From an uncultured Anaerolineaceae bacterium (GTDB taxonomy: Bacteria; Chloroflexota; Anaerolineae; Anaerolineales; UBA11579), in NCBI GenBank assembly GCA_964371335.1, contig CAYJMC010000001.1, positions 14,648 through 78,647 of the forward strand: a stretch of DNA of 64,000 bases, given 5' to 3'. The position numbers and the translations under genes were made by a program. The notes below the pieces were generated by a model that searched no databases, was not told the origin of the DNA, and saw only the letters and a program-made list of their open reading frames with translations. Below, piece by piece: positions 1 through 64,000 of the stretch. The number at the start of each line of letters is the position of its first letter. Within the stretch, counting starts at the first letter, position 1.

Positions 1-293
1 ATAGCTTTGCCGGAAACCATTACTTTGCCCGCCATGCCTTCCCCAGGTCCGATTACATACAATGCTTCTTTGGGTTGCTTCACTGGCACCACCGGACGCA
101 GCTCGTTCCGCTGCGGATCGTATCGATAAATACCTCCAGAATCGGCATCAAGGAATTCCACAACTCCCTTGACGATCGATTCCAGCAGGGGATCGAGTTC
201 CAGCTGGCCCAATAGTTTCAGGCTGATCTCTTGCAGCCTGCGGAGAGTGCGGTGTTGGCGAAAGCCTGATTGTTTAGCGAGTCGCGTTGCCAT
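1..293 (-). CDS. GAF-domain protein, N-terminal part only (gene runs off the left edge)
   Basis: Absent from the ORF track because there is no stop in the window. Reverse-strand ATG at 293-291 is preceded by AAGGTGG. My translation MATRLAKQSGFRQHRTLRRLQEISLKLLGQLELDPLLESIVKGVVEFLDADSGGIYRYDPQRNELRPV... looks like the start of a GAF sensor domain. Confidence 0.5.
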   Translation of the reverse strand, partial: MATRLAKQSGFRQHRTLRRLQEISLKLLGQLELDPLLESIVKGVVEFLDADSGGIYRYDPQRNELRPVVPVKQPKEALYVIGPGEGMAGKVMVSGKA

Positions 294-335
294 TGCCACC
301 TTGTTTATCATTGTAATTCATAGCGAATTCTCTCC

Positions 336-372
336 AAAACAAAAACAGGGCCGAACTCGGCCCTGTTTTTGT
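336..372. terminator. Bidirectional rho-independent terminator
   Basis: Stem CAGGGCCG / CGGCCCTG (346-353 / 358-365), loop AACT. An A-run lies upstream and TTTTT downstream, so it reads as hairpin plus U-tract on both strands. Confidence 0.7.
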
Positions 373-389
373 GTCATCTGGCTGGTTGG

Positions 390-524
390 CTACAACAAGC
401 GCAACACTAACCAAATTATCAGGATGATAAAGATGATCCGCAGCAGGTTGTTGTTGCGGTATCTGCCAATCGGGATCACCCCCAGCAGAAGGAGTATCAA
501 CAAAATCAGTAGCAGAGTGTCCAA
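390..524 (-). CDS. Possible 44-aa hydrophobic membrane peptide (below ORF-track cutoff)
   Basis: TTG start at 524 lies 4 nt after AGGAGGG. Translation: MDTLLLILLILLLLGVIPIGRYRNNNLLRIIFIILIIWLVLRLL. Stop at 392-390, followed by the 346-365 terminator. Confidence 0.35.
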   Translation of the reverse strand: MDTLLLILLILLLLGVIPIGRYRNNNLLRIIFIILIIWLVLRLL

Positions 525-663
525 GAGCCCTCCTGTCTCAGGTTATGCTCAGGTGCAACAGATTGGATTGGGCGCACAAGCGCGTCATTGAGATCTTCTT
601 CTCCGATCGGATTGTTACGAAGCTTAACGCTGATTAAGAGGCGCGTGTTACTAGAACAGCAGG

Positions 664-1398
664 TTATGCGGGCTCGAAGAGGGCATTTAGCTTCTTGACT
701 TGATCCCGGGTCAGGCGGCTTTTCTCGTCTGCCTTCAGCAAGATCTGCTTGAGCTTCTTGATGCCAGCGGTGGGAATAGGCGCATTGCCGGCGCCTTCGA
801 CCTCAGTCGACTCGTCGACGAAAACTAAAGCAGCCTGCACCCGCAGGGTCCCCCCTGAGCGGAGCGAAGGGTCATCGTCATCTTTCCAGTGTTTCTGAAG
901 GAACCGGTCCAGCGCCTCGGCCTCCATCGAGGCGTCCGCGATGGGGCGGCCAATGGGTTCCTGTCCGAAGCGGGCCAGGAAGCCTTTCGTTTTCAATCTC
1001 CAGCGCTGCCTGTGTTTATCGAAGGTAACGGTGCCGCGGGCTTGCCGCGGAAGCAGGATCCAGATTCCGGAAGGCCCCAGCAACATGTGAGATACCGGGG
1101 TGGTGTAATGGTATAGCGAGTAGCTGTCGTCCACGGATTTAAGTGCCTGGTTCAGTGCCAGATCCGGGCGGCGATTCCAGCGTCCAAAATAGACGCCAAT
1201 CTGCATACAGGTGATCCCCGCCAGCAGGAATAGGAGATAAAGCCCTAGTCGAGTGCCGCTGAACAATACGTAAACCGAGGCCACCAGAAATAACATTCCT
1301 ACGATGTTGGCGCCAAATGCCAAACGCGTGTTTCGCCTGTAGAGTTTTTCGTTGGTGAAGATGCGCATGTTTATCCTTTGATTACTGGTAATACTCAT
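664..1398 (-). CDS. Membrane protein with NERD-like (nuclease-related) domain
   Basis: Two N-terminal TM helices, then YSLYHYTTPVSHMLLGPSGIWILLPRQARG, which resembles the NERD core. Overlaps the upstream RAYT-like gene by 17 nt. Confidence 0.45.
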   Translation of the reverse strand: MSITSNQRINMRIFTNEKLYRRNTRLAFGANIVGMLFLVASVYVLFSGTRLGLYLLFLLAGITCMQIGVYFGRWNRRPDLALNQALKSVDDSYSLYHYTTPVSHMLLGPSGIWILLPRQARGTVTFDKHRQRWRLKTKGFLARFGQEPIGRPIADASMEAEALDRFLQKHWKDDDDPSLRSGGTLRVQAALVFVDESTEVEGAGNAPIPTAGIKKLKQILLKADEKSRLTRDQVKKLNALFEPA

Positions 1399-1897
1399 CT
1401 AATGCCCACTTAAGTGGGTTATTCAAGACATACGCACTGTGTAGATAAAGATCTTCATTACGAATGACATGTTCATGATAGCCCCGCTGCCAGAATGGTT
1501 TAGATACTCTTAATCGTTTGTTCATTTCGCGCGCTGAAAACGATTTGAATGCACGGATTAATTCCGGCAGACTCGGGTTTGTGATTGGCAATGTAGAGGA
1601 GGGCCTTGGATCCTCCCCTACAGTTTCTGATAGGAAGTCCTTGCTAAGGAGCCAAACGATCCCGTGAAAGTGGTTAGGCATTACGATAAATTCATCGAGT
1701 TTGATATTGCTATAGTGATTGACTAAATCGGCCCAAACCCGGTTTGCCAATTCACCAACTCCAGACAACTTAATGATTTTAGCTGGGCTTGGGCGACGAT
1801 CTTTTGTGCATAGGGTAACGAAATATGCACCGGGGGTTGAGTAATCGGACTCGGTAGGGCGCCGGGGTTTACGCCGTTGGGCCTGTCGGATATTCAT
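1382..1897 (-). CDS. REP-associated tyrosine transposase (RAYT) / IS200-like Y1 HUH protein
   Basis: HUH motif in PNHFHGIVWL. C-terminal FWQRGYHEHVIRNE...YVLNNPLKW carries the catalytic Tyr region typical of COG1943/RayT. Confidence 0.8.
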   Translation of the reverse strand: MNIRQAQRRKPRRPTESDYSTPGAYFVTLCTKDRRPSPAKIIKLSGVGELANRVWADLVNHYSNIKLDEFIVMPNHFHGIVWLLSKDFLSETVGEDPRPSSTLPITNPSLPELIRAFKSFSAREMNKRLRVSKPFWQRGYHEHVIRNEDLYLHSAYVLNNPLKWALDEYYQ

Positions 1898-1910
1898 TTA
1901 AACTGTTGTT

Positions 1911-2909
1911 TTAGTCAAATTGACCGAATCCCTGCTCGATAGCTGTTCGCAACGAATCGAGCAGCCCTACCTCGACAGAAAGCCGGGCCGCCTTAACCGC
2001 GGAGACCAGTGCCCGCGAATCTGAGCGTCCGTGGGCAACGAAGACTAGTCCGTTCAATCCCAGCAAGGGCGCGGCACCCACTTCGCGAGGGTCCAGGTCT
2101 TTGCGTAATTCGGCAAAGGCCGGCTTGGCTAAGAGAGCGCCTGCCTTTGTGCGCCACGACGCCATCAATTCCTCCCGCAGTCGGTCAGTGATGAATTTAG
2201 CCAGTGCCTCGCTGCCCTTCATCAGTACGTTGCCGGTGAACCCATCGGTCACCACCACGTCTACGTTGCCGCCGAAAATCTCTTTGCCCTCGATGTTGCC
2301 GACGAAATTCAGACCGCTGGCGGCCAGGAGGGGATAGGTGGCGCGCACTAATTCGTTGCCTTTGCCTTCCTCTTCACCATTGGATAGCAGCCCCACCCGC
2401 GGATTATTCACGCCCAAAACTTTTTCCGCGTAAGCAGAGCCCATAAGGGCGAACTGTAGCAAATATTCCGGTTTGCATTCGGCGTTGGCGCCCATGTCCA
2501 GCGCCACGCAGCGGCCGCCCTGCACGGGAAACAACACGGTGAGCGCGGGACGCTTGAGGCCGCGCAAGCGCCCAAGCCGGGCCAGGGCGATGCCCATGAT
2601 GCCGCCTGTGTTGCCCGCGCTGACGAACGCTTCCGCTTTACCATCTTTGATCAGATCGATGCCGACCCCCATGGAATTCTGCGCCCGGCGCAGGGCGCCA
2701 TGTTTGGAAATGTGCTCGTCCATGGCGAACACGTCCGGCGCGTGCACCAGTTCCAACCCAGGGGCGCGATCGCCGATTTCTTCCTTAAGTTGCTGCCGGT
2801 CGCCGACCAGGATCAGGCCAGGGCCGAATTCTCGCGTGATCTCAATAGCAGCATCAATTTCGGGTTGCGGATGCTGGTCGCTGCCCATTGCGTCGAGCAC
2901 GATGTGCAT
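1911..2909 (-). CDS. plsX: Phosphate acyltransferase PlsX
   Basis: Full-length similarity pattern: MHIVLDAMGSD..., SAGNTGG, VVTDGFTGNV. Confidence 0.92.
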   Translation of the reverse strand: MHIVLDAMGSDQHPQPEIDAAIEITREFGPGLILVGDRQQLKEEIGDRAPGLELVHAPDVFAMDEHISKHGALRRAQNSMGVGIDLIKDGKAEAFVSAGNTGGIMGIALARLGRLRGLKRPALTVLFPVQGGRCVALDMGANAECKPEYLLQFALMGSAYAEKVLGVNNPRVGLLSNGEEEGKGNELVRATYPLLAASGLNFVGNIEGKEIFGGNVDVVVTDGFTGNVLMKGSEALAKFITDRLREELMASWRTKAGALLAKPAFAELRKDLDPREVGAAPLLGLNGLVFVAHGRSDSRALVSAVKAARLSVEVGLLDSLRTAIEQGFGQFD

Positions 2910-3012
2910 TCATTCCTCCGGGTTAAACGAGGCTATTGTAAATCCTTATCAGGGGTAGAACGCCAGATTTTTATAGAATGAGATCGACCATCGAGCTCTC
3001 TCATCCCCCTGC

Positions 3013-3040
3013 TTGACTTGCGTATTTCGGGCATTATAAT
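3013..3040 (+). promoter_or_regulatory. Sigma70-type promoter for tRNA-Leu
   Basis: TTGACT (3013-3018), 16-nt spacer, TATAAT (3035-3040). The tRNA 5' end lies 10 nt downstream. Confidence 0.65.
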
Positions 3041-3049
3041 TTACGACCC

Positions 3050-3131
3050 GCGCTGGTGCTGGAACTGGTAGACAGGCATGGTTGAGGGCCATGTGCCGCA
3101 AGGCGTGTGGGTTCGATTCCCACCCAGCGCA
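3050..3131 (+). tRNA. tRNA-Leu (anticodon GAG)
   Basis: Acceptor GCGCTGG/CCAGCGC. Anticodon stem CATGG/CCATG with loop TTGAGGG. Long variable arm. T-arm GTGGG-TTCGATT-CCCAC. No encoded CCA. Confidence 0.9.
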
Positions 3132-3135
3132 TGAA

Positions 3136-3170
3136 CAAAAACCGCAAAGTTGGACGTTGCGGTTTTTGTT
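3136..3170. terminator. Bidirectional terminator after tRNA-Leu / DUF1573 operon
   Basis: AAAAACCGCAA...TTGCGGTTTTT: 7-bp GC core extended by A:T pairs, with U-tracts on both strands. Confidence 0.7.
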
Positions 3171-3221
3171 GCCTTGAAACAAAGTTGTTCACCTGTGTGC
3201 TTTTCTAATTGTGATGAATGT

Positions 3222-3629
3222 TTAGTTTTCTCCGCGAATTACGTTCGCAGTAAATTGGATGCGTAACTCTGGTTGCTCGGGGTCATTGGAGGCAATGAAA
3301 ACTTGGCGTGAGTAGAACTCCGCCACATCTCCATGAGCGCCGCCATCGAAGGAAATATGCAATGTAGTGTTTCCTCCTGCAGGAATTTGCTGCTCATCGA
3401 GCTCCGCGGTTGTGCAGCCACACGAAGTGGAAACGCTTTCGATCACCAGGGTGGCGGTTCCGGTGTTGCTCAACGTCAAGTCGCGCTGGACGATCTCCCC
3501 AATGCTCACATCGCCAAAATCGAACTCGACGGTGTCGACTGATATCTGCGGCCGTCCAGATGAGCAAGCCGTCAATAGGGTGGCGAGGACAAACAGCAGG
3601 TAAAGTGCTCGCGGCAGTTCCCTGCTCAT
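3222..3629 (-). CDS. DUF1573-family lipoprotein
   Basis: Lipobox LLTAC. FDFGDV...L.NTG...L.I..V.TSCGCT pattern of DUF1573. Confidence 0.7.
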   Translation of the reverse strand: MSRELPRALYLLFVLATLLTACSSGRPQISVDTVEFDFGDVSIGEIVQRDLTLSNTGTATLVIESVSTSCGCTTAELDEQQIPAGGNTTLHISFDGGAHGDVAEFYSRQVFIASNDPEQPELRIQFTANVIRGEN

Positions 3630-3934
3630 TATGCCTGCGCAATTAGGGTGGCAGAATAATTGTGATGGCCGTCATTTCCAGCGGCGCTGACCGCCGCAAC
3701 CAGCGCTTCGACGCTGGCTCTGCCTGCGTCATAGGCCACGTGGGCGCTATGAGTTTGCAAATCCACTGTCACCTCCAGCACACCTTTCTGCTGCAGCAGG
3801 GAGTTGTGTACGCGGTTGGCGCAGTTTTGGCACCCCATGCCGCTGATCCGGAGCTCGGCCTTGGCATATTCGGTAACCGAACTTTTATTGACTAATTTTG
3901 TGGCCGCCTCGACGTGGCAATTCGTGTGATCCAT
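3629..3934 (-). CDS. Heavy-metal-associated (HMA, CopZ-like) domain protein
   Basis: GMGCQNC metal-binding loop in a beta-alpha-beta-beta-alpha-beta sized domain. 1-nt overlap with the downstream gene. Confidence 0.7.
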   Translation of the reverse strand: MDHTNCHVEAATKLVNKSSVTEYAKAELRISGMGCQNCANRVHNSLLQQKGVLEVTVDLQTHSAHVAYDAGRASVEALVAAVSAAGNDGHHNYSATLIAQA

Positions 3935-3949
3935 GGATTCTCCTTTTAG

Positions 3950-4552
3950 TTAGGGCGTTGTGCTTACGTTTGCTTGCGTCCAAATTTCGGTTTGAGGATT
4001 GGCAGGGTCATTGCTCTCGATGATGAGACCACGACGAACAATCTGGCCCCGCGCGTCATGGTAACCCGCGTCGAACGTCAGGGTCACGATGGCGATCTTG
4101 CCCGGTGGGATGACGCTGGCCGTGAAATCCGCCGTTGTACAGGCGCACGTGGTGTACGCTCGGCTAATGGTGAGTGGCGCCTCTCCTTCATTAGCGATCA
4201 CAAATTCGTGTTTGACCACCTCGGTGGCCCCAACTTGTTTGAAATCGAAGTAGTCTTGCTCGATCACGATTTTCGGTTGCGGACCGCCCTCGGGCAGGAA
4301 GGGAATATATCCTGTCGCAGGCGCTGTCATTTCATGCCCAGCCTGCAATGGTTGGTCATAGACGACTAGACTGGGGTCGTATTCAACGAAGTGGTCCGCG
4401 GGTTGGGAGGCGGCGACATTGGAAAGTATCAGGCCGCCCAAAATCAAGATGGCGATCAACGAACCAATCATGAGTTTAACTGTACTTATTTTCTGGTGTC
4501 GTTGCGCACGTTGCTGTGCTGCTTCCCTAAGCCTGTGGCTGGAAAATGACAT
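3950..4552 (-). CDS. DUF1573-family membrane-anchored protein
   Basis: N-terminal TM anchor, then FDFKQV...ANEGEAPLTISRAYTTCACTT, a paralog of 3222-3629. Confidence 0.65.
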   Translation of the reverse strand: MSFSSHRLREAAQQRAQRHQKISTVKLMIGSLIAILILGGLILSNVAASQPADHFVEYDPSLVVYDQPLQAGHEMTAPATGYIPFLPEGGPQPKIVIEQDYFDFKQVGATEVVKHEFVIANEGEAPLTISRAYTTCACTTADFTASVIPPGKIAIVTLTFDAGYHDARGQIVRRGLIIESNDPANPQTEIWTQANVSTTP

Positions 4553-4571
4553 GCTTACCTCCTTATTCCTT

Positions 4572-5843
4572 TCATACCATCCAAAACAGGATGACCAGAC
4601 CGAGCGCGATCATGATGAGGCCATACCACAGCCGGATGTGGGCTGAATGGTCTCGCTCCCATTGAGCCCAGGCTTTTGCCGCCGTCCGGTTGCCAATGGC
4701 GATGAGAATCAGTAACAGCGGGAACACGAATAGGATGTTGTAGAGCAACAAATAGGCGAGGCCCCAGGCGGCGGTAGTCTGTGCGTTGAGTAACGTAAGG
4801 ATGGATACGTAAATCCCGCCCGAGCATGGAAAGGTGCACAAGCCGACAAGGAAACCCGCTGTCATCGTGGCCGGCAATGACGCCTGGCCAATCAATTGGT
4901 GCGTGCGATGGTGTGCCCAGTCGGGCATATGCAGCTTGATCGGGAATTGGGGAAAGAAGTATTCGAGCAGGTTGACAGCTCCCAACAGGATCAGGATCCA
5001 GGTTCCCACCCGCGCCACAAAATGTGGCTCGGTGGAAAACTGAATTGCCCGCAGCAGGCCAAGTCCAATAGCGAAGTAAACGACAAAGATCATCGCGATA
5101 TAGACCAAACCTAGTTGCCAGACCCTGGCACGCGATTGGCGCAGCGTAAAGAGGAACGCCACCAGCAGCAATATCACCGCGAATGCGCAGGGATTTACTG
5201 AATCGATCAAGCCAGTGATGATGACCGCAGGGAGCAATTGGGGTAGGTTGGCTTGATCGATGGGCAGGGGTCCGGCAGCTTCTAGCGCCTGGCTTAGGCT
5301 ACCTTGCAGCGGAGCGTCGATAGGGAAGGTCAGGATTTCTCCCGTCCAGGCCCAAAGGCGGTATTCGGTGGGGGCAGCATGCATTTCTGGCTGCCAGAGC
5401 ACCAGACGGCTTGGAATCTCATCGAGTTCAAGCAATTCAGATATCAGCTTAGCGGGCACATGACCTAGCAACACCAGGGTACCTGTCTGGGTGGGCACGA
5501 AGGCATACAACGAATCCGCTATTGAGCGTGGCAACCCGATTTCGTCAGCTAGGTCGAGTAAATGAGTGCGGTGCTCAGGGATGGTGTAATCGTGAATGAC
5601 GGTTTCTTGCGCTAATCCGTAATTTTGTAAATTCGGCGTGAGCGTATCCTTTACATAAGGCCAGCAATCAGCGCACCCGGCGCTGAAAAAGATCTGCGCT
5701 GTTTCCGTACCGTTGGCCTGGGCAATCTCTGCCATAGGTTGGCCGTTGGCCACCAACAGCAGTACACCGACAATGGCGATGCCGATGAACCAGCTGACAT
5801 TAGCAAAAAGGAAATCTTTGATTTTATTCAAGGTTGCAGACAA
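4572..5843 (-). CDS. CcdA/DsbD-type thiol-disulfide transporter fused to an N-terminal periplasmic CxxC domain (DUF411/CopG-like by memory)
   Basis: N-domain has SAGCADCWPY and LLGHVPAKLISELLE. The membrane half has DSVNPCAF...TFPCSGG, the two Cys-bearing half-repeats of the DsbD/CcdA family. Confidence 0.65.
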   Translation of the reverse strand: MSATLNKIKDFLFANVSWFIGIAIVGVLLLVANGQPMAEIAQANGTETAQIFFSAGCADCWPYVKDTLTPNLQNYGLAQETVIHDYTIPEHRTHLLDLADEIGLPRSIADSLYAFVPTQTGTLVLLGHVPAKLISELLELDEIPSRLVLWQPEMHAAPTEYRLWAWTGEILTFPIDAPLQGSLSQALEAAGPLPIDQANLPQLLPAVIITGLIDSVNPCAFAVILLLVAFLFTLRQSRARVWQLGLVYIAMIFVVYFAIGLGLLRAIQFSTEPHFVARVGTWILILLGAVNLLEYFFPQFPIKLHMPDWAHHRTHQLIGQASLPATMTAGFLVGLCTFPCSGGIYVSILTLLNAQTTAAWGLAYLLLYNILFVFPLLLILIAIGNRTAAKAWAQWERDHSAHIRLWYGLIMIALGLVILFWMV

Positions 5844-6061
5844 AAACTGCCTTCAGGCGCTTGGACCGGTTTCAGTAAAACTCGGTGATTTGGAGGAAAT
5901 TTAACTGGAACCCTCCTCTAGTTTGAGGGGCAGATGTCCCTAATAGGGTAGACATTTGACCCGCCCTAGGGGGGAGGGGTAAGAAAGTGAATATTTGTTG
6001 TTCTGGTTGCCCACAGGCTTGCCACCGGATGCGCAATGTCAACGGACGTATAATGACTTGC

Positions 6062-7597
6062 ATGGCAAAGCTGGTTAATGTCACTGAAATGCGCGCAGTA
6101 GAGAAAGCGGCGGATAAGTCCGGCTTGACCTATGCGAAGATGATGCAAAACGCTGGCACCTCACTTGCCCAAGCTATTATTGCGCATAGCCGCAACCTCG
6201 AAAAAACTGTACTGGGATTGGTTGGTCCGGGAAACAATGGAGGCGACACTTTGGTTGCCCTTGAATTTCTTGCCAAGCAAGGATGGAAGGCAGCCGCCTT
6301 GCTGGTAAAACGAGGTCCGGAAGAAAAATATGTCAAACGAGCCAGGAAGGCCGGAGTTAGCATTTTTCTCAACGATAAGACGGGCAGTAAATTAGCCAAA
6401 CGGATATCCAGACATGCCGTACTTCTAGACGGACTGCTCGGCACCGGGATCCGACTGCCACTACACGAGCCATTTGACACGGTGCTCGGCTGGGTGAAAG
6501 AAATTGTCGGCAGCCTGGAGGAACCTCCGCACGTTGTTGCTGTCGATTGCCCATCCGGGATGGATACTGATACCGGAGAGGTTCCACCCGAACTACTAAT
6601 TGCTGACCTCACAGTGAGCATGGCGGCTGTAAAGCGGGGCATGCTAAGGCTGCCTGCATTCGGATACCTTGGTAAGCTCGTTGTCGGTGACATTGGCCTG
6701 CCTGCTGACCTGCCTGAGTGGGACAGCATCCAAAGCTACGCTATTGACGAAGCCATGGCTCGTGCGGCATTGCCGCTGCGCCCTCTGGACGCTCACAAGG
6801 GAACTTTTGGGACCGCACTAATCGTGGCAGGTTCCCAACGCTTTCCCGGTGCGTCGCTGTTGGCAGGTGAGGCCGCATACCGCAGCGGCGCCGGCCTGGT
6901 CAGCATCGCCACTCCTGAATCGATTCAACCGGCGCTGGCTGGGTATTTGCGGGAAGCCATCTGGCTGCCTCTTCCCGCGGAGTCCGGGTGGCTTAGTGAG
7001 GCCGCTGCAGATGTGGTGAAGCCCGCTCTGGAACGTACGACCGCGTTGTTGATAGGGCCTGGTTTTGGGCAAGAGCAATCAACCTGCCGATTCGTTGACG
7101 CGTTGCTGAAAATGAAATTGCCACCTCTGGTGGTAGATGCCGATGCTCTCAAATTGCTGGCTCGACTCGAGGATTGGCCGCGGCGATTGCCGCCAGATTC
7201 GGTGCTTACTCCGCATCCGGGTGAAATGGCCGTCTTGACAGGCTTGGCTACCGAGGAAATTCAGGCTTCCCGTCTCGAGACCGCCGAGAAATTCTCCCAC
7301 CAATGGAATGCGGTTCTCGTGCTCAAAGGCGCCTTCACTGTGGTGGCCGCGCCCGATGGATGCATTGCCACCATGCCCCTCGCCAGTCCAGCGCTGGCGC
7401 GCGCAGGCACCGGAGACGTCCTTGCGGGCTTGATCACGGGACTGCGCACCCAAGGAATATCCGCCTTTGAGGCGGCTTGTGCCGCCGTTTGGTTGCATGG
7501 GCAAGCTGGCTTGCGCGCAGCCGCGCGCTTGGGTGGGACCGCAGGGATCTTGGCTGGCGATCTGATAACGGAGCTGCCAGGATTAATCGGCAAATAA
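6062..7597 (+). CDS. nnr: Bifunctional NAD(P)H-hydrate repair enzyme (epimerase + ADP-dependent dehydratase)
   Basis: YjeF_N pattern GPGNNGGD and carbohydrate-kinase C-half GPGxG...GTGDVLAG. I prefer the ATG at 6062 (MAKLVNVTEMRAVEK) over the ORF-track start at 5987. Confidence 0.88.
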   Translation: MAKLVNVTEMRAVEKAADKSGLTYAKMMQNAGTSLAQAIIAHSRNLEKTVLGLVGPGNNGGDTLVALEFLAKQGWKAAALLVKRGPEEKYVKRARKAGVSIFLNDKTGSKLAKRISRHAVLLDGLLGTGIRLPLHEPFDTVLGWVKEIVGSLEEPPHVVAVDCPSGMDTDTGEVPPELLIADLTVSMAAVKRGMLRLPAFGYLGKLVVGDIGLPADLPEWDSIQSYAIDEAMARAALPLRPLDAHKGTFGTALIVAGSQRFPGASLLAGEAAYRSGAGLVSIATPESIQPALAGYLREAIWLPLPAESGWLSEAAADVVKPALERTTALLIGPGFGQEQSTCRFVDALLKMKLPPLVVDADALKLLARLEDWPRRLPPDSVLTPHPGEMAVLTGLATEEIQASRLETAEKFSHQWNAVLVLKGAFTVVAAPDGCIATMPLASPALARAGTGDVLAGLITGLRTQGISAFEAACAAVWLHGQAGLRAAARLGGTAGILAGDLITELPGLIGK

Positions 7598-7634
7598 AAA
7601 AGGACTGGCTTGTGCACAAGCCAGTCCTTTTTTA
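7596..7634. terminator. Bidirectional terminator between convergent nnr and ytxH-like gene
   Basis: Perfect 12-bp stem AGGACTGGCTTG / CAAGCCAGTCCT, loop TGCA, flanked by AAAAA and TTTTTT. Confidence 0.85.
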
Positions 7635-8096
7635 TTAGCTCTTCTTGCCGCCGTCGGCTTCCCGGCCGCCACGGGGTTTCTTGGCAGCCTCGACGACTGC
7701 TTCGCCGCGCAGACGAACATCTTCGGCAATGGCCTCGCCGCGGGTACGCAACTCTTCAGCTCGACCGCGCAGTTCGCCGCTCAGTTCGCGGGCTTCCTTG
7801 GTAAGTTCGGTGGCGCGTTCGCGGGCCAGCTTGGTAAGCTCATCGGCACGCTGGCGAGCTTCCGCGGCTGCCTCCTCCAGGCTTTCCACGGTGCGATCAC
7901 GCAGCTCGATTCCCTTCTCGCGGATCAACTTGCGGGTTTCCTCGCCGGAGGCTGGCGCCATCAGCAAGGCTACCGCCGCGCCGATCAGGCCGCCCATTAA
8001 AAAGCCGGCAAAATAGGATCCAAAATCTCCACCATTTCTGTCAGACATAGCTTTCTCCTTATATTCCAATTCCATTATATCGTCTATCGTTTCCAA
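7635..8096 (-). CDS. YtxH-domain protein
   Basis: GGLIGAAVALLMAPASGEETR signature followed by a long charged helical tail. Confidence 0.7.
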   Translation of the reverse strand: METIDDIMELEYKEKAMSDRNGGDFGSYFAGFLMGGLIGAAVALLMAPASGEETRKLIREKGIELRDRTVESLEEAAAEARQRADELTKLARERATELTKEARELSGELRGRAEELRTRGEAIAEDVRLRGEAVVEAAKKPRGGREADGGKKS

Positions 8097-8527
8097 AATC
8101 GCAATAATTCCAGTGCTCGGCGTGCCGCCGCCGCCCCGGCATTTACTTTAACGATGGGACTGACCAGCTTATCACTCAGGAAGCGGGCTGTACCGCGCAT
8201 GGTGTTTGCGGCTTCGCTGGCGGAATCCAGGATGGGGCGCACTTCGTTGTTCAACAGGTTAACCAGCCGAGCCAGCTGAATGACAAGGATAACCAATGCA
8301 ACGCCAATAATCATGAACTCAAACGCCACTAAGATGATGAAGACGTCCCGAAGTGTTTCGGTGGGTGCGCCCGGCTGGATGAGCCAAAGGATGGCAGCCA
8401 CCGCGCCGACCACCAAAAGTACGGCCAGAACGGCGATGAAAATGCCCAACCCGCGCGAAGAATCCTTCTTAGCAGGCTCAATTCCTTCTGCCCTGGCTGC
8501 GCGTTCTATGCGGTCGTCGTTGCTCAA
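8084..8527 (-). CDS. DUF948-like membrane protein
   Basis: Two TM helices, then a helical C-terminus. The pairing with a YtxH gene is a common arrangement. 13-nt overlap with the next gene. Confidence 0.4.
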   Translation of the reverse strand: MSNDDRIERAARAEGIEPAKKDSSRGLGIFIAVLAVLLVVGAVAAILWLIQPGAPTETLRDVFIILVAFEFMIIGVALVILVIQLARLVNLLNNEVRPILDSASEAANTMRGTARFLSDKLVSPIVKVNAGAAAARRALELLRFWKR

Positions 8528-8657
8528 GTATCCGCCTTTCAGTTCATTATACCTAAGCCTTACATTTTTTTATCGGGGACCAATTTCGACAATAAGCATT
8601 ATAAAGAATGAGCGCAACCTTTAAGAGTTGCGCTCCAATTTTGGGGGAAATTGTTCG

Positions 8658-9794
8658 TTATTCTGTGTCCAGGATTGTTTGCAGCAGGTCCAGGTAATTG
8701 AAGCCATATTCGTCAGCGGGCTCGATGGACGTGTACTCATGCCACTCGTTCCACGAGGTGATCAATATCATTCGGCTCGACCCAACCGTTAGATTCAACG
8801 CACTAACAAGTTGACCCTCAAAAAGCTCCAGGCTTCGGGGGATTGGTGGTGTATTGGCCGACGGGTCATAGCCTTTGTCATCGAACCCGGGAATGACATC
8901 CGGGATGAAATAGATCCCGGCGTTTTCTGCGGCACTTGCCCATGTCTGAAAATGAGCAGCCACTTCCTCGTTGAAATTAGCCAGGATCTCGGGCTCCCAC
9001 GAGTGCATGATGTAACCGGTTATGCCATCGTAATTGCCTAGCCTGGGGACATCAGGTTCTTGCCACCATACTTCCTCTCCGATGATGAAGACGTCCTGTC
9101 CAGTGGCTTCCATTACCGCTGCACGCGCCTGGCTCAACGTTTTGGCTACATCTCCCACGAAAATCCGCGTGAGGTAAAGGATGATCACTGGGCGCGTATC
9201 GATCTTGAGGTAGTTCGGGTTTTCAAAAAATGTTTTGGCAAGGTAGGTGAAGTCACTCACCAGGTTTTGTTTAGCGGTCGGGTCGTCCAGGTCAATTTCG
9301 CCGTTCTCATTCATTCCCAGCCGTCCGGTGGATTCATAAATGATGGAGAACTTGATCTCATCGGCCAGTTCAGCTTCTGTGAAGGCTTTTATGGCATTGT
9401 CAGTGAAATCATTTCGTCCCCACCAGCTGGCTACGAAGAAATCAATGCCATGACCGGCAGCCCAATCAATCTGCCGGTTAATGACCTCTGGATCGGAGGA
9501 CGTGTATTCACCCAGCGTAGGGGTTCCAAGATAGCCCCCGTCCCAATGTTCACGACCCGGACCCCACCAAGGGTAGAAATAAGCTCCTACAAGCATGTCG
9601 TCGTCACCAGATGTTGTGACAAATTCCCGTTCAAAACTGGCGATGGTAGGTTCGGGTACTTGGGTAGGGGGCTTGCTGGTCTCCGTAATGATTGATTCCG
9701 ATGGTTCAGTGCTCTGAACCGTGGACGAGCTGCATGCTGTGACAATTAGCTGAGCCGCTGCTGCTATAAGAATAAACATAGACCGATATTTCAT
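8658..9794 (-). CDS. Secreted lipoprotein, glycoside-hydrolase-like TIM barrel (GH99 / WbsX-like by motif)
   Basis: Lipobox VTAC. YFYPWWGPGREHWDGG...GEYTSSDP...GIDFFVASWWG resembles GH99-like families. Confidence 0.45.
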   Translation of the reverse strand: MKYRSMFILIAAAAQLIVTACSSSTVQSTEPSESIITETSKPPTQVPEPTIASFEREFVTTSGDDDMLVGAYFYPWWGPGREHWDGGYLGTPTLGEYTSSDPEVINRQIDWAAGHGIDFFVASWWGRNDFTDNAIKAFTEAELADEIKFSIIYESTGRLGMNENGEIDLDDPTAKQNLVSDFTYLAKTFFENPNYLKIDTRPVIILYLTRIFVGDVAKTLSQARAAVMEATGQDVFIIGEEVWWQEPDVPRLGNYDGITGYIMHSWEPEILANFNEEVAAHFQTWASAAENAGIYFIPDVIPGFDDKGYDPSANTPPIPRSLELFEGQLVSALNLTVGSSRMILITSWNEWHEYTSIEPADEYGFNYLDLLQTILDTE

Positions 9795-9940
9795 CCACTC
9801 TCCTCGTCTGATAACTATTCAGATATATGAATAGCGTACACGATAATCAATTGTTGACTTAAATACAGGGGCGAATGACAGGCTTTATATTGGGGCCAAT
9901 GTCCTTACAAATTTATCTTCGTCAATGTGAAAGATGCAGG

Positions 9941-11227
9941 TTATTGCCCCGACCAGCTATCCACCCAGTCTTCGATGCTCTGCAATTCGCCTTTATTCCC
10001 GGCCACACTGTGCGGCTGCCCCGGAGATGCTTCCAGGATCGTGCAAGCCGCATCCAAGCAGTAACGGTATTCCAATGCAGCGGCAAAATTCGTTGGACTA
10101 TAGAGCTTGTAGGCCCAACGCCCGCCACCTAAGGGCCACATTGGGAGAGGCGTCGTCCAGTCGATCAACTTGAACTGGATGTAGACCAGCGAGCCGTTAT
10201 CTGGGGAGGTGAGGTCGAACCAGATCGGCGCACTGGACCCTGCAGACCAGCTTTCTCCCTGGTCATCGACCTCAAGGCTGGTGGTGCCCGCGGGAATAAT
10301 CATCTGTCGCAATTGGAAGGAGCCGCCCTCTGCGTGCTCCGCGTTCCAGAAACCGTCACCCAGTGTGTACTTGTAGCGAATGTCTATGCTCGTGGGCAAC
10401 TGCAACGTCGCTGAATAACGCCCGTCGGGCTGCGCGCTCATCAGCGGCCGGGTGCGCAGGACGTCCTGGTTTCCTGTCAAGAATACAGGCGTGTTCGCCG
10501 TGTGATCCGCTGGCGGGGTGAACCAAAATGTGACATTCGCCATCAAGTTGGGCGCTAAAGCGATGGTTGCCGGTGTTTCACTGTTGGCGGCTACCAACGC
10601 GCCTTGCTGGAAGGGCAGGTGGCTGCCTGATGGCGAATAAACGACGATGTTGTGCAGGCCTTGGGGTAATCCCGGAATGAGGAACCGACCTTCAGCATCT
10701 GTGCGCGTTTGCTGTCCCGCAGCCAGCACAATTAAGTCGGGTATTGGATTCCCGCTGCCGGCTTCGGAGACCGCACCGCTTATCTGTCCAGTTTTGATGG
10801 TCAGCGGCAGGTCTGCCCAGACCGCCACCATGTCATGAGCAACGTGGCCTGGGCCATCAACTAAGTAGGCGCGATAGGTGATGCCTTCTCCGTTGGCGCC
10901 CGCCTCATCGATATTGCCCGTTGCGCTCACCCGCGTGTAGCGATACTTCAGCAGTGTGCCTGTAGGAACCGAGAGCGTAACGGACGCACTATTTTCACCG
11001 CTGGATTCCATTTCCAGTCGCAGCGGGTTGAACTCCAATCCGGTGACGTCATCGAGGATGGTGAAAAGCAAGCCTTCGCCTGCAGGACTGTTTGCGGGTA
11101 GCAGCGCATTGAATGTAACTTCAACGCTGGCCGGCAGCTGGTGTGATGTGATCTGAGTCGGCTGCCCCAAGCCGGCACAGCTCGCGAGAAAAATGGCAAT
11201 AACGCTGAACGCAATCGCCCGTCTCAT
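9941..11227 (-). CDS. Lipoprotein with carboxypeptidase-regulatory-like and CBM-like beta-sandwich repeats
   Basis: I prefer the start MRRAIAFSVIAIFLASC (ATG 11227, ATGA overlap with the tatC stop). GRFLIPGLPQGLHNIVVY is a CarboxypepD_reg-like stretch. Three modules end in [KR]Y[KR]Y. Confidence 0.5.
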   Translation of the reverse strand: MRRAIAFSVIAIFLASCAGLGQPTQITSHQLPASVEVTFNALLPANSPAGEGLLFTILDDVTGLEFNPLRLEMESSGENSASVTLSVPTGTLLKYRYTRVSATGNIDEAGANGEGITYRAYLVDGPGHVAHDMVAVWADLPLTIKTGQISGAVSEAGSGNPIPDLIVLAAGQQTRTDAEGRFLIPGLPQGLHNIVVYSPSGSHLPFQQGALVAANSETPATIALAPNLMANVTFWFTPPADHTANTPVFLTGNQDVLRTRPLMSAQPDGRYSATLQLPTSIDIRYKYTLGDGFWNAEHAEGGSFQLRQMIIPAGTTSLEVDDQGESWSAGSSAPIWFDLTSPDNGSLVYIQFKLIDWTTPLPMWPLGGGRWAYKLYSPTNFAAALEYRYCLDAACTILEASPGQPHSVAGNKGELQSIEDWVDSWSGQ

Positions 11228-12096
11228 CCCTGTTCCTTGCGTTCCGCGCGTTGCCGTTGCGCCAGGCTGGCTGTACCCACGCTGAGGAAATAAAGCGCGA
11301 CCAGCGGTAGCCACACCAGCATCATGTTGATTGGATCAACGGTTGGAGTAATGGCTGCAGCCAATACCGCGAGCGCCACCATGGCCACGCGCCAATTCTG
11401 TGCGAGCCAGCGCGCGGGCAGCAGGCCCATAGCTGCCAGAACATACGAAAGCAGCGGAAACTCGAACGCCAGCCCAACCCAGAACATCAGGCCGGTGGCA
11501 AAACCTATATAGGAGGAAGGCCGAACTGCTGTCGGGATTTCCATGAAGTTCAGCAAGAAAGAAACCGCGGGCGGCAGCAGATAATAATAGGTAAACAGCA
11601 TCCCAGCCACGAATAAAACGAATACAAGTGGGATCGCCAGCAAGCCAATCAGCCGCGCCCGGCGGCTCAGCCCTGGCGCTACGAACATCAACAGCTCGAA
11701 GGCGATGTAGGGCAGGGTGATGGCGAACGCGCTCAACAAGGTCACGCGCATCACCACCCCGATCGGTTCGGTCACGTCGATCGCCTGCAACCCTTCCAGG
11801 CCACCGATGGGCCCGGCCAGCCAACCCAGCAGTTGGCCGGCAAACTGGAACATGATGATGGAAACGATAATCAACGCCAACGTGGCGCGCAGCAGGTGGC
11901 CGCGCAGAGCCGCCAGGTGAGCCAGTACATCGCCGGGATGGGCAAGAGCCTTTTGCACTGTTTCCCCCAAAGGTGTGTCCTCCGGCTCTTCGGTAAAGAA
12001 GCGCCGCGGTCCGGCGAATACGCGGCCGATCAAGGCACCCACGAAGCGAAAGGGGGCAGTCAGCAGACGCCGGATGTTAGCGAGTATGCGACGCAT
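11224..12096 (-). CDS. tatC: Twin-arginine translocase subunit TatC
   Basis: Six-TM profile with HL.ELR-like N-terminus (HLAALRGHLL) and conserved TPTVDP-type loop. Confidence 0.88.
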   Translation of the reverse strand: MRRILANIRRLLTAPFRFVGALIGRVFAGPRRFFTEEPEDTPLGETVQKALAHPGDVLAHLAALRGHLLRATLALIIVSIIMFQFAGQLLGWLAGPIGGLEGLQAIDVTEPIGVVMRVTLLSAFAITLPYIAFELLMFVAPGLSRRARLIGLLAIPLVFVLFVAGMLFTYYYLLPPAVSFLLNFMEIPTAVRPSSYIGFATGLMFWVGLAFEFPLLSYVLAAMGLLPARWLAQNWRVAMVALAVLAAAITPTVDPINMMLVWLPLVALYFLSVGTASLAQRQRAERKEQG

Positions 12097-12109
12097 TAAC
12101 CTCTCCCCG

Positions 12110-12165
12110 TTGCGATTCTGAGCGAGTAAGGCGGCCAGAGGCAGCCGTGACGAAGCGAAGTAAAC
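12110..12165 (-). repeat. Family-1 hairpin repeat (GIY-YIG-tail unit), long form
   Basis: Minus strand reads ...ACTTCGCTTCG-tCACGGCTGCCTCTGGCCGCCTTA-CTCGCTCAGAATCGCAA. The loop is nearly identical to the copy at 42588-42650. Confidence 0.7.
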
Positions 12166-12168
12166 AGA

Positions 12169-12552
12169 TCAACTTTCCTTGCCCCCGGTTAGTTCCCCGG
12201 TTTCTTCGTCTTTTCCTTTCTTTTGTGATCGCGCTTCTGGTTGCCGCGTCCAGGCAACGATCTGGTGATCCAAATCGTCTAGCGCCGCGCGGGTTTCTTT
12301 GATCTCGTTCCTGAGTTCGCCGCCCAGTTTCTTCACATCTTCGTATCCCGCCTCCTTGGCCAGCTGATCCGGCAGATCGCGCAATTGGCGGCGCGCACTT
12401 TGGATGTTGCGCCAGGTACCCGATTCACGCAGGCTGCGCAAGGCGCGTCCCAGCGTGCCGCCAAGTTTCACCAGATCCTGCGGTCCTAGCACCAGGAAGA
12501 GGATCACAATTATGACCAGGAGCTCTACGGGGCTAATACCTAAAAATTCCAT
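12169..12552 (-). CDS. TatA/TatB-family translocase protein
   Basis: MEFLGISPVELLVIIVILFLVLGPQDL: TM plus hinge Gly-Pro plus amphipathic helix. Confidence 0.8.
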   Translation of the reverse strand: MEFLGISPVELLVIIVILFLVLGPQDLVKLGGTLGRALRSLRESGTWRNIQSARRQLRDLPDQLAKEAGYEDVKKLGGELRNEIKETRAALDDLDHQIVAWTRQPEARSQKKGKDEETGELTGGKES

Positions 12553-12609
12553 GACCAGTACTTAATAACAATAACCAATCTCGTCACCAATTTGCCAGTA
12601 ACCAATTAC
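12553..12609. repeat. Degenerate heptamer array (family 3)
   Basis: CTTAATA ACAATAA CCAATCT CGTCACC AATTTGC CAGTAAC CAATTAC. CCAAT recurs three times. Fills the nusB-tatA spacer. Confidence 0.5.
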
Positions 12610-13061
12610 TGCTTCCCATCTTTTGCCGCGTGTTCCGGCCCGAGCGCCTGGTAGATTTCATTTCGGCGTTCCGCCAGGCTGCCCAGCACCCCGTTCACAA
12701 AACGCGAGGAACTATCCGAACCGTAGCGTTTCGCCAGTTCGACGGCTTCGTTAATGGCCACCTTGACGGGCGTTTGCTGGGAGATGGCGAACTCCCAGAC
12801 AGCCATTCGGATCAGGTTGCGGTCGATGATGGAGACTTGATCGATGGGCCATTCAGGGGCGTGTTCGGCGATGTAGCCGTCGAGTTCTTTGCGGATGGGA
12901 TAAACGCCTCGCACCAGGCGGCTGGCGAATTCTTCCAGGTTGTCGTCGAGTTCGTAATCGCTGATGCGGGCGGCTAGCACTTCATCCAACGGGTGCCCGG
13001 CCAGATCAATCTCGTATAGCGCCTGGAGCGCCAGGCTGCGCGCCCGGGTGCGCGGTTTCAT
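12606..13061 (-). CDS. nusB: Transcription antitermination factor NusB
   Basis: RSLALQALYEID..., AINEAVELAKRYG...FVNGVL. Confidence 0.9.
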   Translation of the reverse strand: MKPRTRARSLALQALYEIDLAGHPLDEVLAARISDYELDDNLEEFASRLVRGVYPIRKELDGYIAEHAPEWPIDQVSIIDRNLIRMAVWEFAISQQTPVKVAINEAVELAKRYGSDSSSRFVNGVLGSLAERRNEIYQALGPEHAAKDGKQ

Positions 13062-13063
13062 CG

Positions 13064-13384
13064 CTAATCTTTGCTGTCAGTCGGCGGAAAGTAAATATCT
13101 TCGATGTGGACGTTGATGAGCCCAGCTTGCATCCCAACCATCTCTTCGATGGCGCGTGCCACCGCGGTCTGCACTTCGCGGCTCACTTGGCGCAGGTTCA
13201 GATCTTTATCCAGCACAAGGTAGAGATCGACGTCGACAACTCGGTCGATTACCTTGATTTGCACGCCTTCACCCGCGCCATGGCGCTGGACTGTGGCGTG
13301 GACGCCGGGAACCTTGAGCGCCGTCAGCCGCGCGATGGAATGGAGTACGTCTGGAGCAATTGTAGTGGAATCTGGGTTGCGCAT
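13064..13384 (-). CDS. Asp23/Gls24-family protein
   Basis: IAPDVLHSIARLTALKVPGV pattern. The position upstream of nusB is typical. Confidence 0.75.
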   Translation of the reverse strand: MRNPDSTTIAPDVLHSIARLTALKVPGVHATVQRHGAGEGVQIKVIDRVVDVDLYLVLDKDLNLRQVSREVQTAVARAIEEMVGMQAGLINVHIEDIYFPPTDSKD

Positions 13385-13394
13385 AATCTTTTCC

Positions 13395-14156
13395 TTAGAA
13401 CATTGCCATACCGCCGTCGACCGCCAGCACCTGGCCGGTGATATAGCCGGCCTCGTCCGAGGCCAGGAAGGCGACGGCGTAAGCGATCTCTTCGGGAGTG
13501 CCTTTGCGGGCGAGGGGGATCATCTTGACGAATTGCTCGCGCATCTCTTCAGGAACGCCCGCCCAAATCTCGGTGTCCACGTAGCCGGCGGCCACCGCGT
13601 TCACAGTGATGTTGCGCGCGGCTACCTCGCGGGCCAGCGCCTTGGTGAAGCCGATCTGGCCGGCTTTGGATGCCGAATAGTTGGTTTGCCCTGCGTTCCC
13701 GATTTGCCCGGATACGGAAGTGATGTTGATGATGCGCCCGGTGCGAGCCTTCATCATGTGCCGCACCGCCGCTTTGGAACAATTGAAAGTGCCCTTGAGG
13801 TTAGTGTCGATCACCGCGTCCCAGGATTCTTCGCTCATCATCATGATAAGCATGTCGCGGGTGATGCCGGCGTTGTTGACCAGAATATCGATCCTTCCCC
13901 ATTTTTCGATCGCGCCTTTCACCAGGGCATTGGCGTCTTCGACCTTTGCGACATCTCCCGGGAGAGCTGCTGCCTTGCCGCCTGCATTGGTAATGGCCAC
14001 TACTACTTCCTCGGCAGCCTTGCCGTTCTGGTTGTAGTTCACAATGATGCTTGCGCCGCGGCTCGCCAGTTCGATGGCGATGGCTCGGCCAATGCCGCGC
14101 GAAGCTCCGGTGACGACGGCGACTTTATCGGCGAGTGGTCTGGCGTTTGCGGGCAT
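13395..14156 (-). CDS. fabG: 3-oxoacyl-ACP reductase FabG
   Basis: TGASRGIG, NNAG, S...YSASK SDR triad, and a FabG-like C-terminus GQVLAVDGGM. Confidence 0.88.
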   Translation of the reverse strand: MPANARPLADKVAVVTGASRGIGRAIAIELASRGASIIVNYNQNGKAAEEVVVAITNAGGKAAALPGDVAKVEDANALVKGAIEKWGRIDILVNNAGITRDMLIMMMSEESWDAVIDTNLKGTFNCSKAAVRHMMKARTGRIINITSVSGQIGNAGQTNYSASKAGQIGFTKALAREVAARNITVNAVAAGYVDTEIWAGVPEEMREQFVKMIPLARKGTPEEIAYAVAFLASDEAGYITGQVLAVDGGMAMF

Positions 14157-14196
14157 GGTAAAGTCCCTTCGACGGGATTATACCAACGGTGTTAGC

Positions 14197-14230
14197 TTTG
14201 CCACTCTGAGCAAAGCGAGGAGTCCATCCG
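14197..14230 (-). repeat. Family-1 repeat, short form
   Basis: Minus strand reads CGGATGGACTCCTCGCTTTGCTCAGAGTGGCAAA. Confidence 0.75.
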
Positions 14231-14256
14231 AACCGTTGCATTTCTTTTAGCTGCTC

Positions 14257-14370
14257 TTACTTAGGTATCCGAACACTGAATTCATTGTGCGTTTTAGCTC
14301 TGATTCTTCTTCTGCACCAACCCTCTATCTGCTTTCCAGCATTCACGGTGGATGCTTGGCTTAGCATTAG
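14257..14370 (-). pseudogene. GIY-YIG nuclease C-terminal remnant
   Basis: My translation ...NAGKQIEGWCRRRIRAKTHNEF... matches the EKQIKGW.R.KK..LI block of COG2827-type GIY-YIG proteins. No N-terminal half. A family-1 tail follows it. Confidence 0.35.
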
Positions 14371-14406
14371 CAATAATAGCTAGTTAGCACGTCCAGAAAA
14401 CTCGCA

Positions 14407-15681
14407 TCATTCCGTGAAAATCCGCGCCCCGAGATCGAAGCCGGCGGCTTGCAGCCGCGCCATGAACACTGGGCGTAGCCCCGTGGATTTCAGTTTCCCC
14501 AACACTTTGCCTTCGGGCGATGTACCGGTTTGCTCGAATTTGAAGATGTCGGTCATGGTGACCATGTCGCCTTCCATGCCGGCCACTTCGGTGATGTGGG
14601 TCACCTTGCGCGAGCCATCCGGCAGGCGGCTCTGCTGAATGAATAGATCCACCGCCGAGGCGATCTGCTGCCGCACCATGCGCGCCGGCAGGTCCAGGCC
14701 GGCCATCAGCACCAGCGTTTCCAGGCGGGAGATTGCATCGCGTGGGGAATTGGCATGGACGGTGGTAAGCGAGCCATCGTGGCCCGTGTTCATGGCCTGT
14801 AGCATATCCAGCGCCTCCCCGCCGCGCACTTCGCCAACTACGATGCGGTCCGGCCTCATGCGCAGCGCGTTTCGCACCAGGGCGCGCACAGTCATTTCGT
14901 TGTCCTTGCCGGCATCCGCGGGCTTGGTCTCCAGGCGCACGACGTGCTCTTGTTGGAGCTGGAGTTCTGCGGCATCTTCGATGGTGACGATACGTTCGTG
15001 AGACGGTATGAAGCTGGAGAGGATGTTCAACAGGGTGGTCTTGCCTGACCCCGTGCCGCCGGAAATGATGATGTTCAGTCTCGCTTTGACGCAGGCCTCC
15101 AGGAATTCGGCCATCTTTTCTGAGAGCGAACCGAAGCGGATCAGGTCGGGAATGCCGAGGCGCTCTTTGGGGAATTTGCGAATGGTGATCGAGGGACCAT
15201 CAATTGCCACCGGCGGGATAATGGCGTTCACCCTGGAACCATCGGGCAGGCGGGCGTCGACCGCCGGGGAGGAGCGGCTGATAGTGCGGCCCAGTGGCTT
15301 GATGATATTTTCGATAACCCGGATAACCTGTTCGCTGTTGATGAAAGCTATATCTGTTTTTTGGATTCGGCCGTTGCGTTCCGCGTAGACAACGGAAGGA
15401 CCGTTTACCATCACCTCGGTGACGTCGGGGTCATCCAGCAATGGCTGCAACGGGCCGAAGCCCATGAGGCCGGCCGTGATCTCATCGAAGATCAGGGCGC
15501 GTTCGCCGTCGGGTATCTGCAATTTAGTGCGCGTATAGGCTTGGGTCAATGCTTCGCGGATCACTTCCCTTTGATCTTTTATCTCTTCCCCTTCCGCGGG
15601 CAGCGCTTTTAGCGCTTCGGCGATCAAATACGATTTAAGCTTGGATTGATGCTCGATGCTGAGCGGACTCGCCGTGCTCAT
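14407..15681 (-). CDS. CpaF/TadA-family type II/IV secretion ATPase
   Basis: Walker [10 protein letters not shown], Asp box, Walker B, and the His box of VirB11/CpaF ATPases. Confidence 0.88.
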
Positions 15682-15956
15682 TTTTCCTCCCCCCGTTCCA
15701 CCAGCCAGATGATTTCGCTGCGGTTCAGCGCCAGGAAATCGCTCTGCAGCAATTCTGTCTTGCCATCCACATCCATCACGACGACGTTAGTCAATGGGAT
15801 AAAGGTTTCAGCTTTATTCAGTTTATCGATCATACGGTTGTCAGGCCGCTTGTGTATGGTGCCGCGGATGCGATTGTTGCGCGTTTGGATTGTGACTTGC
15901 AGCGGCACCTTGTGGACTACTTCGGTGAAGACTTTGCCCTTGTCATCGATTTCCAT
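15678..15956 (-). CDS. Small beta-rich protein of unknown function, translationally coupled to cpaF
   Basis: ATGA overlap with the cpaF start. I prefer ATG 15956 (GAAGGAGA 7 nt upstream) over 15977. No family recognised. Confidence 0.5.
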   Translation of the reverse strand: MEIDDKGKVFTEVVHKVPLQVTIQTRNNRIRGTIHKRPDNRMIDKLNKAETFIPLTNVVVMDVDGKTELLQSDFLALNRSEIIWLVERGEEK

Positions 15957-15970
15957 CGCCGTTTCTCCTT

Positions 15971-16319
15971 CTACCATCTTGATATTTTTGCCACTCTGAG
16001 CGAAGCGAAGAGTCCATCCGAGTCCTTGCTATCTTCAAGCCACTCCTTGCTCAGGTCTTTGAACTTTGGATTCATAGTTCGAATCAATTCTAATTTCTTC
16101 TTGCGTAGCCATCCCTTTATGCAACGCTCGGCATCCATAGCTTCATATACATCGGAGAATTCTTCGAAGAACAAGAGTTGATCGATATGTATTTGGCACT
16201 GAAAACCTTTTACCGCTTTCGTTTTGTGTTCATAAAATTCTTCGTTCCAAATCGCTGGTTATGCCCACATGAAGCGCACCTTTGCCGTTACCAAGGATGT
16301 AGAAGTAATAGTTATTCAC
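15971..16319 (-). pseudogene. GIY-YIG nuclease (COG2827-type), frameshifted
   Basis: GTG 16319 gives MNNYYFYILGNGKGALHVGITSDLERRIL*. One extra T shifts into the frame reading YEHKTKAVKGFQCQIHIDQLLFFEEFSDVYEAMDAERCIKGWLRKKKLELIRTMNPKFKDL..., which is ORF 15971-16174. Confidence 0.7.
15987..16020 (-). repeat. Family-1 repeat, short form (the 3' tail of the GIY-YIG pseudogene)
   Basis: Minus strand reads CGGATGGACTCTTCGCTTCGCTCAGAGTGGCAAA and encodes ...DGLFASLRVAK. Confidence 0.8.
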
Positions 16320-16356
16320 TGGTCATCCAAGATTGTTTTGAGTATTTTTATGTTAA

Positions 16357-16413
16357 GGATGAATGCTTCGCAACGCCTTCCCGCTGAGCGGGAAAGCTGC
16401 TCAGCATGGCAAA
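16357..16413 (+). repeat. Family-1 repeat, long form
   Basis: GGATGAATGCTTCGC-aacgCCTTCCCGCtgaGCGGGAAaGctg-CTCAGCATGGCAAA with an internal hairpin. Confidence 0.7.
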
Positions 16414-16435
16414 TGCGTAGTTCTTGACCATAGCT

Positions 16436-17386
16436 TTAGCTTGATAATGTCTCAAAATCCGCCGGCTCTCCAAGCGCGATGCCTTCAGCTTCGGCGTCGA
16501 TGCGCTTCAACAGCCCCGTTAGCACGGAGCCGGACCCTAGCTCGATAAAGCTTTTGACGCCCAGCTTGCGCAGATTGCGGATGGATTCGGTCCAGTGCAC
16601 TCTGGACGTTAGCTGCCCGTAAAGGTCCCCCCGGATGGTATCCGCTGTCTTCAGAATGTCGGCGCCCACATTGCCCACGATGGGGATCTCTGGATCCTCG
16701 ATCAAGGCATCGTCCACCGCGATGCGGAACTGGTCCTGCGCCCCCGCCATCAGCGGCGAGTGCGCCGCGATGCTGACCGCCAGCGGCAGCGCCCGTTTGG
16801 CGCCAGCTTCCTTGGCCAGGTCCATTGCGCGTTGAACCGCGCCTGAGTGCCCGGAGATGACCACCTGGCCCGGGCTGTTGTCGTTCGCGACCTGCACTAC
16901 TTCCTTGCCCACGATGCTGGCTTTGAAGCAGATCTTGTCCAGCGTTTCGATGTCAATCCCCAGGATGGCGGCCATGCCGCCGGGGTTTTGCTGGCCCGCC
17001 AGCTTCATCAGTTCGCCGCGGCGGCGCACCAGCTTCAGCGCCGCGGGAAAATCCAGTGCACCGGCGGCCACCGCTGCGGAGATCTCTCCGAGGCTGTGCC
17101 CGGCCACATAGGCAGGCACGAAGCCAAGATGCAGTTTTTCGAAGACGCGCAGCGCAGCCACGGAGTGCACCAACAGGGCGGGCTGGGTGTTGATGGTGTC
17201 ATTGAGTTCGTCCTCGGGGCCTTCCCAGCACAGCTTGGAGAGCTGAATGCCCAGCAGCTTGTCGGCTTGGTCAAAGACGGCTTTGGCTTCGGGGTGGGCG
17301 GCGGCCAGCGCTTGTCCCATGCCTGGTTTCTGCGAACCTTGGCCGGGGAAGAGGAAAGCAATGGTGGATGGATCCGGAAAGATCAT
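16436..17386 (-). CDS. fabD: Malonyl-CoA:ACP transacylase FabD
   Basis: FPGQGSQ, GHSLGE, and a typical length of 316 aa. Confidence 0.9.
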   Translation of the reverse strand: MIFPDPSTIAFLFPGQGSQKPGMGQALAAAHPEAKAVFDQADKLLGIQLSKLCWEGPEDELNDTINTQPALLVHSVAALRVFEKLHLGFVPAYVAGHSLGEISAAVAAGALDFPAALKLVRRRGELMKLAGQQNPGGMAAILGIDIETLDKICFKASIVGKEVVQVANDNSPGQVVISGHSGAVQRAMDLAKEAGAKRALPLAVSIAAHSPLMAGAQDQFRIAVDDALIEDPEIPIVGNVGADILKTADTIRGDLYGQLTSRVHWTESIRNLRKLGVKSFIELGSGSVLTGLLKRIDAEAEGIALGEPADFETLSS

Positions 17387-17443
17387 GACGGGATTTTAAA
17401 CGAAAATGGGATGAACGGCCTGTTTATGGCAACCTAAACCTGG

Positions 17444-17568
17444 ACAGGAAACTTATTTTGGTGTCCTGTGCATCATGAGCTGATAAGTGGGGTGAAAGGG
17501 ATGTCCGAAAAATTCTTGGTGGTCCTGTCTAAATGAAACTTACCATTCCACCGATCGTGATGTCCTGT
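17444..17568. promoter_or_regulatory. Cluster of GTCCTGT motifs upstream of the ATP-grasp gene
   Basis: GTCCTGT at 17463-69, 17522-28 and 17562-68. An inverted ACAGGA at 17444-49 forms ACAGGA-N14-TCCTGT with the first copy. Confidence 0.35.
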
Positions 17569-17665
17569 TTGCAACTCTGCATCCAACGCTGGGAACGTTG
17601 AAAAAAAACTACTAATAGAAATATATCGTGTATAGTGTAGGTCTGAACGGAACGACGAAGTTCTT

Positions 17666-19069
17666 ATGAAATACCTTTTTATCACTTACAACGGTTTAGC
17701 TCTTCCGGTAGCGTACAAGCTGCAGCAAGAAGGCCACGACGTGATCGTTGGCCAGATACACGACGTCAAAGATTATGTGATGGAAGAAGAGGTTGACAAT
17801 GCCACCGAGACCGACTTCGCCAAGGGGCGTCGCTTAAATCTTTTCAAAGGCATGGTGGATATCCGGCCTGCACAAGAGATCATCGACATTCTCTTGAAAG
17901 ACGATCCCAAAGGCAATTTTATTTTCTTTGAAGAGAACAACCTGTACCGCTGGGCCGATAAGGTCAGGCACCTCCCCTTGGAGGGCAATTTCCCAACGAA
18001 GGAAGATTTCCTATTTGAGATCGATCGCGACCTGGCCAAGAAGTTCGTCCAGAAGCACTACCCCAGGTTGAACACTCCCGAAGTCAAAGAATTCGATTCG
18101 ATCGAGTCGGGCATCCGCTTCCTGCGCAAGACCCAGGAGGTCTGGGTGCTCAAGGGCCGCGATGACAGCGCGCCCACCTTCGTGCCGGACGTGGACGTCC
18201 CCGACCTGGCCAACGCGCAGATCATCGACATGCTGCAGAACTTCCCCTACAAGTATCAGAAGCTCGGCTTCATTCTGGAGCCATTTATTCCCGTCGCCTT
18301 GGAGCTCACGCCAGAGATCATGTTTTACGACGGCGTCCCCTTGTTTTCGACGGTAGGCATCGAGAATAAATCCTTCGGCAGCGGCAACCTCTCCGTTCAA
18401 ACCGGGTGCGCCGAAGACCTGGTGTTCCCAACCTACTTAGAAGACAGGATCAACCGCATTTCCTTCCCGCCTATCGTCTACGAAATGGCCAAGCAACACA
18501 AAGGCCTCTTTATTTGGGACGCGTCGATTTTGGTGAGCAAGAAGGATGGAAAATTATTCTTCGGCGAATTCTGCAGCAACCGCCCCGGCTACAACTCCTT
18601 CTTCACCGAGTTGGCGCAATGCAAATCGGTTGGCGAATTCTTCGAGTCTTCCATCGCCAAGGAGCCCGCTCTCAAGCCCGGCACCGTCGGCACCTCCGTA
18701 CGCGTCTTCAATATGAACCGCGACGAAGACACCGAACAGATCTCCGAAAATCTCATCGTGAACTACAAGCCGGAAATCGAAAAGGACCTTTGGCTCTGGG
18801 ATGTGAAACGCGATGAAAAGAAGAGGATTGTCACCGCCGGCTGTGATTGGAATTTGTGCATCCTCACCGGGTCCGGGAAATCCATTAACGAAGCGATTTA
18901 CAGGACCTATAAGAACATCGATGGCTTATCTTTCGTCGGCTCTTATTACCGTTCCAAGCACGATTTCGTATCGCAGGAATATCCCACTTCGATCTTGAAT
19001 CGCCTGAACTACGGCCTGGAGCGCGGCCTCTATCGCCTGCCCTTTGACGTAAGGGTGGGTGCTATATAA
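17666..19069 (+). CDS. Divergent ATP-grasp enzyme, PurD-like architecture, function unknown
   Basis: N-domain MKYLFITYNGLALPVAYKLQQEGHDV resembles PurD_N. The central VWVLKGRDDSA and SGNLSVQTGC, and the C-part GLFIWDASILVSKKDGKLFFGEFCSNRPG, parallel PurD blocks but are too diverged for an orthologue. Confidence 0.5.
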   Translation: MKYLFITYNGLALPVAYKLQQEGHDVIVGQIHDVKDYVMEEEVDNATETDFAKGRRLNLFKGMVDIRPAQEIIDILLKDDPKGNFIFFEENNLYRWADKVRHLPLEGNFPTKEDFLFEIDRDLAKKFVQKHYPRLNTPEVKEFDSIESGIRFLRKTQEVWVLKGRDDSAPTFVPDVDVPDLANAQIIDMLQNFPYKYQKLGFILEPFIPVALELTPEIMFYDGVPLFSTVGIENKSFGSGNLSVQTGCAEDLVFPTYLEDRINRISFPPIVYEMAKQHKGLFIWDASILVSKKDGKLFFGEFCSNRPGYNSFFTELAQCKSVGEFFESSIAKEPALKPGTVGTSVRVFNMNRDEDTEQISENLIVNYKPEIEKDLWLWDVKRDEKKRIVTAGCDWNLCILTGSGKSINEAIYRTYKNIDGLSFVGSYYRSKHDFVSQEYPTSILNRLNYGLERGLYRLPFDVRVGAI

Positions 19070-19210
19070 AGAAAATGGGCTCGGCCGGCAATGCCCACCT
19101 TAGAACTCGTGGGAAATTGAGGACATGCGGCGGAGCCCACTGATAGATTACTACAAATCCTCTCGAGATTGAATTAATTCCGGTTCATATTGACCCAAAT
19201 GTATATTAAG

Positions 19211-19246
19211 AAAAAGAGCCTTGCTCACGCCAGGCTCCTCATTTTT
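19211..19246 (-). terminator. Terminator of rpmF
   Basis: Minus strand: GAGCCT-ggcgtgagca-AGGCTC followed by TTTTT. Confidence 0.55.
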
Positions 19247-19255
19247 GACTTCAAG

Positions 19256-19292
19256 ACTTCAGGACGTCAGAACTTCAGGACGTCAGGACGTC
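19256..19292. repeat. Tandem 16-mer carrying GACGTC palindromes
   Basis: ACTTCAGGACGTCAGA ACTTCAGGACGTCAGG ACGTC. Starts 2 nt after the rpmF stop. Confidence 0.8.
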
Positions 19293-19293
19293 T

Positions 19294-19479
19294 TTATTCC
19301 TTCTTCATGCTGACGACTTCGCGTCCCTTGTAGTAGCCGCAATTAGGGCATACGGTATGTGGCAAGCGCTTCTCGCCGCAGTTGGGGCAGCTGATGGTGT
19401 TACGCGCCTGCAGGGCGTCGTGCGCTCGGCGGCGGTCGCGGCGTCCCTTGGAATGTTTACGCTTTGGCAGTGGCGTCAT
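19294..19479 (-). CDS. rpmF: 50S ribosomal protein L32
   Basis: MTPLPKRKHSKGRRDRRRAH... plus a CPNCG...CPNCG zinc ribbon. Confidence 0.92.
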   Translation of the reverse strand: MTPLPKRKHSKGRRDRRRAHDALQARNTISCPNCGEKRLPHTVCPNCGYYKGREVVSMKKE

Positions 19480-19617
19480 TGCTTCTTACCTGTTTCCTTG
19501 GACTTTCACTCGATTATATCCAACAAAATACCTGCGTTGGGCAGGTTGGGAGATTATACTAGGTGGCAAGGACGGGGTCAAGAGTTGTGCTGACAGAGGT
19601 TCTGTTAGGAGTGATTT

Positions 19618-20076
19618 ATGGGCGTGTATAAAGATTCGATAGATGTACTTCGCCAAACCGTCGAACGGGTCCATCATTCCAAGGCGAAATACAAAGAAAA
19701 GGTCTTCGTGCGCGAACTCCACGATGGCGATTTGGTTTGGGAAGGCGATGTTTTTATTTTCGAGCTCATGTATGACACCCAGCACAGCGGGGCCACCAAG
19801 GAACAGATCGAAGGCTGGCGGCTGCAGGGGCCCACGGCAAAAGCAGTGAAGGCCGCCGAGGACCGCGGCCAGAGGATCCGCGAGGCGCTGCAAAACGCCC
19901 ATGCTGAACACGGCGAGCCGCTGCGCAAAGCCAAGCTGGCCTACGCCTGGTCCTCACACGTCAAAGGCAGCGACAAGCGCAAGTTCCACGCCGTGTTGCA
20001 TCGTGGGAAGGTGAAATCGGCCGCCGACGCGGTGAAGGTAGCCATGGGGAAGGAAAAGCGAAAAAGGAAGAGGTGA
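19618..20076 (+). CDS. Unknown-function protein, tandem paralog 1
   Basis: AGGAG RBS. 77/146 identical residues to the next gene in my ungapped hand alignment. Shared blocks YDT.HSGATKEQI..WRL.GP and AKLAYAWSS..KGSD. Confidence 0.6.
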   Translation: MGVYKDSIDVLRQTVERVHHSKAKYKEKVFVRELHDGDLVWEGDVFIFELMYDTQHSGATKEQIEGWRLQGPTAKAVKAAEDRGQRIREALQNAHAEHGEPLRKAKLAYAWSSHVKGSDKRKFHAVLHRGKVKSAADAVKVAMGKEKRKRKR

Positions 20077-20259
20077 GAGTGCTTAGTTGTCTCAGCATGG
20101 TGCGTGCATTGGTGGCGAAAACTGCGCCCACCGTCATTTATGAGAAAGGCTTACGCCAGCGTTACCTGGAAGGAATGTAGGATACACTAGGTGGTTGAGC
20201 GGGGTAATGCAAGGAGAAAGGGGTTCTGCGAAACATAGGGGTTATCAGTAAGGAGCGAA

Positions 20260-20700
20260 ATGAGCGCGTTCAAGGATTCGGTAGAAACACTTCGCCTCAC
20301 TGTCGAAAAACTTTATCATGCCAATGCCAGATTCAAAGATAAGAAGTTTGTGCCCGAGGTGCGGGAAGGCGATGCCAAGTGGGAGGGCAATGTCTTCTCC
20401 TTTGGGCTTTTCTACGACACCAAACACAGCGGCGCCACCAAGGAGCAGATAGCCAACTGGCGGCTGCCCGGCCCCAGCGCCGAGGGCTTGGACGCCGCCG
20501 TGAAGCGCGGCCTGAAGCTCAGGAAGCAGTTGCTGGAGAGCACCACCCGCACCCCGGAGATCAGGCGCCGGGCGAAATTGGCCTACGCCTGGTCCTCGCG
20601 CATCAAGGGCAGCGACGAGCGCCAGTTGAACGTGGTGCTGCATGAAGGGGCAGTGAAATCAGCCGTCGATGCGGTGAGGTCGGTGATTGCGAAGGGTTAG
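20260..20700 (+). CDS. Unknown-function protein, tandem paralog 2
   Basis: AAGGAG RBS. Paralog of 19618-20076. Confidence 0.6.
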   Translation: MSAFKDSVETLRLTVEKLYHANARFKDKKFVPEVREGDAKWEGNVFSFGLFYDTKHSGATKEQIANWRLPGPSAEGLDAAVKRGLKLRKQLLESTTRTPEIRRRAKLAYAWSSRIKGSDERQLNVVLHEGAVKSAVDAVRSVIAKG

Positions 20701-20725
20701 TTCGCTTGTAAATGGAAATTACCCT

Positions 20726-21436
20726 CTAAGCCACCCGTATAACTTCACCGAGCAGTGCGTCAATGGCCTGAGAAAAATCAATTTGAGTCGAATTTGGCAG
20801 GCTTTCTTTCGCACGAATTTGTGTATGAAGATATAAGTCCGACAGTTTCCTCGATGAAGCTTCTAAGTTACTCATCAAATCATGGAAAGATTTTCCCCCG
20901 CCGCCATAGTTGTTGGCAACTTCACCGAAATTCTTGCAATGAAAAATGGGAGGAACGTGATCAAGCATGGATCTTACGAGCATCCCAACAGAAAAGTAAT
21001 TCCCTTCATTAAAATTGAAATCTAGTTCTTCGCACAGTCGAATTAGTTTTGAATAATCGAAATTACTCGACTTCAGATTTCTAAGTTCTTCCAAGCGTAG
21101 AGCGGAGATAAAACTTGCACCGATACGAGACCGAACTGGTGTACTAGGTATTGTTTTCGTAAGCTGAACATCTAATTCCTTAATCACTGATGGATGTAAC
21201 CGAAAGTGGCCCTTTCCGATTCCACGCAGGAATCTAGTCGACCTTTGCATACTCTTGGCCAACCGGCTAGTGTTTGGCATAGGTAATCCGGCTATTCCTG
21301 CCCAATGCCCCACGTCGTTGGGTGTAAATGATGCTCGCTCATCAAATTTGTAAAAATAAAACACTAGGAGTTCGACACGTTTTAGCTCTAGCTCCTCCCA
21401 TAGTTTAGTCACTTTAACATATTCTTCGAGCTTCAA
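20726..21436 (-). CDS. Island protein D: winged-helix-like N-domain plus helical C-domain with Rx4H motif
   Basis: TTG start after AAGGTGA. Low GC. N-part FTPNDVGHWAGIAGLPMPNTSRLAKSMQRSTRFLRGIGKGHFRL. C-part has LVRSMLDHVPPIF and SSRKLSDLYLHTQIRAKE. No family recognised. Confidence 0.55.
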   Translation of the reverse strand: MKLEEYVKVTKLWEELELKRVELLVFYFYKFDERASFTPNDVGHWAGIAGLPMPNTSRLAKSMQRSTRFLRGIGKGHFRLHPSVIKELDVQLTKTIPSTPVRSRIGASFISALRLEELRNLKSSNFDYSKLIRLCEELDFNFNEGNYFSVGMLVRSMLDHVPPIFHCKNFGEVANNYGGGGKSFHDLMSNLEASSRKLSDLYLHTQIRAKESLPNSTQIDFSQAIDALLGEVIRVA

Positions 21437-21472
21437 GTTTCACCTTCAACAGAAAATAGGGATGCTCATATT

Positions 21473-21988
21473 CTATTTGTTTGACTTAAGTTTTGCGAAC
21501 GTTTCTTTTACGGCAGGTTTAGGCATGTATGCATAGGATCGAGTTTTTTCATGTTTTTCGCGCGAAAGGTATTTTGGAAACAAGTTTCGTAGAGCGCGGT
21601 TAATGTTTTGTCTACTTGGTGGTGCGATGCCCAAATTGAATCTTATGTATTCGCTAATCGCCCTGTTTATTCCTTCGTGACCCTTGTTGGCTAGGTTGAT
21701 TACAGCCCAGGCCACCTTTTGATCCTCTGACCCAGACTCCCTAATTAAATGATCTGCTGGAATTTCGCTCACCAAATCACTAATCCAATCCGTAGGTTGT
21801 TTTTTGTGGTCTTTTGGGTAATCTTGATCATTAGGGGCAATAGGTAAATCAGGTGCCAAATTCCTTTCTTCAGAAATTGCCAGCCGGTATCTAAGAAATT
21901 CTTGAAAGCCAGCCACCTTGTACTCTGATGGCAACTCCTTCGACATTTCTTCAGCCCATTTTGCTGCTTCTTTCGTTTTTTCGTCCAT
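21473..21988 (-). CDS. Island protein C (171 aa), paralog of B
   Basis: AAGGA RBS. N-terminal ELPSEYKVAGFQEFLRYRL. C-terminal AISEYIRFNLGIAPPSRQNINRALRNLFPKYLSRE...SYAY, which looks winged-helix-like. Confidence 0.55.
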   Translation of the reverse strand: MDEKTKEAAKWAEEMSKELPSEYKVAGFQEFLRYRLAISEERNLAPDLPIAPNDQDYPKDHKKQPTDWISDLVSEIPADHLIRESGSEDQKVAWAVINLANKGHEGINRAISEYIRFNLGIAPPSRQNINRALRNLFPKYLSREKHEKTRSYAYMPKPAVKETFAKLKSNK

Positions 21989-22010
21989 TTTTAACCATCC
22001 TTAATTGAGG

Positions 22011-22526
22011 CTAGCTCTTTTTTAAATTTCTGACGTAAGCAAGTCCTTTGCTTGACAAAGAATACTTATATGCGTTTCCTTCTTCACTTCGAACAAAATA
22101 GGACATGTTTCCAGTAATTGCGCGCCCAATGTTTGGCGCATAGACACTAGGCAGTCTGAGTTTGCTCGTCATGATTGCGGCAACTTCCGGCGGTGTGAGT
22201 GATGTTATGCCGAGTTGGTCTTCTAGAATCCACAGAAGGAGCATTACACGTTCAATCCATGTTCCACCAACTATAATGTCGTGAACTGTGGAAAAATCCA
22301 CATCGGTGTGTAGCACCACCTTCATCATTTCCTCCCGATTATTTTCGTTAATTTGCAGTTTTGACGCGGATCGCCTGATGCTTTCAGCCTGAAGAGTGCC
22401 AAAAGGGTGGGGGTCCAACATTCTCGAAAAGATAACCTCGAATGCCGATGCCCTGAATTCTTCTGGAACGTTTTGCACGAATTCGGCTGCCTTGTTTGCA
22501 ATTTGAGTTATTTTTTCAGCTTCCAT
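22011..22526 (-). CDS. Island protein B (171 aa), paralog of C
   Basis: AGGAG RBS inside the end of gene A (11-nt overlap). N-terminal NVPEEFRASAFEVIFSRML. C-terminal LTPPEVAAIMTSKLRLPSVYAPNIGRAITGNMSYFVRSEEGNAYKYSL. Confidence 0.55.
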   Translation of the reverse strand: MEAEKITQIANKAAEFVQNVPEEFRASAFEVIFSRMLDPHPFGTLQAESIRRSASKLQINENNREEMMKVVLHTDVDFSTVHDIIVGGTWIERVMLLLWILEDQLGITSLTPPEVAAIMTSKLRLPSVYAPNIGRAITGNMSYFVRSEEGNAYKYSLSSKGLAYVRNLKKS

Positions 22527-22908
22527 TTTTCTCCTGCTCGCCGATCAACGCTGCAACTCTGCTAAGACTTGATAAAGGTATTTGATATCGTCCTTTTTGG
22601 GAAACCGAGAGTTTTTGTTTTTCCAACTCCCTTAATTCAGGTTTTACCGTGCCCAAAGGGATGCCGCCGAGATTGGAGATTTCCGTGGGACCCGCATCAT
22701 CCACCTGCCGAAACCCAAGCATATTAAGCGCCTTAACTGCCATCAAAAGGCTGAGGACTTTTTTTCTAGGACTCAGGGAATGGAACGCCGGACTGGGGAC
22801 GACTCCACCGGCATCGGTAAAACTAAAAAGGGGCCTCAGGGTTTCGGCCATCAGCTCCTCAGCAATAACCGCCTCAGAACGTACTAAAGATGATAAACTG
22901 CTTTCCAT
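22516..22908 (-). CDS. Island protein A (130 aa from ATG 22908; ORF track extends to TTG 22986)
   Basis: GGAGG lies 9 nt before ATG 22908, and a strong promoter sits inside the longer ORF. C-terminal GPTEISNLGGIPLGTVKPELRELEKQKLSVSQKGRYQI looks winged-helix-like. Confidence 0.5.
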   Translation of the reverse strand: MESSLSSLVRSEAVIAEELMAETLRPLFSFTDAGGVVPSPAFHSLSPRKKVLSLLMAVKALNMLGFRQVDDAGPTEISNLGGIPLGTVKPELRELEKQKLSVSQKGRYQIPLSSLSRVAALIGEQEKNGS

Positions 22909-22938
22909 GACAATAACCTCCATTGCGAAATCATTTGC

Positions 22939-22968
22939 AGTATATACGAAAGACAAATGTTCTGTCAA
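22939..22968 (-). promoter_or_regulatory. Near-consensus sigma70-type promoter of the island operon
   Basis: Minus strand: TTGACA (22968-22963), 16 nt, TATATA (22946-22941). Alternatively an 18-nt spacer to TATACT. Confidence 0.6.
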
Positions 22969-23257
22969 GGACGAAAACTGCTCCAAATAAGGATGAAATG
23001 TACTCCGCCCAAATGTTCAGTCTTGGGCAAATGATACCATCAATGACACAACTTATTTAGGATAGTGATAAATTAATTATTTTCACCACAGAGTAATTGA
23101 TGAGGCGATAAAACTGGGACACCGACTCTGGGTATCTCAACAGCCCCTATAGTTCCCAGATTGCGATCAAATTCGCATAATTAAGCTTCTGGACTTCTTT
23201 TAATGAAACAGGGGTACGGGCCAAGCTACGGTATTTGGCGATTGCTGACGAGGCATG

Positions 23258-23347
23258 CCGGACCAGGGACGACTCCACCGGCACCGATAAAACTGATAAG
23301 GGCCTCAGGGTTTCGGGCAACATGGCAGAACGATATAACCGCCTCAA
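23258..23347 (-). pseudogene. Decayed duplicate of the 5' part of island gene A
   Basis: About 62 nt at roughly 88% identity (hand alignment) to 22788-22850, with one indel, plus a shared ATAACCGCCTCA block. The reading frame is broken relative to gene A. Confidence 0.6.
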
Positions 23348-23458
23348 AGAGAAATATCCAGGATTATTCGATGTGCAGATGGATAACTATTATATGCATA
23401 TCACATCGCGTATCATTGCTAGCACACAGGCACTTTTGATTGGGAAACTAATCCTCAA

Positions 23459-23488
23459 TAAAAAAGCTCGCCTGTAGCGCGAGCCTTT
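23459..23488 (-). terminator. Terminator of the M28 peptidase gene
   Basis: Minus strand: GCTCGC-gctacag-GCGAGC followed by TTTTTATT. Confidence 0.65.
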
Positions 23489-23562
23489 TATGCGTTAAAG
23501 TCGTTTGTCTGATGTTTATCCAGAACTAGCAACTTTGATCATCTCGCCTTTCTTTGTACATA

Positions 23563-25404
23563 TTACTCTGGCTCCACCACCAAACTCAATCCCGTGCCAA
23601 CCACCGCGGTGATCACCGCCGCGGTCCAGAAGCTGGTCATCTGGATCGAGAGCATCATCAGCATAAACCACCCGAACGCGAACTTGTAGTCGTAGATCAC
23701 GAAACCGAAGAAGTAGAACAACCCGTAAAACACCAGCCCGCCCAACAGGAAGAGAACAATGTTGAGGAAGGTTCGGGTTTGGGGGTTCCTTTCCCTCGTC
23801 GCCGCAGAGCGGCTCGCTCGGGACAGGCTCTGGCGCTTCGCGGTCGCTTCTCGTAATGGACTGATCAGCAGCCAGAATAGCAGCGGCACAAAGAAGAGCA
23901 GCGAGAAGGGGCTGATGGCGAGCACATATACGGCGCCGATGCCGATGACGCCGAAGGCCAGGGACTTGCGATCAAGGAAAGATGGATACCGAGACTCCCT
24001 TGATCGTCTTTGCGAGGGGCGAAGCCCCGAAGCACTCCCCAAGCCGGTCGAGTAGTAACGCTTCGCGATCCAACGCCCCAGCCACAGGAAGGCCGCCAGC
24101 CCAACTAGAAAAATGATCACCGCCATCCAGCGCGGGTTGTAGATATGTGCGTCTTTAGAAGTAGCGGGGTAGGCGGCGTACTTGTCCATGATGCCTACCG
24201 CCACCATCGCGTACGTTAGCACTATGGCCGCCAACAATGGCAGCCACAGACTGAGGAAATGCGGCAGCGCCCTCAGCCTCGATTGGAATTTGATACCCAA
24301 GTTCCCCGATGGCAATAACCAATAACTTATAACGAATAACACACCAACGAACCCTATAAACACGGCCCACAGCGGCGCACCGCTTAGTATCTGGTTGCTC
24401 CCTTCGAAATAAATATACGGACCCATATCCCGCGGAAATTCATCCATGCTGAGCAGTTGGCGGATGAATGCCTCCGCCACGCGCCCGGCCGCGCCCAGCG
24501 TTTCGGCGGACTGGTGTTCCATGGTGTCATCCGGGTCATGCCACAGGTGGTAATGCAGCTCGCCGAATTCAGCCGGCACGTGCCCGGTGAGTCCCACCGC
24601 CGGGATGCCCGTCGCGATCATCGGACCCTGGTCCATAAAGGAGATTGGCCCGGCCTGGTCGAGCGCCTGGTCCATCGGGGCGCGCAGGTTCACCTGCCAG
24701 CCGCCTGCAGCCTCGGCCGCCGCTTGCAGGGTCAGCGGAACCCAGATCGGCCCGTAGTTGCGGTACTGGCCGATCAGCTCAATGTTCATCGCATCGTAAT
24801 AATCGCGGCCTAGGTTATCCAACGACATGCCCACCAGAATGTCCTCCGGGTTGGGGTGGGTGCGCACGTAGTGCGCAGTGCCCAGCATGCCGTATTCCTC
24901 GCCGTCGGTGGTCACGAAAGTGAGTGTATAAGGCGGCGCGCCCTCGCTGGCGAAGATCTCAGCGAGCTGCAGCAGGATACTGATGCCGGAGCCGTCGTTG
25001 TCGGCGCCCTGGATCGTAGTGGGTGCCTGGTCATGGTGCGCCACAATAAGGATCTGGCGCGGGTCGGCGCCCGGCAGCGTGCAAACAACGTTTCGAAATT
25101 CCGTAGGGACAGAGTAATTGACCTGGGACCATTCCTGCAGCGCGCATTCCAGCCCCAGTGCGGAGAACTGCTCCAGCAGCCATTCGGCTGCGGCGCGGTT
25201 ATTTGGCGCTCCGCTGTGGCGGCTGGGGAAGCTGGAGACGAATTCGGTCTCGGTTTGGAGCGCCTGCTCGCCGTCGAAACGCAAGGCAGTAGGGTCGTAA
25301 CTAACCTCGGGCTGCGGGACGCTGGCGCAGGCGGAAAGAAGTAATGCAAAGATCGTTGCAATGGCAGATAGTTTCCATGCGTTACGCATAGTCACTCCCT
25401 TCAA
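23563..25404 (-). CDS. M28-family aminopeptidase fused to a C-terminal polytopic membrane domain
   Basis: Lipobox LSAC. HHDQ...DNDGSG...DGEE.G..G zinc ligand pattern of M28. At least 7 TM helices after about aa 340. Confidence 0.75.
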   Translation of the reverse strand: MKGVTMRNAWKLSAIATIFALLLSACASVPQPEVSYDPTALRFDGEQALQTETEFVSSFPSRHSGAPNNRAAAEWLLEQFSALGLECALQEWSQVNYSVPTEFRNVVCTLPGADPRQILIVAHHDQAPTTIQGADNDGSGISILLQLAEIFASEGAPPYTLTFVTTDGEEYGMLGTAHYVRTHPNPEDILVGMSLDNLGRDYYDAMNIELIGQYRNYGPIWVPLTLQAAAEAAGGWQVNLRAPMDQALDQAGPISFMDQGPMIATGIPAVGLTGHVPAEFGELHYHLWHDPDDTMEHQSAETLGAAGRVAEAFIRQLLSMDEFPRDMGPYIYFEGSNQILSGAPLWAVFIGFVGVLFVISYWLLPSGNLGIKFQSRLRALPHFLSLWLPLLAAIVLTYAMVAVGIMDKYAAYPATSKDAHIYNPRWMAVIIFLVGLAAFLWLGRWIAKRYYSTGLGSASGLRPSQRRSRESRYPSFLDRKSLAFGVIGIGAVYVLAISPFSLLFFVPLLFWLLISPLREATAKRQSLSRASRSAATRERNPQTRTFLNIVLFLLGGLVFYGLFYFFGFVIYDYKFAFGWFMLMMLSIQMTSFWTAAVITAVVGTGLSLVVEPE

Positions 25405-25556
25405 CTAGGGCCTTGGAAAACAGATTGTAAACCGCCCACAACTCTCAACCATGATGTGCCTCGTTTCGTTATATCGCCAAAACTGGCTTTCCCACAGATG
25501 ACGTTTGAAAGACGACAAGCAAAAACGCCTCTTCTGCGCTTTTGTGTGTCCTCTCG

Positions 25557-25624
25557 TTTGTCATCCCGAGCGTGTTGTGTAAATCATTACCCAAGCAATA
25601 AGCACGACCAGCGAGGGAACCCCA
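25557..25624 (-). repeat. Family-1 repeat, long form
   Basis: Plus strand: TTTGTCATCCCGAGCG-(36 nt)-CCAGCGAGGGAACCCC. Confidence 0.6.
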
Positions 25625-25706
25625 TGAGGCTCTCTTCCAGATTACCATGTCTGGTAAACCACGCGATAAAGCCTCGCCTTGAGCACCCTTGCGCATAGCC
25701 ACTACT

Positions 25707-26387
25707 TCACCAAACGCCTGGTATCAACCGCTTGGTCTTTATCCTATAAGCCAGATATTCTTTACCGAAGTGCGCGCTGAGCATGCGTTCTTCCACTCCA
25801 ATTCTGTACACGACGCTCGGTATCACCAGCACAGCGATAGAAATCAACCCCGCCAGGCTCCAGTAGCCCAGTGTTATCCCTGCAACCATTAGCAGGTAGC
25901 CTAGGTAGGCCGGATGGCGAATAACGCGGTAAGGTCCTGCTTGAACCAGCGTCTGGTCCTCCTTCACCGAGGCGTGCCCGGTGTAGCCCTGGCCTAAGGT
26001 GCGATGCGCCCAGACGAACAGGGCGATGCCCAGGAGGATCAGCGCCATGCCCCCAACTTCTGTCCAGGATGTGGGACGAAGCTTTTCGCCGAAGTAAAGA
26101 TATTCAATGGGCGAAAGGTAGAAAACGGCGCTCATGCCGATGGCGATGAACCAGAAAGAGCGATCCCCCCGTTCCTCTTTCGAGTAACTTTCGTCGAAGC
26201 CCGAATCCCAAAGCCGCCCCCTGCGGACTGCGAATGCGATCAGAATGCCTCCCGAGTAGACCACGCCGACCAAGAGTAGAAACCACCCGATCGGGTTGGT
26301 CGCTATGCTCAAAAAGCCCAGCCAGGCCAGCAATAGCGCCAGGATAGGCGCCACGATAACCAGAAAGAAAACCGCAATCCGGCTCAT
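25707..26387 (-). CDS. Isoprenylcysteine carboxyl / phospholipid methyltransferase-family membrane protein
   Basis: GPYRVIRHPAYLGYLL...E..L...FG..Y..Y signature. Confidence 0.8.
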   Translation of the reverse strand: MSRIAVFFLVIVAPILALLLAWLGFLSIATNPIGWFLLLVGVVYSGGILIAFAVRRGRLWDSGFDESYSKEERGDRSFWFIAIGMSAVFYLSPIEYLYFGEKLRPTSWTEVGGMALILLGIALFVWAHRTLGQGYTGHASVKEDQTLVQAGPYRVIRHPAYLGYLLMVAGITLGYWSLAGLISIAVLVIPSVVYRIGVEERMLSAHFGKEYLAYRIKTKRLIPGVW

Positions 26388-26646
26388 CGCCCCTTCGATT
26401 GCTTGACAAACGCACCGAGATTGTCCACTTTAGCCCCAATCGTGCTATGTATTGGCATTATCTCACGAAAGGGGTCTAAATTTGAGCAGGGACGGTCTCT
26501 GTTAGCCGTGTCAAGTACTTTGTGGAGACCCCCAAACCAAAAAGCCACAACAACTTTTGGTAAGGGCTTGTCAAGTATTTACGACCCTACCCCTGGTCGC
26601 GGAATAATATCTTTCAAAACGACGTGGGACGTTGGATGTGGGGACA

Positions 26647-27558
26647 TTATTTCGTCTTCTGTCTGTCCAGCGTCTGGTCTTCGAAGCTGGCAACATCTTC
26701 CAGCGATTCGAGGTGGGTAAATACGGTGACGTTTTCCAGGGCAGCGCGAATTTCGGCTTCCATGCGTTCCAGCAGTCTGTGGCCGCGCTGCACGGTCCAT
26801 AGGCCGGGTACGAGGACGTGAAGCGATACAAAACGGCGAGCGCCGCTCTGGCGGGTGCGCAGGGCGTGGTATTTCACGCCATCCTGGTCGTACTTATCCA
26901 GGATGGCTTTCAGGGCGGCCATATCTGCGGGTGGCAATGCAGTATCCATCAAGCCCATGGCAGACCCGCGCAGGATATGCCCGCCGGCCCAGGTGATATT
27001 GACGGCCACGGCGATAGCAATGACCGGGTCCAGCCACAACCAGCCCGTTACGGCCACCAGGCCAACCGCGGCCAGCACCCCGACGGAGGTCCACACGTCA
27101 GTTAGGAGGTGTTGGGAATTGGCCTCCAGCGTTGGGGAACGATGCTGTTTGCCGGCGCGGCCGAGCACCAGTGCGACGACAAGATTGATCAGTGCCGCCA
27201 CTACAGAGACTGAAAGGCCAAGGCTGATGGCTTCCAATGGGCGTGGTTCCAGGAGGCGCTGCACTGCGGCCACGCCGATGCTGGCGGCCGCTATCAGGAT
27301 CAGCGCGCCTTCGACCCCGCTGGAGAAATATTCGGCTTTGCTGTGGCCATAAGCGTGGTCTTCATCAGGCGGTTGGGCGGCGATGGAAAGCACCACCAGC
27401 GCCATAATGGCGCCGGCCAGGTTCACCAGCGATTCCAGTGCGTCAGAGAGCAAGCCCACGGAGCCAGTGAGCAGATAGGCGCCGGTCTTCAAGCCAATGG
27501 TAGCCAGGGCGGCGGCAATCGAGAGCCACGCGTAGCGCGTGAGAAAGGAGCGGTTCAC
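26647..27558 (-). CDS. Cation diffusion facilitator (CDF) transporter
   Basis: [20 protein letters not shown], and a C-terminal cytoplasmic domain. I prefer GTG 27558, because the longer ORF overlaps the upstream VOC gene. Confidence 0.8.
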
Positions 27559-27571
27559 AATAGGATTGATT

Positions 27572-27952
27572 CTACGCAGGGAACTGAGATAACGATAATA
27601 GATTCCCGTCGGGATCTTTGAACCACGCCACCATCGTGCCTTCAGATGTGGTCCAGATGCCATCTGCATCCTGACCGGGGAATCCGTAATTCTCGAAAAT
27701 GACGCCCTTGGCGACTAGTTCGTTCAGGCTAAGGTGCAGGTCGGGAACCTGCCAGCCAAGAACGGCGAAAGGTTGCGGGTTAAGATTCTTCACGACGCTG
27801 ACACGCAGCATGACTCCATTGGAATCAAAGACTAGCGCGATCGGCTCTTCGGAAACCAGCTTGAGGCCGAGCACGTCGCGGTAAAAGGAGCGCGCATTGT
27901 CGGGATTCGCTGTGGAAACGATGGACATCAATTTGAAGTTTTTCATGGGCAC
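27572..27952 (-). CDS. VOC (glyoxalase/bleomycin-resistance) family protein
   Basis: Paired beta-alpha-beta-beta-beta profile: FYRDVLGL...F.DPDGN. Confidence 0.7.
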
Positions 27953-27954
27953 AA

Positions 27955-29041
27955 TTATTTCACTCCAACCTTGGACCGCAGGTACGCCTCGATGAAGCCA
28001 TTCAAGGCGCCGTCCAACACTGCCTGCGTATTTCCTGTTTCGAAGTCGGTGCGATGATCTTTAACCAGCTGATAAGGATGCAAAACGTAGGAACGAATTT
28101 GGCTGCCCCATTCCGCTTTCTGGTATTCGCCGCGCAATTGGGCCAGTTCCTCCTCTTTTTCTTCTCGCCTGATATCCAACAAACGTGCTCTGAGCACCTT
28201 CATGGCGTTCTCGCGGTTTTGCGTCTGCGAGCGTTCGTTTTGCGAAGAAGCCACGATGCCAGTAGGCAGGTGGGTGATGCGAATGGCGGTCTGGTTTTTC
28301 TGAACGTTCTGGCCCCCGGCGCCACTGGAGAGAAAGGTGTCGATCTTTAGGTCGCTGGGATTGATGGCGATATCGGCTTCTTCTACTTGAGGCAGCACCT
28401 CCACCTGGGCAAAGGATGTATGGCGCCTGTGAGCCGAGTCGAACGGCGATAGACGCACCAGCCGGTGGACGCCTTTTTCAGGGCGCAGGTAGCCGTAAGC
28501 GTAATCGCCGGTTACGGCCATGGTAACGCTTTTGATGCCGGCTTCCTCACCCGGAGTCAGGTCGAGAATCTCGGTTTTGTAGCCTTCCTTCTCGGCCCAA
28601 CGCAGGTACATGCGCTGCAGCATGGCGGCCCAATCCTGGGAATCGGTGCCGCCGGCGCCGGCGTTGATGCTGAGCAGCGCATCGCCCTCGTCGTAGTCGC
28701 CGGCGAGGAATGTACGCAGCTCGCCCTGAACAACCTCGTGCTCGATGGCCTTAGCTTCTGTTTCCAGCTCAGGGAGTAGACTGTCATCGCCCAGCTCGGC
28801 CAGCTCCAGGGCATCTGCAATGCGGCGCTCGAGGCTGCGCCAGCTCTCGATTTCGGCCCGCTGGCTGGCGATGCGTTTCATCAATTGTTGGGCGGCTTGG
28901 GGGTTTTCCCAAAGGTTCGGCGCTGCGGATTGCTCTTCTAATTTGGCGAGTTCGACTTCTTTTTTAGGTAGGTCAAAGACGCTCCAAAAGTGGCTGGATG
29001 CGCAGGTGAGCTTGGTTTAGGTACTCAAGGACTGTTGGCAT
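27955..29041 (-). CDS. prfB: Peptide chain release factor 2, programmed +1 frameshift (29041-28976 joined to 28974-27955)
   Basis: Frame 0: MPTVLEYLNQAHLRIQPLLERL then TGA at 28975-28973 within CTT TGA C, with GGAG 3 nt upstream. The +1 frame continues DLPKKEVELAKLEEQSAAPNLWENPQAAQQLMKRIAS... into the 309-aa ORF, which has SPF and GGQ motifs. Confidence 0.92.
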
Positions 29042-29071
29042 GGTTCCTCTATATTTGGGATAATTATAACA

Positions 29072-31387
29072 ATGGGAAAGGATCGGTTATCGAAAGGGCA
29101 GGTTGATCACCTCCATTTGCCCTCGGATTCTAGGCGGGCCAAAGTCAACCCATTAAGCGACATACTTGGCAGCCTTAATCCATTTACGCAATCAGGTGAG
29201 TCTAACCTGCAGGCGGGTCTACCTCAGTGGCGCGAGCGTATCTTAGATAGTTTACTGGCCATTGTGCTCGTCTGGGGTTTGCTGGCCCTCATTCCCGGCA
29301 TTTGGCTTTCCATCAGCCTGGGCCGGTGGGGAATAGTCTTTGTCAATTTGATCTCCTACGGGGTGTCTTTGTTGTTTTTCATTTACCGCAAGAAGATCCC
29401 TTACACCCTGCGCGCCGCTTTATTGGTCTCAGTCGCTTTTGTGCTGGGCGCGTTCATTTTTATCGTCACTGGTGACGCAGGATCGGATCTATTCTGGATT
29501 TTCGTTGTTGCTCCATTGGGCAGCCTCCTGCTGGGCTTGAAGTGGGGATTGGTCTTTTCTATGTTGAACATAATATTTTTGGCAGTCATTGCCCTGCTCA
29601 TCGCCTCGGGTGTTCACGTTTCAGAACGTGTCAGCGAATTCACCTTCGCCTCCTGGCTGGTCTACAGCGCCAATTTCATAGCAGCTAATGCGATCGTGAC
29701 CATACCATTAAATGCCCTGCTTGAAGGATTGTTCAAAAGTGCTGAACTCCAACGCAGACGCCTTGTTGAGCTCGAGGCCATCCGTGAAGTAACCACCGCC
29801 TTACGAACCGCTGAACGTCTGGAAGAAATGTTTCCTTTGGTGTTGAATTCTGCCCTGCGAGTGCTAAACCTCGAAAGTGGCAGTATATGGTTGTACAACG
29901 CGGCGCAGCAGCACTTAGAGATGGTTGCGGCGCGCGGCTACGTCGATAAGGAAGGTCGCAAAATTACCATCCTCCCGCAGAAGCCAGGCGAAGGTATTTC
30001 TGGGTTTGTATATTCAACAGGCCTGACTTTTCAAAGTAAGGAATTTAAAACGGATTTGCGGATTCCGGAATATACGCGCAAGTTGGTGCCGGCTGGGATT
30101 GGAGGAGTTGCAGTTCCGATTCGGTCCGAATCAACGATGCTTGGCGTAATTATTGCGAACGTTAGTCTACCCAGGGTGATTGAAAACAACGAGGTCAATC
30201 TACTTACTACGCTGGCAGAAATCGCAGGGAACGCAATCCATCGCAGCTCTTTGCACCAGAAGACTAAGGTACAGCTAAATCAGTTCAAAGCCTTGAGCGA
30301 AATTGATCGGGCCATCCTTTCAAGCCTCGATCTGCAATCCAACTTGAAGCTGCTGGTGGATAACGTCGTTCAACAACTGGGGGTGGACGCAGCCATCGTA
30401 ATGCTTTTCGATCCCGCCATGCAAACATTAAATTACGTCCAGGGGTCTGGGTTCCGCACCCATGCTTTTGAAGATCAACGAGTGGAGTTGGGGGCGCCCT
30501 ATGCGGGGAAAGTCGCGGTAGAAAAGAAAACTATCCACGTTGATCAATTACAGGTGGAACGTGATAATCCGGTTTTGGCCAAGGCCCTGGAGGCCGAAGG
30601 GTTTACCAGTTATTACGGAACCCCCCTTATTGCCAAGGGGGAATTCCTTGGGGTTTTGGAAATTTACCATCGCAGTTCATTGGGTCCCGACGAAGAATGG
30701 TTTGGTCTTTTGGATTCACTGGCCAACCGGGCCGCGCTAGCCATCGATACCATCAAAGTGCTTGAGAGCCTGGAGCGATCAAACCAGGATCTGGTTCTTT
30801 CCTACGATGCCGCCATTGAAGGCTGGTCCAAGGCGCTGGACTTGCGCGATAAGGAAACGGAAGGGCATTCTCAGCGAGTCTCTGAATTGGGTCTAGAGCT
30901 GGCAAGGCGCATGGACCTGAGTAATGCACAATTGGTAAGTTTCCGCCGAGGCGCGTTATTGCACGACATTGGCAAGATGGGTGTGCCCGACCAAATTCTC
31001 TTCAAGCCTGACAAGTTGAACGAAGAAGAGTGGACGCTTATGAAAAAGCATCCTGTCTTTGCTTACGAAATGTTACTGGAAATCTCTTACCTCAAGGATG
31101 CGTTGGATATTCCCTACTCTCATCATGAGCACTGGGACGGCAGCGGCTACCCGCTTGGTTTGAAAGGCGAAACGATTCCCCTCGTGGCGCGCATCTTTGC
31201 GGTGGCAGACGTTTACGATGCGCTCACCAGCGATCGCCCTTATCGCAAAGCCTGGGCGAAGGAAAAAGCTGTCGTTTATATCCGAGAGCAGTCGGGCAAA
31301 TTGTTTGATCCAAAAGTTGTGGATGTTTTCCTAAAATTCCACCTCGCCACAAGGACCTTGGAAGCGGATAAGGGCGCGATGCTATAA
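29072..31387 (+). CDS. Membrane sensor with two GAF domains and an HD-GYP phosphodiesterase domain
   Basis: About 7 TM helices, GAF-like repeats, HDIGK and [11 protein letters not shown]. Confidence 0.85.
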
Positions 31388-31394
31388 TCGCTCC

Positions 31395-31898
31395 ATGGCG
31401 AAATCATTAAGCCATTTGGATTCTCGCGGCCGCGCCCGCATGGTGGATGTCGGCGGCAAGCCCATCACCGATCGGTTGGCAATCGCTGAAGGCCAAGTGC
31501 GCATGCAGCCAGAGACACTGGAGTTGATCCGCGATAACGCGTTGGAAAAAGGCGATGCGTTAGCTGTTGCCCGGGTTGCTGGCATCCAGGCAGCCAAGCG
31601 CACGGCCGAGCTGATCCCCTTTTGCCATTCGCTGCCCTTGGATCATCTTGCTATCGATTTCGAATTCGACGATGGCTTGCCGGGCATTCGCATTCGCTCT
31701 ACAGCGCGCAGCACGGGCAAAACCGGTGTGGAGATGGAGGCGCTGACAGCGGTTTCCGTTGCGGCGCTTACGATTTACGACATGGCCAAATCTGCAGAAA
31801 AAAGCATGCGGATCGAGAATGTGCGGTTGGTTAAAAAGAGTGGGGGGAAGAGCGGGGAATACAACGAAAGGGGTAAGGATAATAGAAAGGATAAATAA
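31395..31898 (+). CDS. moaC: Cyclic pyranopterin monophosphate synthase MoaC
   Basis: MVDV..K..T.R.A.A..., [20 protein letters not shown]. Confidence 0.9.
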
Positions 31899-31943
31899 AG
31901 TTGTTGGGTGTAAATATTCAGCAAAATAAGTTTGATTTAAATA

Positions 31944-32105
31944 ATGCCCAAAGAAAAATGGAAGCGCCGTGAAAAGAAACTTGAAAAGCGAAAGCGGGGA
32001 ATGATAGTATCGGGGCGCTCGGTGTTCACCTTGCAAGAAATTCAAAAGAAAAAAGCGGAACAGGCGAAAAAGAGTAAAAAATCGAAGCTCGGGAAAAAGG
32101 CATGA
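31944..32105 (+). CDS. Possible 53-aa Lys/Arg-rich peptide between moaC and moaD (uncertain)
   Basis: ATG 31944 gives MPKEKWKRREKKLEKRKRGMIVSGRSVFTLQEIQKKKAEQAKKSKKSKLGKKA. Its stop overlaps the moaD ATG (ATGA). No convincing RBS. Confidence 0.25.
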   Translation: MPKEKWKRREKKLEKRKRGMIVSGRSVFTLQEIQKKKAEQAKKSKKSKLGKKA

Positions 32106-32350
32106 ATAAAGTAAAGATTCTTTTTTTCGCCACCTTAAAAGAAAAAGCTGGGAATGATGAGGCTGATGTGGAAATTCCAGATCAGATCTCGGTAGGCGAC
32201 CTAAAAGAATTACTATTTCAACAATTCCCTCACCTGCCAAAGAGTAAGGCCAACCTTCTCGTGGCAATCAATAAGGAATACGCCTTCGAGCAAGAAAAAA
32301 TTCCACAAGGCGCGGAGATTGCTTTGTTCCCTCCTGTAAGCGGCGGATAA
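32102..32350 (+). CDS. moaD: Molybdopterin synthase sulfur-carrier subunit MoaD
   Basis: 82 aa, ubiquitin-like, ends ...FPPVSGG. Confidence 0.85.
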   Translation: MNKVKILFFATLKEKAGNDEADVEIPDQISVGDLKELLFQQFPHLPKSKANLLVAINKEYAFEQEKIPQGAEIALFPPVSGG

Positions 32351-32354
32351 GCGC

Positions 32355-32813
32355 ATGGATCAGCCAACCATCTTTGCGATCACCCAATCTGAGCTGGACC
32401 TGAATGCCATCCTTTCCCAGATCAGTTTGCCAACCACGGGCGCAGCCTGCTTCTTCAGCGGCGTAGTACGCGGGGAAACCAGGCGCGGCGAACCTCACCA
32501 AACCTTGCATTTGGAATACGAAGCTTACGTGCCCATGGCCGAAGCCAAGATGCGCCGGGTGGCTGATGAAATCCGCCAGCGTTGGCCGGAGGTGGAAGGC
32601 ATCGCTATCGTGCAGCGGGTGGGCACGCTGCAGCCGGGTACCCCAACCGTGCTGATAGCCTGCACGGCAGCACATCGCGATACTGGCGTATTTGAGGCCG
32701 CCCGTTACGGCATCGACCGCCTCAAAGAAATCGTCCCAATATGGAAGAAAGAAGTTGGTCCCAAAGGGGAAGAATGGATCGAAGGCGAATATATTCCCAG
32801 GTCGGGTGATTAA
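32355..32813 (+). CDS. moaE: Molybdopterin synthase catalytic subunit MoaE
   Basis: GAACFFSGVVR...LEYEAY..MA...I......W......I.HR.G.L, and PIWKKE. Confidence 0.85.
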   Translation: MDQPTIFAITQSELDLNAILSQISLPTTGAACFFSGVVRGETRRGEPHQTLHLEYEAYVPMAEAKMRRVADEIRQRWPEVEGIAIVQRVGTLQPGTPTVLIACTAAHRDTGVFEAARYGIDRLKEIVPIWKKEVGPKGEEWIEGEYIPRSGD

Positions 32814-32851
32814 CAAACTGGGGGGAATCGCTTTAGAATCCGAATCAATTT

Positions 32852-33940
32852 ATGACTAGTTTTCATTGCAGCAATTGTCATCGAGCCTATCCGGAAAAGG
32901 GCGCGCCTTATCGTTGTCTCCATTGCGGTGGCGTCTTTACCTTGGATGGCCTTTTGAAATTCTCTATCGACCAAATCGAGCCGGGCCTGTCCGGCATCTG
33001 GCGTTATCGTCATAGTTTCGGCTATCCAACCGCGCCAGTCATTTACCTTGGCGAAGGAGATACACCGCTTGTGGAGGGGACGGGGTTTGGGCGCAAGATT
33101 GCATTTAAACTCGAGTTTCTCAATCCAACTGGGTCTTTCAAAGATAGGGCAACGGCGCCTTTGGCCAGTTTTTTATTAGCCCGCGGCATAACGGAAGCCG
33201 TGGAGGATTCGTCGGGGAACGCGGGCGCGTCCTTCGCTGCCTACGCAGCACGCGCCGGAATCCGCAGCCGGGTCTTTGTGCCCGATTACGCCTCCGGGCC
33301 TAAACGCCGCCAGATCGAAGCCTATGGCGCTGAGCTTGTCCCCGTTGCTGGCCCGCGTTCGGAGGCGGCAGCCGCGGTGCGCAAGGCGGCTGAGGAGAGC
33401 GCTGTGTACGCCAGCCATGCCTTCCTTCCCTTTGGATTGCCTGGCATCGCCACCATTGCTTATGAGCTGTACGAAGAACTGGGTGATGCACCGGGAACTG
33501 TCATTGCCCCCGTGGGACACGGCAGTCTCCTGTTAGGCATTGCCCAAGGTTTTTCAGCCCTTAAGGCCACAGGTATAATCAAAAATCAACCGCGCTTGGT
33601 AGGTGTGCAGGCAAGAGCCTGCGCTCCATTGTGGGCGCTCAGCATCCAAGGCGCCGCTGGCTTGGCCTGGGTCACCGAAGGTGAAACGCTGGCTGAAGGG
33701 GTGCGAGTATTGCAGCCTTTGCGAGGTGACGAGCTGCTTCGCGCCGTGGAAGCGAGTGGCGGGTGCTTCGTGGCGGTGGAAGAAAAACAGATACTGCCGG
33801 CACGCGACTCACTTGCGCGGGCAGGGTTATTTGTAGAGCCGACTTCAGCTATCGTATGGGCTGCGCTGCAGGAAATCGCCCAAGACCTGCCAGAGCCTAT
33901 TGTTTTGGTACTGAGCGGATCAGGCTTGAAAGCACAATGA
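32852..33940 (+). CDS. thrC: Threonine synthase-like PLP enzyme with N-terminal zinc ribbon
   Basis: CSNCHRAY...YRCLHCGG, PLP-lysine motif NPTGSFKDRA, and a fold-type II body. Confidence 0.65.
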   Translation: MTSFHCSNCHRAYPEKGAPYRCLHCGGVFTLDGLLKFSIDQIEPGLSGIWRYRHSFGYPTAPVIYLGEGDTPLVEGTGFGRKIAFKLEFLNPTGSFKDRATAPLASFLLARGITEAVEDSSGNAGASFAAYAARAGIRSRVFVPDYASGPKRRQIEAYGAELVPVAGPRSEAAAAVRKAAEESAVYASHAFLPFGLPGIATIAYELYEELGDAPGTVIAPVGHGSLLLGIAQGFSALKATGIIKNQPRLVGVQARACAPLWALSIQGAAGLAWVTEGETLAEGVRVLQPLRGDELLRAVEASGGCFVAVEEKQILPARDSLARAGLFVEPTSAIVWAALQEIAQDLPEPIVLVLSGSGLKAQ

Positions 33941-33952
33941 GTTGAGGAGTAA

Positions 33953-35191
33953 TTGATGGCCGAGAAAATCGTGATCACGGGTTTAGGCACGGTCAACCCG
34001 GTTGGCAACACCGTGGATCAAACCTGGGACAACATCATCCATGGGGTTTCGGGTCTTGGCCCTATAACGCTTTTCGACCACAGCGACTGCTTGGTGCATG
34101 TCGCTTGTGAAACCAAGAATTTCGATCCTACGCAATACCTGGATCCACGGGAAGTCCGTCGCCGCGACCGCTACGAATTGTTCTCATCCGCGGCAGTGGC
34201 TCAGGCCGTGAAGCACTCCGGTCTGGAAATCACAGAGCAGAATGCACCTCGGGTGGGCACGGTTATCTCAGCCGCCATCGGCGGCATCACCGCATTGGAA
34301 GAAGGGGTGATGGATATCTACAAGGGAGGACCGCGACGGGCTAGTCCATTCTTGATTCCAATGCTGATGCCGAACGGCGCAGCCGGCCTGGCGGGCATTG
34401 ACACTGGGGCCAAAGGCCCTGCACTGTCGGTTGCCTCTGCTTGCGCGTCCGGGCAGGATGGAATTGGAACTGCCTGGATGATGCTGCGCGCAGGAATGAT
34501 CGATGCAGCCATCGCCGGCGCTGCGGAAGCCGCTATCGTGAAGACGGCTGTTGCGGCATTTGATCGCATGCAGGCCATGTCCCGCCGCGGGCTGGATGAC
34601 GGCACTCCCAGCCCATTCGACAAGGACCGGGATGGATTGGTCATTGGCGAGGGAGCCGCCATCTTGATTTTGGAAACCGAAAGCCATGCCAAGTCCCGCC
34701 GCGCCAACATCCTGGCCGAGTTGGTGGGATACGCCTCCTCCGCCGACGCCTACCACATCACCGCTCCGCACTCAGAGGGCGTTGGCGGCGCCCAGGCCAT
34801 TCATAACGCGTTGCAAACCGCGGGCGTCAATATCAAGGATGTGGATTACATCAATGCCCATGGTACCGGCACTCAGCTCAATGATCTCTCCGAAACTCGG
34901 GCGATTAAAACTGTATTTGGCGAGAAGGCCTACGATGTACCTGTTTCATCAACGAAGTCGATGACAGGCCACATGATGGGCGCCACAGGCGCACTCGAGG
35001 CGCTGTTTTGCGTATTGGCGATTCGAGATAGCATTCTGCCTCCCACCATCAACTACAAAGAACCCGACCCCGAGTTGGATCTTGATTATGTGCCCAATAA
35101 GGCGCGGGAAGCAAAAATCAACGTGGCCATCACCAACGCCTTTGGTTTTGGCGGCCACAATGCCGTGTTAGTTGTACGCAAATACGCGTAA
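33953..35191 (+). CDS. fabF: Beta-ketoacyl-ACP synthase II
   Basis: Active-site ACASG, HGTGT and GHMMGATG motifs; NAFGFGGHN end. Confidence 0.92.
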   Translation: MMAEKIVITGLGTVNPVGNTVDQTWDNIIHGVSGLGPITLFDHSDCLVHVACETKNFDPTQYLDPREVRRRDRYELFSSAAVAQAVKHSGLEITEQNAPRVGTVISAAIGGITALEEGVMDIYKGGPRRASPFLIPMLMPNGAAGLAGIDTGAKGPALSVASACASGQDGIGTAWMMLRAGMIDAAIAGAAEAAIVKTAVAAFDRMQAMSRRGLDDGTPSPFDKDRDGLVIGEGAAILILETESHAKSRRANILAELVGYASSADAYHITAPHSEGVGGAQAIHNALQTAGVNIKDVDYINAHGTGTQLNDLSETRAIKTVFGEKAYDVPVSSTKSMTGHMMGATGALEALFCVLAIRDSILPPTINYKEPDPELDLDYVPNKAREAKINVAITNAFGFGGHNAVLVVRKYA

Positions 35192-35289
35192 GTCGTAATA
35201 CAATCCAGAATTGGAACTAAGTGACCGCTAGCCACTCCTCTGCGTGGTGTTGGGGGGTGGCTGACGTCCACTGAGTTCCGGGAGTATGC

Positions 35290-36000
35290 GTGATGATTCA
35301 CGATAGCCCGGGGCTGGAATCCCCTCAGGTCTTTGCCAAGCGATTATCGCTGCCCATTAAGGATGCGCGCCTTATCAGCCGGGCGCTCACACATCGCTCA
35401 TACATTAACGAGCACCCAGAGGCGCTGGAGGATAACGAGCGACTGGAATTCTTGGGCGATGCAGTTCTAGACTTCGTTGTGGGCGCTTGGTTGTACAATC
35501 ACTTCCCGGAGATGAGCGAAGGCGAAATGACTCGGTTGCGAGCCGCCCTGGTGAGCACCGACAGACTCGGGGATTTCGGCGCCCAAATTCGTATCGGCCA
35601 GGCGTTGCGCATGGGCAATGGCGAGGAAGAAAGCGGGGGCCGCAGACGGCTAGCTATGCTCTGCAATGCCTTTGAAGCGTTGGTGGGCGCCATTTATCTC
35701 GAGGCAGGCGTTCAAGCGGTTGAGGAATTTCTTGCCCCGCTACTGGCCAAAGCCGTTTCGCAGATCCGCATGGGTAAAGGGGACCACGATCCCAAGAGCC
35801 TACTGCAGGAATGGGTGCAAGCGCGTGGTCTCGGCGCGCCGATGTATCGCATTGTTTCGGAAAGCGGCCCTGACCACAGCAAATATTTCCATGTGGAAGT
35901 CGTCGTCGGTGGGAAGGCCATCGCCCGCGGCGAAGGTCGCAGTAAGCAGGCTGCCAGCAAGGCCGCGGCAACAGAAGCAATGAAGAAGTTGGAAGGATAA
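35290..36000 (+). CDS. rnc: Ribonuclease III
   Basis: NERLEFLGDAVL signature plus a C-terminal dsRBD (GPDHSKYF...GEGRSKQAASKAAA). Confidence 0.92.
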   Translation: MMIHDSPGLESPQVFAKRLSLPIKDARLISRALTHRSYINEHPEALEDNERLEFLGDAVLDFVVGAWLYNHFPEMSEGEMTRLRAALVSTDRLGDFGAQIRIGQALRMGNGEEESGGRRRLAMLCNAFEALVGAIYLEAGVQAVEEFLAPLLAKAVSQIRMGKGDHDPKSLLQEWVQARGLGAPMYRIVSESGPDHSKYFHVEVVVGGKAIARGEGRSKQAASKAAATEAMKKLEG

Positions 36001-36026
36001 TTAGAGCGGAGATCAATCGCTTAGCA

Positions 36027-39000
36027 ATGAAAAATCTGCGACTTAAATCTTTAGAACTGAATGGATATAAAACCTTTGCCAGCCGGACTCTATTCGAGTT
36101 TGCCGGGCCCATAACGGCTGTGGTGGGACCTAATGGTTCGGGCAAATCCAATATTGCTGATGCGCTTCGCTGGGTGCTGGGCGAGCAATCCTATAGTGTC
36201 TTGCGCGGGCGCAAGACTGAAGACATGATCTTTGCCGGCTCAGAGAAACGTCCCCGCTCCGGCATGGCTTCGGTAAACGTTACCTTTGATAACAGTGAAG
36301 GCTGGCTGCCCATTGATTTCTCTGAAGTTTCGGTAACCCGGCGTGCCTACCGCGATGGGCAAAATGAATACCTGATCAACCAGCAAAAGGTACGTCTCAA
36401 GGACGTAAGCGAGTTGCTCTCCCAATCCGGGTTATCGGAACGCACTTACACCATTATTGGACAAGGTTTGTTGGATACGGCCCTGACACTAAAATCCGAT
36501 GAGCGCCGCCGGCTTTTCGAAGAGGCGGCTGGCATTGGCTTGTACCGGGCGCGTAAAGAGCAGTCACTGCGCCGGCTGGAAACCACTCTGCATAACCTCG
36601 AGCGCGTCGAAGATATCCTCGCTGAACTCAAGCCGCGCCTGCGCAGCCTGGAGAAACAAGCGGAACGCGCCATCGAATTTTCAACGCTGCGATCGCAGCT
36701 TCGAGACACTTTGCGCGAGTGGTATGGATATCACTGGAACCGCGCTCAGGCAGACCTGCACGAGCGGCGGCAGGAAGCCGACGGCCAGGAAGAACATTTG
36801 AGCCTGGCCCGCAAGAAACAAGCCGACCTGAGCCGGGAATTGAATGAGTTGCGCAACCGCACGCAGGAAGTGCGCGTGAGACTCAACGAATGGCATCGCC
36901 GTGTTGCCGAATTGCACGCCGGGCGCGAGGGCGCAAGCCGCGGTCTGGCCGTGGCAGACGAGCGGCGGCGCGCTTTGGCCGAACGCCGCGAAGCGTTGAA
37001 TGAAGAGCGCCAACGCCTGGAAGCAGACCTCAATGGATTACGTATTCGTTTGCGGGAAGCCGAAACCGACGCACAGCGTTACCAAACGGAACAAGAGGAG
37101 GCCCAGTCTCGCTTGGATGAAGCGCGAAGCATTTTGGGGGAGCGGCAAGCCGTTCAGCTGGAAAACGAAGGTAAGACCCAGGCTATTCGTGACCGAATTG
37201 CTCAACTGCAGGGAATGGCGACAAATTCCGCAGCGCAGCGGGAGATGCTGAAGGCGAAAGTCGAGCGCAGTCAATCGGAGCAAGCCGAACTGGAGCGTAC
37301 GTTGCGGGGTTTGGAGAAAGACTTGCAAGCCGCGCAGGAACAACAACAACAGGCCGAACAAAAAGCCGTTGAGGCTGACAAACACCTGGCAGAAATAAAG
37401 GACGAGCGGCTGAGGCTCCAGGACCAGATTGACCAATCAACTAATCAATTGCAAAGTTACGAGACTTCGCGCAATTCCCTTACTTCAAAACGATCTCAGT
37501 TGTTGGCCGAAATCCAGGGTCTCGAGCAAGCCGAGTTGGCTGCAGTCGGATTCGCCGAAGGCGCCAAGTTGCTGCTGCAAGCCGCCCAAGAAAAGCGTCT
37601 ACACCTAGGGAAAGGAACGCTGGGCCGCGAAATCCGCGTGCCGGAGAAATATGAGGTGGCCATCTCCTCGGCGCTAGGGTCTTACCTGGATGCGGTGGTG
37701 CTCAACGAAAACGATCCAGAGGTGGCGCTCAGCCTGCTGGAGAGTCGCGGGGCTTCTGGCACGCTATTGCCTTTGCCTCTGTTGAACATGAACGGCCGCA
37801 TTCCGTCAGCAAAAGGGTTGGGCCTAGTTGGAATCGCTGCCGATTTGGTTGAAGTCTCGGCAGATCTGAAACCGGCCGTGGAGCTGTTGCTTGGGAGTGT
37901 GCTCGTGGCCGAGGATCGCAAAGCTGCTCGAAGATTGCTTGCTGAGATTCCTCAAGCGGCGCAAGCCGTCACTTTGCGCGGGGAACTGTTCAGCCGAGGG
38001 GGTCAAATCGAAGTGCGCTCGCCGAAAGCTGCTGCCGGCTTGGCGCGACCCCGCACTGAACGTGAGCTCCGGGCTCAAGCCGAAGCTGCTGAAATGGAAA
38101 TTGCCAAGTTTGAACAATCCATTTCGAGTCTCCGGCAGCAAATTGCCGAAGTGAACAATCAACGTAAACCACTGGAAGAAAAGGTTGCGGCGGCGCAGGC
38201 CGCGCTGGAAAGCGCCCGCCATGATGCACAGGCGTCTTCGCTGGATTTCGAACAATTGGAGCGCCAACAAGATTGGTTCCGGGCGCAGCAGCGCACTGTG
38301 CAGGGCGAAGAAGTTCAGGCTTCAGGGCAAATTGAGAATTTGCTCGCCAACGAGAAATCGCTGGCGGAACAGATCACCAAAGCCGAAGCAGATTTGGATG
38401 TGCATCTGCACTCCATCGTCGACCTGCCCATGGATGAGCAGCACGCCCAGGTCGCCCATTGGGAGATGCGGCTGGCCGTCAGTCAACGCGCCCTGCAAGA
38501 AGCGCAGCGCCGCACAACCGAACGCCAGCAGGCGTTGCAGCGTGCCGAGGCGCAGCTTGCCGCCCAGCAGGAACGCAGCAAAGAGCTTGAGGAGCAATTA
38601 CAGGCCATCGAGCTAGAGAAGACCCAGCTAGGCAAGCAAGAGGGCAATGTTGGCGAAGAAATCGGGGCCATCCAAGCGCAAATTGGCCCTGCCGAAGCCG
38701 ACTTGGCGCAAAGCGATGCTCAACTGGCTCAATTGCAGGCGGATGAAACCCAGGCGCTGCAAGCCATGAGCGCTGCCGAGCGCGCTCACACTCAGGCGCA
38801 GATTGCGCTGGGGCGACAGCAGGAGGCCTTGGAGAGCCTGCGCAGCCGCATAGAAGATGACTTTGGGTTGGTGGCATTCCAGTATGAGGCCGAGGTCTCT
38901 GGGCCGACTCCGCTCCCGCTGGGAGAACTCGTGGAACAGCTCCCCGTTGTAGAGTCTCTGCAACCAGATTTGGAGGAAACGCTCAAGGCGCAGCGCGCTC

Positions 39001-39629
39001 AAATCCGGCGGCTGGGGTCGGTGAACCCCGAGGCGCAGAACGAATTCCTGCAGGTGAAGGAACGCGTGGAGAACATGCAGGAACAGGTCAGGGACCTGCG
39101 TGCTGCGGAGGCCGATTTGAAGAAAGTCATCGCCGAGTTGGATCTCTTGATGGAAAAGGAATTCCGCACCACCTTCGATAAGGTAGCCGCGGAATTCCGC
39201 GAGATATTCGCCCGGCTGTTCAACGGCGGCTCCGCCAAGTTGCTTCTTACCGAAGAAGAAGACTTGGCGACTACCGGCATCGATATCGAAGCGCGGCTGC
39301 CCGGGAAACGTTCCCAGCGGCTGGCCTTGCTCTCGGGCGGGGAGCGCAGCCTGACCGCGGCGGCGCTGGTGTTCTCGCTGCTGAAGGCATCGCCTACGCC
39401 ATTTTGCGTGATGGACGAGGTGGATGCCATGCTGGACGAAGCCAACGTGGGCCGCTTCACCGACGTGTTGCGCGAGTTGAGCCGCGACACACAATTCGTT
39501 TTGATTACGCACAACCGCAATACGGTGCAAGTGGCGGATGTTATTTATGGTGTGACGATGGGACGCGACACGGCCAGCCAGGTGATCAGCCTGCGCCTGG
39601 ATGAAGTGGATGAGCGGTATTCTGAGTAA
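36027..39629 (+). CDS. smc: Chromosome segregation protein SMC
   Basis: Walker A GPNGSGKSN, long coiled coils with a hinge, and C-terminal LSGGE...DE.DA.LD. Confidence 0.93.
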   Translation: MKNLRLKSLELNGYKTFASRTLFEFAGPITAVVGPNGSGKSNIADALRWVLGEQSYSVLRGRKTEDMIFAGSEKRPRSGMASVNVTFDNSEGWLPIDFSEVSVTRRAYRDGQNEYLINQQKVRLKDVSELLSQSGLSERTYTIIGQGLLDTALTLKSDERRRLFEEAAGIGLYRARKEQSLRRLETTLHNLERVEDILAELKPRLRSLEKQAERAIEFSTLRSQLRDTLREWYGYHWNRAQADLHERRQEADGQEEHLSLARKKQADLSRELNELRNRTQEVRVRLNEWHRRVAELHAGREGASRGLAVADERRRALAERREALNEERQRLEADLNGLRIRLREAETDAQRYQTEQEEAQSRLDEARSILGERQAVQLENEGKTQAIRDRIAQLQGMATNSAAQREMLKAKVERSQSEQAELERTLRGLEKDLQAAQEQQQQAEQKAVEADKHLAEIKDERLRLQDQIDQSTNQLQSYETSRNSLTSKRSQLLAEIQGLEQAELAAVGFAEGAKLLLQAAQEKRLHLGKGTLGREIRVPEKYEVAISSALGSYLDAVVLNENDPEVALSLLESRGASGTLLPLPLLNMNGRIPSAKGLGLVGIAADLVEVSADLKPAVELLLGSVLVAEDRKAARRLLAEIPQAAQAVTLRGELFSRGGQIEVRSPKAAAGLARPRTERELRAQAEAAEMEIAKFEQSISSLRQQIAEVNNQRKPLEEKVAAAQAALESARHDAQASSLDFEQLERQQDWFRAQQRTVQGEEVQASGQIENLLANEKSLAEQITKAEADLDVHLHSIVDLPMDEQHAQVAHWEMRLAVSQRALQEAQRRTTERQQALQRAEAQLAAQQERSKELEEQLQAIELEKTQLGKQEGNVGEEIGAIQAQIGPAEADLAQSDAQLAQLQADETQALQAMSAAERAHTQAQIALGRQQEALESLRSRIEDDFGLVAFQYEAEVSGPTPLPLGELVEQLPVVESLQPDLEETLKAQRAQIRRLGSVNPEAQNEFLQVKERVENMQEQVRDLRAAEADLKKVIAELDLLMEKEFRTTFDKVAAEFREIFARLFNGGSAKLLLTEEEDLATTGIDIEARLPGKRSQRLALLSGGERSLTAAALVFSLLKASPTPFCVMDEVDAMLDEANVGRFTDVLRELSRDTQFVLITHNRNTVQVADVIYGVTMGRDTASQVISLRLDEVDERYSE

Positions 39630-39690
39630 GCGCGACAAGCCAGGCATATTTACGTATATCATTCCAGAATAGAATGCGAGGTTAGCCATC

Positions 39691-39888
39691 ATGTCCTATA
39701 GTTCTGGAAGAGTGTTGAGACGTTCGCGGAACGATCGAGTGCTGGCAGGAGTTTGCGGCGGGCTGGGCGATTTTTTTGGTATTTCTGCCATTTGGTTCCG
39801 GCTGGCATTTTTGTTTGCATTGCTGCCCGGCGGAATTCCCGGCTTGCTGGCGTATTTGGTTTGCTGGATTGTGATTCCGAGCGAGTAA
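39691..39888 (+). CDS. PspC-domain membrane protein
   Basis: R...R.LAGVCGGLGDFFGI...FRLAFL. Confidence 0.75.
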   Translation: MSYSSGRVLRRSRNDRVLAGVCGGLGDFFGISAIWFRLAFLFALLPGGIPGLLAYLVCWIVIPSE

Positions 39889-39982
39889 AGATTTCATTCG
39901 ATCTCCTCCCTGGTCGAGTCTAGTTTTCGGTGTTCAACAACTTGAATTGCAGAACAAGGCTTATTCGGAAGATCAGGTTTTA

Positions 39983-40043
39983 GGGTTTCCTCGCTTTCCG
40001 GTTCTTCCTTTGGTAATAATTTTTAAACCCCGCTCGGAATGAC
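39983..40043 (+). repeat. Family-1 repeat, long form
   Basis: GGGTTTCCTCGC-(37 nt)-GCTCGGAATGACC. Confidence 0.55.
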
Positions 40044-40051
40044 CGGGAAAG

Positions 40052-40080
40052 TCGGAGAGCCGGCTACGCCGGCTCTCCGA
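40052..40080. other. Perfect 12-bp hairpin just after the PPIase stop (no U-tract)
   Basis: TCGGAGAGCCGG-ctacg-CCGGCTCTCCGA. Confidence 0.8.
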
Positions 40081-40086
40081 TTAACG

Positions 40087-41424
40087 TTATTGTTGCTGTA
40101 ACTGTGCCTCAATGGGGATGTCAGGCTCATCCGGGGCCATGGCCTGCCATGTCTCTTCGTCGATTGACCAGATGTATTTGTCGCGCAGGGTTTGAAGGAA
40201 ATCGTTCAGCGCCTGCTGGCGAAGTTGTTCGTATTGCTCGTTGCTGAGCGGACGATCTTCGTGGCCGATCACCTGGATAATATGCCACCCGAATTCGCTC
40301 TCCACGGGTTCGCTTATCTGACCGATGCGCAGTTCAAAGGCGGCCTTGGCAAAGGGCTCGACCATTTGCTCTTTCGGGAACCATCCCAAGTCGCCGCCCG
40401 CGTCTTTGTTGCTGGTGTCCAAGGAGAGCTCGGCTGCCAGAGCGCTCCAGTCTTCGCCCTCGTCCAGGCGAGCCAGAACGGTTTCAGCTTCTTCGATGGT
40501 GGCAACCAAGATATGGCGCGCCCAGACTTGCTCTTGCGTGCGGGGTAGGTCGGCAGTGATGGCGTCTTTCAGGGCTTCGCGCAACAAGCTGGAATAAATC
40601 ACGGCGCGGAAATCTTCTTCGGTTACATCAACGGCCTCCGAATATCCAGCAACTGCCGTCTGGAATCCTTCGAGAGTGTATGGAGTGGCGGTTGGTTCAG
40701 GGGTTGGGGAAAGAGCGGCTGTGGCTTGAACGGTGGGTTCTGTGGTGGGTGTGCTGGTGGCTTCCTCCGCAAGCGTTGGCGTCACCGATGGAATGGGAGT
40801 CTGGCTGGCAGTCGGCGTTGCGGATACGATGGCGAACTGCGCCGCGGAGAGCGTCGACGTTGGTGCGGTGGTCACGGTGGGTTCCGTGGTGGGTGTGCCG
40901 TTGGGGAAATATTCAAAGAGGAATTGGATGCGTTCCTCAAGTTCCGCATCGCTCACCGTGATACCCATCTCTGCGGCTTCACGTTTGAGCAATTCATCGT
41001 CCACCAATTCGTTGATGGCCAGCGATCCTACCACTTCGGGCAATAACTGATACTGAAAGGTATAGAGCCGGTTGGAATATTCCTGATCGATTTGGCCGCG
41101 CGTGGTGGCATCGGCGCCAAATAGGCTGACCATGTAGGCATATTCCTGGTAAACGGACAAATAATTGCTGACCAGTTGGGCCCGGTAAAGCTTGGCGCGC
41201 GCAATGAAATCTTTTCCTTTAATCTGAGTATCTTCGACGGTGGCCACGACCTGCCCAGGTTGGATGAAGGCTTCCAGGATCCAGCTCCAGCTGACCAGCA
41301 CCAACACGATGGCAACAACGACCATGGTGCCGATGAGCAGCAGGCGGTTATAGAAGCGTTCCCGCTCCAGACCGACCAAATGTTTGCGCGTTAAGACGGG
41401 GGGTTTTTGCGTGGGCTTTGCCAT
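40087..41424 (-). CDS. Parvulin-type peptidyl-prolyl isomerase (SurA/PrsA-like), membrane anchored
   Basis: N-terminal TM helix. PPIC domain ARHILV...GGDLGWF....F..AAF.L..GQISEPV.S.FGWHII. Central Thr/Pro-rich linker. Confidence 0.8.
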   Translation of the reverse strand: MAKPTQKPPVLTRKHLVGLERERFYNRLLLIGTMVVVAIVLVLVSWSWILEAFIQPGQVVATVEDTQIKGKDFIARAKLYRAQLVSNYLSVYQEYAYMVSLFGADATTRGQIDQEYSNRLYTFQYQLLPEVVGSLAINELVDDELLKREAAEMGITVSDAELEERIQFLFEYFPNGTPTTEPTVTTAPTSTLSAAQFAIVSATPTASQTPIPSVTPTLAEEATSTPTTEPTVQATAALSPTPEPTATPYTLEGFQTAVAGYSEAVDVTEEDFRAVIYSSLLREALKDAITADLPRTQEQVWARHILVATIEEAETVLARLDEGEDWSALAAELSLDTSNKDAGGDLGWFPKEQMVEPFAKAAFELRIGQISEPVESEFGWHIIQVIGHEDRPLSNEQYEQLRQQALNDFLQTLRDKYIWSIDEETWQAMAPDEPDIPIEAQLQQQ

Positions 41425-41458
41425 TTCGTTATGTTATCTCTCTTAGCTAATTGGAACG

Positions 41459-41878
41459 TTAAAAGGGGAACTCATCCTCGTCGGATTGAGGGAAATTGAC
41501 TTCGGCTTCGGCCCCGGTTTCTGTTTCGCCTTCCGCTTTTTCGCGCCTCTCGCCAAGCATGATCATCTCGCGTGCCACCACTTCGGTGCTAGAACGCTTG
41601 TTGCCCTCCTCATCCTCCCAGCGGCGGGTTTGCAGGCGGCCTTCGATGTAAACTTGCTGGCCTTTTTTGAGATACTGGTTGCAGATCTCAGCCAGGCTGC
41701 CCCAGGCCACTACGTTGAACCATTCGGTCTCGGAGCGGCGTTCTCCTTCAGCGGTGGTCCAACTGCGGCTGGTGGCAACACTGAAGCTGGTCACCGGGCG
41801 GCCGGAAGGGGTGTAGCGCATCTCGGGATCGCGGCCCAGATGGCCGATGACCATGACTTTGTTCAGCCCTCTGCTCAT
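41459..41878 (-). CDS. ssb: Single-stranded DNA-binding protein
   Basis: NKVMVIGHLGRDPE.RYT..G......F.VA OB fold and an acidic tail ending DEDEFPF. Confidence 0.92.
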   Translation of the reverse strand: MSRGLNKVMVIGHLGRDPEMRYTPSGRPVTSFSVATSRSWTTAEGERRSETEWFNVVAWGSLAEICNQYLKKGQQVYIEGRLQTRRWEDEEGNKRSSTEVVAREMIMLGERREKAEGETETGAEAEVNFPQSDEDEFPF

Positions 41879-41940
41879 AGTTCCCTCCTATACAGTGGTT
41901 TCAATCGTCGGTTCATAAGTGGTACCGCTGATGACTTTTC

Positions 41941-41989
41941 GCGATTGCTTCGTTCGGCCTCATTGCATTCGGCCTCCTCGCAATGACGG
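41941..41989 (+). repeat. Family-1 repeat, long form
   Basis: GCGATTGCTTCG-TTCGGCCTCattgcaTTCGGCCTC-CTCGCAATGACGG. Confidence 0.5.
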
Positions 41990-42013
41990 ACGAGGCGACC
42001 TCGCCCCTACCGG
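41986..42013 (-). repeat. REP singlet (family 2, GTAG-headed palindrome)
   Basis: Minus strand: CCGGTAGGGGCGAGGTCGCCTCGTCC. A 21-nt core is identical to the left arm of the 43185-43243 doublet. Confidence 0.7.
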
Positions 42014-42018
42014 CGGAG

Positions 42019-42330
42019 TCAGGCAGCAGTCGCTTCCTCTTCGGTTTCGTCAGCAGCGACGATCATGAAACGCAGCACGGATTCCTGCAGCCCGAACTGG
42101 CGCTCCAACTGGCTTGTGCCAGCCGGTTCCATGTGGACATGCAATAAGACGTATTGGCCTTCGGTCTGTTTTTTGATCGGGTAGGCCATTTTGCGCTTCC
42201 CCCAGACGTCGGCTTTCTCCACCGTCCCGCCGTTATCCTTGACCCAGCCCTGCACCTGGTCGTTGAGTTGCTTGAAAGCGTCCGCGTCCAGATCGGGGTG
42301 AGCGATGTAAGTAATTTCGTATCTGCGCAT
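42019..42330 (-). CDS. rpsF: 30S ribosomal protein S6
   Basis: MRRYEITYIAHPDLD..., with AAGGAG 9 nt before ATG 42330. The ORF-track N-extension is rejected. Confidence 0.9.
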   Translation of the reverse strand: MRRYEITYIAHPDLDADAFKQLNDQVQGWVKDNGGTVEKADVWGKRKMAYPIKKQTEGQYVLLHVHMEPAGTSQLERQFGLQESVLRFMIVAADETEEEATAA

Positions 42331-42459
42331 TGGGTGTGGCTCCTTTTCCACGGGAATAGCCCTTCGGCGATGCGTGCGCCGAGGAGCGGAAGGCGGGGAT
42401 TGTAGCATGGGGAGAAGAGAAAGGCAAAACCAATTTCGATTGCTTCGCTCCCAACGACG

Positions 42460-42493
42460 CTTTTGATTTTCGAATTATGAATTTCGATTAGTG
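42460..42493. repeat. Degenerate heptamer array (family 3)
   Basis: TTTTGAT TTTCGAA TTATGAA TTTCGAT TAGTG. Confidence 0.55.
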
Positions 42494-42512
42494 TTGGCAT
42501 AAACATTCAAAT

Positions 42513-42546
42513 TTTGCCATTCTGCGCAAAGCGAAGAGTCCATCCG
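42513..42546 (-). repeat. Family-1 repeat, short form (left arm of inverted pair)
   Basis: Plus strand: TTTGCCATTCTGCGCAAAGCGAAGAGTCCATCCG. Confidence 0.75.
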
Positions 42547-42587
42547 TAAGCATTTTTTGATGCTTCAGCTGTGCAAGGCATTGATCA

Positions 42588-42650
42588 GGATGGATTCTTC
42601 GCGGCGCACGGCTGCCTCCGGCTGCCTTAGCTGGCTCAGAATGGCAAAAA
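42588..42650 (+). repeat. Family-1 repeat, long form (right arm of inverted pair)
   Basis: GGATGGATTCTTCGC-ggcgCACGGCTGCCTCCGGCTGCCTTAgctgg-CTCAGAATGGCAAAAA. Confidence 0.75.
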
Positions 42651-42674
42651 GCTTGGGGTTTGACAGTTTTTTGT

Positions 42675-43103
42675 TTATCTCAACGTCAAAAGATATTCCA
42701 CCAGCGCGTCGAGTTCCTCATCGCTAAAGAAGTTGCCTAAGGATTTGGGCATGATGTCGTTGAATCCAGGGTTGAGGTAGGCGCTGGGATCGGTGATGGA
42801 TTGCTCGAGGTAGGCGCGAGCGTCCAGGCCGGAAACGCGGGTACCGGCGCTGGTGGCGACGCCTGCCAGCGAGGGGCCGACGATAATGGCGTCGCCAGTG
42901 GTGGCGTGGCAAGCGGCGCAATTTTGGAGGAAGAGACGCTGGCCGAGCTGCTCGGCATCAGTCAGCGGGGAGCTGGGTGCACAGGCGGCTAAAAGCAGCA
43001 GGGGAGCAAGGGCGGTGAGGATCAGAGGAGAAAAACTAAAAACATTTTTGATTTTTGATTTCTGATTGATGATTTGAGATTTGCGAAAAAAGCTTAGGGA
43101 CAC
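42675..43103 (-). CDS. c-type cytochrome lipoprotein
   Basis: Lipobox LLAAC, haem site CAACH, distal Met in DIMPK. The N-terminal 20 aa are encoded by a heptamer array. Confidence 0.75.
   Translation of the reverse strand: MSLSFFRKSQIINQKSKIKNVFSFSPLILTALAPLLLLAACAPSSPLTDAEQLGQRLFLQNCAACHATTGDAIIVGPSLAGVATSAGTRVSGLDARAYLEQSITDPSAYLNPGFNDIMPKSLGNFFSDEELDALVEYLLTLR
43050..43084. repeat. Heptamer array (family 3), five units
   Basis: GATTTTT GATTTCT GATTGAT GATTTGA GATTTGC. Confidence 0.8.
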
Positions 43104-43184
43104 TGATGTCCTTGGCGAAGCTAGGGGATAAATAAGGAAATGAATGGAATGGTTGTGCCCATGCTGGCTTTGAAAGTTTCCGGG

Positions 43185-43243
43185 GGTAGGGGCGAGGTCG
43201 CCTCGCCCTTCACAGCCGAGGGCGGGGTGACCCCGCGCCTACC
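43185..43243. repeat. REPIN-like doublet: two inverted GTAG-headed REPs (family 2)
   Basis: GGTAGGGGCGAGGTCGCCTCGCCC (43185-43208) and GGGCGGGGTGACCCCGCGCCTACC (43220-43243). The arms pair over 24 positions with 2 mismatches and 2 G:U pairs. Each arm is also self-palindromic. Confidence 0.75.
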
Positions 43244-43257
43244 GGATTTATCGGTCC

Positions 43258-45351
43258 TCACCATTTGAGGAGTTTTTCCATTTTGGCGCGAATGGTTTCG
43301 ATGCCAGGGATCACGGCGTTCATCAGCGGGATGTTGAATGGAATGGGTACGTCGGGGACGGCAACCCGCTGGATGGGTGCGTCCAGGAAGGCGAAACAAT
43401 CCTGGGCCAGCGCCGCGGCGATCTCGGCGCCAAAGCCGCCTGTCAGCGCATCCTCGTGAGCGATGAGGCAACGCCCGGTCTTGCGCACCGAGCCGAGTAC
43501 GGCTTCTCTGTCCCAGGGGATCATGGTGCGCAGGTCGATGATTTCCACGCGGCTACCAAAGGGCTGGGCGGCGTCCAGGCAGCGGTGAAGCATTTCGCCC
43601 CAGCTCACGACGGTGAGATCGCCGCCAGTTTGTACGATAGCGGCTTTACCGAATGGAAGCACATAGCCATCACCCGGATAGGGACGGCGGGAGGGCGGCG
43701 AGTCGTAAAGGGCGCGGTGCTCTAGGAAAATGGCAGGGTCTTGGCCGCGCAGTGCAGAGCGCAGCAACCCGACCGCGTCGGCGGCATTGGACGGCATGGC
43801 CACGCGCCAGCCAAGGCTGTGGGCGTAGATGGCTTCGCCGGAAACTGAATGCCAGGGATCCCCGGTTTTCTTGCTGTGGCCGACGGGGATGCGAATAACA
43901 ACCGGGGCGGCAAAGCGGCCGCTGGTACGCCAGCGGATCCAGCCAGTGTCGTTGATTTGCTCGGTGGCCGGATCAGCGTATTTGCGGAACTGGATCTCGG
44001 GTAGCGGCGTTAGTCCTGCCAGCGCCATGCCGGCGGCGCGGCCGACAATGCCTTCCTCGGAGAGAGAGGTATCGAAGACGCGACGCGCGCCGAATTTGTG
44101 CTGCAGATCCAGCGTGACGCGATGGACGCCGCCGCGTGGCCCGATGTCTTCGCCGAAAATGAGCAGGCGGGGATTGAGCGCGAGTTCCGTTTCCATGGTG
44201 CGGCGAATGGCTTCGGACATATTGATGCGGGGGCCGGAAGAATCCGGTTTAAGGGAAGGTTGAAGGTTTAAGGTTGGTTTTTCGAGGGATGGGGGAACCT
44301 GCGCGGAATGGTTGCCTGAAGAAAAGAGATGGAGTTGAGCGGAGTCCAGAGCCGGATTGGGATTCTGCTCGGCGGCCGCAAGTTGGGTACGAACATACTC
44401 TCGAAGTTCTTTGGATATGGCCGCCCATTCAGTTTTGCCCAGTATATTGCGCATAGCCAATAGAGGATCAAGTAATGATTCTGCTTTGATTTGCTTGGAG
44501 GATTTGTAGGCGGTCTGGTCCTCGCCAAAGGTGTGACCGGTGAGTCGGGGAACCTCAACCCGCAACAGGCAAGGTCCGCCGCCACCCCGCACGTAGGCAA
44601 CCGCGTCGAGTACTAGCTTTGAGGTTGTTTCGGGTTCGGTGCCGGGTCCGCTGAGGATGCGGAGATTCTTGTACGCAGCCAGGTTGGCGCTGATATCACC
44701 ACCCGGCGTCTGGAAGCCGCGCGGCACTGAGATGCCGTAGCCGTTGTCCTCGATGAAAAAGAGCATCGGCAGGCTCAGGGTGGTGGCAATGTTGAGCGCA
44801 GCCCAGAAACCATTGGCGGCTATGGAACCGTCGCCACCCAGAGAAACAGCGATAGCGCCATCCCAACTTTTATCTTTGAGTTCCTGCTGGTAATAGGTAA
44901 TCGCCTGGGCCCATCCGGCGACGGGCGAATACTGGGCGCCTACGGCGCCAGAAGCCGGCAGTACGGTGACGCCGCGACGCGGCGGCATGGAATAGACCAC
45001 GCCCACGTCGCGCCCTTCGGAAGATGAGCCTGTGCGGGCGAGATCGGCGGCAAAGGCTTCCTGGGGGGTCAGGCCGGCGGCCAGCATGAAGGGCCGCGAG
45101 CGGTAATAGACGCCCGCGCCATCGTGGGGATGCGCGAGTTGAAGGCCGAGCAGCACCTGGGCCAACTCGTGGCCCTTGGAAGAGAACTGGTAGCTGACCT
45201 GCCCGCTGGGCGCGAGTTCTTGCTCTTCGATCTCGTCGATGGTGCGCGAAGTGAGCATGAGGCGGGCGACAAGCGCCCAGTCGATGGTGGGAGCGAGTGC
45301 TATGCGTGACGCTCTGCGTCTGGGCGAAGTTTTAGATTTGGCTTTCTGCAT
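43258..45351 (-). CDS. Fused E1 alpha/beta subunit of a TPP-dependent 2-oxoacid dehydrogenase
   Basis: Alpha half with the TPP motif GDGS..NG. Beta half starts INMSEAIRRTME...IFGEDIG. A linker at aa 350-370 joins them. Confidence 0.85.
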   Translation of the reverse strand: MQKAKSKTSPRRRASRIALAPTIDWALVARLMLTSRTIDEIEEQELAPSGQVSYQFSSKGHELAQVLLGLQLAHPHDGAGVYYRSRPFMLAAGLTPQEAFAADLARTGSSSEGRDVGVVYSMPPRRGVTVLPASGAVGAQYSPVAGWAQAITYYQQELKDKSWDGAIAVSLGGDGSIAANGFWAALNIATTLSLPMLFFIEDNGYGISVPRGFQTPGGDISANLAAYKNLRILSGPGTEPETTSKLVLDAVAYVRGGGGPCLLRVEVPRLTGHTFGEDQTAYKSSKQIKAESLLDPLLAMRNILGKTEWAAISKELREYVRTQLAAAEQNPNPALDSAQLHLFSSGNHSAQVPPSLEKPTLNLQPSLKPDSSGPRINMSEAIRRTMETELALNPRLLIFGEDIGPRGGVHRVTLDLQHKFGARRVFDTSLSEEGIVGRAAGMALAGLTPLPEIQFRKYADPATEQINDTGWIRWRTSGRFAAPVVIRIPVGHSKKTGDPWHSVSGEAIYAHSLGWRVAMPSNAADAVGLLRSALRGQDPAIFLEHRALYDSPPSRRPYPGDGYVLPFGKAAIVQTGGDLTVVSWGEMLHRCLDAAQPFGSRVEIIDLRTMIPWDREAVLGSVRKTGRCLIAHEDALTGGFGAEIAAALAQDCFAFLDAPIQRVAVPDVPIPFNIPLMNAVIPGIETIRAKMEKLLKW
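44255..44275. repeat. Heptamer array inside the E1 linker
   Basis: Plus strand: GAAGGTT GAAGGTT TAAGGTT (minus strand AACCTTA AACCTTC AACCTTC). 21 nt, so the frame is kept. Confidence 0.75.
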
Positions 45352-45443
45352 TATTCTTTATGTCCAGTCTTCGGCGAAATCAACCATTTTGGATTCATGG
45401 ACTTGATCAGGTCAACCTTCCTGGGTGGTCGGTAGCCCTTATG
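45351..45443 (-). pseudogene. GIY-YIG nuclease C-terminal remnant
   Basis: ...HKGYRPPRKVDLIKSMNPKW... aligns with IKGWLRKKKLELIRTMNPKF of the 15971-16319 pseudogene. Its stop overlaps the E1 ATG by 1 nt. Confidence 0.4.
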
Positions 45444-45450
45444 ACCAGAG

Positions 45451-45477
45451 GGACTCCTCGCTTTGTTCGGAGTGACA
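45451..45477 (+). repeat. Family-1 repeat, short form
   Basis: GGACTCCTCGCTTTGTTCGGAGTGACA. Confidence 0.7.
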
Positions 45478-45483
45478 TATAAA

Positions 45484-45545
45484 TTTGTCATTCCGAGGAG
45501 GGCGTTTAGCGTCGCTTTTAACGGCGCTGCCCGACGAGGAATCCC
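45484..45545 (-). repeat. Family-1 repeat, long form
   Basis: Plus strand: TTTGTCATTCCGAGGA-GGGCGTTTAGCGTCGCTTTTAACGGCGCTGCC-CGACGAGGAATCCC. The loop matches the copy at 51866-51927. Confidence 0.75.
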
Positions 45546-45585
45546 TTGAGGCAAAAAGAAACCAGCCTGTCTTTTTTTGACCCAA

Positions 45586-45613
45586 GGGATTCCCCACTTC
45601 GTTCAGAATGACA
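45586..45613 (+). repeat. Family-1 repeat, short form
   Basis: GGGATTCCCCACTTCGTTCAGAATGACA. Confidence 0.7.
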
Positions 45614-45620
45614 TGGTTCG

Positions 45621-46415
45621 CTATTCGGAGAACTCCAGCTCGAAGTCAAGGTCTTCGTCCCAGGCGTCGTCGCGGCGCAATTCGATGTCGCCGAACAGCG
45701 CATCCTGCCGGGCAGAGATGCGGTAACGGCGCACAAGTTCGAGGATTGCGAGGAAAGTGATGACCATATGGAGCCGGCCGGGCGCCGTTTTGATGAGATC
45801 TCGATAGCGGACCAAGGCCTTAGCTTTAAGTGCGTTGGCTACGAGTTGGATCTTTTCGCGGATGGTGATCTTCGGAGGCGCGACCACTTCGCGCAGCGGA
45901 GTGCGCAGGTCTTCGCGGGTGAAAATACGTATGGCGCTAGTGTACAAGTCATTGATGGTGACATTGCTCAAATCGAGGCGGCCTTCGACCTTGGGAGGAG
46001 GAGCCATGCGCAGGTGAGTGCGCAACTGGTCCGCCTGGCGGCCTGCCAGCAGCCTGGCCAGCTCCTTGAATTGTTTGTACATCAGGAGCTGCTGAACCAG
46101 AGCCTCGCCGGGGTCTTCCTCGTCGGGCTGGCGTACGACCGGCCGCGGCAGAAGCGCTTCGGATTTGATCTGCATCAGGCGCGAGGCGACCACGATGAAC
46201 TCGGAGACGCGCTCGGCGCGCAGTTCCTGCAGAGTGCGCATGTAAGCCAGGAACTGGTCTGTTACCTGAGCCAAGGCCAGCTTGGTGATATCGAGTTCGG
46301 CGCGTTCGATGAGCTGCAAAAGCAGGTCCAACGGGCCCTGGTAAACGTCGGTTTCGACGGTGTAGGGTTGCGGTGCGTCGCGATGATAAAGCGAAATCAC
46401 GGCGAGATTATACAA
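45621..46415 (-). CDS. scpA: Segregation and condensation protein A
   Basis: FQGPLDLLL.LI....LDI..I.LA.VTDQFL pattern. 264 aa. Confidence 0.88.
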   Translation of the reverse strand: MYNLAVISLYHRDAPQPYTVETDVYQGPLDLLLQLIERAELDITKLALAQVTDQFLAYMRTLQELRAERVSEFIVVASRLMQIKSEALLPRPVVRQPDEEDPGEALVQQLLMYKQFKELARLLAGRQADQLRTHLRMAPPPKVEGRLDLSNVTINDLYTSAIRIFTREDLRTPLREVVAPPKITIREKIQLVANALKAKALVRYRDLIKTAPGRLHMVITFLAILELVRRYRISARQDALFGDIELRRDDAWDEDLDFELEFSE

Positions 46416-46440
46416 GGATAAAGGAGAAAGGATAATGGAG

Positions 46441-46607
46441 AAAATCGATGGGTAAGGGTAGCATAGGGATAAGCGTCTAGAAGGTAGAATAAGAAGCTGA
46501 GATTAGAAACTGGAGATTGAGCCTGCGAGTTATCAAATATTAGTAACTGGTAATTTCTAACGGCTAAAAGCCAATGGCTAATAGCTGAATGCAAAACGAT
46601 TGGAGAA
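46441..46607. repeat. Long degenerate heptamer array (family 3) upstream of trxA
   Basis: For example GCTGAGA TTAGAAA CTGGAGA TTGAGCC ... AACTGGT AATTTCT AACGGCT AAAAGCC AATGGCT AATAGCT GAATGCA. Confidence 0.65.
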
Positions 46608-46613
46608 AATAAG

Positions 46614-46976
46614 ATGCAGAACGAACCCATTCATGTGACCGACGATGCATTCGAGAAGGCCGTATTGAAATCGGAGACGCCGGTTGTTGTAGATTTCTGG
46701 GCTCCGTGGTGCGGACCCTGCTTGCGGGTGGCTCCGGTGCTGGATAAGCTAGCCAAGGATTACGCAGGCAAGGTTATCGTTGCCAAAGTCAATACGGACG
46801 AGAACCCAAAGTGGGCGCAGCAATATGGCGTGCAGGGCATCCCCACGATGCTGTTTGTGGCAGGCGGCAAGCTGGTGCATCGCCAGGTGGGCGCTATGCC
46901 GGAGCCGATTTTGCGTGAGCTCTTCGATCAGTTCATTGAAGTGGCGAAGCCAAAGGAAACGGCTGCCGCGGCCTAG
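46614..46976 (+). CDS. trxA: Thioredoxin
   Basis: VVDFWAPWCGPC active site. About 110-aa core. Confidence 0.92.
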   Translation: MQNEPIHVTDDAFEKAVLKSETPVVVDFWAPWCGPCLRVAPVLDKLAKDYAGKVIVAKVNTDENPKWAQQYGVQGIPTMLFVAGGKLVHRQVGAMPEPILRELFDQFIEVAKPKETAAAA

Positions 46977-47045
46977 ACAACGGAAAAACAAAAAGGCAGA
47001 GGCTGGGAAAAGGTCCCAGCCTCTTTTCTTTACTATAATCCCAGC

Positions 47046-47756
47046 GTGCTGATTATTAGCCTACTATTTGGGTTATTAGGTGGCCTTGTGGTTAATTACT
47101 TTGCCGATGTGCTACCGGCAACCCGGCGACTAGCGAAGCCTGAGTGGTGGCCGCTGAGCAGAAGCGGATTGCGAGAATATTTGGCGCGCCCGCGGGTTTT
47201 AGCGGTTACTGGATTGTCGCTTTCGGGCGCTTTTTTGTTAAACCAGTTCCCACCGGCCGATTTCTCTATTTATCTACTGGTCGTCATCCTCGCTTATTTT
47301 TTCACTGTTGCCGTCATCGACATCGAGCATCGCGCCGTGTTGCATCCAGTTAGCATTGTGGGGGCGATCCTTATGGGTGGGATCGGTATCTGGCGACATG
47401 GCTGGGTGGATTCGTTGATCGGCGGGGCTGCAGGATTTGGATTCATGCTGGCTGTCTATTATCTTGGCGATTGGCTGGGGCGGCTGGTGGCGCGGGCGCG
47501 CAAAGAGCCCTGGGAGGAAACGGCGCTCGGATTCGGCGACGTGGACTTGGCGGGCGTGATCGGCCTGCTAATGGGCTGGCCCGGGGTGATCGCAGCGCTG
47601 TTTATGGGGATGTTAGCGGCGGGAATCTTCAGCGCCGGATACTTGCTGTTCACATTCGTCAGCGGCAAATATCGGGCTTTCGCATCGATTCCGTACGCCC
47701 CATTTTTGTGTATGGGCGCGGTGGTGAGTGTGCTGGCGGGAATTTATTTCGGATGA
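47046..47756 (+). CDS. A24-family prepilin peptidase-like membrane protein
   Basis: Two catalytic Asp contexts, AVIDIEHR and GFGDVDLAGVIG. Polytopic. Confidence 0.7.
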   Translation: MLIISLLFGLLGGLVVNYFADVLPATRRLAKPEWWPLSRSGLREYLARPRVLAVTGLSLSGAFLLNQFPPADFSIYLLVVILAYFFTVAVIDIEHRAVLHPVSIVGAILMGGIGIWRHGWVDSLIGGAAGFGFMLAVYYLGDWLGRLVARARKEPWEETALGFGDVDLAGVIGLLMGWPGVIAALFMGMLAAGIFSAGYLLFTFVSGKYRAFASIPYAPFLCMGAVVSVLAGIYFG

Positions 47757-48163
47757 GGGTGGGATTCGATGAAAACCAAAGCCTGACGCAATACTTCATC
47801 TTCCTCAATGTCATCGGTTGCAATCTCTAAATCGGCGTGCTGGCGGGCATGGGCGAGGCGCGGTTGCTGATCTTCGTATTCTGATCGCAGCCAGTTAAGG
47901 CCGCGGGTCACTGAGGTTTCGTAAATGCAATGAAGGTAAATCAATACATCAGGGTTGGAGATCTGTTGCCACATGCGGGGAGCGTACGAATGTTCCTGGA
48001 CGATCTGGCGGGCGTCGTAGCCCGCTTGCTGCAAACCGCGCACCAGCGTGGACTTGCCTGATTTGCACGGGCCAACAATTCCAATTAGAAAGCCAGGTGG
48101 TTGCTTCGTCAGCCTACGGCCCTCCTCGCAACTGCGGAAGTCAAAGCCTTCCTTGATTTGCAC
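47744..48163 (-). CDS. Small P-loop NTPase / kinase-like protein
   Basis: Walker A GIVGPCKSGKST. No further family recognised. Confidence 0.55.
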   Translation of the reverse strand: MQIKEGFDFRSCEEGRRLTKQPPGFLIGIVGPCKSGKSTLVRGLQQAGYDARQIVQEHSYAPRMWQQISNPDVLIYLHCIYETSVTRGLNWLRSEYEDQQPRLAHARQHADLEIATDDIEEDEVLRQALVFIESHPHPK

Positions 48164-48194
48164 GGGCCGACGACGCCAATCGGCTTGGCGCTAC

Positions 48195-48911
48195 TCATAA
48201 AGGCAATCTAGCCCACATACGACGGACTTCGTCTTTGCCGCGCGGCAGGACGCCGAGAACGACGACGCTTATATCGTCGACTGGGCGACCCTGCTCGAGT
48301 CTAAGGGCTGCGGTCATCAGGCCATCGGCAACTTCTTGCGGCGCGCCGCCTTTGGCCAGCAAGTGGTTGAATTCGGCCGTGACATCCAATTGCTGATCGC
48401 GGCGGACGCCGGCGAATAGAAGGCCATCGGTAAACGTGGCAATCATAAGGCCTGCGCGGAGATCGAGTTCGGCAATAACCGGCCGCGTGCCGCGGCGCAA
48501 GCCCACCGGCTGGCTGTCTTCGTCCAACGCGTTTGTTTTACCATCAGCATGCACCAAAACCGGGCTTGGATTGTTGCGAGTAATCACCACAGTACGAGAT
48601 TCAAGATCGATGGAGAGAATATTAAGCGTGGATTGCACTTTGCCACTGCGGTGGGTATAGAGGTAATCGGATGCGGCGCGAGCTGCGGCGCCATCGCGCA
48701 CGCCTTCGGCCAGCAGTGAGATGACCTTGCGCACAACCATGTTAGAGATCAGCTTGGCACTCTTGCCGGAGCGCTGGCCGTCGGCCAGCACCACGGAGAG
48801 CCCGCCACCGGGCCGCTCGACGACTTCGAGCGTATCCCCACTTTCGGAGGACGCGTATTTATTGATCTTGGCGACGCCGATTTGGATTTCCACGGGATGA
48901 TTGTAAAGCAT
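48195..48911 (-). CDS. SpoIIE/PP2C-like serine phosphatase domain protein
   Basis: SESGDTLEVV....GGLSVVLADGQRSGKSA and TFTDGLL blocks, as in the PP2C/SpoIIE fold. Confidence 0.6.
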   Translation of the reverse strand: MLYNHPVEIQIGVAKINKYASSESGDTLEVVERPGGGLSVVLADGQRSGKSAKLISNMVVRKVISLLAEGVRDGAAARAASDYLYTHRSGKVQSTLNILSIDLESRTVVITRNNPSPVLVHADGKTNALDEDSQPVGLRRGTRPVIAELDLRAGLMIATFTDGLLFAGVRRDQQLDVTAEFNHLLAKGGAPQEVADGLMTAALRLEQGRPVDDISVVVLGVLPRGKDEVRRMWARLPL

Positions 48912-48965
48912 CTGCTAATCCCTTAATCGGTTAATCGCGAGGTTTGATTAACGAATTAATGGATT
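48912..48965. repeat. Degenerate short-period array (period about 8)
   Basis: TTAATCgg TTAATCgc ... ATTAACga ATTAATgg ATTAATag ATTGG. Confidence 0.6.
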
Positions 48966-49644
48966 AATAGATTGGTTTGCCGATAATTAGTATTACCTCG
49001 GATCCTGACAAATGGACTCGTCTTTCTTCGACAGAAAAACCTGCTCGGCGCAACGGTTGGCTGAAGCGAGAGTCCCAATTGGGCGCCTGGCCGGTGACGC
49101 GGAACAGCCAGGCGGCTAGCCGATCCCAGATACGGTTACCGCGGATCCAGGCGACCGGCAGAACGACAAACTTGCCGGTCTGAACTAAGGCGCGATGCGC
49201 CTCCGACAGTGTCTTTGTTTGAGCGATGTATTCGGACGGAAAAGTTGCAACCAACTGGTCGAACGTTTGGCCGGAAAAAGGCAGATGTTCTGCAGAGGCG
49301 CGGACCAAATTGGGTGTGTGCTTGGCTGTAGCCAGGCGTTTATAAGCAAGGCGGCCCATAGGTGCGCTGCGGTCGAGGCCGAAAGCGTGAATGCCTTTTT
49401 TGTGGAGCGCGAGCTGTAAGTGACCGGAGCCGTGGCCGAGCTCTAGAATCCGAGGACCCGGCAGATCCGGCAAGGCGCTGTACACCCAGGTTTTCCAACG
49501 GCCAAGGGAAACGACCCAGGCAACCAGATCGTAGCTGAAAGCCAGGGGCTCGTAGATCAGGTAAAAGAAAAAGAAGAGGAAGCGGGTGAAAAGATTACGT
49601 GCCTGGCGATAATCACCTGAAGCCAGGCGATTATTGCCGGGCAT
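48964..49644 (-). CDS. Class I SAM-dependent methyltransferase
   Basis: ILELGHGSGH motif I and a downstream acidic loop. Confidence 0.7.
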   Translation of the reverse strand: MPGNNRLASGDYRQARNLFTRFLFFFFYLIYEPLAFSYDLVAWVVSLGRWKTWVYSALPDLPGPRILELGHGSGHLQLALHKKGIHAFGLDRSAPMGRLAYKRLATAKHTPNLVRASAEHLPFSGQTFDQLVATFPSEYIAQTKTLSEAHRALVQTGKFVVLPVAWIRGNRIWDRLAAWLFRVTGQAPNWDSRFSQPLRRAGFSVEERRVHLSGSEVILIIGKPIY

Positions 49645-49648
49645 GCTG

Positions 49649-49879
49649 TTACGCGCCGAGGACTTGGACCTCGACGCCCTGTTTGCGCAGCCAATCGATG
49701 GAGGATTCGATGAGGCTGGCTGATCCCACCAATTGCACTTCGAGCCAACCTTCGGTGGGGTTCACTTCCGCGCGTAAAATGTTCACGGTTAAATCGCCAA
49801 AATTGCGGATCAACTGATTGACAATAGGAACATTGACTACGGAGGGTGGGTAGATGAGTCGGAGGACTTGTTCGGTCAC
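49649..49879 (-). CDS. Stand-alone NIL-domain protein
   Basis: 76 aa. P....L.......VNIL.A.V......G.L.V.L.G pattern of the MetN C-terminal NIL domain. Confidence 0.65.
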   Translation of the reverse strand: MTEQVLRLIYPPSVVNVPIVNQLIRNFGDLTVNILRAEVNPTEGWLEVQLVGSASLIESSIDWLRKQGVEVQVLGA

Positions 49880-49923
49880 TTCAGGCTCCTTTGTGCAGGT
49901 TAACGAATTCTAGCATGGAACAA

Positions 49924-50979
49924 TTACGCGGATGCAGCAGCCGGGGAGGCGTGTTCAGCCAATTGCCCGCAGCCCGCCTGGATATCGATGCCGCGGCGGA
50001 CGCGAACGGTGCAGGAGATGCCGTGGGATTCGAGGATATCGCGGAAAGCTGAGACCCGTTCGCGCGTTGAACGTTCGCCACTGTAGCCGCGGGTTGGATT
50101 TAGCGGGATCACATTCACATGGCAATTGAGCCCAGCGAGTAATTCGGCGAGGCGGCGAGCTTCATCCGGACCGTCGTTTACGTTTTGGATCAGCGCCCAT
50201 TCGAATGTGATGCGGCGGCCCGTGGTCTCCACATAATCGCGGCAGGCTTGTATCAGATCCTTGATGGGATAGCGCTGATTGACCGGCAGCATGGATGTGC
50301 GAAGCTCATCCTGAGTCGCATGCAGTGAAATTGCAAGGCCGATCTGGCGTTTTTCAGCAGTGAAACGCTTGATAGCTGGAATGAGTCCTACAGTGGAGAT
50401 GGTGAAACGGCGGGCGCCCATGTTGAAACCGTCTGGATGGCCGAGGCGATCGATGGCTGCAAGCGTAGCTTCGTAATTGTGGAAGGGTTCGCCCATGCCC
50501 ATAAGAACAACATTGGTGACGCGTTCACCTTCGGCCTTGAGCTGGCGAGCAAAGAAAAGCACTTGCCCGACAATTTCTCCGCTGGTCAGATTTCTGCGAA
50601 AGCCCATCTGGCCTGTGGCGCAAAAGACACAGCCCATGGCGCAGCCTGCCTGTGTGGAAATGCATAGCGTGTTGCGTTCTTTATAGCGCATGAGCACCGT
50701 CTCAATGGGCTGTCCATCGGGAAGCACGAAGAGAACCTTTGTGGTTTGACCATCCTTAGAGTGAAGCCTCTCGGCCTCAGGCAGATTGGTGAAGCTGAAC
50801 TTATCAGCCAGCTTTTGGCGTAACTCCTTGGGGAAGGTGGAGAAATCTTCGGGGCGCGACCAAAGCTGTTGGTAGAGACCTTGCCACAGTTGCTTGGCGC
50901 GATAAGACGGCTGGCCCCATTTTTTGAATAGGGCGGTGAGTTGTTCAAGGTCCAAATCGTAAATAAAAGGCCTGCTCAT
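49924..50979 (-). CDS. rlmN: 23S rRNA/tRNA A2503-C2 methyltransferase RlmN
   Basis: Radical-SAM CAMGCVFCATG, GMGEP, and a C-terminal Cys. I prefer ATG 50979 (MSRPFIYDL) over TTG 51009. Confidence 0.88.
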   Translation of the reverse strand: MSRPFIYDLDLEQLTALFKKWGQPSYRAKQLWQGLYQQLWSRPEDFSTFPKELRQKLADKFSFTNLPEAERLHSKDGQTTKVLFVLPDGQPIETVLMRYKERNTLCISTQAGCAMGCVFCATGQMGFRRNLTSGEIVGQVLFFARQLKAEGERVTNVVLMGMGEPFHNYEATLAAIDRLGHPDGFNMGARRFTISTVGLIPAIKRFTAEKRQIGLAISLHATQDELRTSMLPVNQRYPIKDLIQACRDYVETTGRRITFEWALIQNVNDGPDEARRLAELLAGLNCHVNVIPLNPTRGYSGERSTRERVSAFRDILESHGISCTVRVRRGIDIQAGCGQLAEHASPAAASA

Positions 50980-51045
50980 TTTTCCGCGCTGATTATCCCC
51001 TAATAACAACGAAATAACATTTGAATAACGTAAAAGAAAACTTAC

Positions 51046-51825
51046 TTATAACTTTTCGATAAGGGTCTCCAGATCATTCTCGATGTAATCCGGTGCCGGC
51101 TGCCAGGCGCGGGCGGCGGCTTCGCTGGTGACGCCGGAGAGCAGCAGGGCGGTGCGGCAGCCGGCCTTCCGCCCGGCGGCCACGTCCGTTTCGACGCGGT
51201 CTCCGACCATCAGCGTTTCGGCGGGCTTGACGCTGAGTGCCGCCAGCGCGCTATCCAGCAGGGCGCGCTCCGGTTTGCCGATGATGGCGGGCTTGACGTC
51301 CGTGGCGGCCTCCAGAGCCGCCAGGATGCTTCCGGCTCCGGGGACCTCACCGTTTGGAGAAGGCAAAGTACGATCTGGGTTGGTACCGATGAAGGCCGCG
51401 CCGTTGCGGATGAGGTGCGTAGCAGTGGCCAGCTTGTCATAAGTCAGTTCGCGGTCCAGGCCGACGACGACTGCCAGGCAATCCTTCTCGGTTATCTTAA
51501 AGCCATGGCCTTGCATAGCTTCACGAAGTCCTTGCTCACCGATGACATATACATTCCCGCCGCATTGGTATTGTTGGGCAAGCGTATGCGCGGCCACCTT
51601 GGCCGAGGTGTGAATTTGCTCGGCTGGGATCTCCAAGCCAAAGCCTCGGAATTTTTCCTGGTATTGCTCTACGGTGCGGGTGGCGTTGTTGGTGACGAAA
51701 GCGGTCTGCAGTCCTTTGGCGGCGATCTTGTTCATGATGGCGGGTAGGTCGCCGATGGGCTCGTGGTCGCGCCAGAGCACGCCGTCCATGTCGAGCAGTA
51801 AGGCGCGCAGTTTGGGCGTGGGCAT
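51046..51825 (-). CDS. HAD-IIA family hydrolase (NagD-like)
   Basis: LLDMDGVLW, TNN.T, and GD...TD. Confidence 0.8.
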   Translation of the reverse strand: MPTPKLRALLLDMDGVLWRDHEPIGDLPAIMNKIAAKGLQTAFVTNNATRTVEQYQEKFRGFGLEIPAEQIHTSAKVAAHTLAQQYQCGGNVYVIGEQGLREAMQGHGFKITEKDCLAVVVGLDRELTYDKLATATHLIRNGAAFIGTNPDRTLPSPNGEVPGAGSILAALEAATDVKPAIIGKPERALLDSALAALSVKPAETLMVGDRVETDVAAGRKAGCRTALLLSGVTSEAAARAWQPAPDYIENDLETLIEKL

Positions 51826-51865
51826 GAAGGGGATTATAGCGGTGGACTTGGGTTAATTAGTCTAG

Positions 51866-51927
51866 AAGATTGCCACGTCGGCAGCGCCGTTTAAAAGGGG
51901 CGCTAAACGCCTACTCTCAATGACGAA
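51866..51927 (+). repeat. Family-1 repeat, long form
   Basis: GAAGATTGCCACGTC-GGCAGCGCCGTTTAAAAGGGGCGCTAAACGCC-TACTCTCAATGACGAA. The loop matches 45484-45545. Confidence 0.65.
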
Positions 51928-51930
51928 TAT

Positions 51931-51958
51931 CAAAAAGAGCCGAGGTTTACCTCGGTTC
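51931..51958 (-). terminator. Terminator of clpP
   Basis: Minus strand: GAACCGAGG-taaa-CCTCGGCTC followed by TTTTT. Confidence 0.75.
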
Positions 51959-51977
51959 TTGAGTACGCACAATTGGG

Positions 51978-52604
51978 CTATTTCTTTCCGTCGAGTTTAT
52001 TTAGTTCAGGCCTGGCAAGCACTTGGTCAACCAACCCATATTCGACAGCTTGATCGGCAGTCAAGTAGAAGTCGCGGTCGGTATCATGCTCGATAACCTC
52101 GACACTCTTGCCTGTAGCGGCCGCCAAAATCTCATTCAAACGTTTCTTGAGCCGCAGGATTTCCTTGGCATGGATCTCGATGTCGGTTGCCTGGCCGCCA
52201 CCGCCTCCGCTGGCCCAAGGCTGATGTATGTGGATGGTGGCATTGGGCAGCGCATAGCGATGACCCTTGGTGCCGGCGGTCAGCAGCACGGTGGCGTAAG
52301 AAGCAGCGAAGCCTACAGCCACGGTGCTGATCTGATTTGGGATCATCTGCATGGTGTCATAGATGGCCATCCCGGCGTAAACGGAGCCACCCGGTGATGA
52401 AATGTACATCTGGATGGGGGCGTCTGGATCTTCGTTGCTCAGGTAGATGAGTTGCGCCACGATCAGGTTAGCGGTTTGGTCTTCGATGGGCGTGCTCAAC
52501 AGAATGATGCGGCGCTTGAGCAGCAGGGAGTAGATGTCGAAGGCGCGTTCGCCGCGACCGGTGGTTTCGATCACCATGGGGATGACGGATTGGGGATTGA
52601 ACAT
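51978..52604 (-). CDS. clpP: ATP-dependent Clp protease proteolytic subunit
   Basis: [15 protein letters not shown], and the Ser/His/Asp triad context GFAASYAT...HQP. AAGGAAG before ATG 52604. The upstream K/R-rich extension is rejected. Confidence 0.92.
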
Positions 52605-52620
52605 GGTTTCTTCCTTTCGA

Positions 52621-54033
52621 TTATTCATTTGTAACCTTTTCCTCTTTTGCCTTGGCCTTTTCTTTTTTTTCTTCAGCCGTTGCCTGGCCCTGCGCAATTG
52701 CGCGCAATTGTGCCAGAGTTCGACGGATGACTTCTTCAGTAAGAGTTCTGCTAACCAGTCCTTGCAGGTTGTCTTTGGCCAACAGCTTGCGCATATCCTC
52801 TGCAGGAAGGACTTGCTGCAACCGTTTCACTTTTTCCTCCACCAAACCCTGCACTTCGGTTTCGGGCACCTCGATCTTTTCCTGGCGGGAGACTTCCATA
52901 ATGACTAACGATTTCTTGAGGCGTTCTTCGACGCGCGGGCTCACTTCCTCTTCGAGTTGGTCGTGAGTGATTTGGCGGCTCTTTAAGTAGGTCTCCAGGT
53001 CCAGACCGCGAGCCGCCAGGTCGGGTCCCATGTCTTCGATGTAGTGATGGATTTCGTGGTGCAACATCTGGGGTGGGTATTTGATTTCGCTGTCCTGGAT
53101 GATCTTTTCAACGATGCGGTTTTCAAACTCATCCTCAGCCTGACGCTGGTAGTTTTCAGTAAGCTGCTTCTCAACTTCGGTTCGAAGCTCGGCTATGGTC
53201 TTGTAGTTGCCAAGCGATTGAGCGAAAACGTCATCCAACTCGGGCAACTTGCGGTCTTTGATTTCCTCGACCTTGAGCTTGAAAGTGGATGCTTCGCCCC
53301 GCAGATCCTCATATTCGGAATCCTTGGCAAAGGTGTGCGGAAATGCTTTTTCTTCGCCGACCTTGAGGCCGATCAGCAATCGCGAGAAGCCTGGGAACGG
53401 CCATTCGGTCTTGGTATCGACGTCCTCTTTTTCAATCACCACAGGATAGCGGCGCTCCGGTAACAAAGCAGTCCCTTCGTTTCGCTCGAGGGCAGGCTTG
53501 CCGTCTTTCGGCGCCTGACGCTCCGCGCTCAACAAGATGTAGGCAATGTCGCCTTCCTGGGCGGCGCGCTGAACAGGCTCCAGTACCGCGTTCTGCTCGC
53601 GCAGGTTATTGAGCAAGTTCTCGACGTCTTGCTGGGTGACGGGCTTGTCTTCGAAGGGGAGGCGAATGCTCTGGTAATCGCCCAGCTTCACCTCTGGAGA
53701 AAGCGGGACGCGGAACTCGAAGACCTGCGGTTCCTTGTCCTCATGAACTTTTTCAAGAGTGCCGGGACCGTAGGGCTTGATGCCGGTTTCCTCAATCACG
53801 CGTGGATACATGTCATCGAGAACGATGTCCAGCGCTTCGTCTTTAATGGCTTGCGCTCCCACCTGTTTCTCGATTACGTGGTAAGGGGCTTTGCCTGGAC
53901 GGAAACCCGGAATCTTGACGCGTTGGGCGATCTTGCGCGCGGCTTTCTGCCGTGCGCTCTCCAACGTTTGCGCTTCAACTTCGACCGAGAATTGGATTTG
54001 GTGGTCGTCCAGGGCTTTTTGGCTGATTTTCAA
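52621..54033 (-). CDS. tig: Trigger factor
   Basis: N-terminal ribosome-binding GFRPGKAP motif. FKBP-like middle. Long C-terminal arm. Confidence 0.9.
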
Positions 54034-54140
54034 AATAGTAATTCCTTAAAAACAAAAAAGTTCAGGGGAAAAACGACGAATGCGGCGATTATAGCATGGC
54101 GAGAAAAAAGGCCGTATCAGAGGAATATAAATATTATGTA

Positions 54141-54236
54141 GATTGGTTATTTGTTATTGGTGATTGGGGACTGGAGATTAGAGCTGAGCATTGTTGCCAA
54201 CAACCTTCAACTTTAACCTTCAACATTCAACTGTCT
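54141..54236. repeat. Long degenerate heptamer array (family 3) between tig and tRNA-Leu
   Basis: TTATTTG TTATTGG TGATTGG GGACTGG AGATTAG AGCTGAG CATTGTT GCCAACA ACCTTCA ACTTTAA CCTTCAA CATTCAA CTGTC. Confidence 0.7.
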
Positions 54237-54321
54237 TGGTGGGGAAGGAGGGAGTCGAACCCTCACGCCTTGCGGCACATGATCCTAAGTCATGCCTGTC
54301 TGCCAGTTCCAGCACTTCCCC
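54237..54321 (-). tRNA. tRNA-Leu (anticodon TAG), CCA encoded
   Basis: Minus strand: GGGGAAG...CTTCCCC-A-CCA. Anticodon stem CATGA/TCATG with loop CTTAGGA. Long variable arm. T-arm GAGGG-TTCGACT-CCCTC. TATAAT lies 11 nt upstream. Confidence 0.9.
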
Positions 54322-54389
54322 GCGGAAAGGCGATTATAGCAAAATGGGCTGAGATGCAGAGCTAAGTATAATGCCGTGGCGAGGACGCC

Positions 54390-54806
54390 TTGGGTCGAGT
54401 CATTCACACCGAAAATCTATCTGCTGAACGCAATCGCTTGATGAAAGCGATGGTGGTGGCTTTGCGCGAGATGGGCAAGCAGAATACGTTTACTGATGAG
54501 AGCCGCGACCTGGCCTCATTCCTGGCGGCTGCCCTGGAAACAGTGGCGGAAACCGTGGAGCGCAGTGTAGTGCCTTGGGAAAAACGCGGCTACTGGCTGA
54601 AAGCAGATCGATTCCGGATGAATTGGGACTGGGTGGGCCCATTGGCGCGGCAGATGAAGAAAGCGGTGCTGGAGGAGGATCTCGGCACACTCGCGCAGAG
54701 CGCAGCTACATTAGGCGCAAAACTGAAGAATGTCGAAGTGGCGCAAAAGCATCGGTTCGGCTCACCCTGGGTGGGCGCGTGGGAGAAATTGAAGGAGAAG
54801 GAATGA
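54390..54806 (+). CDS. Hypothetical protein
   Basis: Coding-like composition. The TTG start is uncertain. No family recognised. Confidence 0.4.
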   Translation: MGRVIHTENLSAERNRLMKAMVVALREMGKQNTFTDESRDLASFLAAALETVAETVERSVVPWEKRGYWLKADRFRMNWDWVGPLARQMKKAVLEEDLGTLAQSAATLGAKLKNVEVAQKHRFGSPWVGAWEKLKEKE

Positions 54807-54841
54807 TGGTGGTTAATGAAATTTGTTATGGGGATTAGTTA

Positions 54842-54905
54842 TTGGAGATTAGAGATTGGGAAACTGGGATTTGGTAGCTGTGAATTGGTAATTGGTAACT
54901 TGTAA
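54842..54905. repeat. Degenerate heptamer array (family 3) upstream of the response regulator
   Basis: TTGGAGA TTAGAGA TTGGGAA ACTGGGA TTTGGTA GCTGTGA ATTGGTA ATTGGTA ACTTGTA. Confidence 0.75.
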
Positions 54906-54940
54906 GCCCTCAATCAACTGCAGTATGATGAATTTAAAGT

Positions 54941-55645
54941 ATGAAAGAAAAGGTCCTTGTCGTAGAGGACGATCCTGCCATCCGGGATGCGTTGAGTTAC
55001 AACCTCGGTCGTGAAGGCTATGAGGTTAAGGCAGTTGGTGATGGCGTTGCTGCCCTCGAGGCGGCGCGCGCCTCCGAGCCGGATCTGGTCGTCCTGGACC
55101 TGATGCTCCCCGAACTGGATGGCTACGACGTCACCCGTACTCTACGCAAAGAAAGCAATGTTCCCATTCTCATGCTCACCGCCCGGGATGACGAGATTGA
55201 CCGCGTATTGGGGTTGGAGCTTGGCGCTGACGACTACCTGACTAAACCTTTTTCCATGCGCGAGCTTTTGGCCCGGGTCAAGGCCATGCTGCGACGCGTG
55301 CGGCTGGCGAAGGAACCGGCCGGGCCACAGGCCGCGCAAGGTAACAAGCGGTTCGCCAGCGGCAACCTGGAAATCGATCCAATCCGCCATGAAGCTTACC
55401 TGGGCGGCAATGTCCTTGAATTGAAACCCAAGGAATATGACCTGCTCTTATTTCTACTGCAGAACCCCGGGCAGGTTTTCTCGCGGGAGCAACTGCTTGA
55501 ACAGGTCTGGGGCTGGGAATACTCGGGGGGCAGCCGCACGGTGGACGTGCACGTTCGTTGGCTGCGTTCTAAGATCGAACAATATGCGGAGCAGCCTACC
55601 CGCATCATCACTGTGCGCGGAGTAGGGTACCGCTTCGAAGGTTAG
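54941..55645 (+). CDS. OmpR/PhoB-family response regulator
   Basis: Receiver with DLVVLDLMLP and a K at the usual site. Winged-helix output ...RTVDVHVRWLRSKIE...I.TVRGVGYRF. Confidence 0.88.
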   Translation: MKEKVLVVEDDPAIRDALSYNLGREGYEVKAVGDGVAALEAARASEPDLVVLDLMLPELDGYDVTRTLRKESNVPILMLTARDDEIDRVLGLELGADDYLTKPFSMRELLARVKAMLRRVRLAKEPAGPQAAQGNKRFASGNLEIDPIRHEAYLGGNVLELKPKEYDLLLFLLQNPGQVFSREQLLEQVWGWEYSGGSRTVDVHVRWLRSKIEQYAEQPTRIITVRGVGYRFEG

Positions 55646-55654
55646 TGGAATAGC

Positions 55655-56938
55655 ATGGCGCCGAGATCCGGCTTTAACCTCAGGCGCTTTTTAGCTGTCT
55701 TAGTAATACAGGGGATTGTGATCGGGGCCATCTACTTATTGCTCAGGTTGCCCGCAACTCAAGCTTCCGCTTTATCGATTTTGAATTGGGGCTTTACCCT
55801 CCTTTTCTTTACCTCCTTTGCTGTAGCAATTTACTTTGCCTTGGTTGGTGGTCGAACTATCTCCCGTCGGCTCCAATCTTTGGAAAACGAGATGAAGGCC
55901 AGGCAACGAAACGCAGATCCCGATTTAGGCCGTTTACAGGTTTTACTGGATCGGCTTGTGGTTGGCGTTGTGCTGGTTGATCCAGAGGGTGAAGTCTTGT
56001 TGAAAAACCAGATTACGAAGGATTTTTTCGCATTGAGCGAAGATGAGATGCGAGCGGCCAGCTTGCCATCGTTATTACGCCACTATCAATTCGTAGATCT
56101 ATGGAAACGCGCCCAACAGCGCAACACGCCAGAATCGTTGATTGCAGAAGTGCCGCAAAGCAGGCGCTTCCTGCGAGCCACCGTTTACCCCAGCGATGAA
56201 ACGACGGAAGGCCAAGCGCTGCTCCTGTTCGAAGATATTACCGAGCTCAGGCGCTTGGAAACCGTGCGCAAGGATTTCGTCAGCAATGTGTCGCACGAAC
56301 TGCGCACTCCGCTGGCTTCGCTGAAGGCGCTCACCGAAAGCCTACGGGCAGGCGCTCTGGATGAGCCGGAGACGGCGCGGCGCTTCCTCGACCACATCGA
56401 GACAGAGGTGGACGCGCTTACCGAGTTGGTTGCTGAATTGCTGGAGCTGGCGCGCATCGAGTCCCAGCAGGTGCCGCTGCAACGGGCGCCTAGCGATCCG
56501 TGCGACATCCTGCAACGGGGCGCAGAACGCCTGAGATTGCAAGCTGAGCGGGCGGGTCTGACGCTCTTGGTCGATTGCGAATCGGGACTACCGCGGATTG
56601 AAGCGGACTCGCCAAGGCTGGAGCAAGTTCTGGTCAACCTGATTCACAACGCAGTGAAATTCACGCCGCGCGGAGGCAGCATCCTGGCCAGCGCAAAACG
56701 CACCGGTCGGGCAGTGGAATTCTCGGTGAGCGACACCGGCGTCGGCATCGCCCAAGAAAACATCGACCGCATCTTCGAGCGCTTCTACAAGACGGACCCC
56801 GCACGGAACAAGAGTGGTACCGGCCTGGGGCTGGCAATTGCCAAGCACCTTGTCGAGGCGCATGGCGGCCGAATTGGGGTGGAGAGCCGAGAAGGCAAAG
56901 GTAGCCGATTTTATTTCACAATCCCAATCGCAACTTAG
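55655..56938 (+). CDS. PhoR-like sensor histidine kinase
   Basis: Two TM helices, a PAS-like segment, H-box [13 protein letters not shown], and N, G1 (DTGVGI) and G2 (GTGLGL) boxes. Confidence 0.85.
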
Positions 56939-57003
56939 TTCTCAGGCGATTTGTCACCCTTGGTAAAAGGCAAATGTCCCTATAGAACTTAGGGGAACGC
57001 CGC

Positions 57004-57031
57004 TAACATATTCGTGGATTTGAATATGTTA
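57004..57031. promoter_or_regulatory. Perfect 10-bp inverted repeat, candidate ArsR operator
   Basis: TAACATATTC-gtggattt-GAATATGTTA, overlapping the arsR start codons. Confidence 0.55.
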
Positions 57032-57394
57032 ACTGCTGCTCCAAGCAACGAAATCAGCCAGTTATTCAAAGTAATGGGGGATCCGTTCCGCGTTCGATTA
57101 CTACTGGCGCTGGCAGACCAGGAAGCGTGTGTGTGCCACCTGGAACGCGTACTGGGCAAACGCCAGGCCTATATCTCTCAGCACCTGATGAGTTTGCGCG
57201 AGGCAGGGATACTCACAGCGAGACGCGAAGGCAAATACATCTTCTACAAGTTAAAGGACCGTGATCTGCTGAGTTTGCTTCGGCGCGCGGCTGACATTGT
57301 TGGATTGACCAAAGCCGAACTCACTGGCAGACCCAACAAGAAGAATGTTTCCAATTGTGAATGCCCTAATTGCGGGCCAGCGAAAGAGAGGTGA
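57026..57394 (+). CDS. arsR: ArsR/SmtB-family metalloregulator
   Basis: [17 protein letters not shown]...EACVCHL...Q.YISQHL..LR.AG. Start is ATG 57026 or GTG 57014. Confidence 0.85.
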
Positions 57395-57399
57395 AAGCC

Positions 57400-57657
57400 A
57401 TGTTGACGATCAAAGTCCTGGGCCCCGGTTGCCCGAATTGCAAAAAGTTGGAGGCGGTAACTCGGCAAGCCGTGGATATGACCGGCGTGCAGGCCGAAAT
57501 CCTGAAAGTGACGGATTATGCTGAGATTATGCAGTATGACATCCTCTCAACGCCCGGCCTGGTGGTGAACGGAAAGGTGGTCAGCTCTGGTCGCATTCCC
57601 AGCCCAGCTGAAGTGAGCAGTTGGTTGGCAGATGCCGAGCTGGCAACCGCCAGCTAG
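57400..57657 (+). CDS. Small thioredoxin-fold protein (redox-active disulfide protein 2 type)
   Basis: [17 protein letters not shown]... CxxC. AGAGAGGTG RBS. 85 aa. Confidence 0.8.
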
Positions 57658-57697
57658 TTCCGCGCGGGACTGGATCCGCGCGACCTAAAGAAACCCC

Positions 57698-58675
57698 ATG
57701 GACATTTTCTACTGGATCCAAGTGGTGGCCGATGCCGTCACTTCTTGGCTGTATCTGCCAAAAGACACCTATTTAGGCAGTGCGGTCAATTTTTTCGTTT
57801 ACGATGTCATCAAGATAGGTTTGCTTTTGCTGCTGATCAACTATGTGATGGCGATAACCCGCTACTACTTTCCCATGGAAAAGGTGCGGGATGTTCTTAC
57901 CAAACGGAGGTGGTACGGATTAGATTATTTCTTGGCCGCTGCACTGGGGGTGATCACTCCGTTTTGCTCATGCTCATCGATCCCAATGTTCATTGGTTTT
58001 GTAGGTGCGGGAATACCGTTAGGCGTCACGTTCGCATTCCTGATCGCTTCGCCGCTGGTCAATGAGACCTCTCTATATCTATTTCCAGCCATGTTTGGGA
58101 TCCAAGTTGCTCTGCTCTACAACCTAGTGGGCGTTACTGTTGCAATTCTCGGTGGGATGTTGATCCAAAAATTAGGTGTAGAGAAATATATTAAGGCTGA
58201 ATTCCTGAAATTCAAATCCCGTGTCCAAGTTGAGGCTGAACATAGCGGGAGGAAGCTGTCATTTGGTGAGTTACTTGCTCACTTCTGGCAAGATGGGCTG
58301 GTAATCACCAGGCAGGTTTTCCCTTACGTCGTTCTCGGGGTCGGTATTGGTGCTTTGATCCATGGCTTCGTCCCAGCGGAATTAGTTGAGACATATCTTT
58401 CCGAGAGGGCCTGGTGGACTATTCCTGTGGCAACACTCCTGGGTGCTCCCCTTTATGCCAATTCCGTAAGCGTTATCCCTGTTATGGAAGCGATTGTGGG
58501 GAAAGGAGTGCCATTGGGAACAGCCCTGTCTTTCATGACTTCCATTGTGACCCTCTCTATTCCTGAAGGACTGATTCTAAAAAAAGTAATGAACTGGCAA
58601 TTGCTTGGATTGTTTTTTGGCATTACCCTCGTTGGCATTATGAGCATTGGTTATGTATTCAACTGGATTATGTGA
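57698..58675 (+). CDS. DUF318/ArsP-type permease
   Basis: Polytopic with the TPFCSCSSIPMF vicinal-Cys motif. The arsR-trx-permease trio is a common arrangement. Confidence 0.75.
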   Translation: MDIFYWIQVVADAVTSWLYLPKDTYLGSAVNFFVYDVIKIGLLLLLINYVMAITRYYFPMEKVRDVLTKRRWYGLDYFLAAALGVITPFCSCSSIPMFIGFVGAGIPLGVTFAFLIASPLVNETSLYLFPAMFGIQVALLYNLVGVTVAILGGMLIQKLGVEKYIKAEFLKFKSRVQVEAEHSGRKLSFGELLAHFWQDGLVITRQVFPYVVLGVGIGALIHGFVPAELVETYLSERAWWTIPVATLLGAPLYANSVSVIPVMEAIVGKGVPLGTALSFMTSIVTLSIPEGLILKKVMNWQLLGLFFGITLVGIMSIGYVFNWIM

Positions 58676-58718
58676 GGATCGATAACTGAGTCTTGTTTGT
58701 ATAAAAACCTCATTTGCG

Positions 58719-58781
58719 TATAACACACCTTTTCCCTTCGTTAACACTACCATAACAATCCCATACTCACCCCTTAAACAC
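58719..58781 (+). promoter_or_regulatory. Pho-box-like array upstream of pstS
   Basis: TTAACAC (58741), ATAACAA (58752), ATACTCA (58763) and TTAAACA (58774) at exact 11-nt phasing, plus ATAACAC at 58720. Candidate -10 TAACAT follows 8 nt after the last box. Confidence 0.6.
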
Positions 58782-58846
58782 TGAGTGCTAACATCCACCT
58801 CAAGATGTCTAAAACCTATTCTTTATTCCCTAAGGAGGAAGCAAAC

Positions 58847-59866
58847 ATGAATCGAAAGATTCAAACCCTGCTGGCCCTGCTCGTTGTTGCGAGCGTCCTG
58901 CTGGCAGCCTGCGCTCCCGCGGCAGAACCCACCCCGGCTACCGCTGAGTCGGCCGCGGCCGGCGAAGCGCCAACCATCGCACCAGAAGATCCAGCCGCAC
59001 AGTTCAGCCCGCTAAACGTCACCGGCGACATCATCACCGCCGGCAGCTCCACCGTGTTCCCGTTATCCGAGCGCATGTCCGAGCGCTTCCGTGACGAAGG
59101 CTTTAGTGGCAACATCACCGTCGACAGCATCGGCTCCGGCGCTGGCCTGGAACGCTTCTGCGTGGCTGGCGAGACCGACATTGCCAATGCAAGCCGGGCC
59201 ATCCATGAGGACGAAATTTCTTCGTGCGAGTCCATCGGTCGCACCCCAATCGAATTCCGCGTGGGAACGGATGCTTTGGCTATCGTCGTTAGCAACGAAA
59301 ATGACTTCCTAACCGACATTACCATGGAGCAACTGGCCTTAATCTTTTCCACCGCGGTGGACTGGTCCGACGTGGATCCTTCCTGGCCAAACGAGCCTAT
59401 CCATCGCTATAGCCCAGGGACTGACTCCGGAACCTATGATTACTTTGTAGAAGAAGTGCTCGGTGACGATGCCACGCTCCTTCAAAACTCGATCAACACA
59501 CAGTACAGCGAAGATGACAACGTGCTGGTGCAAGGGGTGTTGGGCAGCCCCTATGCCATCGGCTACTTCGGTTATGCCTACTATCAGGAAAATGCAGGCA
59601 CTTTGAAGATCTTGAATATCGACGGCGTAGAACCGACAGAGACCACTGCAGAAGATGGCAGCTACCCGCTCGCCCGCCCGCTGTTCATCTACTCGGATGC
59701 CACTATCATGAGCGAGAAGCCCCAGGTGGCTGCCTTCATCCACTTTTACCTTAGCTTCGTGAATGAGGAAATCCTGGACGTGGGTTACTTCCCAGCCAGC
59801 GAGGCCGCATTCGCCACCAACTGGGAGAATTTCTACAACGCCCTTGGCATGGAAAACCTAATGTAG
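58847..59866 (+). CDS. pstS: Phosphate ABC transporter substrate-binding lipoprotein PstS
   Basis: TAAGGAGGA RBS, lipobox LLAAC, GSSTVFPL and the PBP fold. Confidence 0.88.
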   Translation: MNRKIQTLLALLVVASVLLAACAPAAEPTPATAESAAAGEAPTIAPEDPAAQFSPLNVTGDIITAGSSTVFPLSERMSERFRDEGFSGNITVDSIGSGAGLERFCVAGETDIANASRAIHEDEISSCESIGRTPIEFRVGTDALAIVVSNENDFLTDITMEQLALIFSTAVDWSDVDPSWPNEPIHRYSPGTDSGTYDYFVEEVLGDDATLLQNSINTQYSEDDNVLVQGVLGSPYAIGYFGYAYYQENAGTLKILNIDGVEPTETTAEDGSYPLARPLFIYSDATIMSEKPQVAAFIHFYLSFVNEEILDVGYFPASEAAFATNWENFYNALGMENLM

Positions 59867-59951
59867 TCGGTCCTGCTAACGAACGCGAGGTTTGCATTGG
59901 GGCGGCCAGGTCTCTGGTCGCCCCAATGTCTGCAATGCGGACGCAGTTATA

Positions 59952-61184
59952 ATGAACCAGAACTTCCTGCGACTGACCGTTCGCAAACCTTCCTTGAACG
60001 CACCAATTGTGGCCAGTCAATCAGACCCAAACGCAGAAAGCCCGGTTCAGCGAATGCCTGATTTACGCAGGCATCCTCGCTTGCGTGAATTGACCATTAA
60101 CGGTTTTCTATTCCTGTGTGGTTTTCTCTCCATCTTTATCACCTTTGGCATTGTTTACGAACTGGGGAAGGAATCATTTTTGTTTTTTGGTAATCGCCAG
60201 TGGTCTTCAACGAATAAACCCCTGGCTGCAGACATCAACCCCGAACAAACGGTATTTGAAGTAGAAGCTTCAGGCACACCGCTTCAAACGGACATGAACT
60301 ACCGTATCGAAGGTGAAATCATCCACATCGATGCTATCGACGAAACCTCGCTTACCGTGCAGCGCGGCTTCGATGATAGCCAGCCTGCTGCACATCGCGC
60401 CGGTCTGACTCTGGAGGCTGAACTACGCCCCAATCTGCTGGAATTCTTTACCGGCACCGAGTGGGCGCCGCATAATGGGAAGTTCGGCATTCTGCCGCTT
60501 TTGACTGCCACACTGATCGTCTCTGGAGTCGCCATCGTAGTCGCGGTTCCCTTAGGCCTGGCCACCGCGGTTTATCTAAGCGAGTACGCTTCTCCGCGCG
60601 CCCGCAATACCTTAAAACCGATCCTGGAAATCCTTGCCGGTGTGCCGACGGTGGTCTATGGCTTCTTTGCATTAACCTTTATGACTCCTTTGTTGCGTTC
60701 GATCTTCGGCGTCGATACGGTAAATATCTACAACATGGCCTCGGCGGGTATTGTGATCGGCATTCTGATATTGCCTTTCGTGAGCACCGTCAGTGAGGAT
60801 GCCCTCAGTGCCGTTCCGCGCTCCTTGCGAGAGGCCTCGTATGCGCTGGGCGCCACACGGCTGGAGACCGCATTGCGCGTAGTGGTGCCAGCGGCTTTCT
60901 CCGGGATCGCCGCGGCGATCATTTTGGCGGCCTCACGTGCCATCGGCGAGACAATGGTGGTAGCCATTGCATCGGGGGCGGGACCCAACTTCACCTTCAA
61001 TCCCTTCGAGGCCGCCGAGACGATGACAGGGCACATCGTGCGCATCAGTGGCGGCGATATGAGCTACAACTCGGTGGATTACAACAGCATCTTTGCCGTA
61101 GGCCTGATGCTGTTCGTTATGACCCTAATCCTCAATGTGATCAGCCAGCGCATTGTTCGGCGCTTCCGGGAGATCTACGAATGA
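59952..61184 (+). CDS. pstC: Phosphate ABC transporter permease PstC (long form)
   Basis: EAA-type loop ...[25 protein letters not shown]. Large periplasmic insert after TM1. Start uncertain (59892 or 59952). Confidence 0.82.
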
Positions 61185-62431
61185 GTATCCTGCGAAAGCG
61201 TGGGGACTTTGTCGAAACTGAGCAGCAGTTGGCTCGCCGCCATACACGGGGCCGCGTCTTGCTCAGCGTATTTCAATTCGCCACATTGATCGGACTTATT
61301 GTCCTGGTCGTCCTTTTGCTTACCATCATCAACAATTCATTCGGTTACTCAGCCGTGCAAAACGAGGTTGATCCGGAAAGCCTGGCGGTGAACGGCATTC
61401 CGCTTGAATCCCTCACCAAGTCGCAATTGACAACTATTTTGCAGGCAAATGTTTCCGCTGGTTTGTTCGCCCGTTTCGAGCAGGATCAACCAATCGCTGA
61501 AAGGGACGCGACCAACATCTACGATCTCATCCAGGAACACGTAATAGCTCCCGAAGTGGAAGAAAGCTGGAATCTATACGATTCATTGACAAAGAAAGAC
61601 CAAATCCTTGTCATTATGAACGAGCAATATCCTGACGCCGAGCTGCAGTTCCTAAGCTGGGTCAACTGGGATTTCGTGCGCTCGCAGCAATCCAGCCACC
61701 CGGAAATCGCTGGGGTGCGTACTGCCATCCTTGGTTCGCTCTGGACAATCTCAATCGCCATTTTCTTTTCTCTGCCGGTTGGAGTCGCTGCGGCTGTTTA
61801 CTTGCAGGAATATGCCCGCGATAATTTCCTCAATCGCATCATCCAAACCAATATCAACAACCTGGCGGGTGTTCCATCTATCATCTACGGCATCCTGGGC
61901 CTGGCTATCTTCGTACGCGCCTTCGGCGCTTTCACCAGCGGGGTCGCATTCGGCGCCGCCGACCCGTCCACGGCAAATGGGCGTACCATCCTGTCTGCGG
62001 GGCTCACCCTGGGCGTGCTGGTCTTGCCCTTGATTATCATCAACGCGCAAGAGGCGATAAAAGCGGTGCCTAATTCGCTGCGCGAAGCCAGCTTTGGCCT
62101 AGGGGCTTCCCGCTGGGAGACGGTTTGGGCGCATGTGTTGCCAAATTCGGTGGCGGGCATCTTGACCGGCAGCATCCTGGCGGTGTCTCGCGCCATCGGC
62201 GAGACGGCGCCGCTGGTGGTGATCGGCGCGTCCACTTTTATCCAAGTGGACCCGGACGGACCTTTTTCCAAGTTCACAACGCTTCCCGCGCAGATCTATC
62301 AATGGACCGTGCGCCCACAGGGGGCGTTTCATAATATTGCTGCCGCGGCCAGCCTGGTCTTGCTGGTTTTGCTGCTGGCATTGAATGCGACGGCCATTGT
62401 GCTGCGAAATAAGTACAGCAGGAGACTCTAA
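61181..62431 (+). CDS. pstA: Phosphate ABC transporter permease PstA (long form)
   Basis: ...[25 protein letters not shown]. About 130-aa periplasmic insert after TM1. ATGA overlap with pstC. Confidence 0.85.
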
Positions 62432-62433
62432 GA

Positions 62434-63222
62434 ATGGCAGACAGCGCCAACGGGATTTACGCCATCAAGGCAGATAAGCTAAGCGTGTATTACGGCGAAT
62501 TCCGTGCCGTCCGCGAAGTGGAACTCGGCATCGAACCTCGGCGCATTACCGCCATCATTGGCCCTTCGGGATGTGGGAAATCCACCGTGTTGCGCGCCTT
62601 CAATCGAATGAACGAACTGATCCCCTCCGTGCGCACCGAAGGGCAGGTGCTATTCGGCGGACGCAATATTTACGAGCGCGAAGTCGATCCAGTGGAAGTC
62701 CGGCGCCGCATCGGCATGGTCTTCCAGAAGCCGAATCCTTTTCCTAAATCGATCTACGAGAATGTTGCCTGGGGGGCGCGCATCAACGGCTTCAAGGGCG
62801 ACATGGACGAATTAGTCGAATCGACTCTAAAGAGCGCGGCGCTCTGGAACGAAGTGCACGACAAATTGGATCAAAGCGGCACCTCGCTTTCCGGCGGCCA
62901 GCAGCAACGTCTCTGTATTGCCCGCGCCATTGCAGTAAAGCCAGACATCATCCTGATGGACGAGCCCTGCTCGGCGCTGGATCCGATCGCAACGCTGCGC
63001 ATCGAAGAGCTGATGCGTGACTTGGCTAAGGACTACACCATCATCATCGTCACCCACAATATGCAACAGGCGGCCCGAGTCTCCGATTTCACCGCATTCT
63101 TTTCGCTCTCAGAAGACGGCAAGCGGGCGGGCACGCTGATGGAATACGGCGAGACCAAGCACATGTTCACCCGCCCCGAGAAGAAAATTACTGAGGATTA
63201 CATTACGGGCAGGTTCGGATAA
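62434..63222 (+). CDS. pstB: Phosphate ABC transporter ATPase PstB
   Basis: [29 protein letters not shown], and a PstB-specific C-terminus. Confidence 0.93.
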
Positions 63223-63650
63223 TGGCGGAACGAAGGCGGGTACTGTTCTTGTGCACGGGAAATTCCTGCCGGTCACAGATGGCCGAGGCGGTAGTGAACG
63301 CTCGCATGGGCGACCGCTGGCAGGCCTTCAGTGCGGGGGTCGAGCCGGCGGCGCAGGTCAATCCCAAAACGATTCGAGCACTGGCCGAGATCGGCATCCA
63401 ACACTCGGGCGAAGCCAAGCACGTCGATCAGTTCATCAATGATGACTTCGATCTGGTGGTAACTGTGTGCGACGCCGCCGCAGAGAACTGCCCGGTCTGG
63501 GTCGGGAAAGGGAAGAGAACCCATCTGAGTTTCCCGGATCCAGCCAAGGCGAAGGGAAGTGAAGAGCAGGTGATGAACCAGTATCGAGAGGTGTTGAGGG
63601 ACATCAGCGAGAAAATCCCCGAACTACTGATAGAAAAAGGGTCAGCTTAG
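63222..63650 (+). CDS. arsC: Arsenate reductase, LMW-PTP (thioredoxin-coupled) type
   Basis: VLFLCTGNSCRSQMAEA P-loop, with downstream Cys in VTVCDAAAENCP. The ATG shares one nt with the pstB stop (TAATG). Confidence 0.85.
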   Translation: MAERRRVLFLCTGNSCRSQMAEAVVNARMGDRWQAFSAGVEPAAQVNPKTIRALAEIGIQHSGEAKHVDQFINDDFDLVVTVCDAAAENCPVWVGKGKRTHLSFPDPAKAKGSEEQVMNQYREVLRDISEKIPELLIEKGSA

Positions 63651-64000
63651 TTTTAGCCAGAGATACCCGTTAGGGGGCAATTCCAGCCGAATTGAATCGT
63701 CAAATAATTCGCCTGTGGCTCGCCCGGTGAATAACTCCGGAGGCGGAAAGAAAAGGTGCTCTTCATCAAGCTGTATATCCACCGTTTGTTTCTTTGAACT
63801 CAGGTTATTCACAATTAACAGTTTTTCGCTCTTGTAGTCGCGGTAGTAAGCCGCGATTTCCTTGGGCTTGTCCACCTCAGCCCATTTGAAATCGCCCCAA
63901 CCAAAAGCGCGATGCACTCTGCGCACTGCGATCATGTTTTTAGTCAGGTAATAGAGGGAAGCCAAATTTGCCTGCTGGTCCGCCACGTTCACGTGCGCCG
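63642..64000 (-). CDS. GH13 alpha-amylase-family enzyme, C-terminal part only (runs off the right edge)
   Basis: C-terminal beta-domain pattern ...LLIVNNLSSKKQTVDIQL...IRLELPPNGYLWLKLS, as in TreS/amylosucrase-like proteins. Confidence 0.5.
   Translation of the reverse strand, partial: AHVNVADQQANLASLYYLTKNMIAVRRVHRAFGWGDFKWAEVDKPKEIAAYYRDYKSEKLLIVNNLSSKKQTVDIQLDEEHLFFPPPELFTGRATGELFDDSIRLELPPNGYLWLKLS

Follow-up and report, generated by a model that had tools for sequence, protein, structure and literature searches.

The question raised by this locus is what the short hairpin dispersed through it represents, and what ties it to genes for GIY-YIG nucleases. The DNA analysed (64 kb, referred to here as the window) comes from an Anaerolineae-like member of the Chloroflexota, and we conclude that its repeats are very probably Ssn-related motifs (SRM), that is, tagged, strand-asymmetric DNA hairpins flanking the genes of small single-domain GIY-YIG Ssn nucleases, which recognise them. 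All 13 copies listed in an earlier note on this sequence were found again, displaced by 0–1 nt at most, and a 14th that was absent from that list lies at 48099–48135. The 3′ half-motif, with up to two mismatches, occurs eight times in the window against an expectation of 0.55, a count reached in none of 100 dinucleotide shuffles of the window. A covariance model (R1) trained on hairpins from other phyla only, with no window sequence, recovers every short form, five in all, at E 3.5e-5 to 0.12. Its top matches are 15985–16018 (E 3.5e-5), 45584–45617 (8.8e-5), 45448–45481 (1e-4) and 42511–42544 (0.023), while 14195–14228 (E 0.12) ranks sixth, with one unrelated partial match (854–870) ahead of it. 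The long forms were missed by R1 in the window scan and are included because they share half-motifs, complementary arms and inserts; as previously proposed, inserts are common to 12109 and 42588 and to 45484 and 51867. A loose structural scan for hairpins gave seven window matches compared with 2.3 in shuffles.

Strands are given throughout for the tag-first (SRM/NTS-like) strand, the opposite of that called sense in the earlier note. Read in this way the consensus is (T/C)G(T/C)C, a 5-nt arm starting A(T/C), GA, a variable inner hairpin, GA, the complementary arm and C. The predicted pairing of the flanks is borne out, and the stem covaries between window copies (ACTCT/AGAGT, ATTCT/AGAAT, ATTCC/GGAAT, ATTGC/GCAAT and ATGCT/AGCAT). 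Pair 13–19, which was not imposed by the search, is G-C in 17 sequences, A-T in 15 and unpaired in none, and over 143 distinct hairpin matches the covariation score is 0.359 compared with 0.164 in shuffles, none of 500 shuffles scoring as high. G.U was seen only once in the six regular stem pairs, a scarcity consistent with a constraint acting on the DNA. By nearest-neighbour energies the short forms fold no better than shuffles do (z −0.2 to +0.6); the tag-first strand of 16357–16413 folds into an outer 5-bp stem, a 2 × 2 loop and an inner hairpin at −14.7 kcal/mol (z −3.05). Five copies (12109, 25557, 39983, 48099 and 51867) are degenerate. The outer stem is paired at just 3–4 of 5 positions in 25557, 39983, 51867 and 12109, the last being the least preserved, whereas 48099 has a perfect 5-bp stem (GTTGC/GCAAC) but no GTC tag. 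Six window copies, among them the two that bound the ssn unit described below, have TGCC or TGCG as their tag in place of (C/T)GTC, and the C directly 3′ of the palindrome is kept in 12 of the 14 copies, as read from the sequences.

Only one site, 15987–16413 (427 bp), keeps the complete arrangement of tag-hairpin, gene and hairpin-tag. Its 3′ end is the short-form hairpin at 15987–16019 (+), the best R1 match in the window, which reads, tag first, TTTGCC-ACTCT-GA-GCGAAGC-GA-AGAGT-C-CATCC; its 5′ end is the long-form hairpin at 16357–16413 (−), inverted with respect to the first. Between them, three-frame translation and tblastn identified an Ssn-family single-domain GIY-YIG nuclease pseudogene (15986–16319, −) with an extra T in a T-run after ...ERRI, a lost stop codon, Y17 changed to H and FTxKY changed to FQCQIH; this stretch has the same length in eight assemblies. 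The gene reconstructs to an Ssn-like GIY-YIG protein of about 95 aa, and its homologues (94–96 aa) are 65–74% identical. An orthologue, P0004, matches PF01541 (Pfam, E 4.7e-15) and shares 40% identity (E 5e-23) with the SsnA homologue of N. gonorrhoeae, the gene for which sits among dRS3/NTS repeats. The nearest solved structures to the Ssn protein (predicted model pLDDT 90) are UPF0213 proteins, followed by Slx1. As the window gene is dead and the second catalytic tyrosine is H both there and in its intact orthologue, present-day nuclease activity in this lineage is doubtful unless another ssn copy lies outside the window. The earlier description of the hairpin as the coding tail of GIY-YIG genes holds for this pseudogene, which reads through the hairpin (...DGLFASLRVAK) because its stop is lost, but in general the hairpin lies outside the coding sequence: intact homologues terminate just ahead of it, the stop codon of the gene in the relative L095 lying 9 nt before the hairpin.

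Each of the remaining 12 copies is a solo hairpin, a member of an inverted pair or a stump. The short form at 14197–14229 (+), 84% identical to 15980–16029, is the right-hand relic of a second unit, and directly upstream of it is a remnant of an ssn gene 3′ end (14230–14300, −; ELKRTMNSVFGYLSKSS*KKCNGS...; tblastn E 2.6e-5). Only this GIY-YIG remnant (14196–14300) is solid; that at 45384–45440 (−; KGYRPPRKVDLIKSMNPKW; tblastn and ORF listing) is weak (E 0.014), and the supposed remnant at 42513 is the hairpin itself. That short form (42513–42545, +) is the left half of a gene-less inverted pair with the long form at 42588–42648 (−), tags outward and tails facing. Three copies tagged TGTC lie close together, a short form at 45450–45478 (−) followed by a tags-outward pair made up of the long form at 45484–45545 (+) and the short form at 45586–45614 (−). 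Solo long forms are found at 25557–25623 (+; tag TGTC, outer stem 4/5 paired, intergenic), 39983–40044 (−; GGTC, adjoining a SurA/PspC terminator hairpin), 41941–41989 (−; CGTC, stem ATTGC/GCAAT, abutting a GTAG-type REP) and 51867–51927 (−; CGTC, beside an intrinsic terminator), and the degenerate long form at 12109–12165 (+), in the TatA–TatC spacer, is the relic of a full unit. The 13 listed copies are all intergenic, as claimed, but 48099–48135 (−) occupies the 5′ edge of a P-loop gene, and on either side of it 27 nt of the target coding sequence are directly, if imperfectly, duplicated.

How these copies arose is indicated by the relatives. In four syntenic relatives (L091–L094) the matching intergenic sites have much shorter spacers with no recognisable hairpins. 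The spacer holding 39983–40044 is 198 nt in the window compared with 62–103 nt in these four, and that between S6 and SSB (hairpin 41941) is 140 nt compared with 20–34 nt; the cytochrome c–S6 spacer (pair 42513/42588) is 343 nt compared with about 152 nt in L091 and L093, the ScpA–E1 dehydrogenase spacer (hairpin 45484) is 269 nt compared with 2 nt in L093, and the 48099–48135 site is empty in L093 and L094. In L095, on the other hand, the orthologous FabD site holds an intact ssn gene and both of its hairpins. Between TatA and TatC the same relative has a second, decaying GIY-YIG ORF followed by a right-hand hairpin with the same CACGGCTGCCT..GCCTTA insert as 12109–12165, which is all that the window keeps there; L095 also has hairpins in its CpaF–FabG spacer. 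The L095 TatA–TatC copy directly supports the earlier suggestion of a sequence left behind by GIY-YIG insertion and decay, and at least some solo hairpins are the residue of full units after gene deletion.

The link between hairpin and nuclease gene is real and general. Eighty homologous loci, drawn from more than 12 phyla and totalling 1.2 Mb, were surveyed. The strict pattern for tagged hairpins matched 409 times, compared with 46 in shuffles, and at 62 of the 80 loci a hairpin on the gene strand follows the gene within 200 nt. Hairpins upstream of the gene are mostly inverted (77 vs 29), and 47 loci have inverted hairpins on both sides (GTCAT[hairpin]ATC, gene, GAT[hairpin]ATGAC). No gene type other than GIY-YIG recurs between hairpin pairs in these loci. 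Cultured species with repeat-flanked GIY-YIG genes are A. lipoferum 4B, S. meliloti, N. aromaticivorans and N. gonorrhoeae. The hairpin is the end repeat of a nuclease unit and, by homology, its putative recognition site.

To the repeat identity, architecture, covariation, lineage-specific presence and decay observed here, a mechanism can be added by homology to Neisseria SsnA. The nuclease would bind the hairpin in single-stranded DNA only, and on the tag-first strand only, and would cut a few nucleotides 5′ of the tag. The hairpins, for their part, would have spread by forming the termini of an IS-like unit. The ‘mobile hairpin’ suggested earlier is plausible, and the idea can be taken further by supposing that the hairpin-ssn-hairpin unit acts, or did until recently, as an autonomous selfish mobile element and not a host-domesticated ssDNA restriction system; its nuclease would nick the hairpin ends when they are single-stranded, and the pairs and solo copies would be non-autonomous or decayed derivatives. 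This would extend the SRM explanation without excluding SRM identity, and the authors of PMC11893778 raised the same idea. The IS-like architecture with inverted hairpin ends at 47 of 80 loci (units of 350–470 bp), tandem full copies in L082, insertions that are lineage-specific relative to L091–L094, the orthologous decay series formed by L095 and the window, a stem likeness of 0.42–0.51 within a locus compared with 0.14 between loci, and frequent contig breaks at the gene 3′ end all point in this direction. However, no target-site duplications were found, flank matches equalling the control, and the 8–10 strain-level assemblies (99.7–99.9% identical) show no differences in hairpin presence or absence. 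The FabD-side unit has also stayed at one site since the L095 split, cultured species usually have one or two gene copies per replicon, just 10 matches were found in 2.9 million viral contigs, and no excision or insertion event was observed. On balance we regard an autonomous selfish element as possible but somewhat doubtful.

A role chiefly in RNA, as terminators or as stem-loops that stabilise mRNA, is improbable for the hairpins, although it would explain why many of them are near stop codons: eight of the 14 are about 50 nt or less from one (as read from ORF lists and sequences), two adjoin terminators, and REPs can stabilise transcripts in other bacteria (PMC12306157). Orientation relative to genes is mixed (12109 with transcription, 41941 and 48099 against), the U-run 3′ of the stem is absent, the stems have almost no G.U pairs, there is no Rfam match, and the RNA form is not bound by Neisseria SsnA (PMC11893778). 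Less likely still, and strongly disfavoured, is that the hairpins are ordinary GTAG-type REPs, or were otherwise moved by the RAYT-like Y1 transposase whose gene lies at 1382–1897, with the GIY-YIG link incidental. The window does have this RAYT-like gene (NF047646, 69.5 bits, and PF01797), as well as true GTAG REPs at 41984–42017 and 43179–43212, but the hairpins do not carry GTAG tags, no repeats flank the RAYT-like gene, which is squeezed in between PlsX and its neighbour, the association seen across phyla is with GIY-YIG genes, and Di Nocera et al. (PMC3733652) found no tyrosine transposase genes flanked by CGTC repeats.

Among known systems, the closest solved folds to the Ssn protein are Slx1 and the UPF0213 (YhbQ-like) stand-alone GIY-YIG proteins (PDB 1zg2, 1ywl, 6seh), which belong to the minimal GIY-YIG lineage without the C-terminal Asn (PMC1564403); Slx1, however, is a structure-specific nuclease partnered with Slx4, and the UPF0213 structures carry neither an assigned function nor a repeat partner. 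IS200/IS605 elements likewise have imperfect hairpins that are recognised in single-stranded DNA and cut a short distance away, with no target-site duplication, but their enzyme is different, their transposition is proven whereas that of the ssn unit is only plausible, and their end hairpins lie on the same strand; the ssn unit has inverted ends and hence a different recognised strand at each. REP/REPIN-RAYT systems resemble the present one in their short, tagged, high-copy palindromes and inverted doublets, in a small nuclease gene with its own flanking repeats, mostly low-copy and vertically inherited, and in the absence of target-site duplications. RAYT, though, is an HUH tyrosine transposase with a GTAG tag, and Ssn a GIY-YIG hydrolytic nuclease with a (C/T)GTC tag. 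The window carries both systems, RAYT/GTAG REPs and ssn hairpins, as distinct sets.

The hairpin class itself was described in 2013 as CGTC-tagged REPs, a superfamily that includes Neisseria dRS3 and Rickettsia RPE-4/RPE-6, with tags CGTC/TGTC/CCTC, stems of 8–9 bp that begin with A-T pairs and loops of 4–5 nt, catalogued in five phyla (Chloroflexi not among them) and concluded to ‘apparently lack a dedicated transposase’ (Di Nocera, De Gregorio and Rocco, 2013; PMC3733652). The window copies share the terminal CGTC/TGTC-type tag, the A-T pairs at the stem start, a short tail near CCA (…GTCCATCC in window copies), mostly inverted dimers and intergenic location, but differ from the catalogue in stem and loop lengths. 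The gene-repeat association is known from Ssn nucleases and their NTS/SRM repeats, as in SsnA of Neisseria meningitidis (Chenal et al., Nat Commun 2025; PMC11893778), where SRM lie near 71% of Ssn homologues and on both sides of 42%, hairpin binding is restricted to ssDNA and to one strand with a cut a few nt upstream, and the bases upstream of the palindrome (the tag) matter for cleavage. That study does not cite PMC3733652; from the motif definitions and the cultured-species loci we equate the two, SRM and CGTC-tagged REPs appearing to be the same repeats. The present system is like Ssn/SRM in its single-domain protein of about 95 aa, 40% identical to the gonococcal homologue, in inverted tagged hairpins on both sides of the gene, in gene-less intergenic copies by the hundreds, and in an asymmetric motif with the tag upstream of the palindrome and C directly after it. 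It is unlike it in its hairpin, where an outer stem of 5 bp, an internal GA/GA loop and a variable inner hairpin (about 45 nt at most) take the place of a continuous stem of about 9 bp, in the TGCC tag of the gene-linked subfamily, in tags that point outward at most surveyed loci but toward the gene in the gonococcal locus, and in its gene being a pseudogene in the window. The published degenerate SRM search pattern matched none of the window copies and 14 of the 409 surveyed hairpins, so the window form is a variant outside that operational definition. What is added here is thus a hairpin form missed by that pattern, an orthologous decay series, and an instance in the Chloroflexota, a phylum unmentioned in PMC11893778.

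The dispersed hairpin repeat claimed in the earlier note is real: on reading the sequence we found the motif at every position claimed for it and fixed the exact spans, and a structural scan supplied an additional copy (48099–48135), which gives 14 in the window. The 3′ half-motif GCTCAGARTGRCAAA, allowing up to two mismatches, occurs eight times in the window against 0.55 expected, and none of 100 shuffled sequences reached eight. The copies are built of a 5 bp outer stem, a 2 × 2 internal loop and an inner hairpin that varies in length, and their arms are complementary with compensating changes between copies (ACTCT/AGAGT, ATTCT/AGAAT, ATTCC/GGAAT, ATTGC/GCAAT and ATGCT/AGCAT). The inserts said to be shared by two pairs of long forms were also confirmed. 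As read from the sequence, the tag is CGTC in two copies, TGTC in four, GGTC in one, TGCC or TGCG in six and absent from one, and a C lies directly 3′ of the palindrome in 12 of the 14. The stem starts with AT in ten copies, with AC (paired with GT) in three and with GT in the untagged copy at 48099. The subfamily attached to the ssn gene (Ssn being a family of ~95-aa single-domain GIY-YIG ssDNA nucleases) carries the TGCC tag. Copies 12109, 25557, 39983, 48099 and 51867 are degenerate, and 42513/42588 and 45484/45586 form inverted pairs without a gene.

A covariance model (R1), trained on hairpins from other phyla and on no window sequence, recovered all five short forms of the window. Scanned loosely for the structure, the window gave seven matches compared with 2.3 in shuffles, too much noise for the long forms to be proved in this way; under still looser settings the window strain and its relatives alike gave 14–26 matches per 18–20 kb locus, so that true members were chosen by eye. 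Rfam gave no repeat match in the window at the gathering threshold or at E ≤ 5, and none in eight related loci at the gathering threshold. Folding predicts the expected structure for the short forms but with energies no better than those of shuffles; the structural case rests on covariation. Thirty-two hairpins from other phyla were aligned without gaps, and their pair 13–19, which was not imposed by the search, is formed in all of them, as G-C in 17 and as A-T in 15. Over 143 distinct model matches the covariation score was 0.359 (0.164 in shuffles and 0.05–0.10 in slid controls), and a single G·U was seen among the six regular pairs; this near-absence of G·U points to a constraint that would act on the DNA rather than on RNA. 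In the commonest class the strand that reads tag first has the order stem, GA, GC-GNA-GC, GA, stem, which was exact in 72 of the best 150 matches and in which N can be any of the four bases; flavobacterial relatives have an 8 bp stem with a 4 nt loop. GCGNAGC is known as a ‘mini-hairpin’ DNA motif, reported to melt near 76 °C (PMC13037366), and this extra stability lies outside the energy model used here for folding; by this likeness the repeats may be linked to the GCGNAGC mini-hairpins.

Homologous loci were collected from one genome per species with a homologue alignment as query, the hairpin-encoded tail being left out, and this search gave 80 loci (L011–L090) from more than 12 phyla. Nearly every homologous gene has the arrangement G-AT-[stem]-loop-[stem′]-AT-GACA within about 100 nt on its 3′ side. 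A strict tagged-hairpin pattern was found 409 times in 1.2 Mb compared with 46 times in shuffles, and a hairpin on the gene strand lies no more than 200 nt downstream in 62 of the 80 loci, while those upstream are mostly inverted (77 versus 29). The full arrangement, GTCAT[hairpin]ATC, an ORF of ~95 aa and GAT[hairpin]ATGAC, is present in 47 of the 80 loci and measures 350–470 bp overall. Exactly this two-sided arrangement is seen in the window unit at 15987–16413 and in the orthologous unit of L095, a relative of the window strain. Inverted hairpin pairs with spacers of 5–100 nt and no gene are common in other loci, and no other cargo gene recurred between hairpin pairs in the 80-locus sample. 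Stems are more similar within a locus (0.42–0.51) than between loci (0.14), and in the other phyla the base 3′ of ATGAC is A or G, and the base 5′ of GAT a purine, each in 92% of matches. A GIY-YIG gene flanked by CGTC-type repeats was also seen in Azospirillum lipoferum 4B, S. meliloti, N. aromaticivorans and Neisseria, all of them given as CGTC-positive in the 2013 REP catalogue (PMC3733652). On the A. lipoferum 4B plasmid AZO_p3 (L106, 255506–255799) the suf operon contains the Ssn-family gene between sufB and sufC, and a CGTC-REP dimer flanks the gene on either side. At loci L022, L025, L027, L055 and L090 a complete hairpin 3′ of the gene is often followed by one to three tandem repeats of its 3′ half, from the loop to ...ATGACA (for example ...GGGAATGACAATGCATCAAGTTGGGAATGACAGTGG...), which suggests that breakage or copying has occurred repeatedly at the loop.

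The window gene itself (16319–15986, minus strand) encodes a GIY-YIG domain and carries a +1 frameshift that comes from one surplus T in the T-run after ...ERRI. Its stop codon has been lost; with one T removed, its length is that of the intact homologues, which have 94–98 aa. As the latter end in ...DLSKDWxE, the hairpin sits just past the normal stop, and what had been taken for a coding tail is read through in the window gene only because the stop is gone. Eight independent assemblies agree on the length of the stretch from FabD to the DUF6812 gene, which excludes a sequencing error as the source of the frameshift, and the gene is a pseudogene of the Ssn family. Its intact orthologue (P0004) matches PF01541 with E 4.7e-15; aligned over 85 aa with the homologue of N. 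gonorrhoeae, which is encoded among NTS/dRS3 repeats (the Neisseria form of the hairpin), P0004 shows 40% identity (E 5e-23). The predicted fold of a family protein (pLDDT 90) has no additional domain, and the closest solved folds are those of UPF0213 proteins and Slx1. By sequence likeness the window protein belongs to the Ssn family, the cd10448 clade of GIY-YIG proteins, a large family with 8,246 clusters (50% identity) at E ≤ 1e-10. The family alignment (A1) shows no variation at E64 and at least 90% conservation of Y7 and Y17, and position 17, the second catalytic tyrosine, is H in both the window copy and P0004; in SsnA of N. meningitidis the changes Y6A, Y17A and E64A abolish cleavage (PMC11893778). 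The GIY-YIG remnants reported next to other hairpins held up in part, the one at 14196–14300 being solid (E 2.6e-5) and the one at 45384–45440 weak. The hairpins matter for annotation, as they create spurious ORF extensions (...FAQNDK, ...SLRVAK), and extensions of hairpin origin such as ...FAQNDK are present in many database proteins; the hairpins also break assemblies.

How the solo hairpins arose was approached through strains and relatives. Ten strain-level assemblies (99.7–99.9% identical) that span 31.5–51.9 kb of the window showed no informative differences, presence or absence of hairpins included, only N-gaps at repeats, and the FabD–DUF6812 stretch in eight assemblies showed one SNP and no presence/absence difference. 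Four syntenic relatives (L091–L094) have SSB proteins 85–94% identical to that of the window, DNA identity being about 77% for L094, the sole one measured. Except for ScpA–E1 dehydrogenase in L091 and L094, their spacers are much shorter: S6–SSB is 20–34 nt (140 nt in the window), ScpA–E1 dehydrogenase is 2 nt in L093 and 94–126 nt in L091 and L094 (269 nt in the window) and SurA–PspC is 62–103 nt (198 nt in the window), and no recognisable hairpin copy was found in these spacers in L091–L094. The ScpA–E1 dehydrogenase spacer of L091 (6832–6959) and L094 (7300–7395) contains another hairpin, CACGGAGACAC...CCTCCGTG / CCGTGGAGACAGG...GTGTCTCCGTG, which is unrelated to the Ssn-related motif (SRM). 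The fifth relative, L095 (GCA_023485685.1), is syntenic with the window at 11–17.4 kb. L095 carries an intact gene (96 aa) between two hairpins at the orthologous FabD site; at TatA–TatC it has a second, decaying gene copy and the right-hand hairpin where the window has only a hairpin stump (12109–12165); and its CpaF–FabG spacer contains hairpins where the window has a gene remnant and the hairpin at 14197. By this comparison some of the solo hairpins, at the least, are what full units have left behind, and intact unit, decaying unit and solo hairpin form an evolutionary series at orthologous sites, alongside lineage-specific insertions. The earlier note had offered a mobile hairpin or a leftover of insertion and decay; the series bears out the leftover, and mobility is plausible; a check of 47 full units for target-site duplications gave none above control. 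Phage carriage was rejected, a viral collection having yielded only ten loci. As the gene is dead and the strains lack polymorphism, the hairpins of this stretch look like fossils, unless there is an active copy elsewhere in the genome.

The window also holds repeats and a transposase gene of another kind. A RAYT-like Y1 (HUH) transposase gene (1382–1897, minus strand; PF01797; NF047646 at 69.5 bits, below the cut-off of 80) is squeezed in between plsX and the following gene, and in L092 a Y1_Tnp-like gene (a faint match) lies a few kb from the S6–SSB locus. RAYT was rejected as partner enzyme of the hairpins, which have no GTAG tag, and the RAYT-like gene has no flanking repeats. Classical GTAG-tagged REPs (GGGCGAGGCGACCTCGCCCCTAC), a separate and unrelated family, occur at 41984–42017, abutting the hairpin at 41941, and at 43179–43212, where two inverted copies (43179–43250) form a REPIN-like doublet; the spacers that hold GTAG REPs are shorter in L091 and L093. 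Hairpin 48099–48135 is bracketed by an imperfect direct duplication of 27 nt (ATTGG..GGCCCGTGCAAATCA; 48053–48180) with five differences, mostly synonymous. The duplicated stretch is the start of a P-loop gene and is a single-copy site in L093; a GTG-start ORF in the first duplicate reads through the hairpin into the second and would give the protein a new N-terminus, and gene callers differ on this gene (139 versus 99 aa). Other repeats of the window are two inverted tRNA-Leu genes 51 kb apart (3050–3131, plus strand, anticodon GAG; 54237–54321, minus strand, anticodon TAG), 87% complementary over 69 nt, an 8 nt tandem array ACTTCAGG/ACGTCAGG (19248–19292), a direct repeat of 131 nt (642 nt spacing, 74% identical; 19923–20695) and, in a low-GC stretch at 20–24 kb, one of 51 nt (470 nt spacing, 84% identical; 22782–23302).

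The central finding, the pairing of repeat and nuclease, had already been published in 2025. SsnA of N. meningitidis is a 94-aa single-domain GIY-YIG protein of cd10448 which binds the NTS CGTCATTCCCGCGMAVGCGGGAATCYRG solely as ssDNA, on that strand alone, and cuts a few nt upstream; hairpin binding only as ssDNA, on one strand and with an upstream cut was reported for this enzyme and three homologues (PMC11893778). An SRM was nearby in 71% of homologues and on both sides in 42%, and the NTS–ssnA–NTS arrangement was remarked on as IS-like (PMC11893778). The CGTC-tagged REPs, which include Neisseria dRS3 and Rickettsia RPE-4/6, have a CGTC, TGTC or CCTC tag, A-T stem starts and a CCA-like tail, are mostly inverted dimers and ‘apparently lack a dedicated transposase’ (PMC3733652). 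These REPs and the SRMs appear to be the same repeats, so that two descriptions are linked, one of them said to be without an enzyme; the Ssn paper does not mention Chloroflexi or cite the 2013 REP catalogue (PMC11893778). The unit may be a transposable element or else a domesticated module for ssDNA restriction (the Neisseria system reduces transformation by NTS-bearing DNA; PMC11893778), a choice that the decay series at orthologous sites and the lineage-specific insertions sharpen and do not settle. Our tentative proposal, which we regard as possible but on the doubtful side of even, is a transposable element outside the IS catalogues, of ~400 bp and with a GIY-YIG single-strand nuclease as sole gene, that would integrate with no target duplication and, on decay, leave the CGTC/TGTC-tagged REPs of many phyla; on this view the ‘missing’ enzyme of the CGTC REP superfamily would be Ssn and the interrupted-stem hairpin (GA/GA loop and GCGNAGC-type mini-hairpin) would be the element's commonest, so far uncatalogued, end structure.

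What is added, besides the evolutionary series and the link between the two descriptions, is a wider range, namely Chloroflexota, the more than 12 phyla of the 80-locus sample, and a commonest hairpin form that the published pattern misses. That pattern, HGTCWYN(0-2)YYVSBRHN(0-5)WNVSBRGN(0-2)RNCYNB, is a heuristic from 29 genomes and not a definition (PMC11893778). It matches the Neisseria NTS itself and 14 of the 409 tagged hairpins by Ssn-family genes (L011–L090), none of 264 hairpins with a GA/GA internal loop and nothing in the window (0–3 matches in shuffles). As most hairpins are missed, the published SRM counts and the 71% and 42% association are probably underestimates. Compared with the catalogued CGTC REPs, the window likewise has inverted dimers in intergenic DNA (42513/42588 and 45484/45586), but the continuous 8–9 bp stem and 4–5 nt loop of the catalogue are not those of the window copies. 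Compared with the SRMs, the interrupted-stem form of the window (5 bp outer stem, GA/GA loop and variable inner hairpin) falls outside the published pattern, whereas the ssn gene has hairpin repeats on both sides as in the Neisseria system; the Ssn/SRM member in the window is decayed, comes from another phylum and has a variant hairpin.
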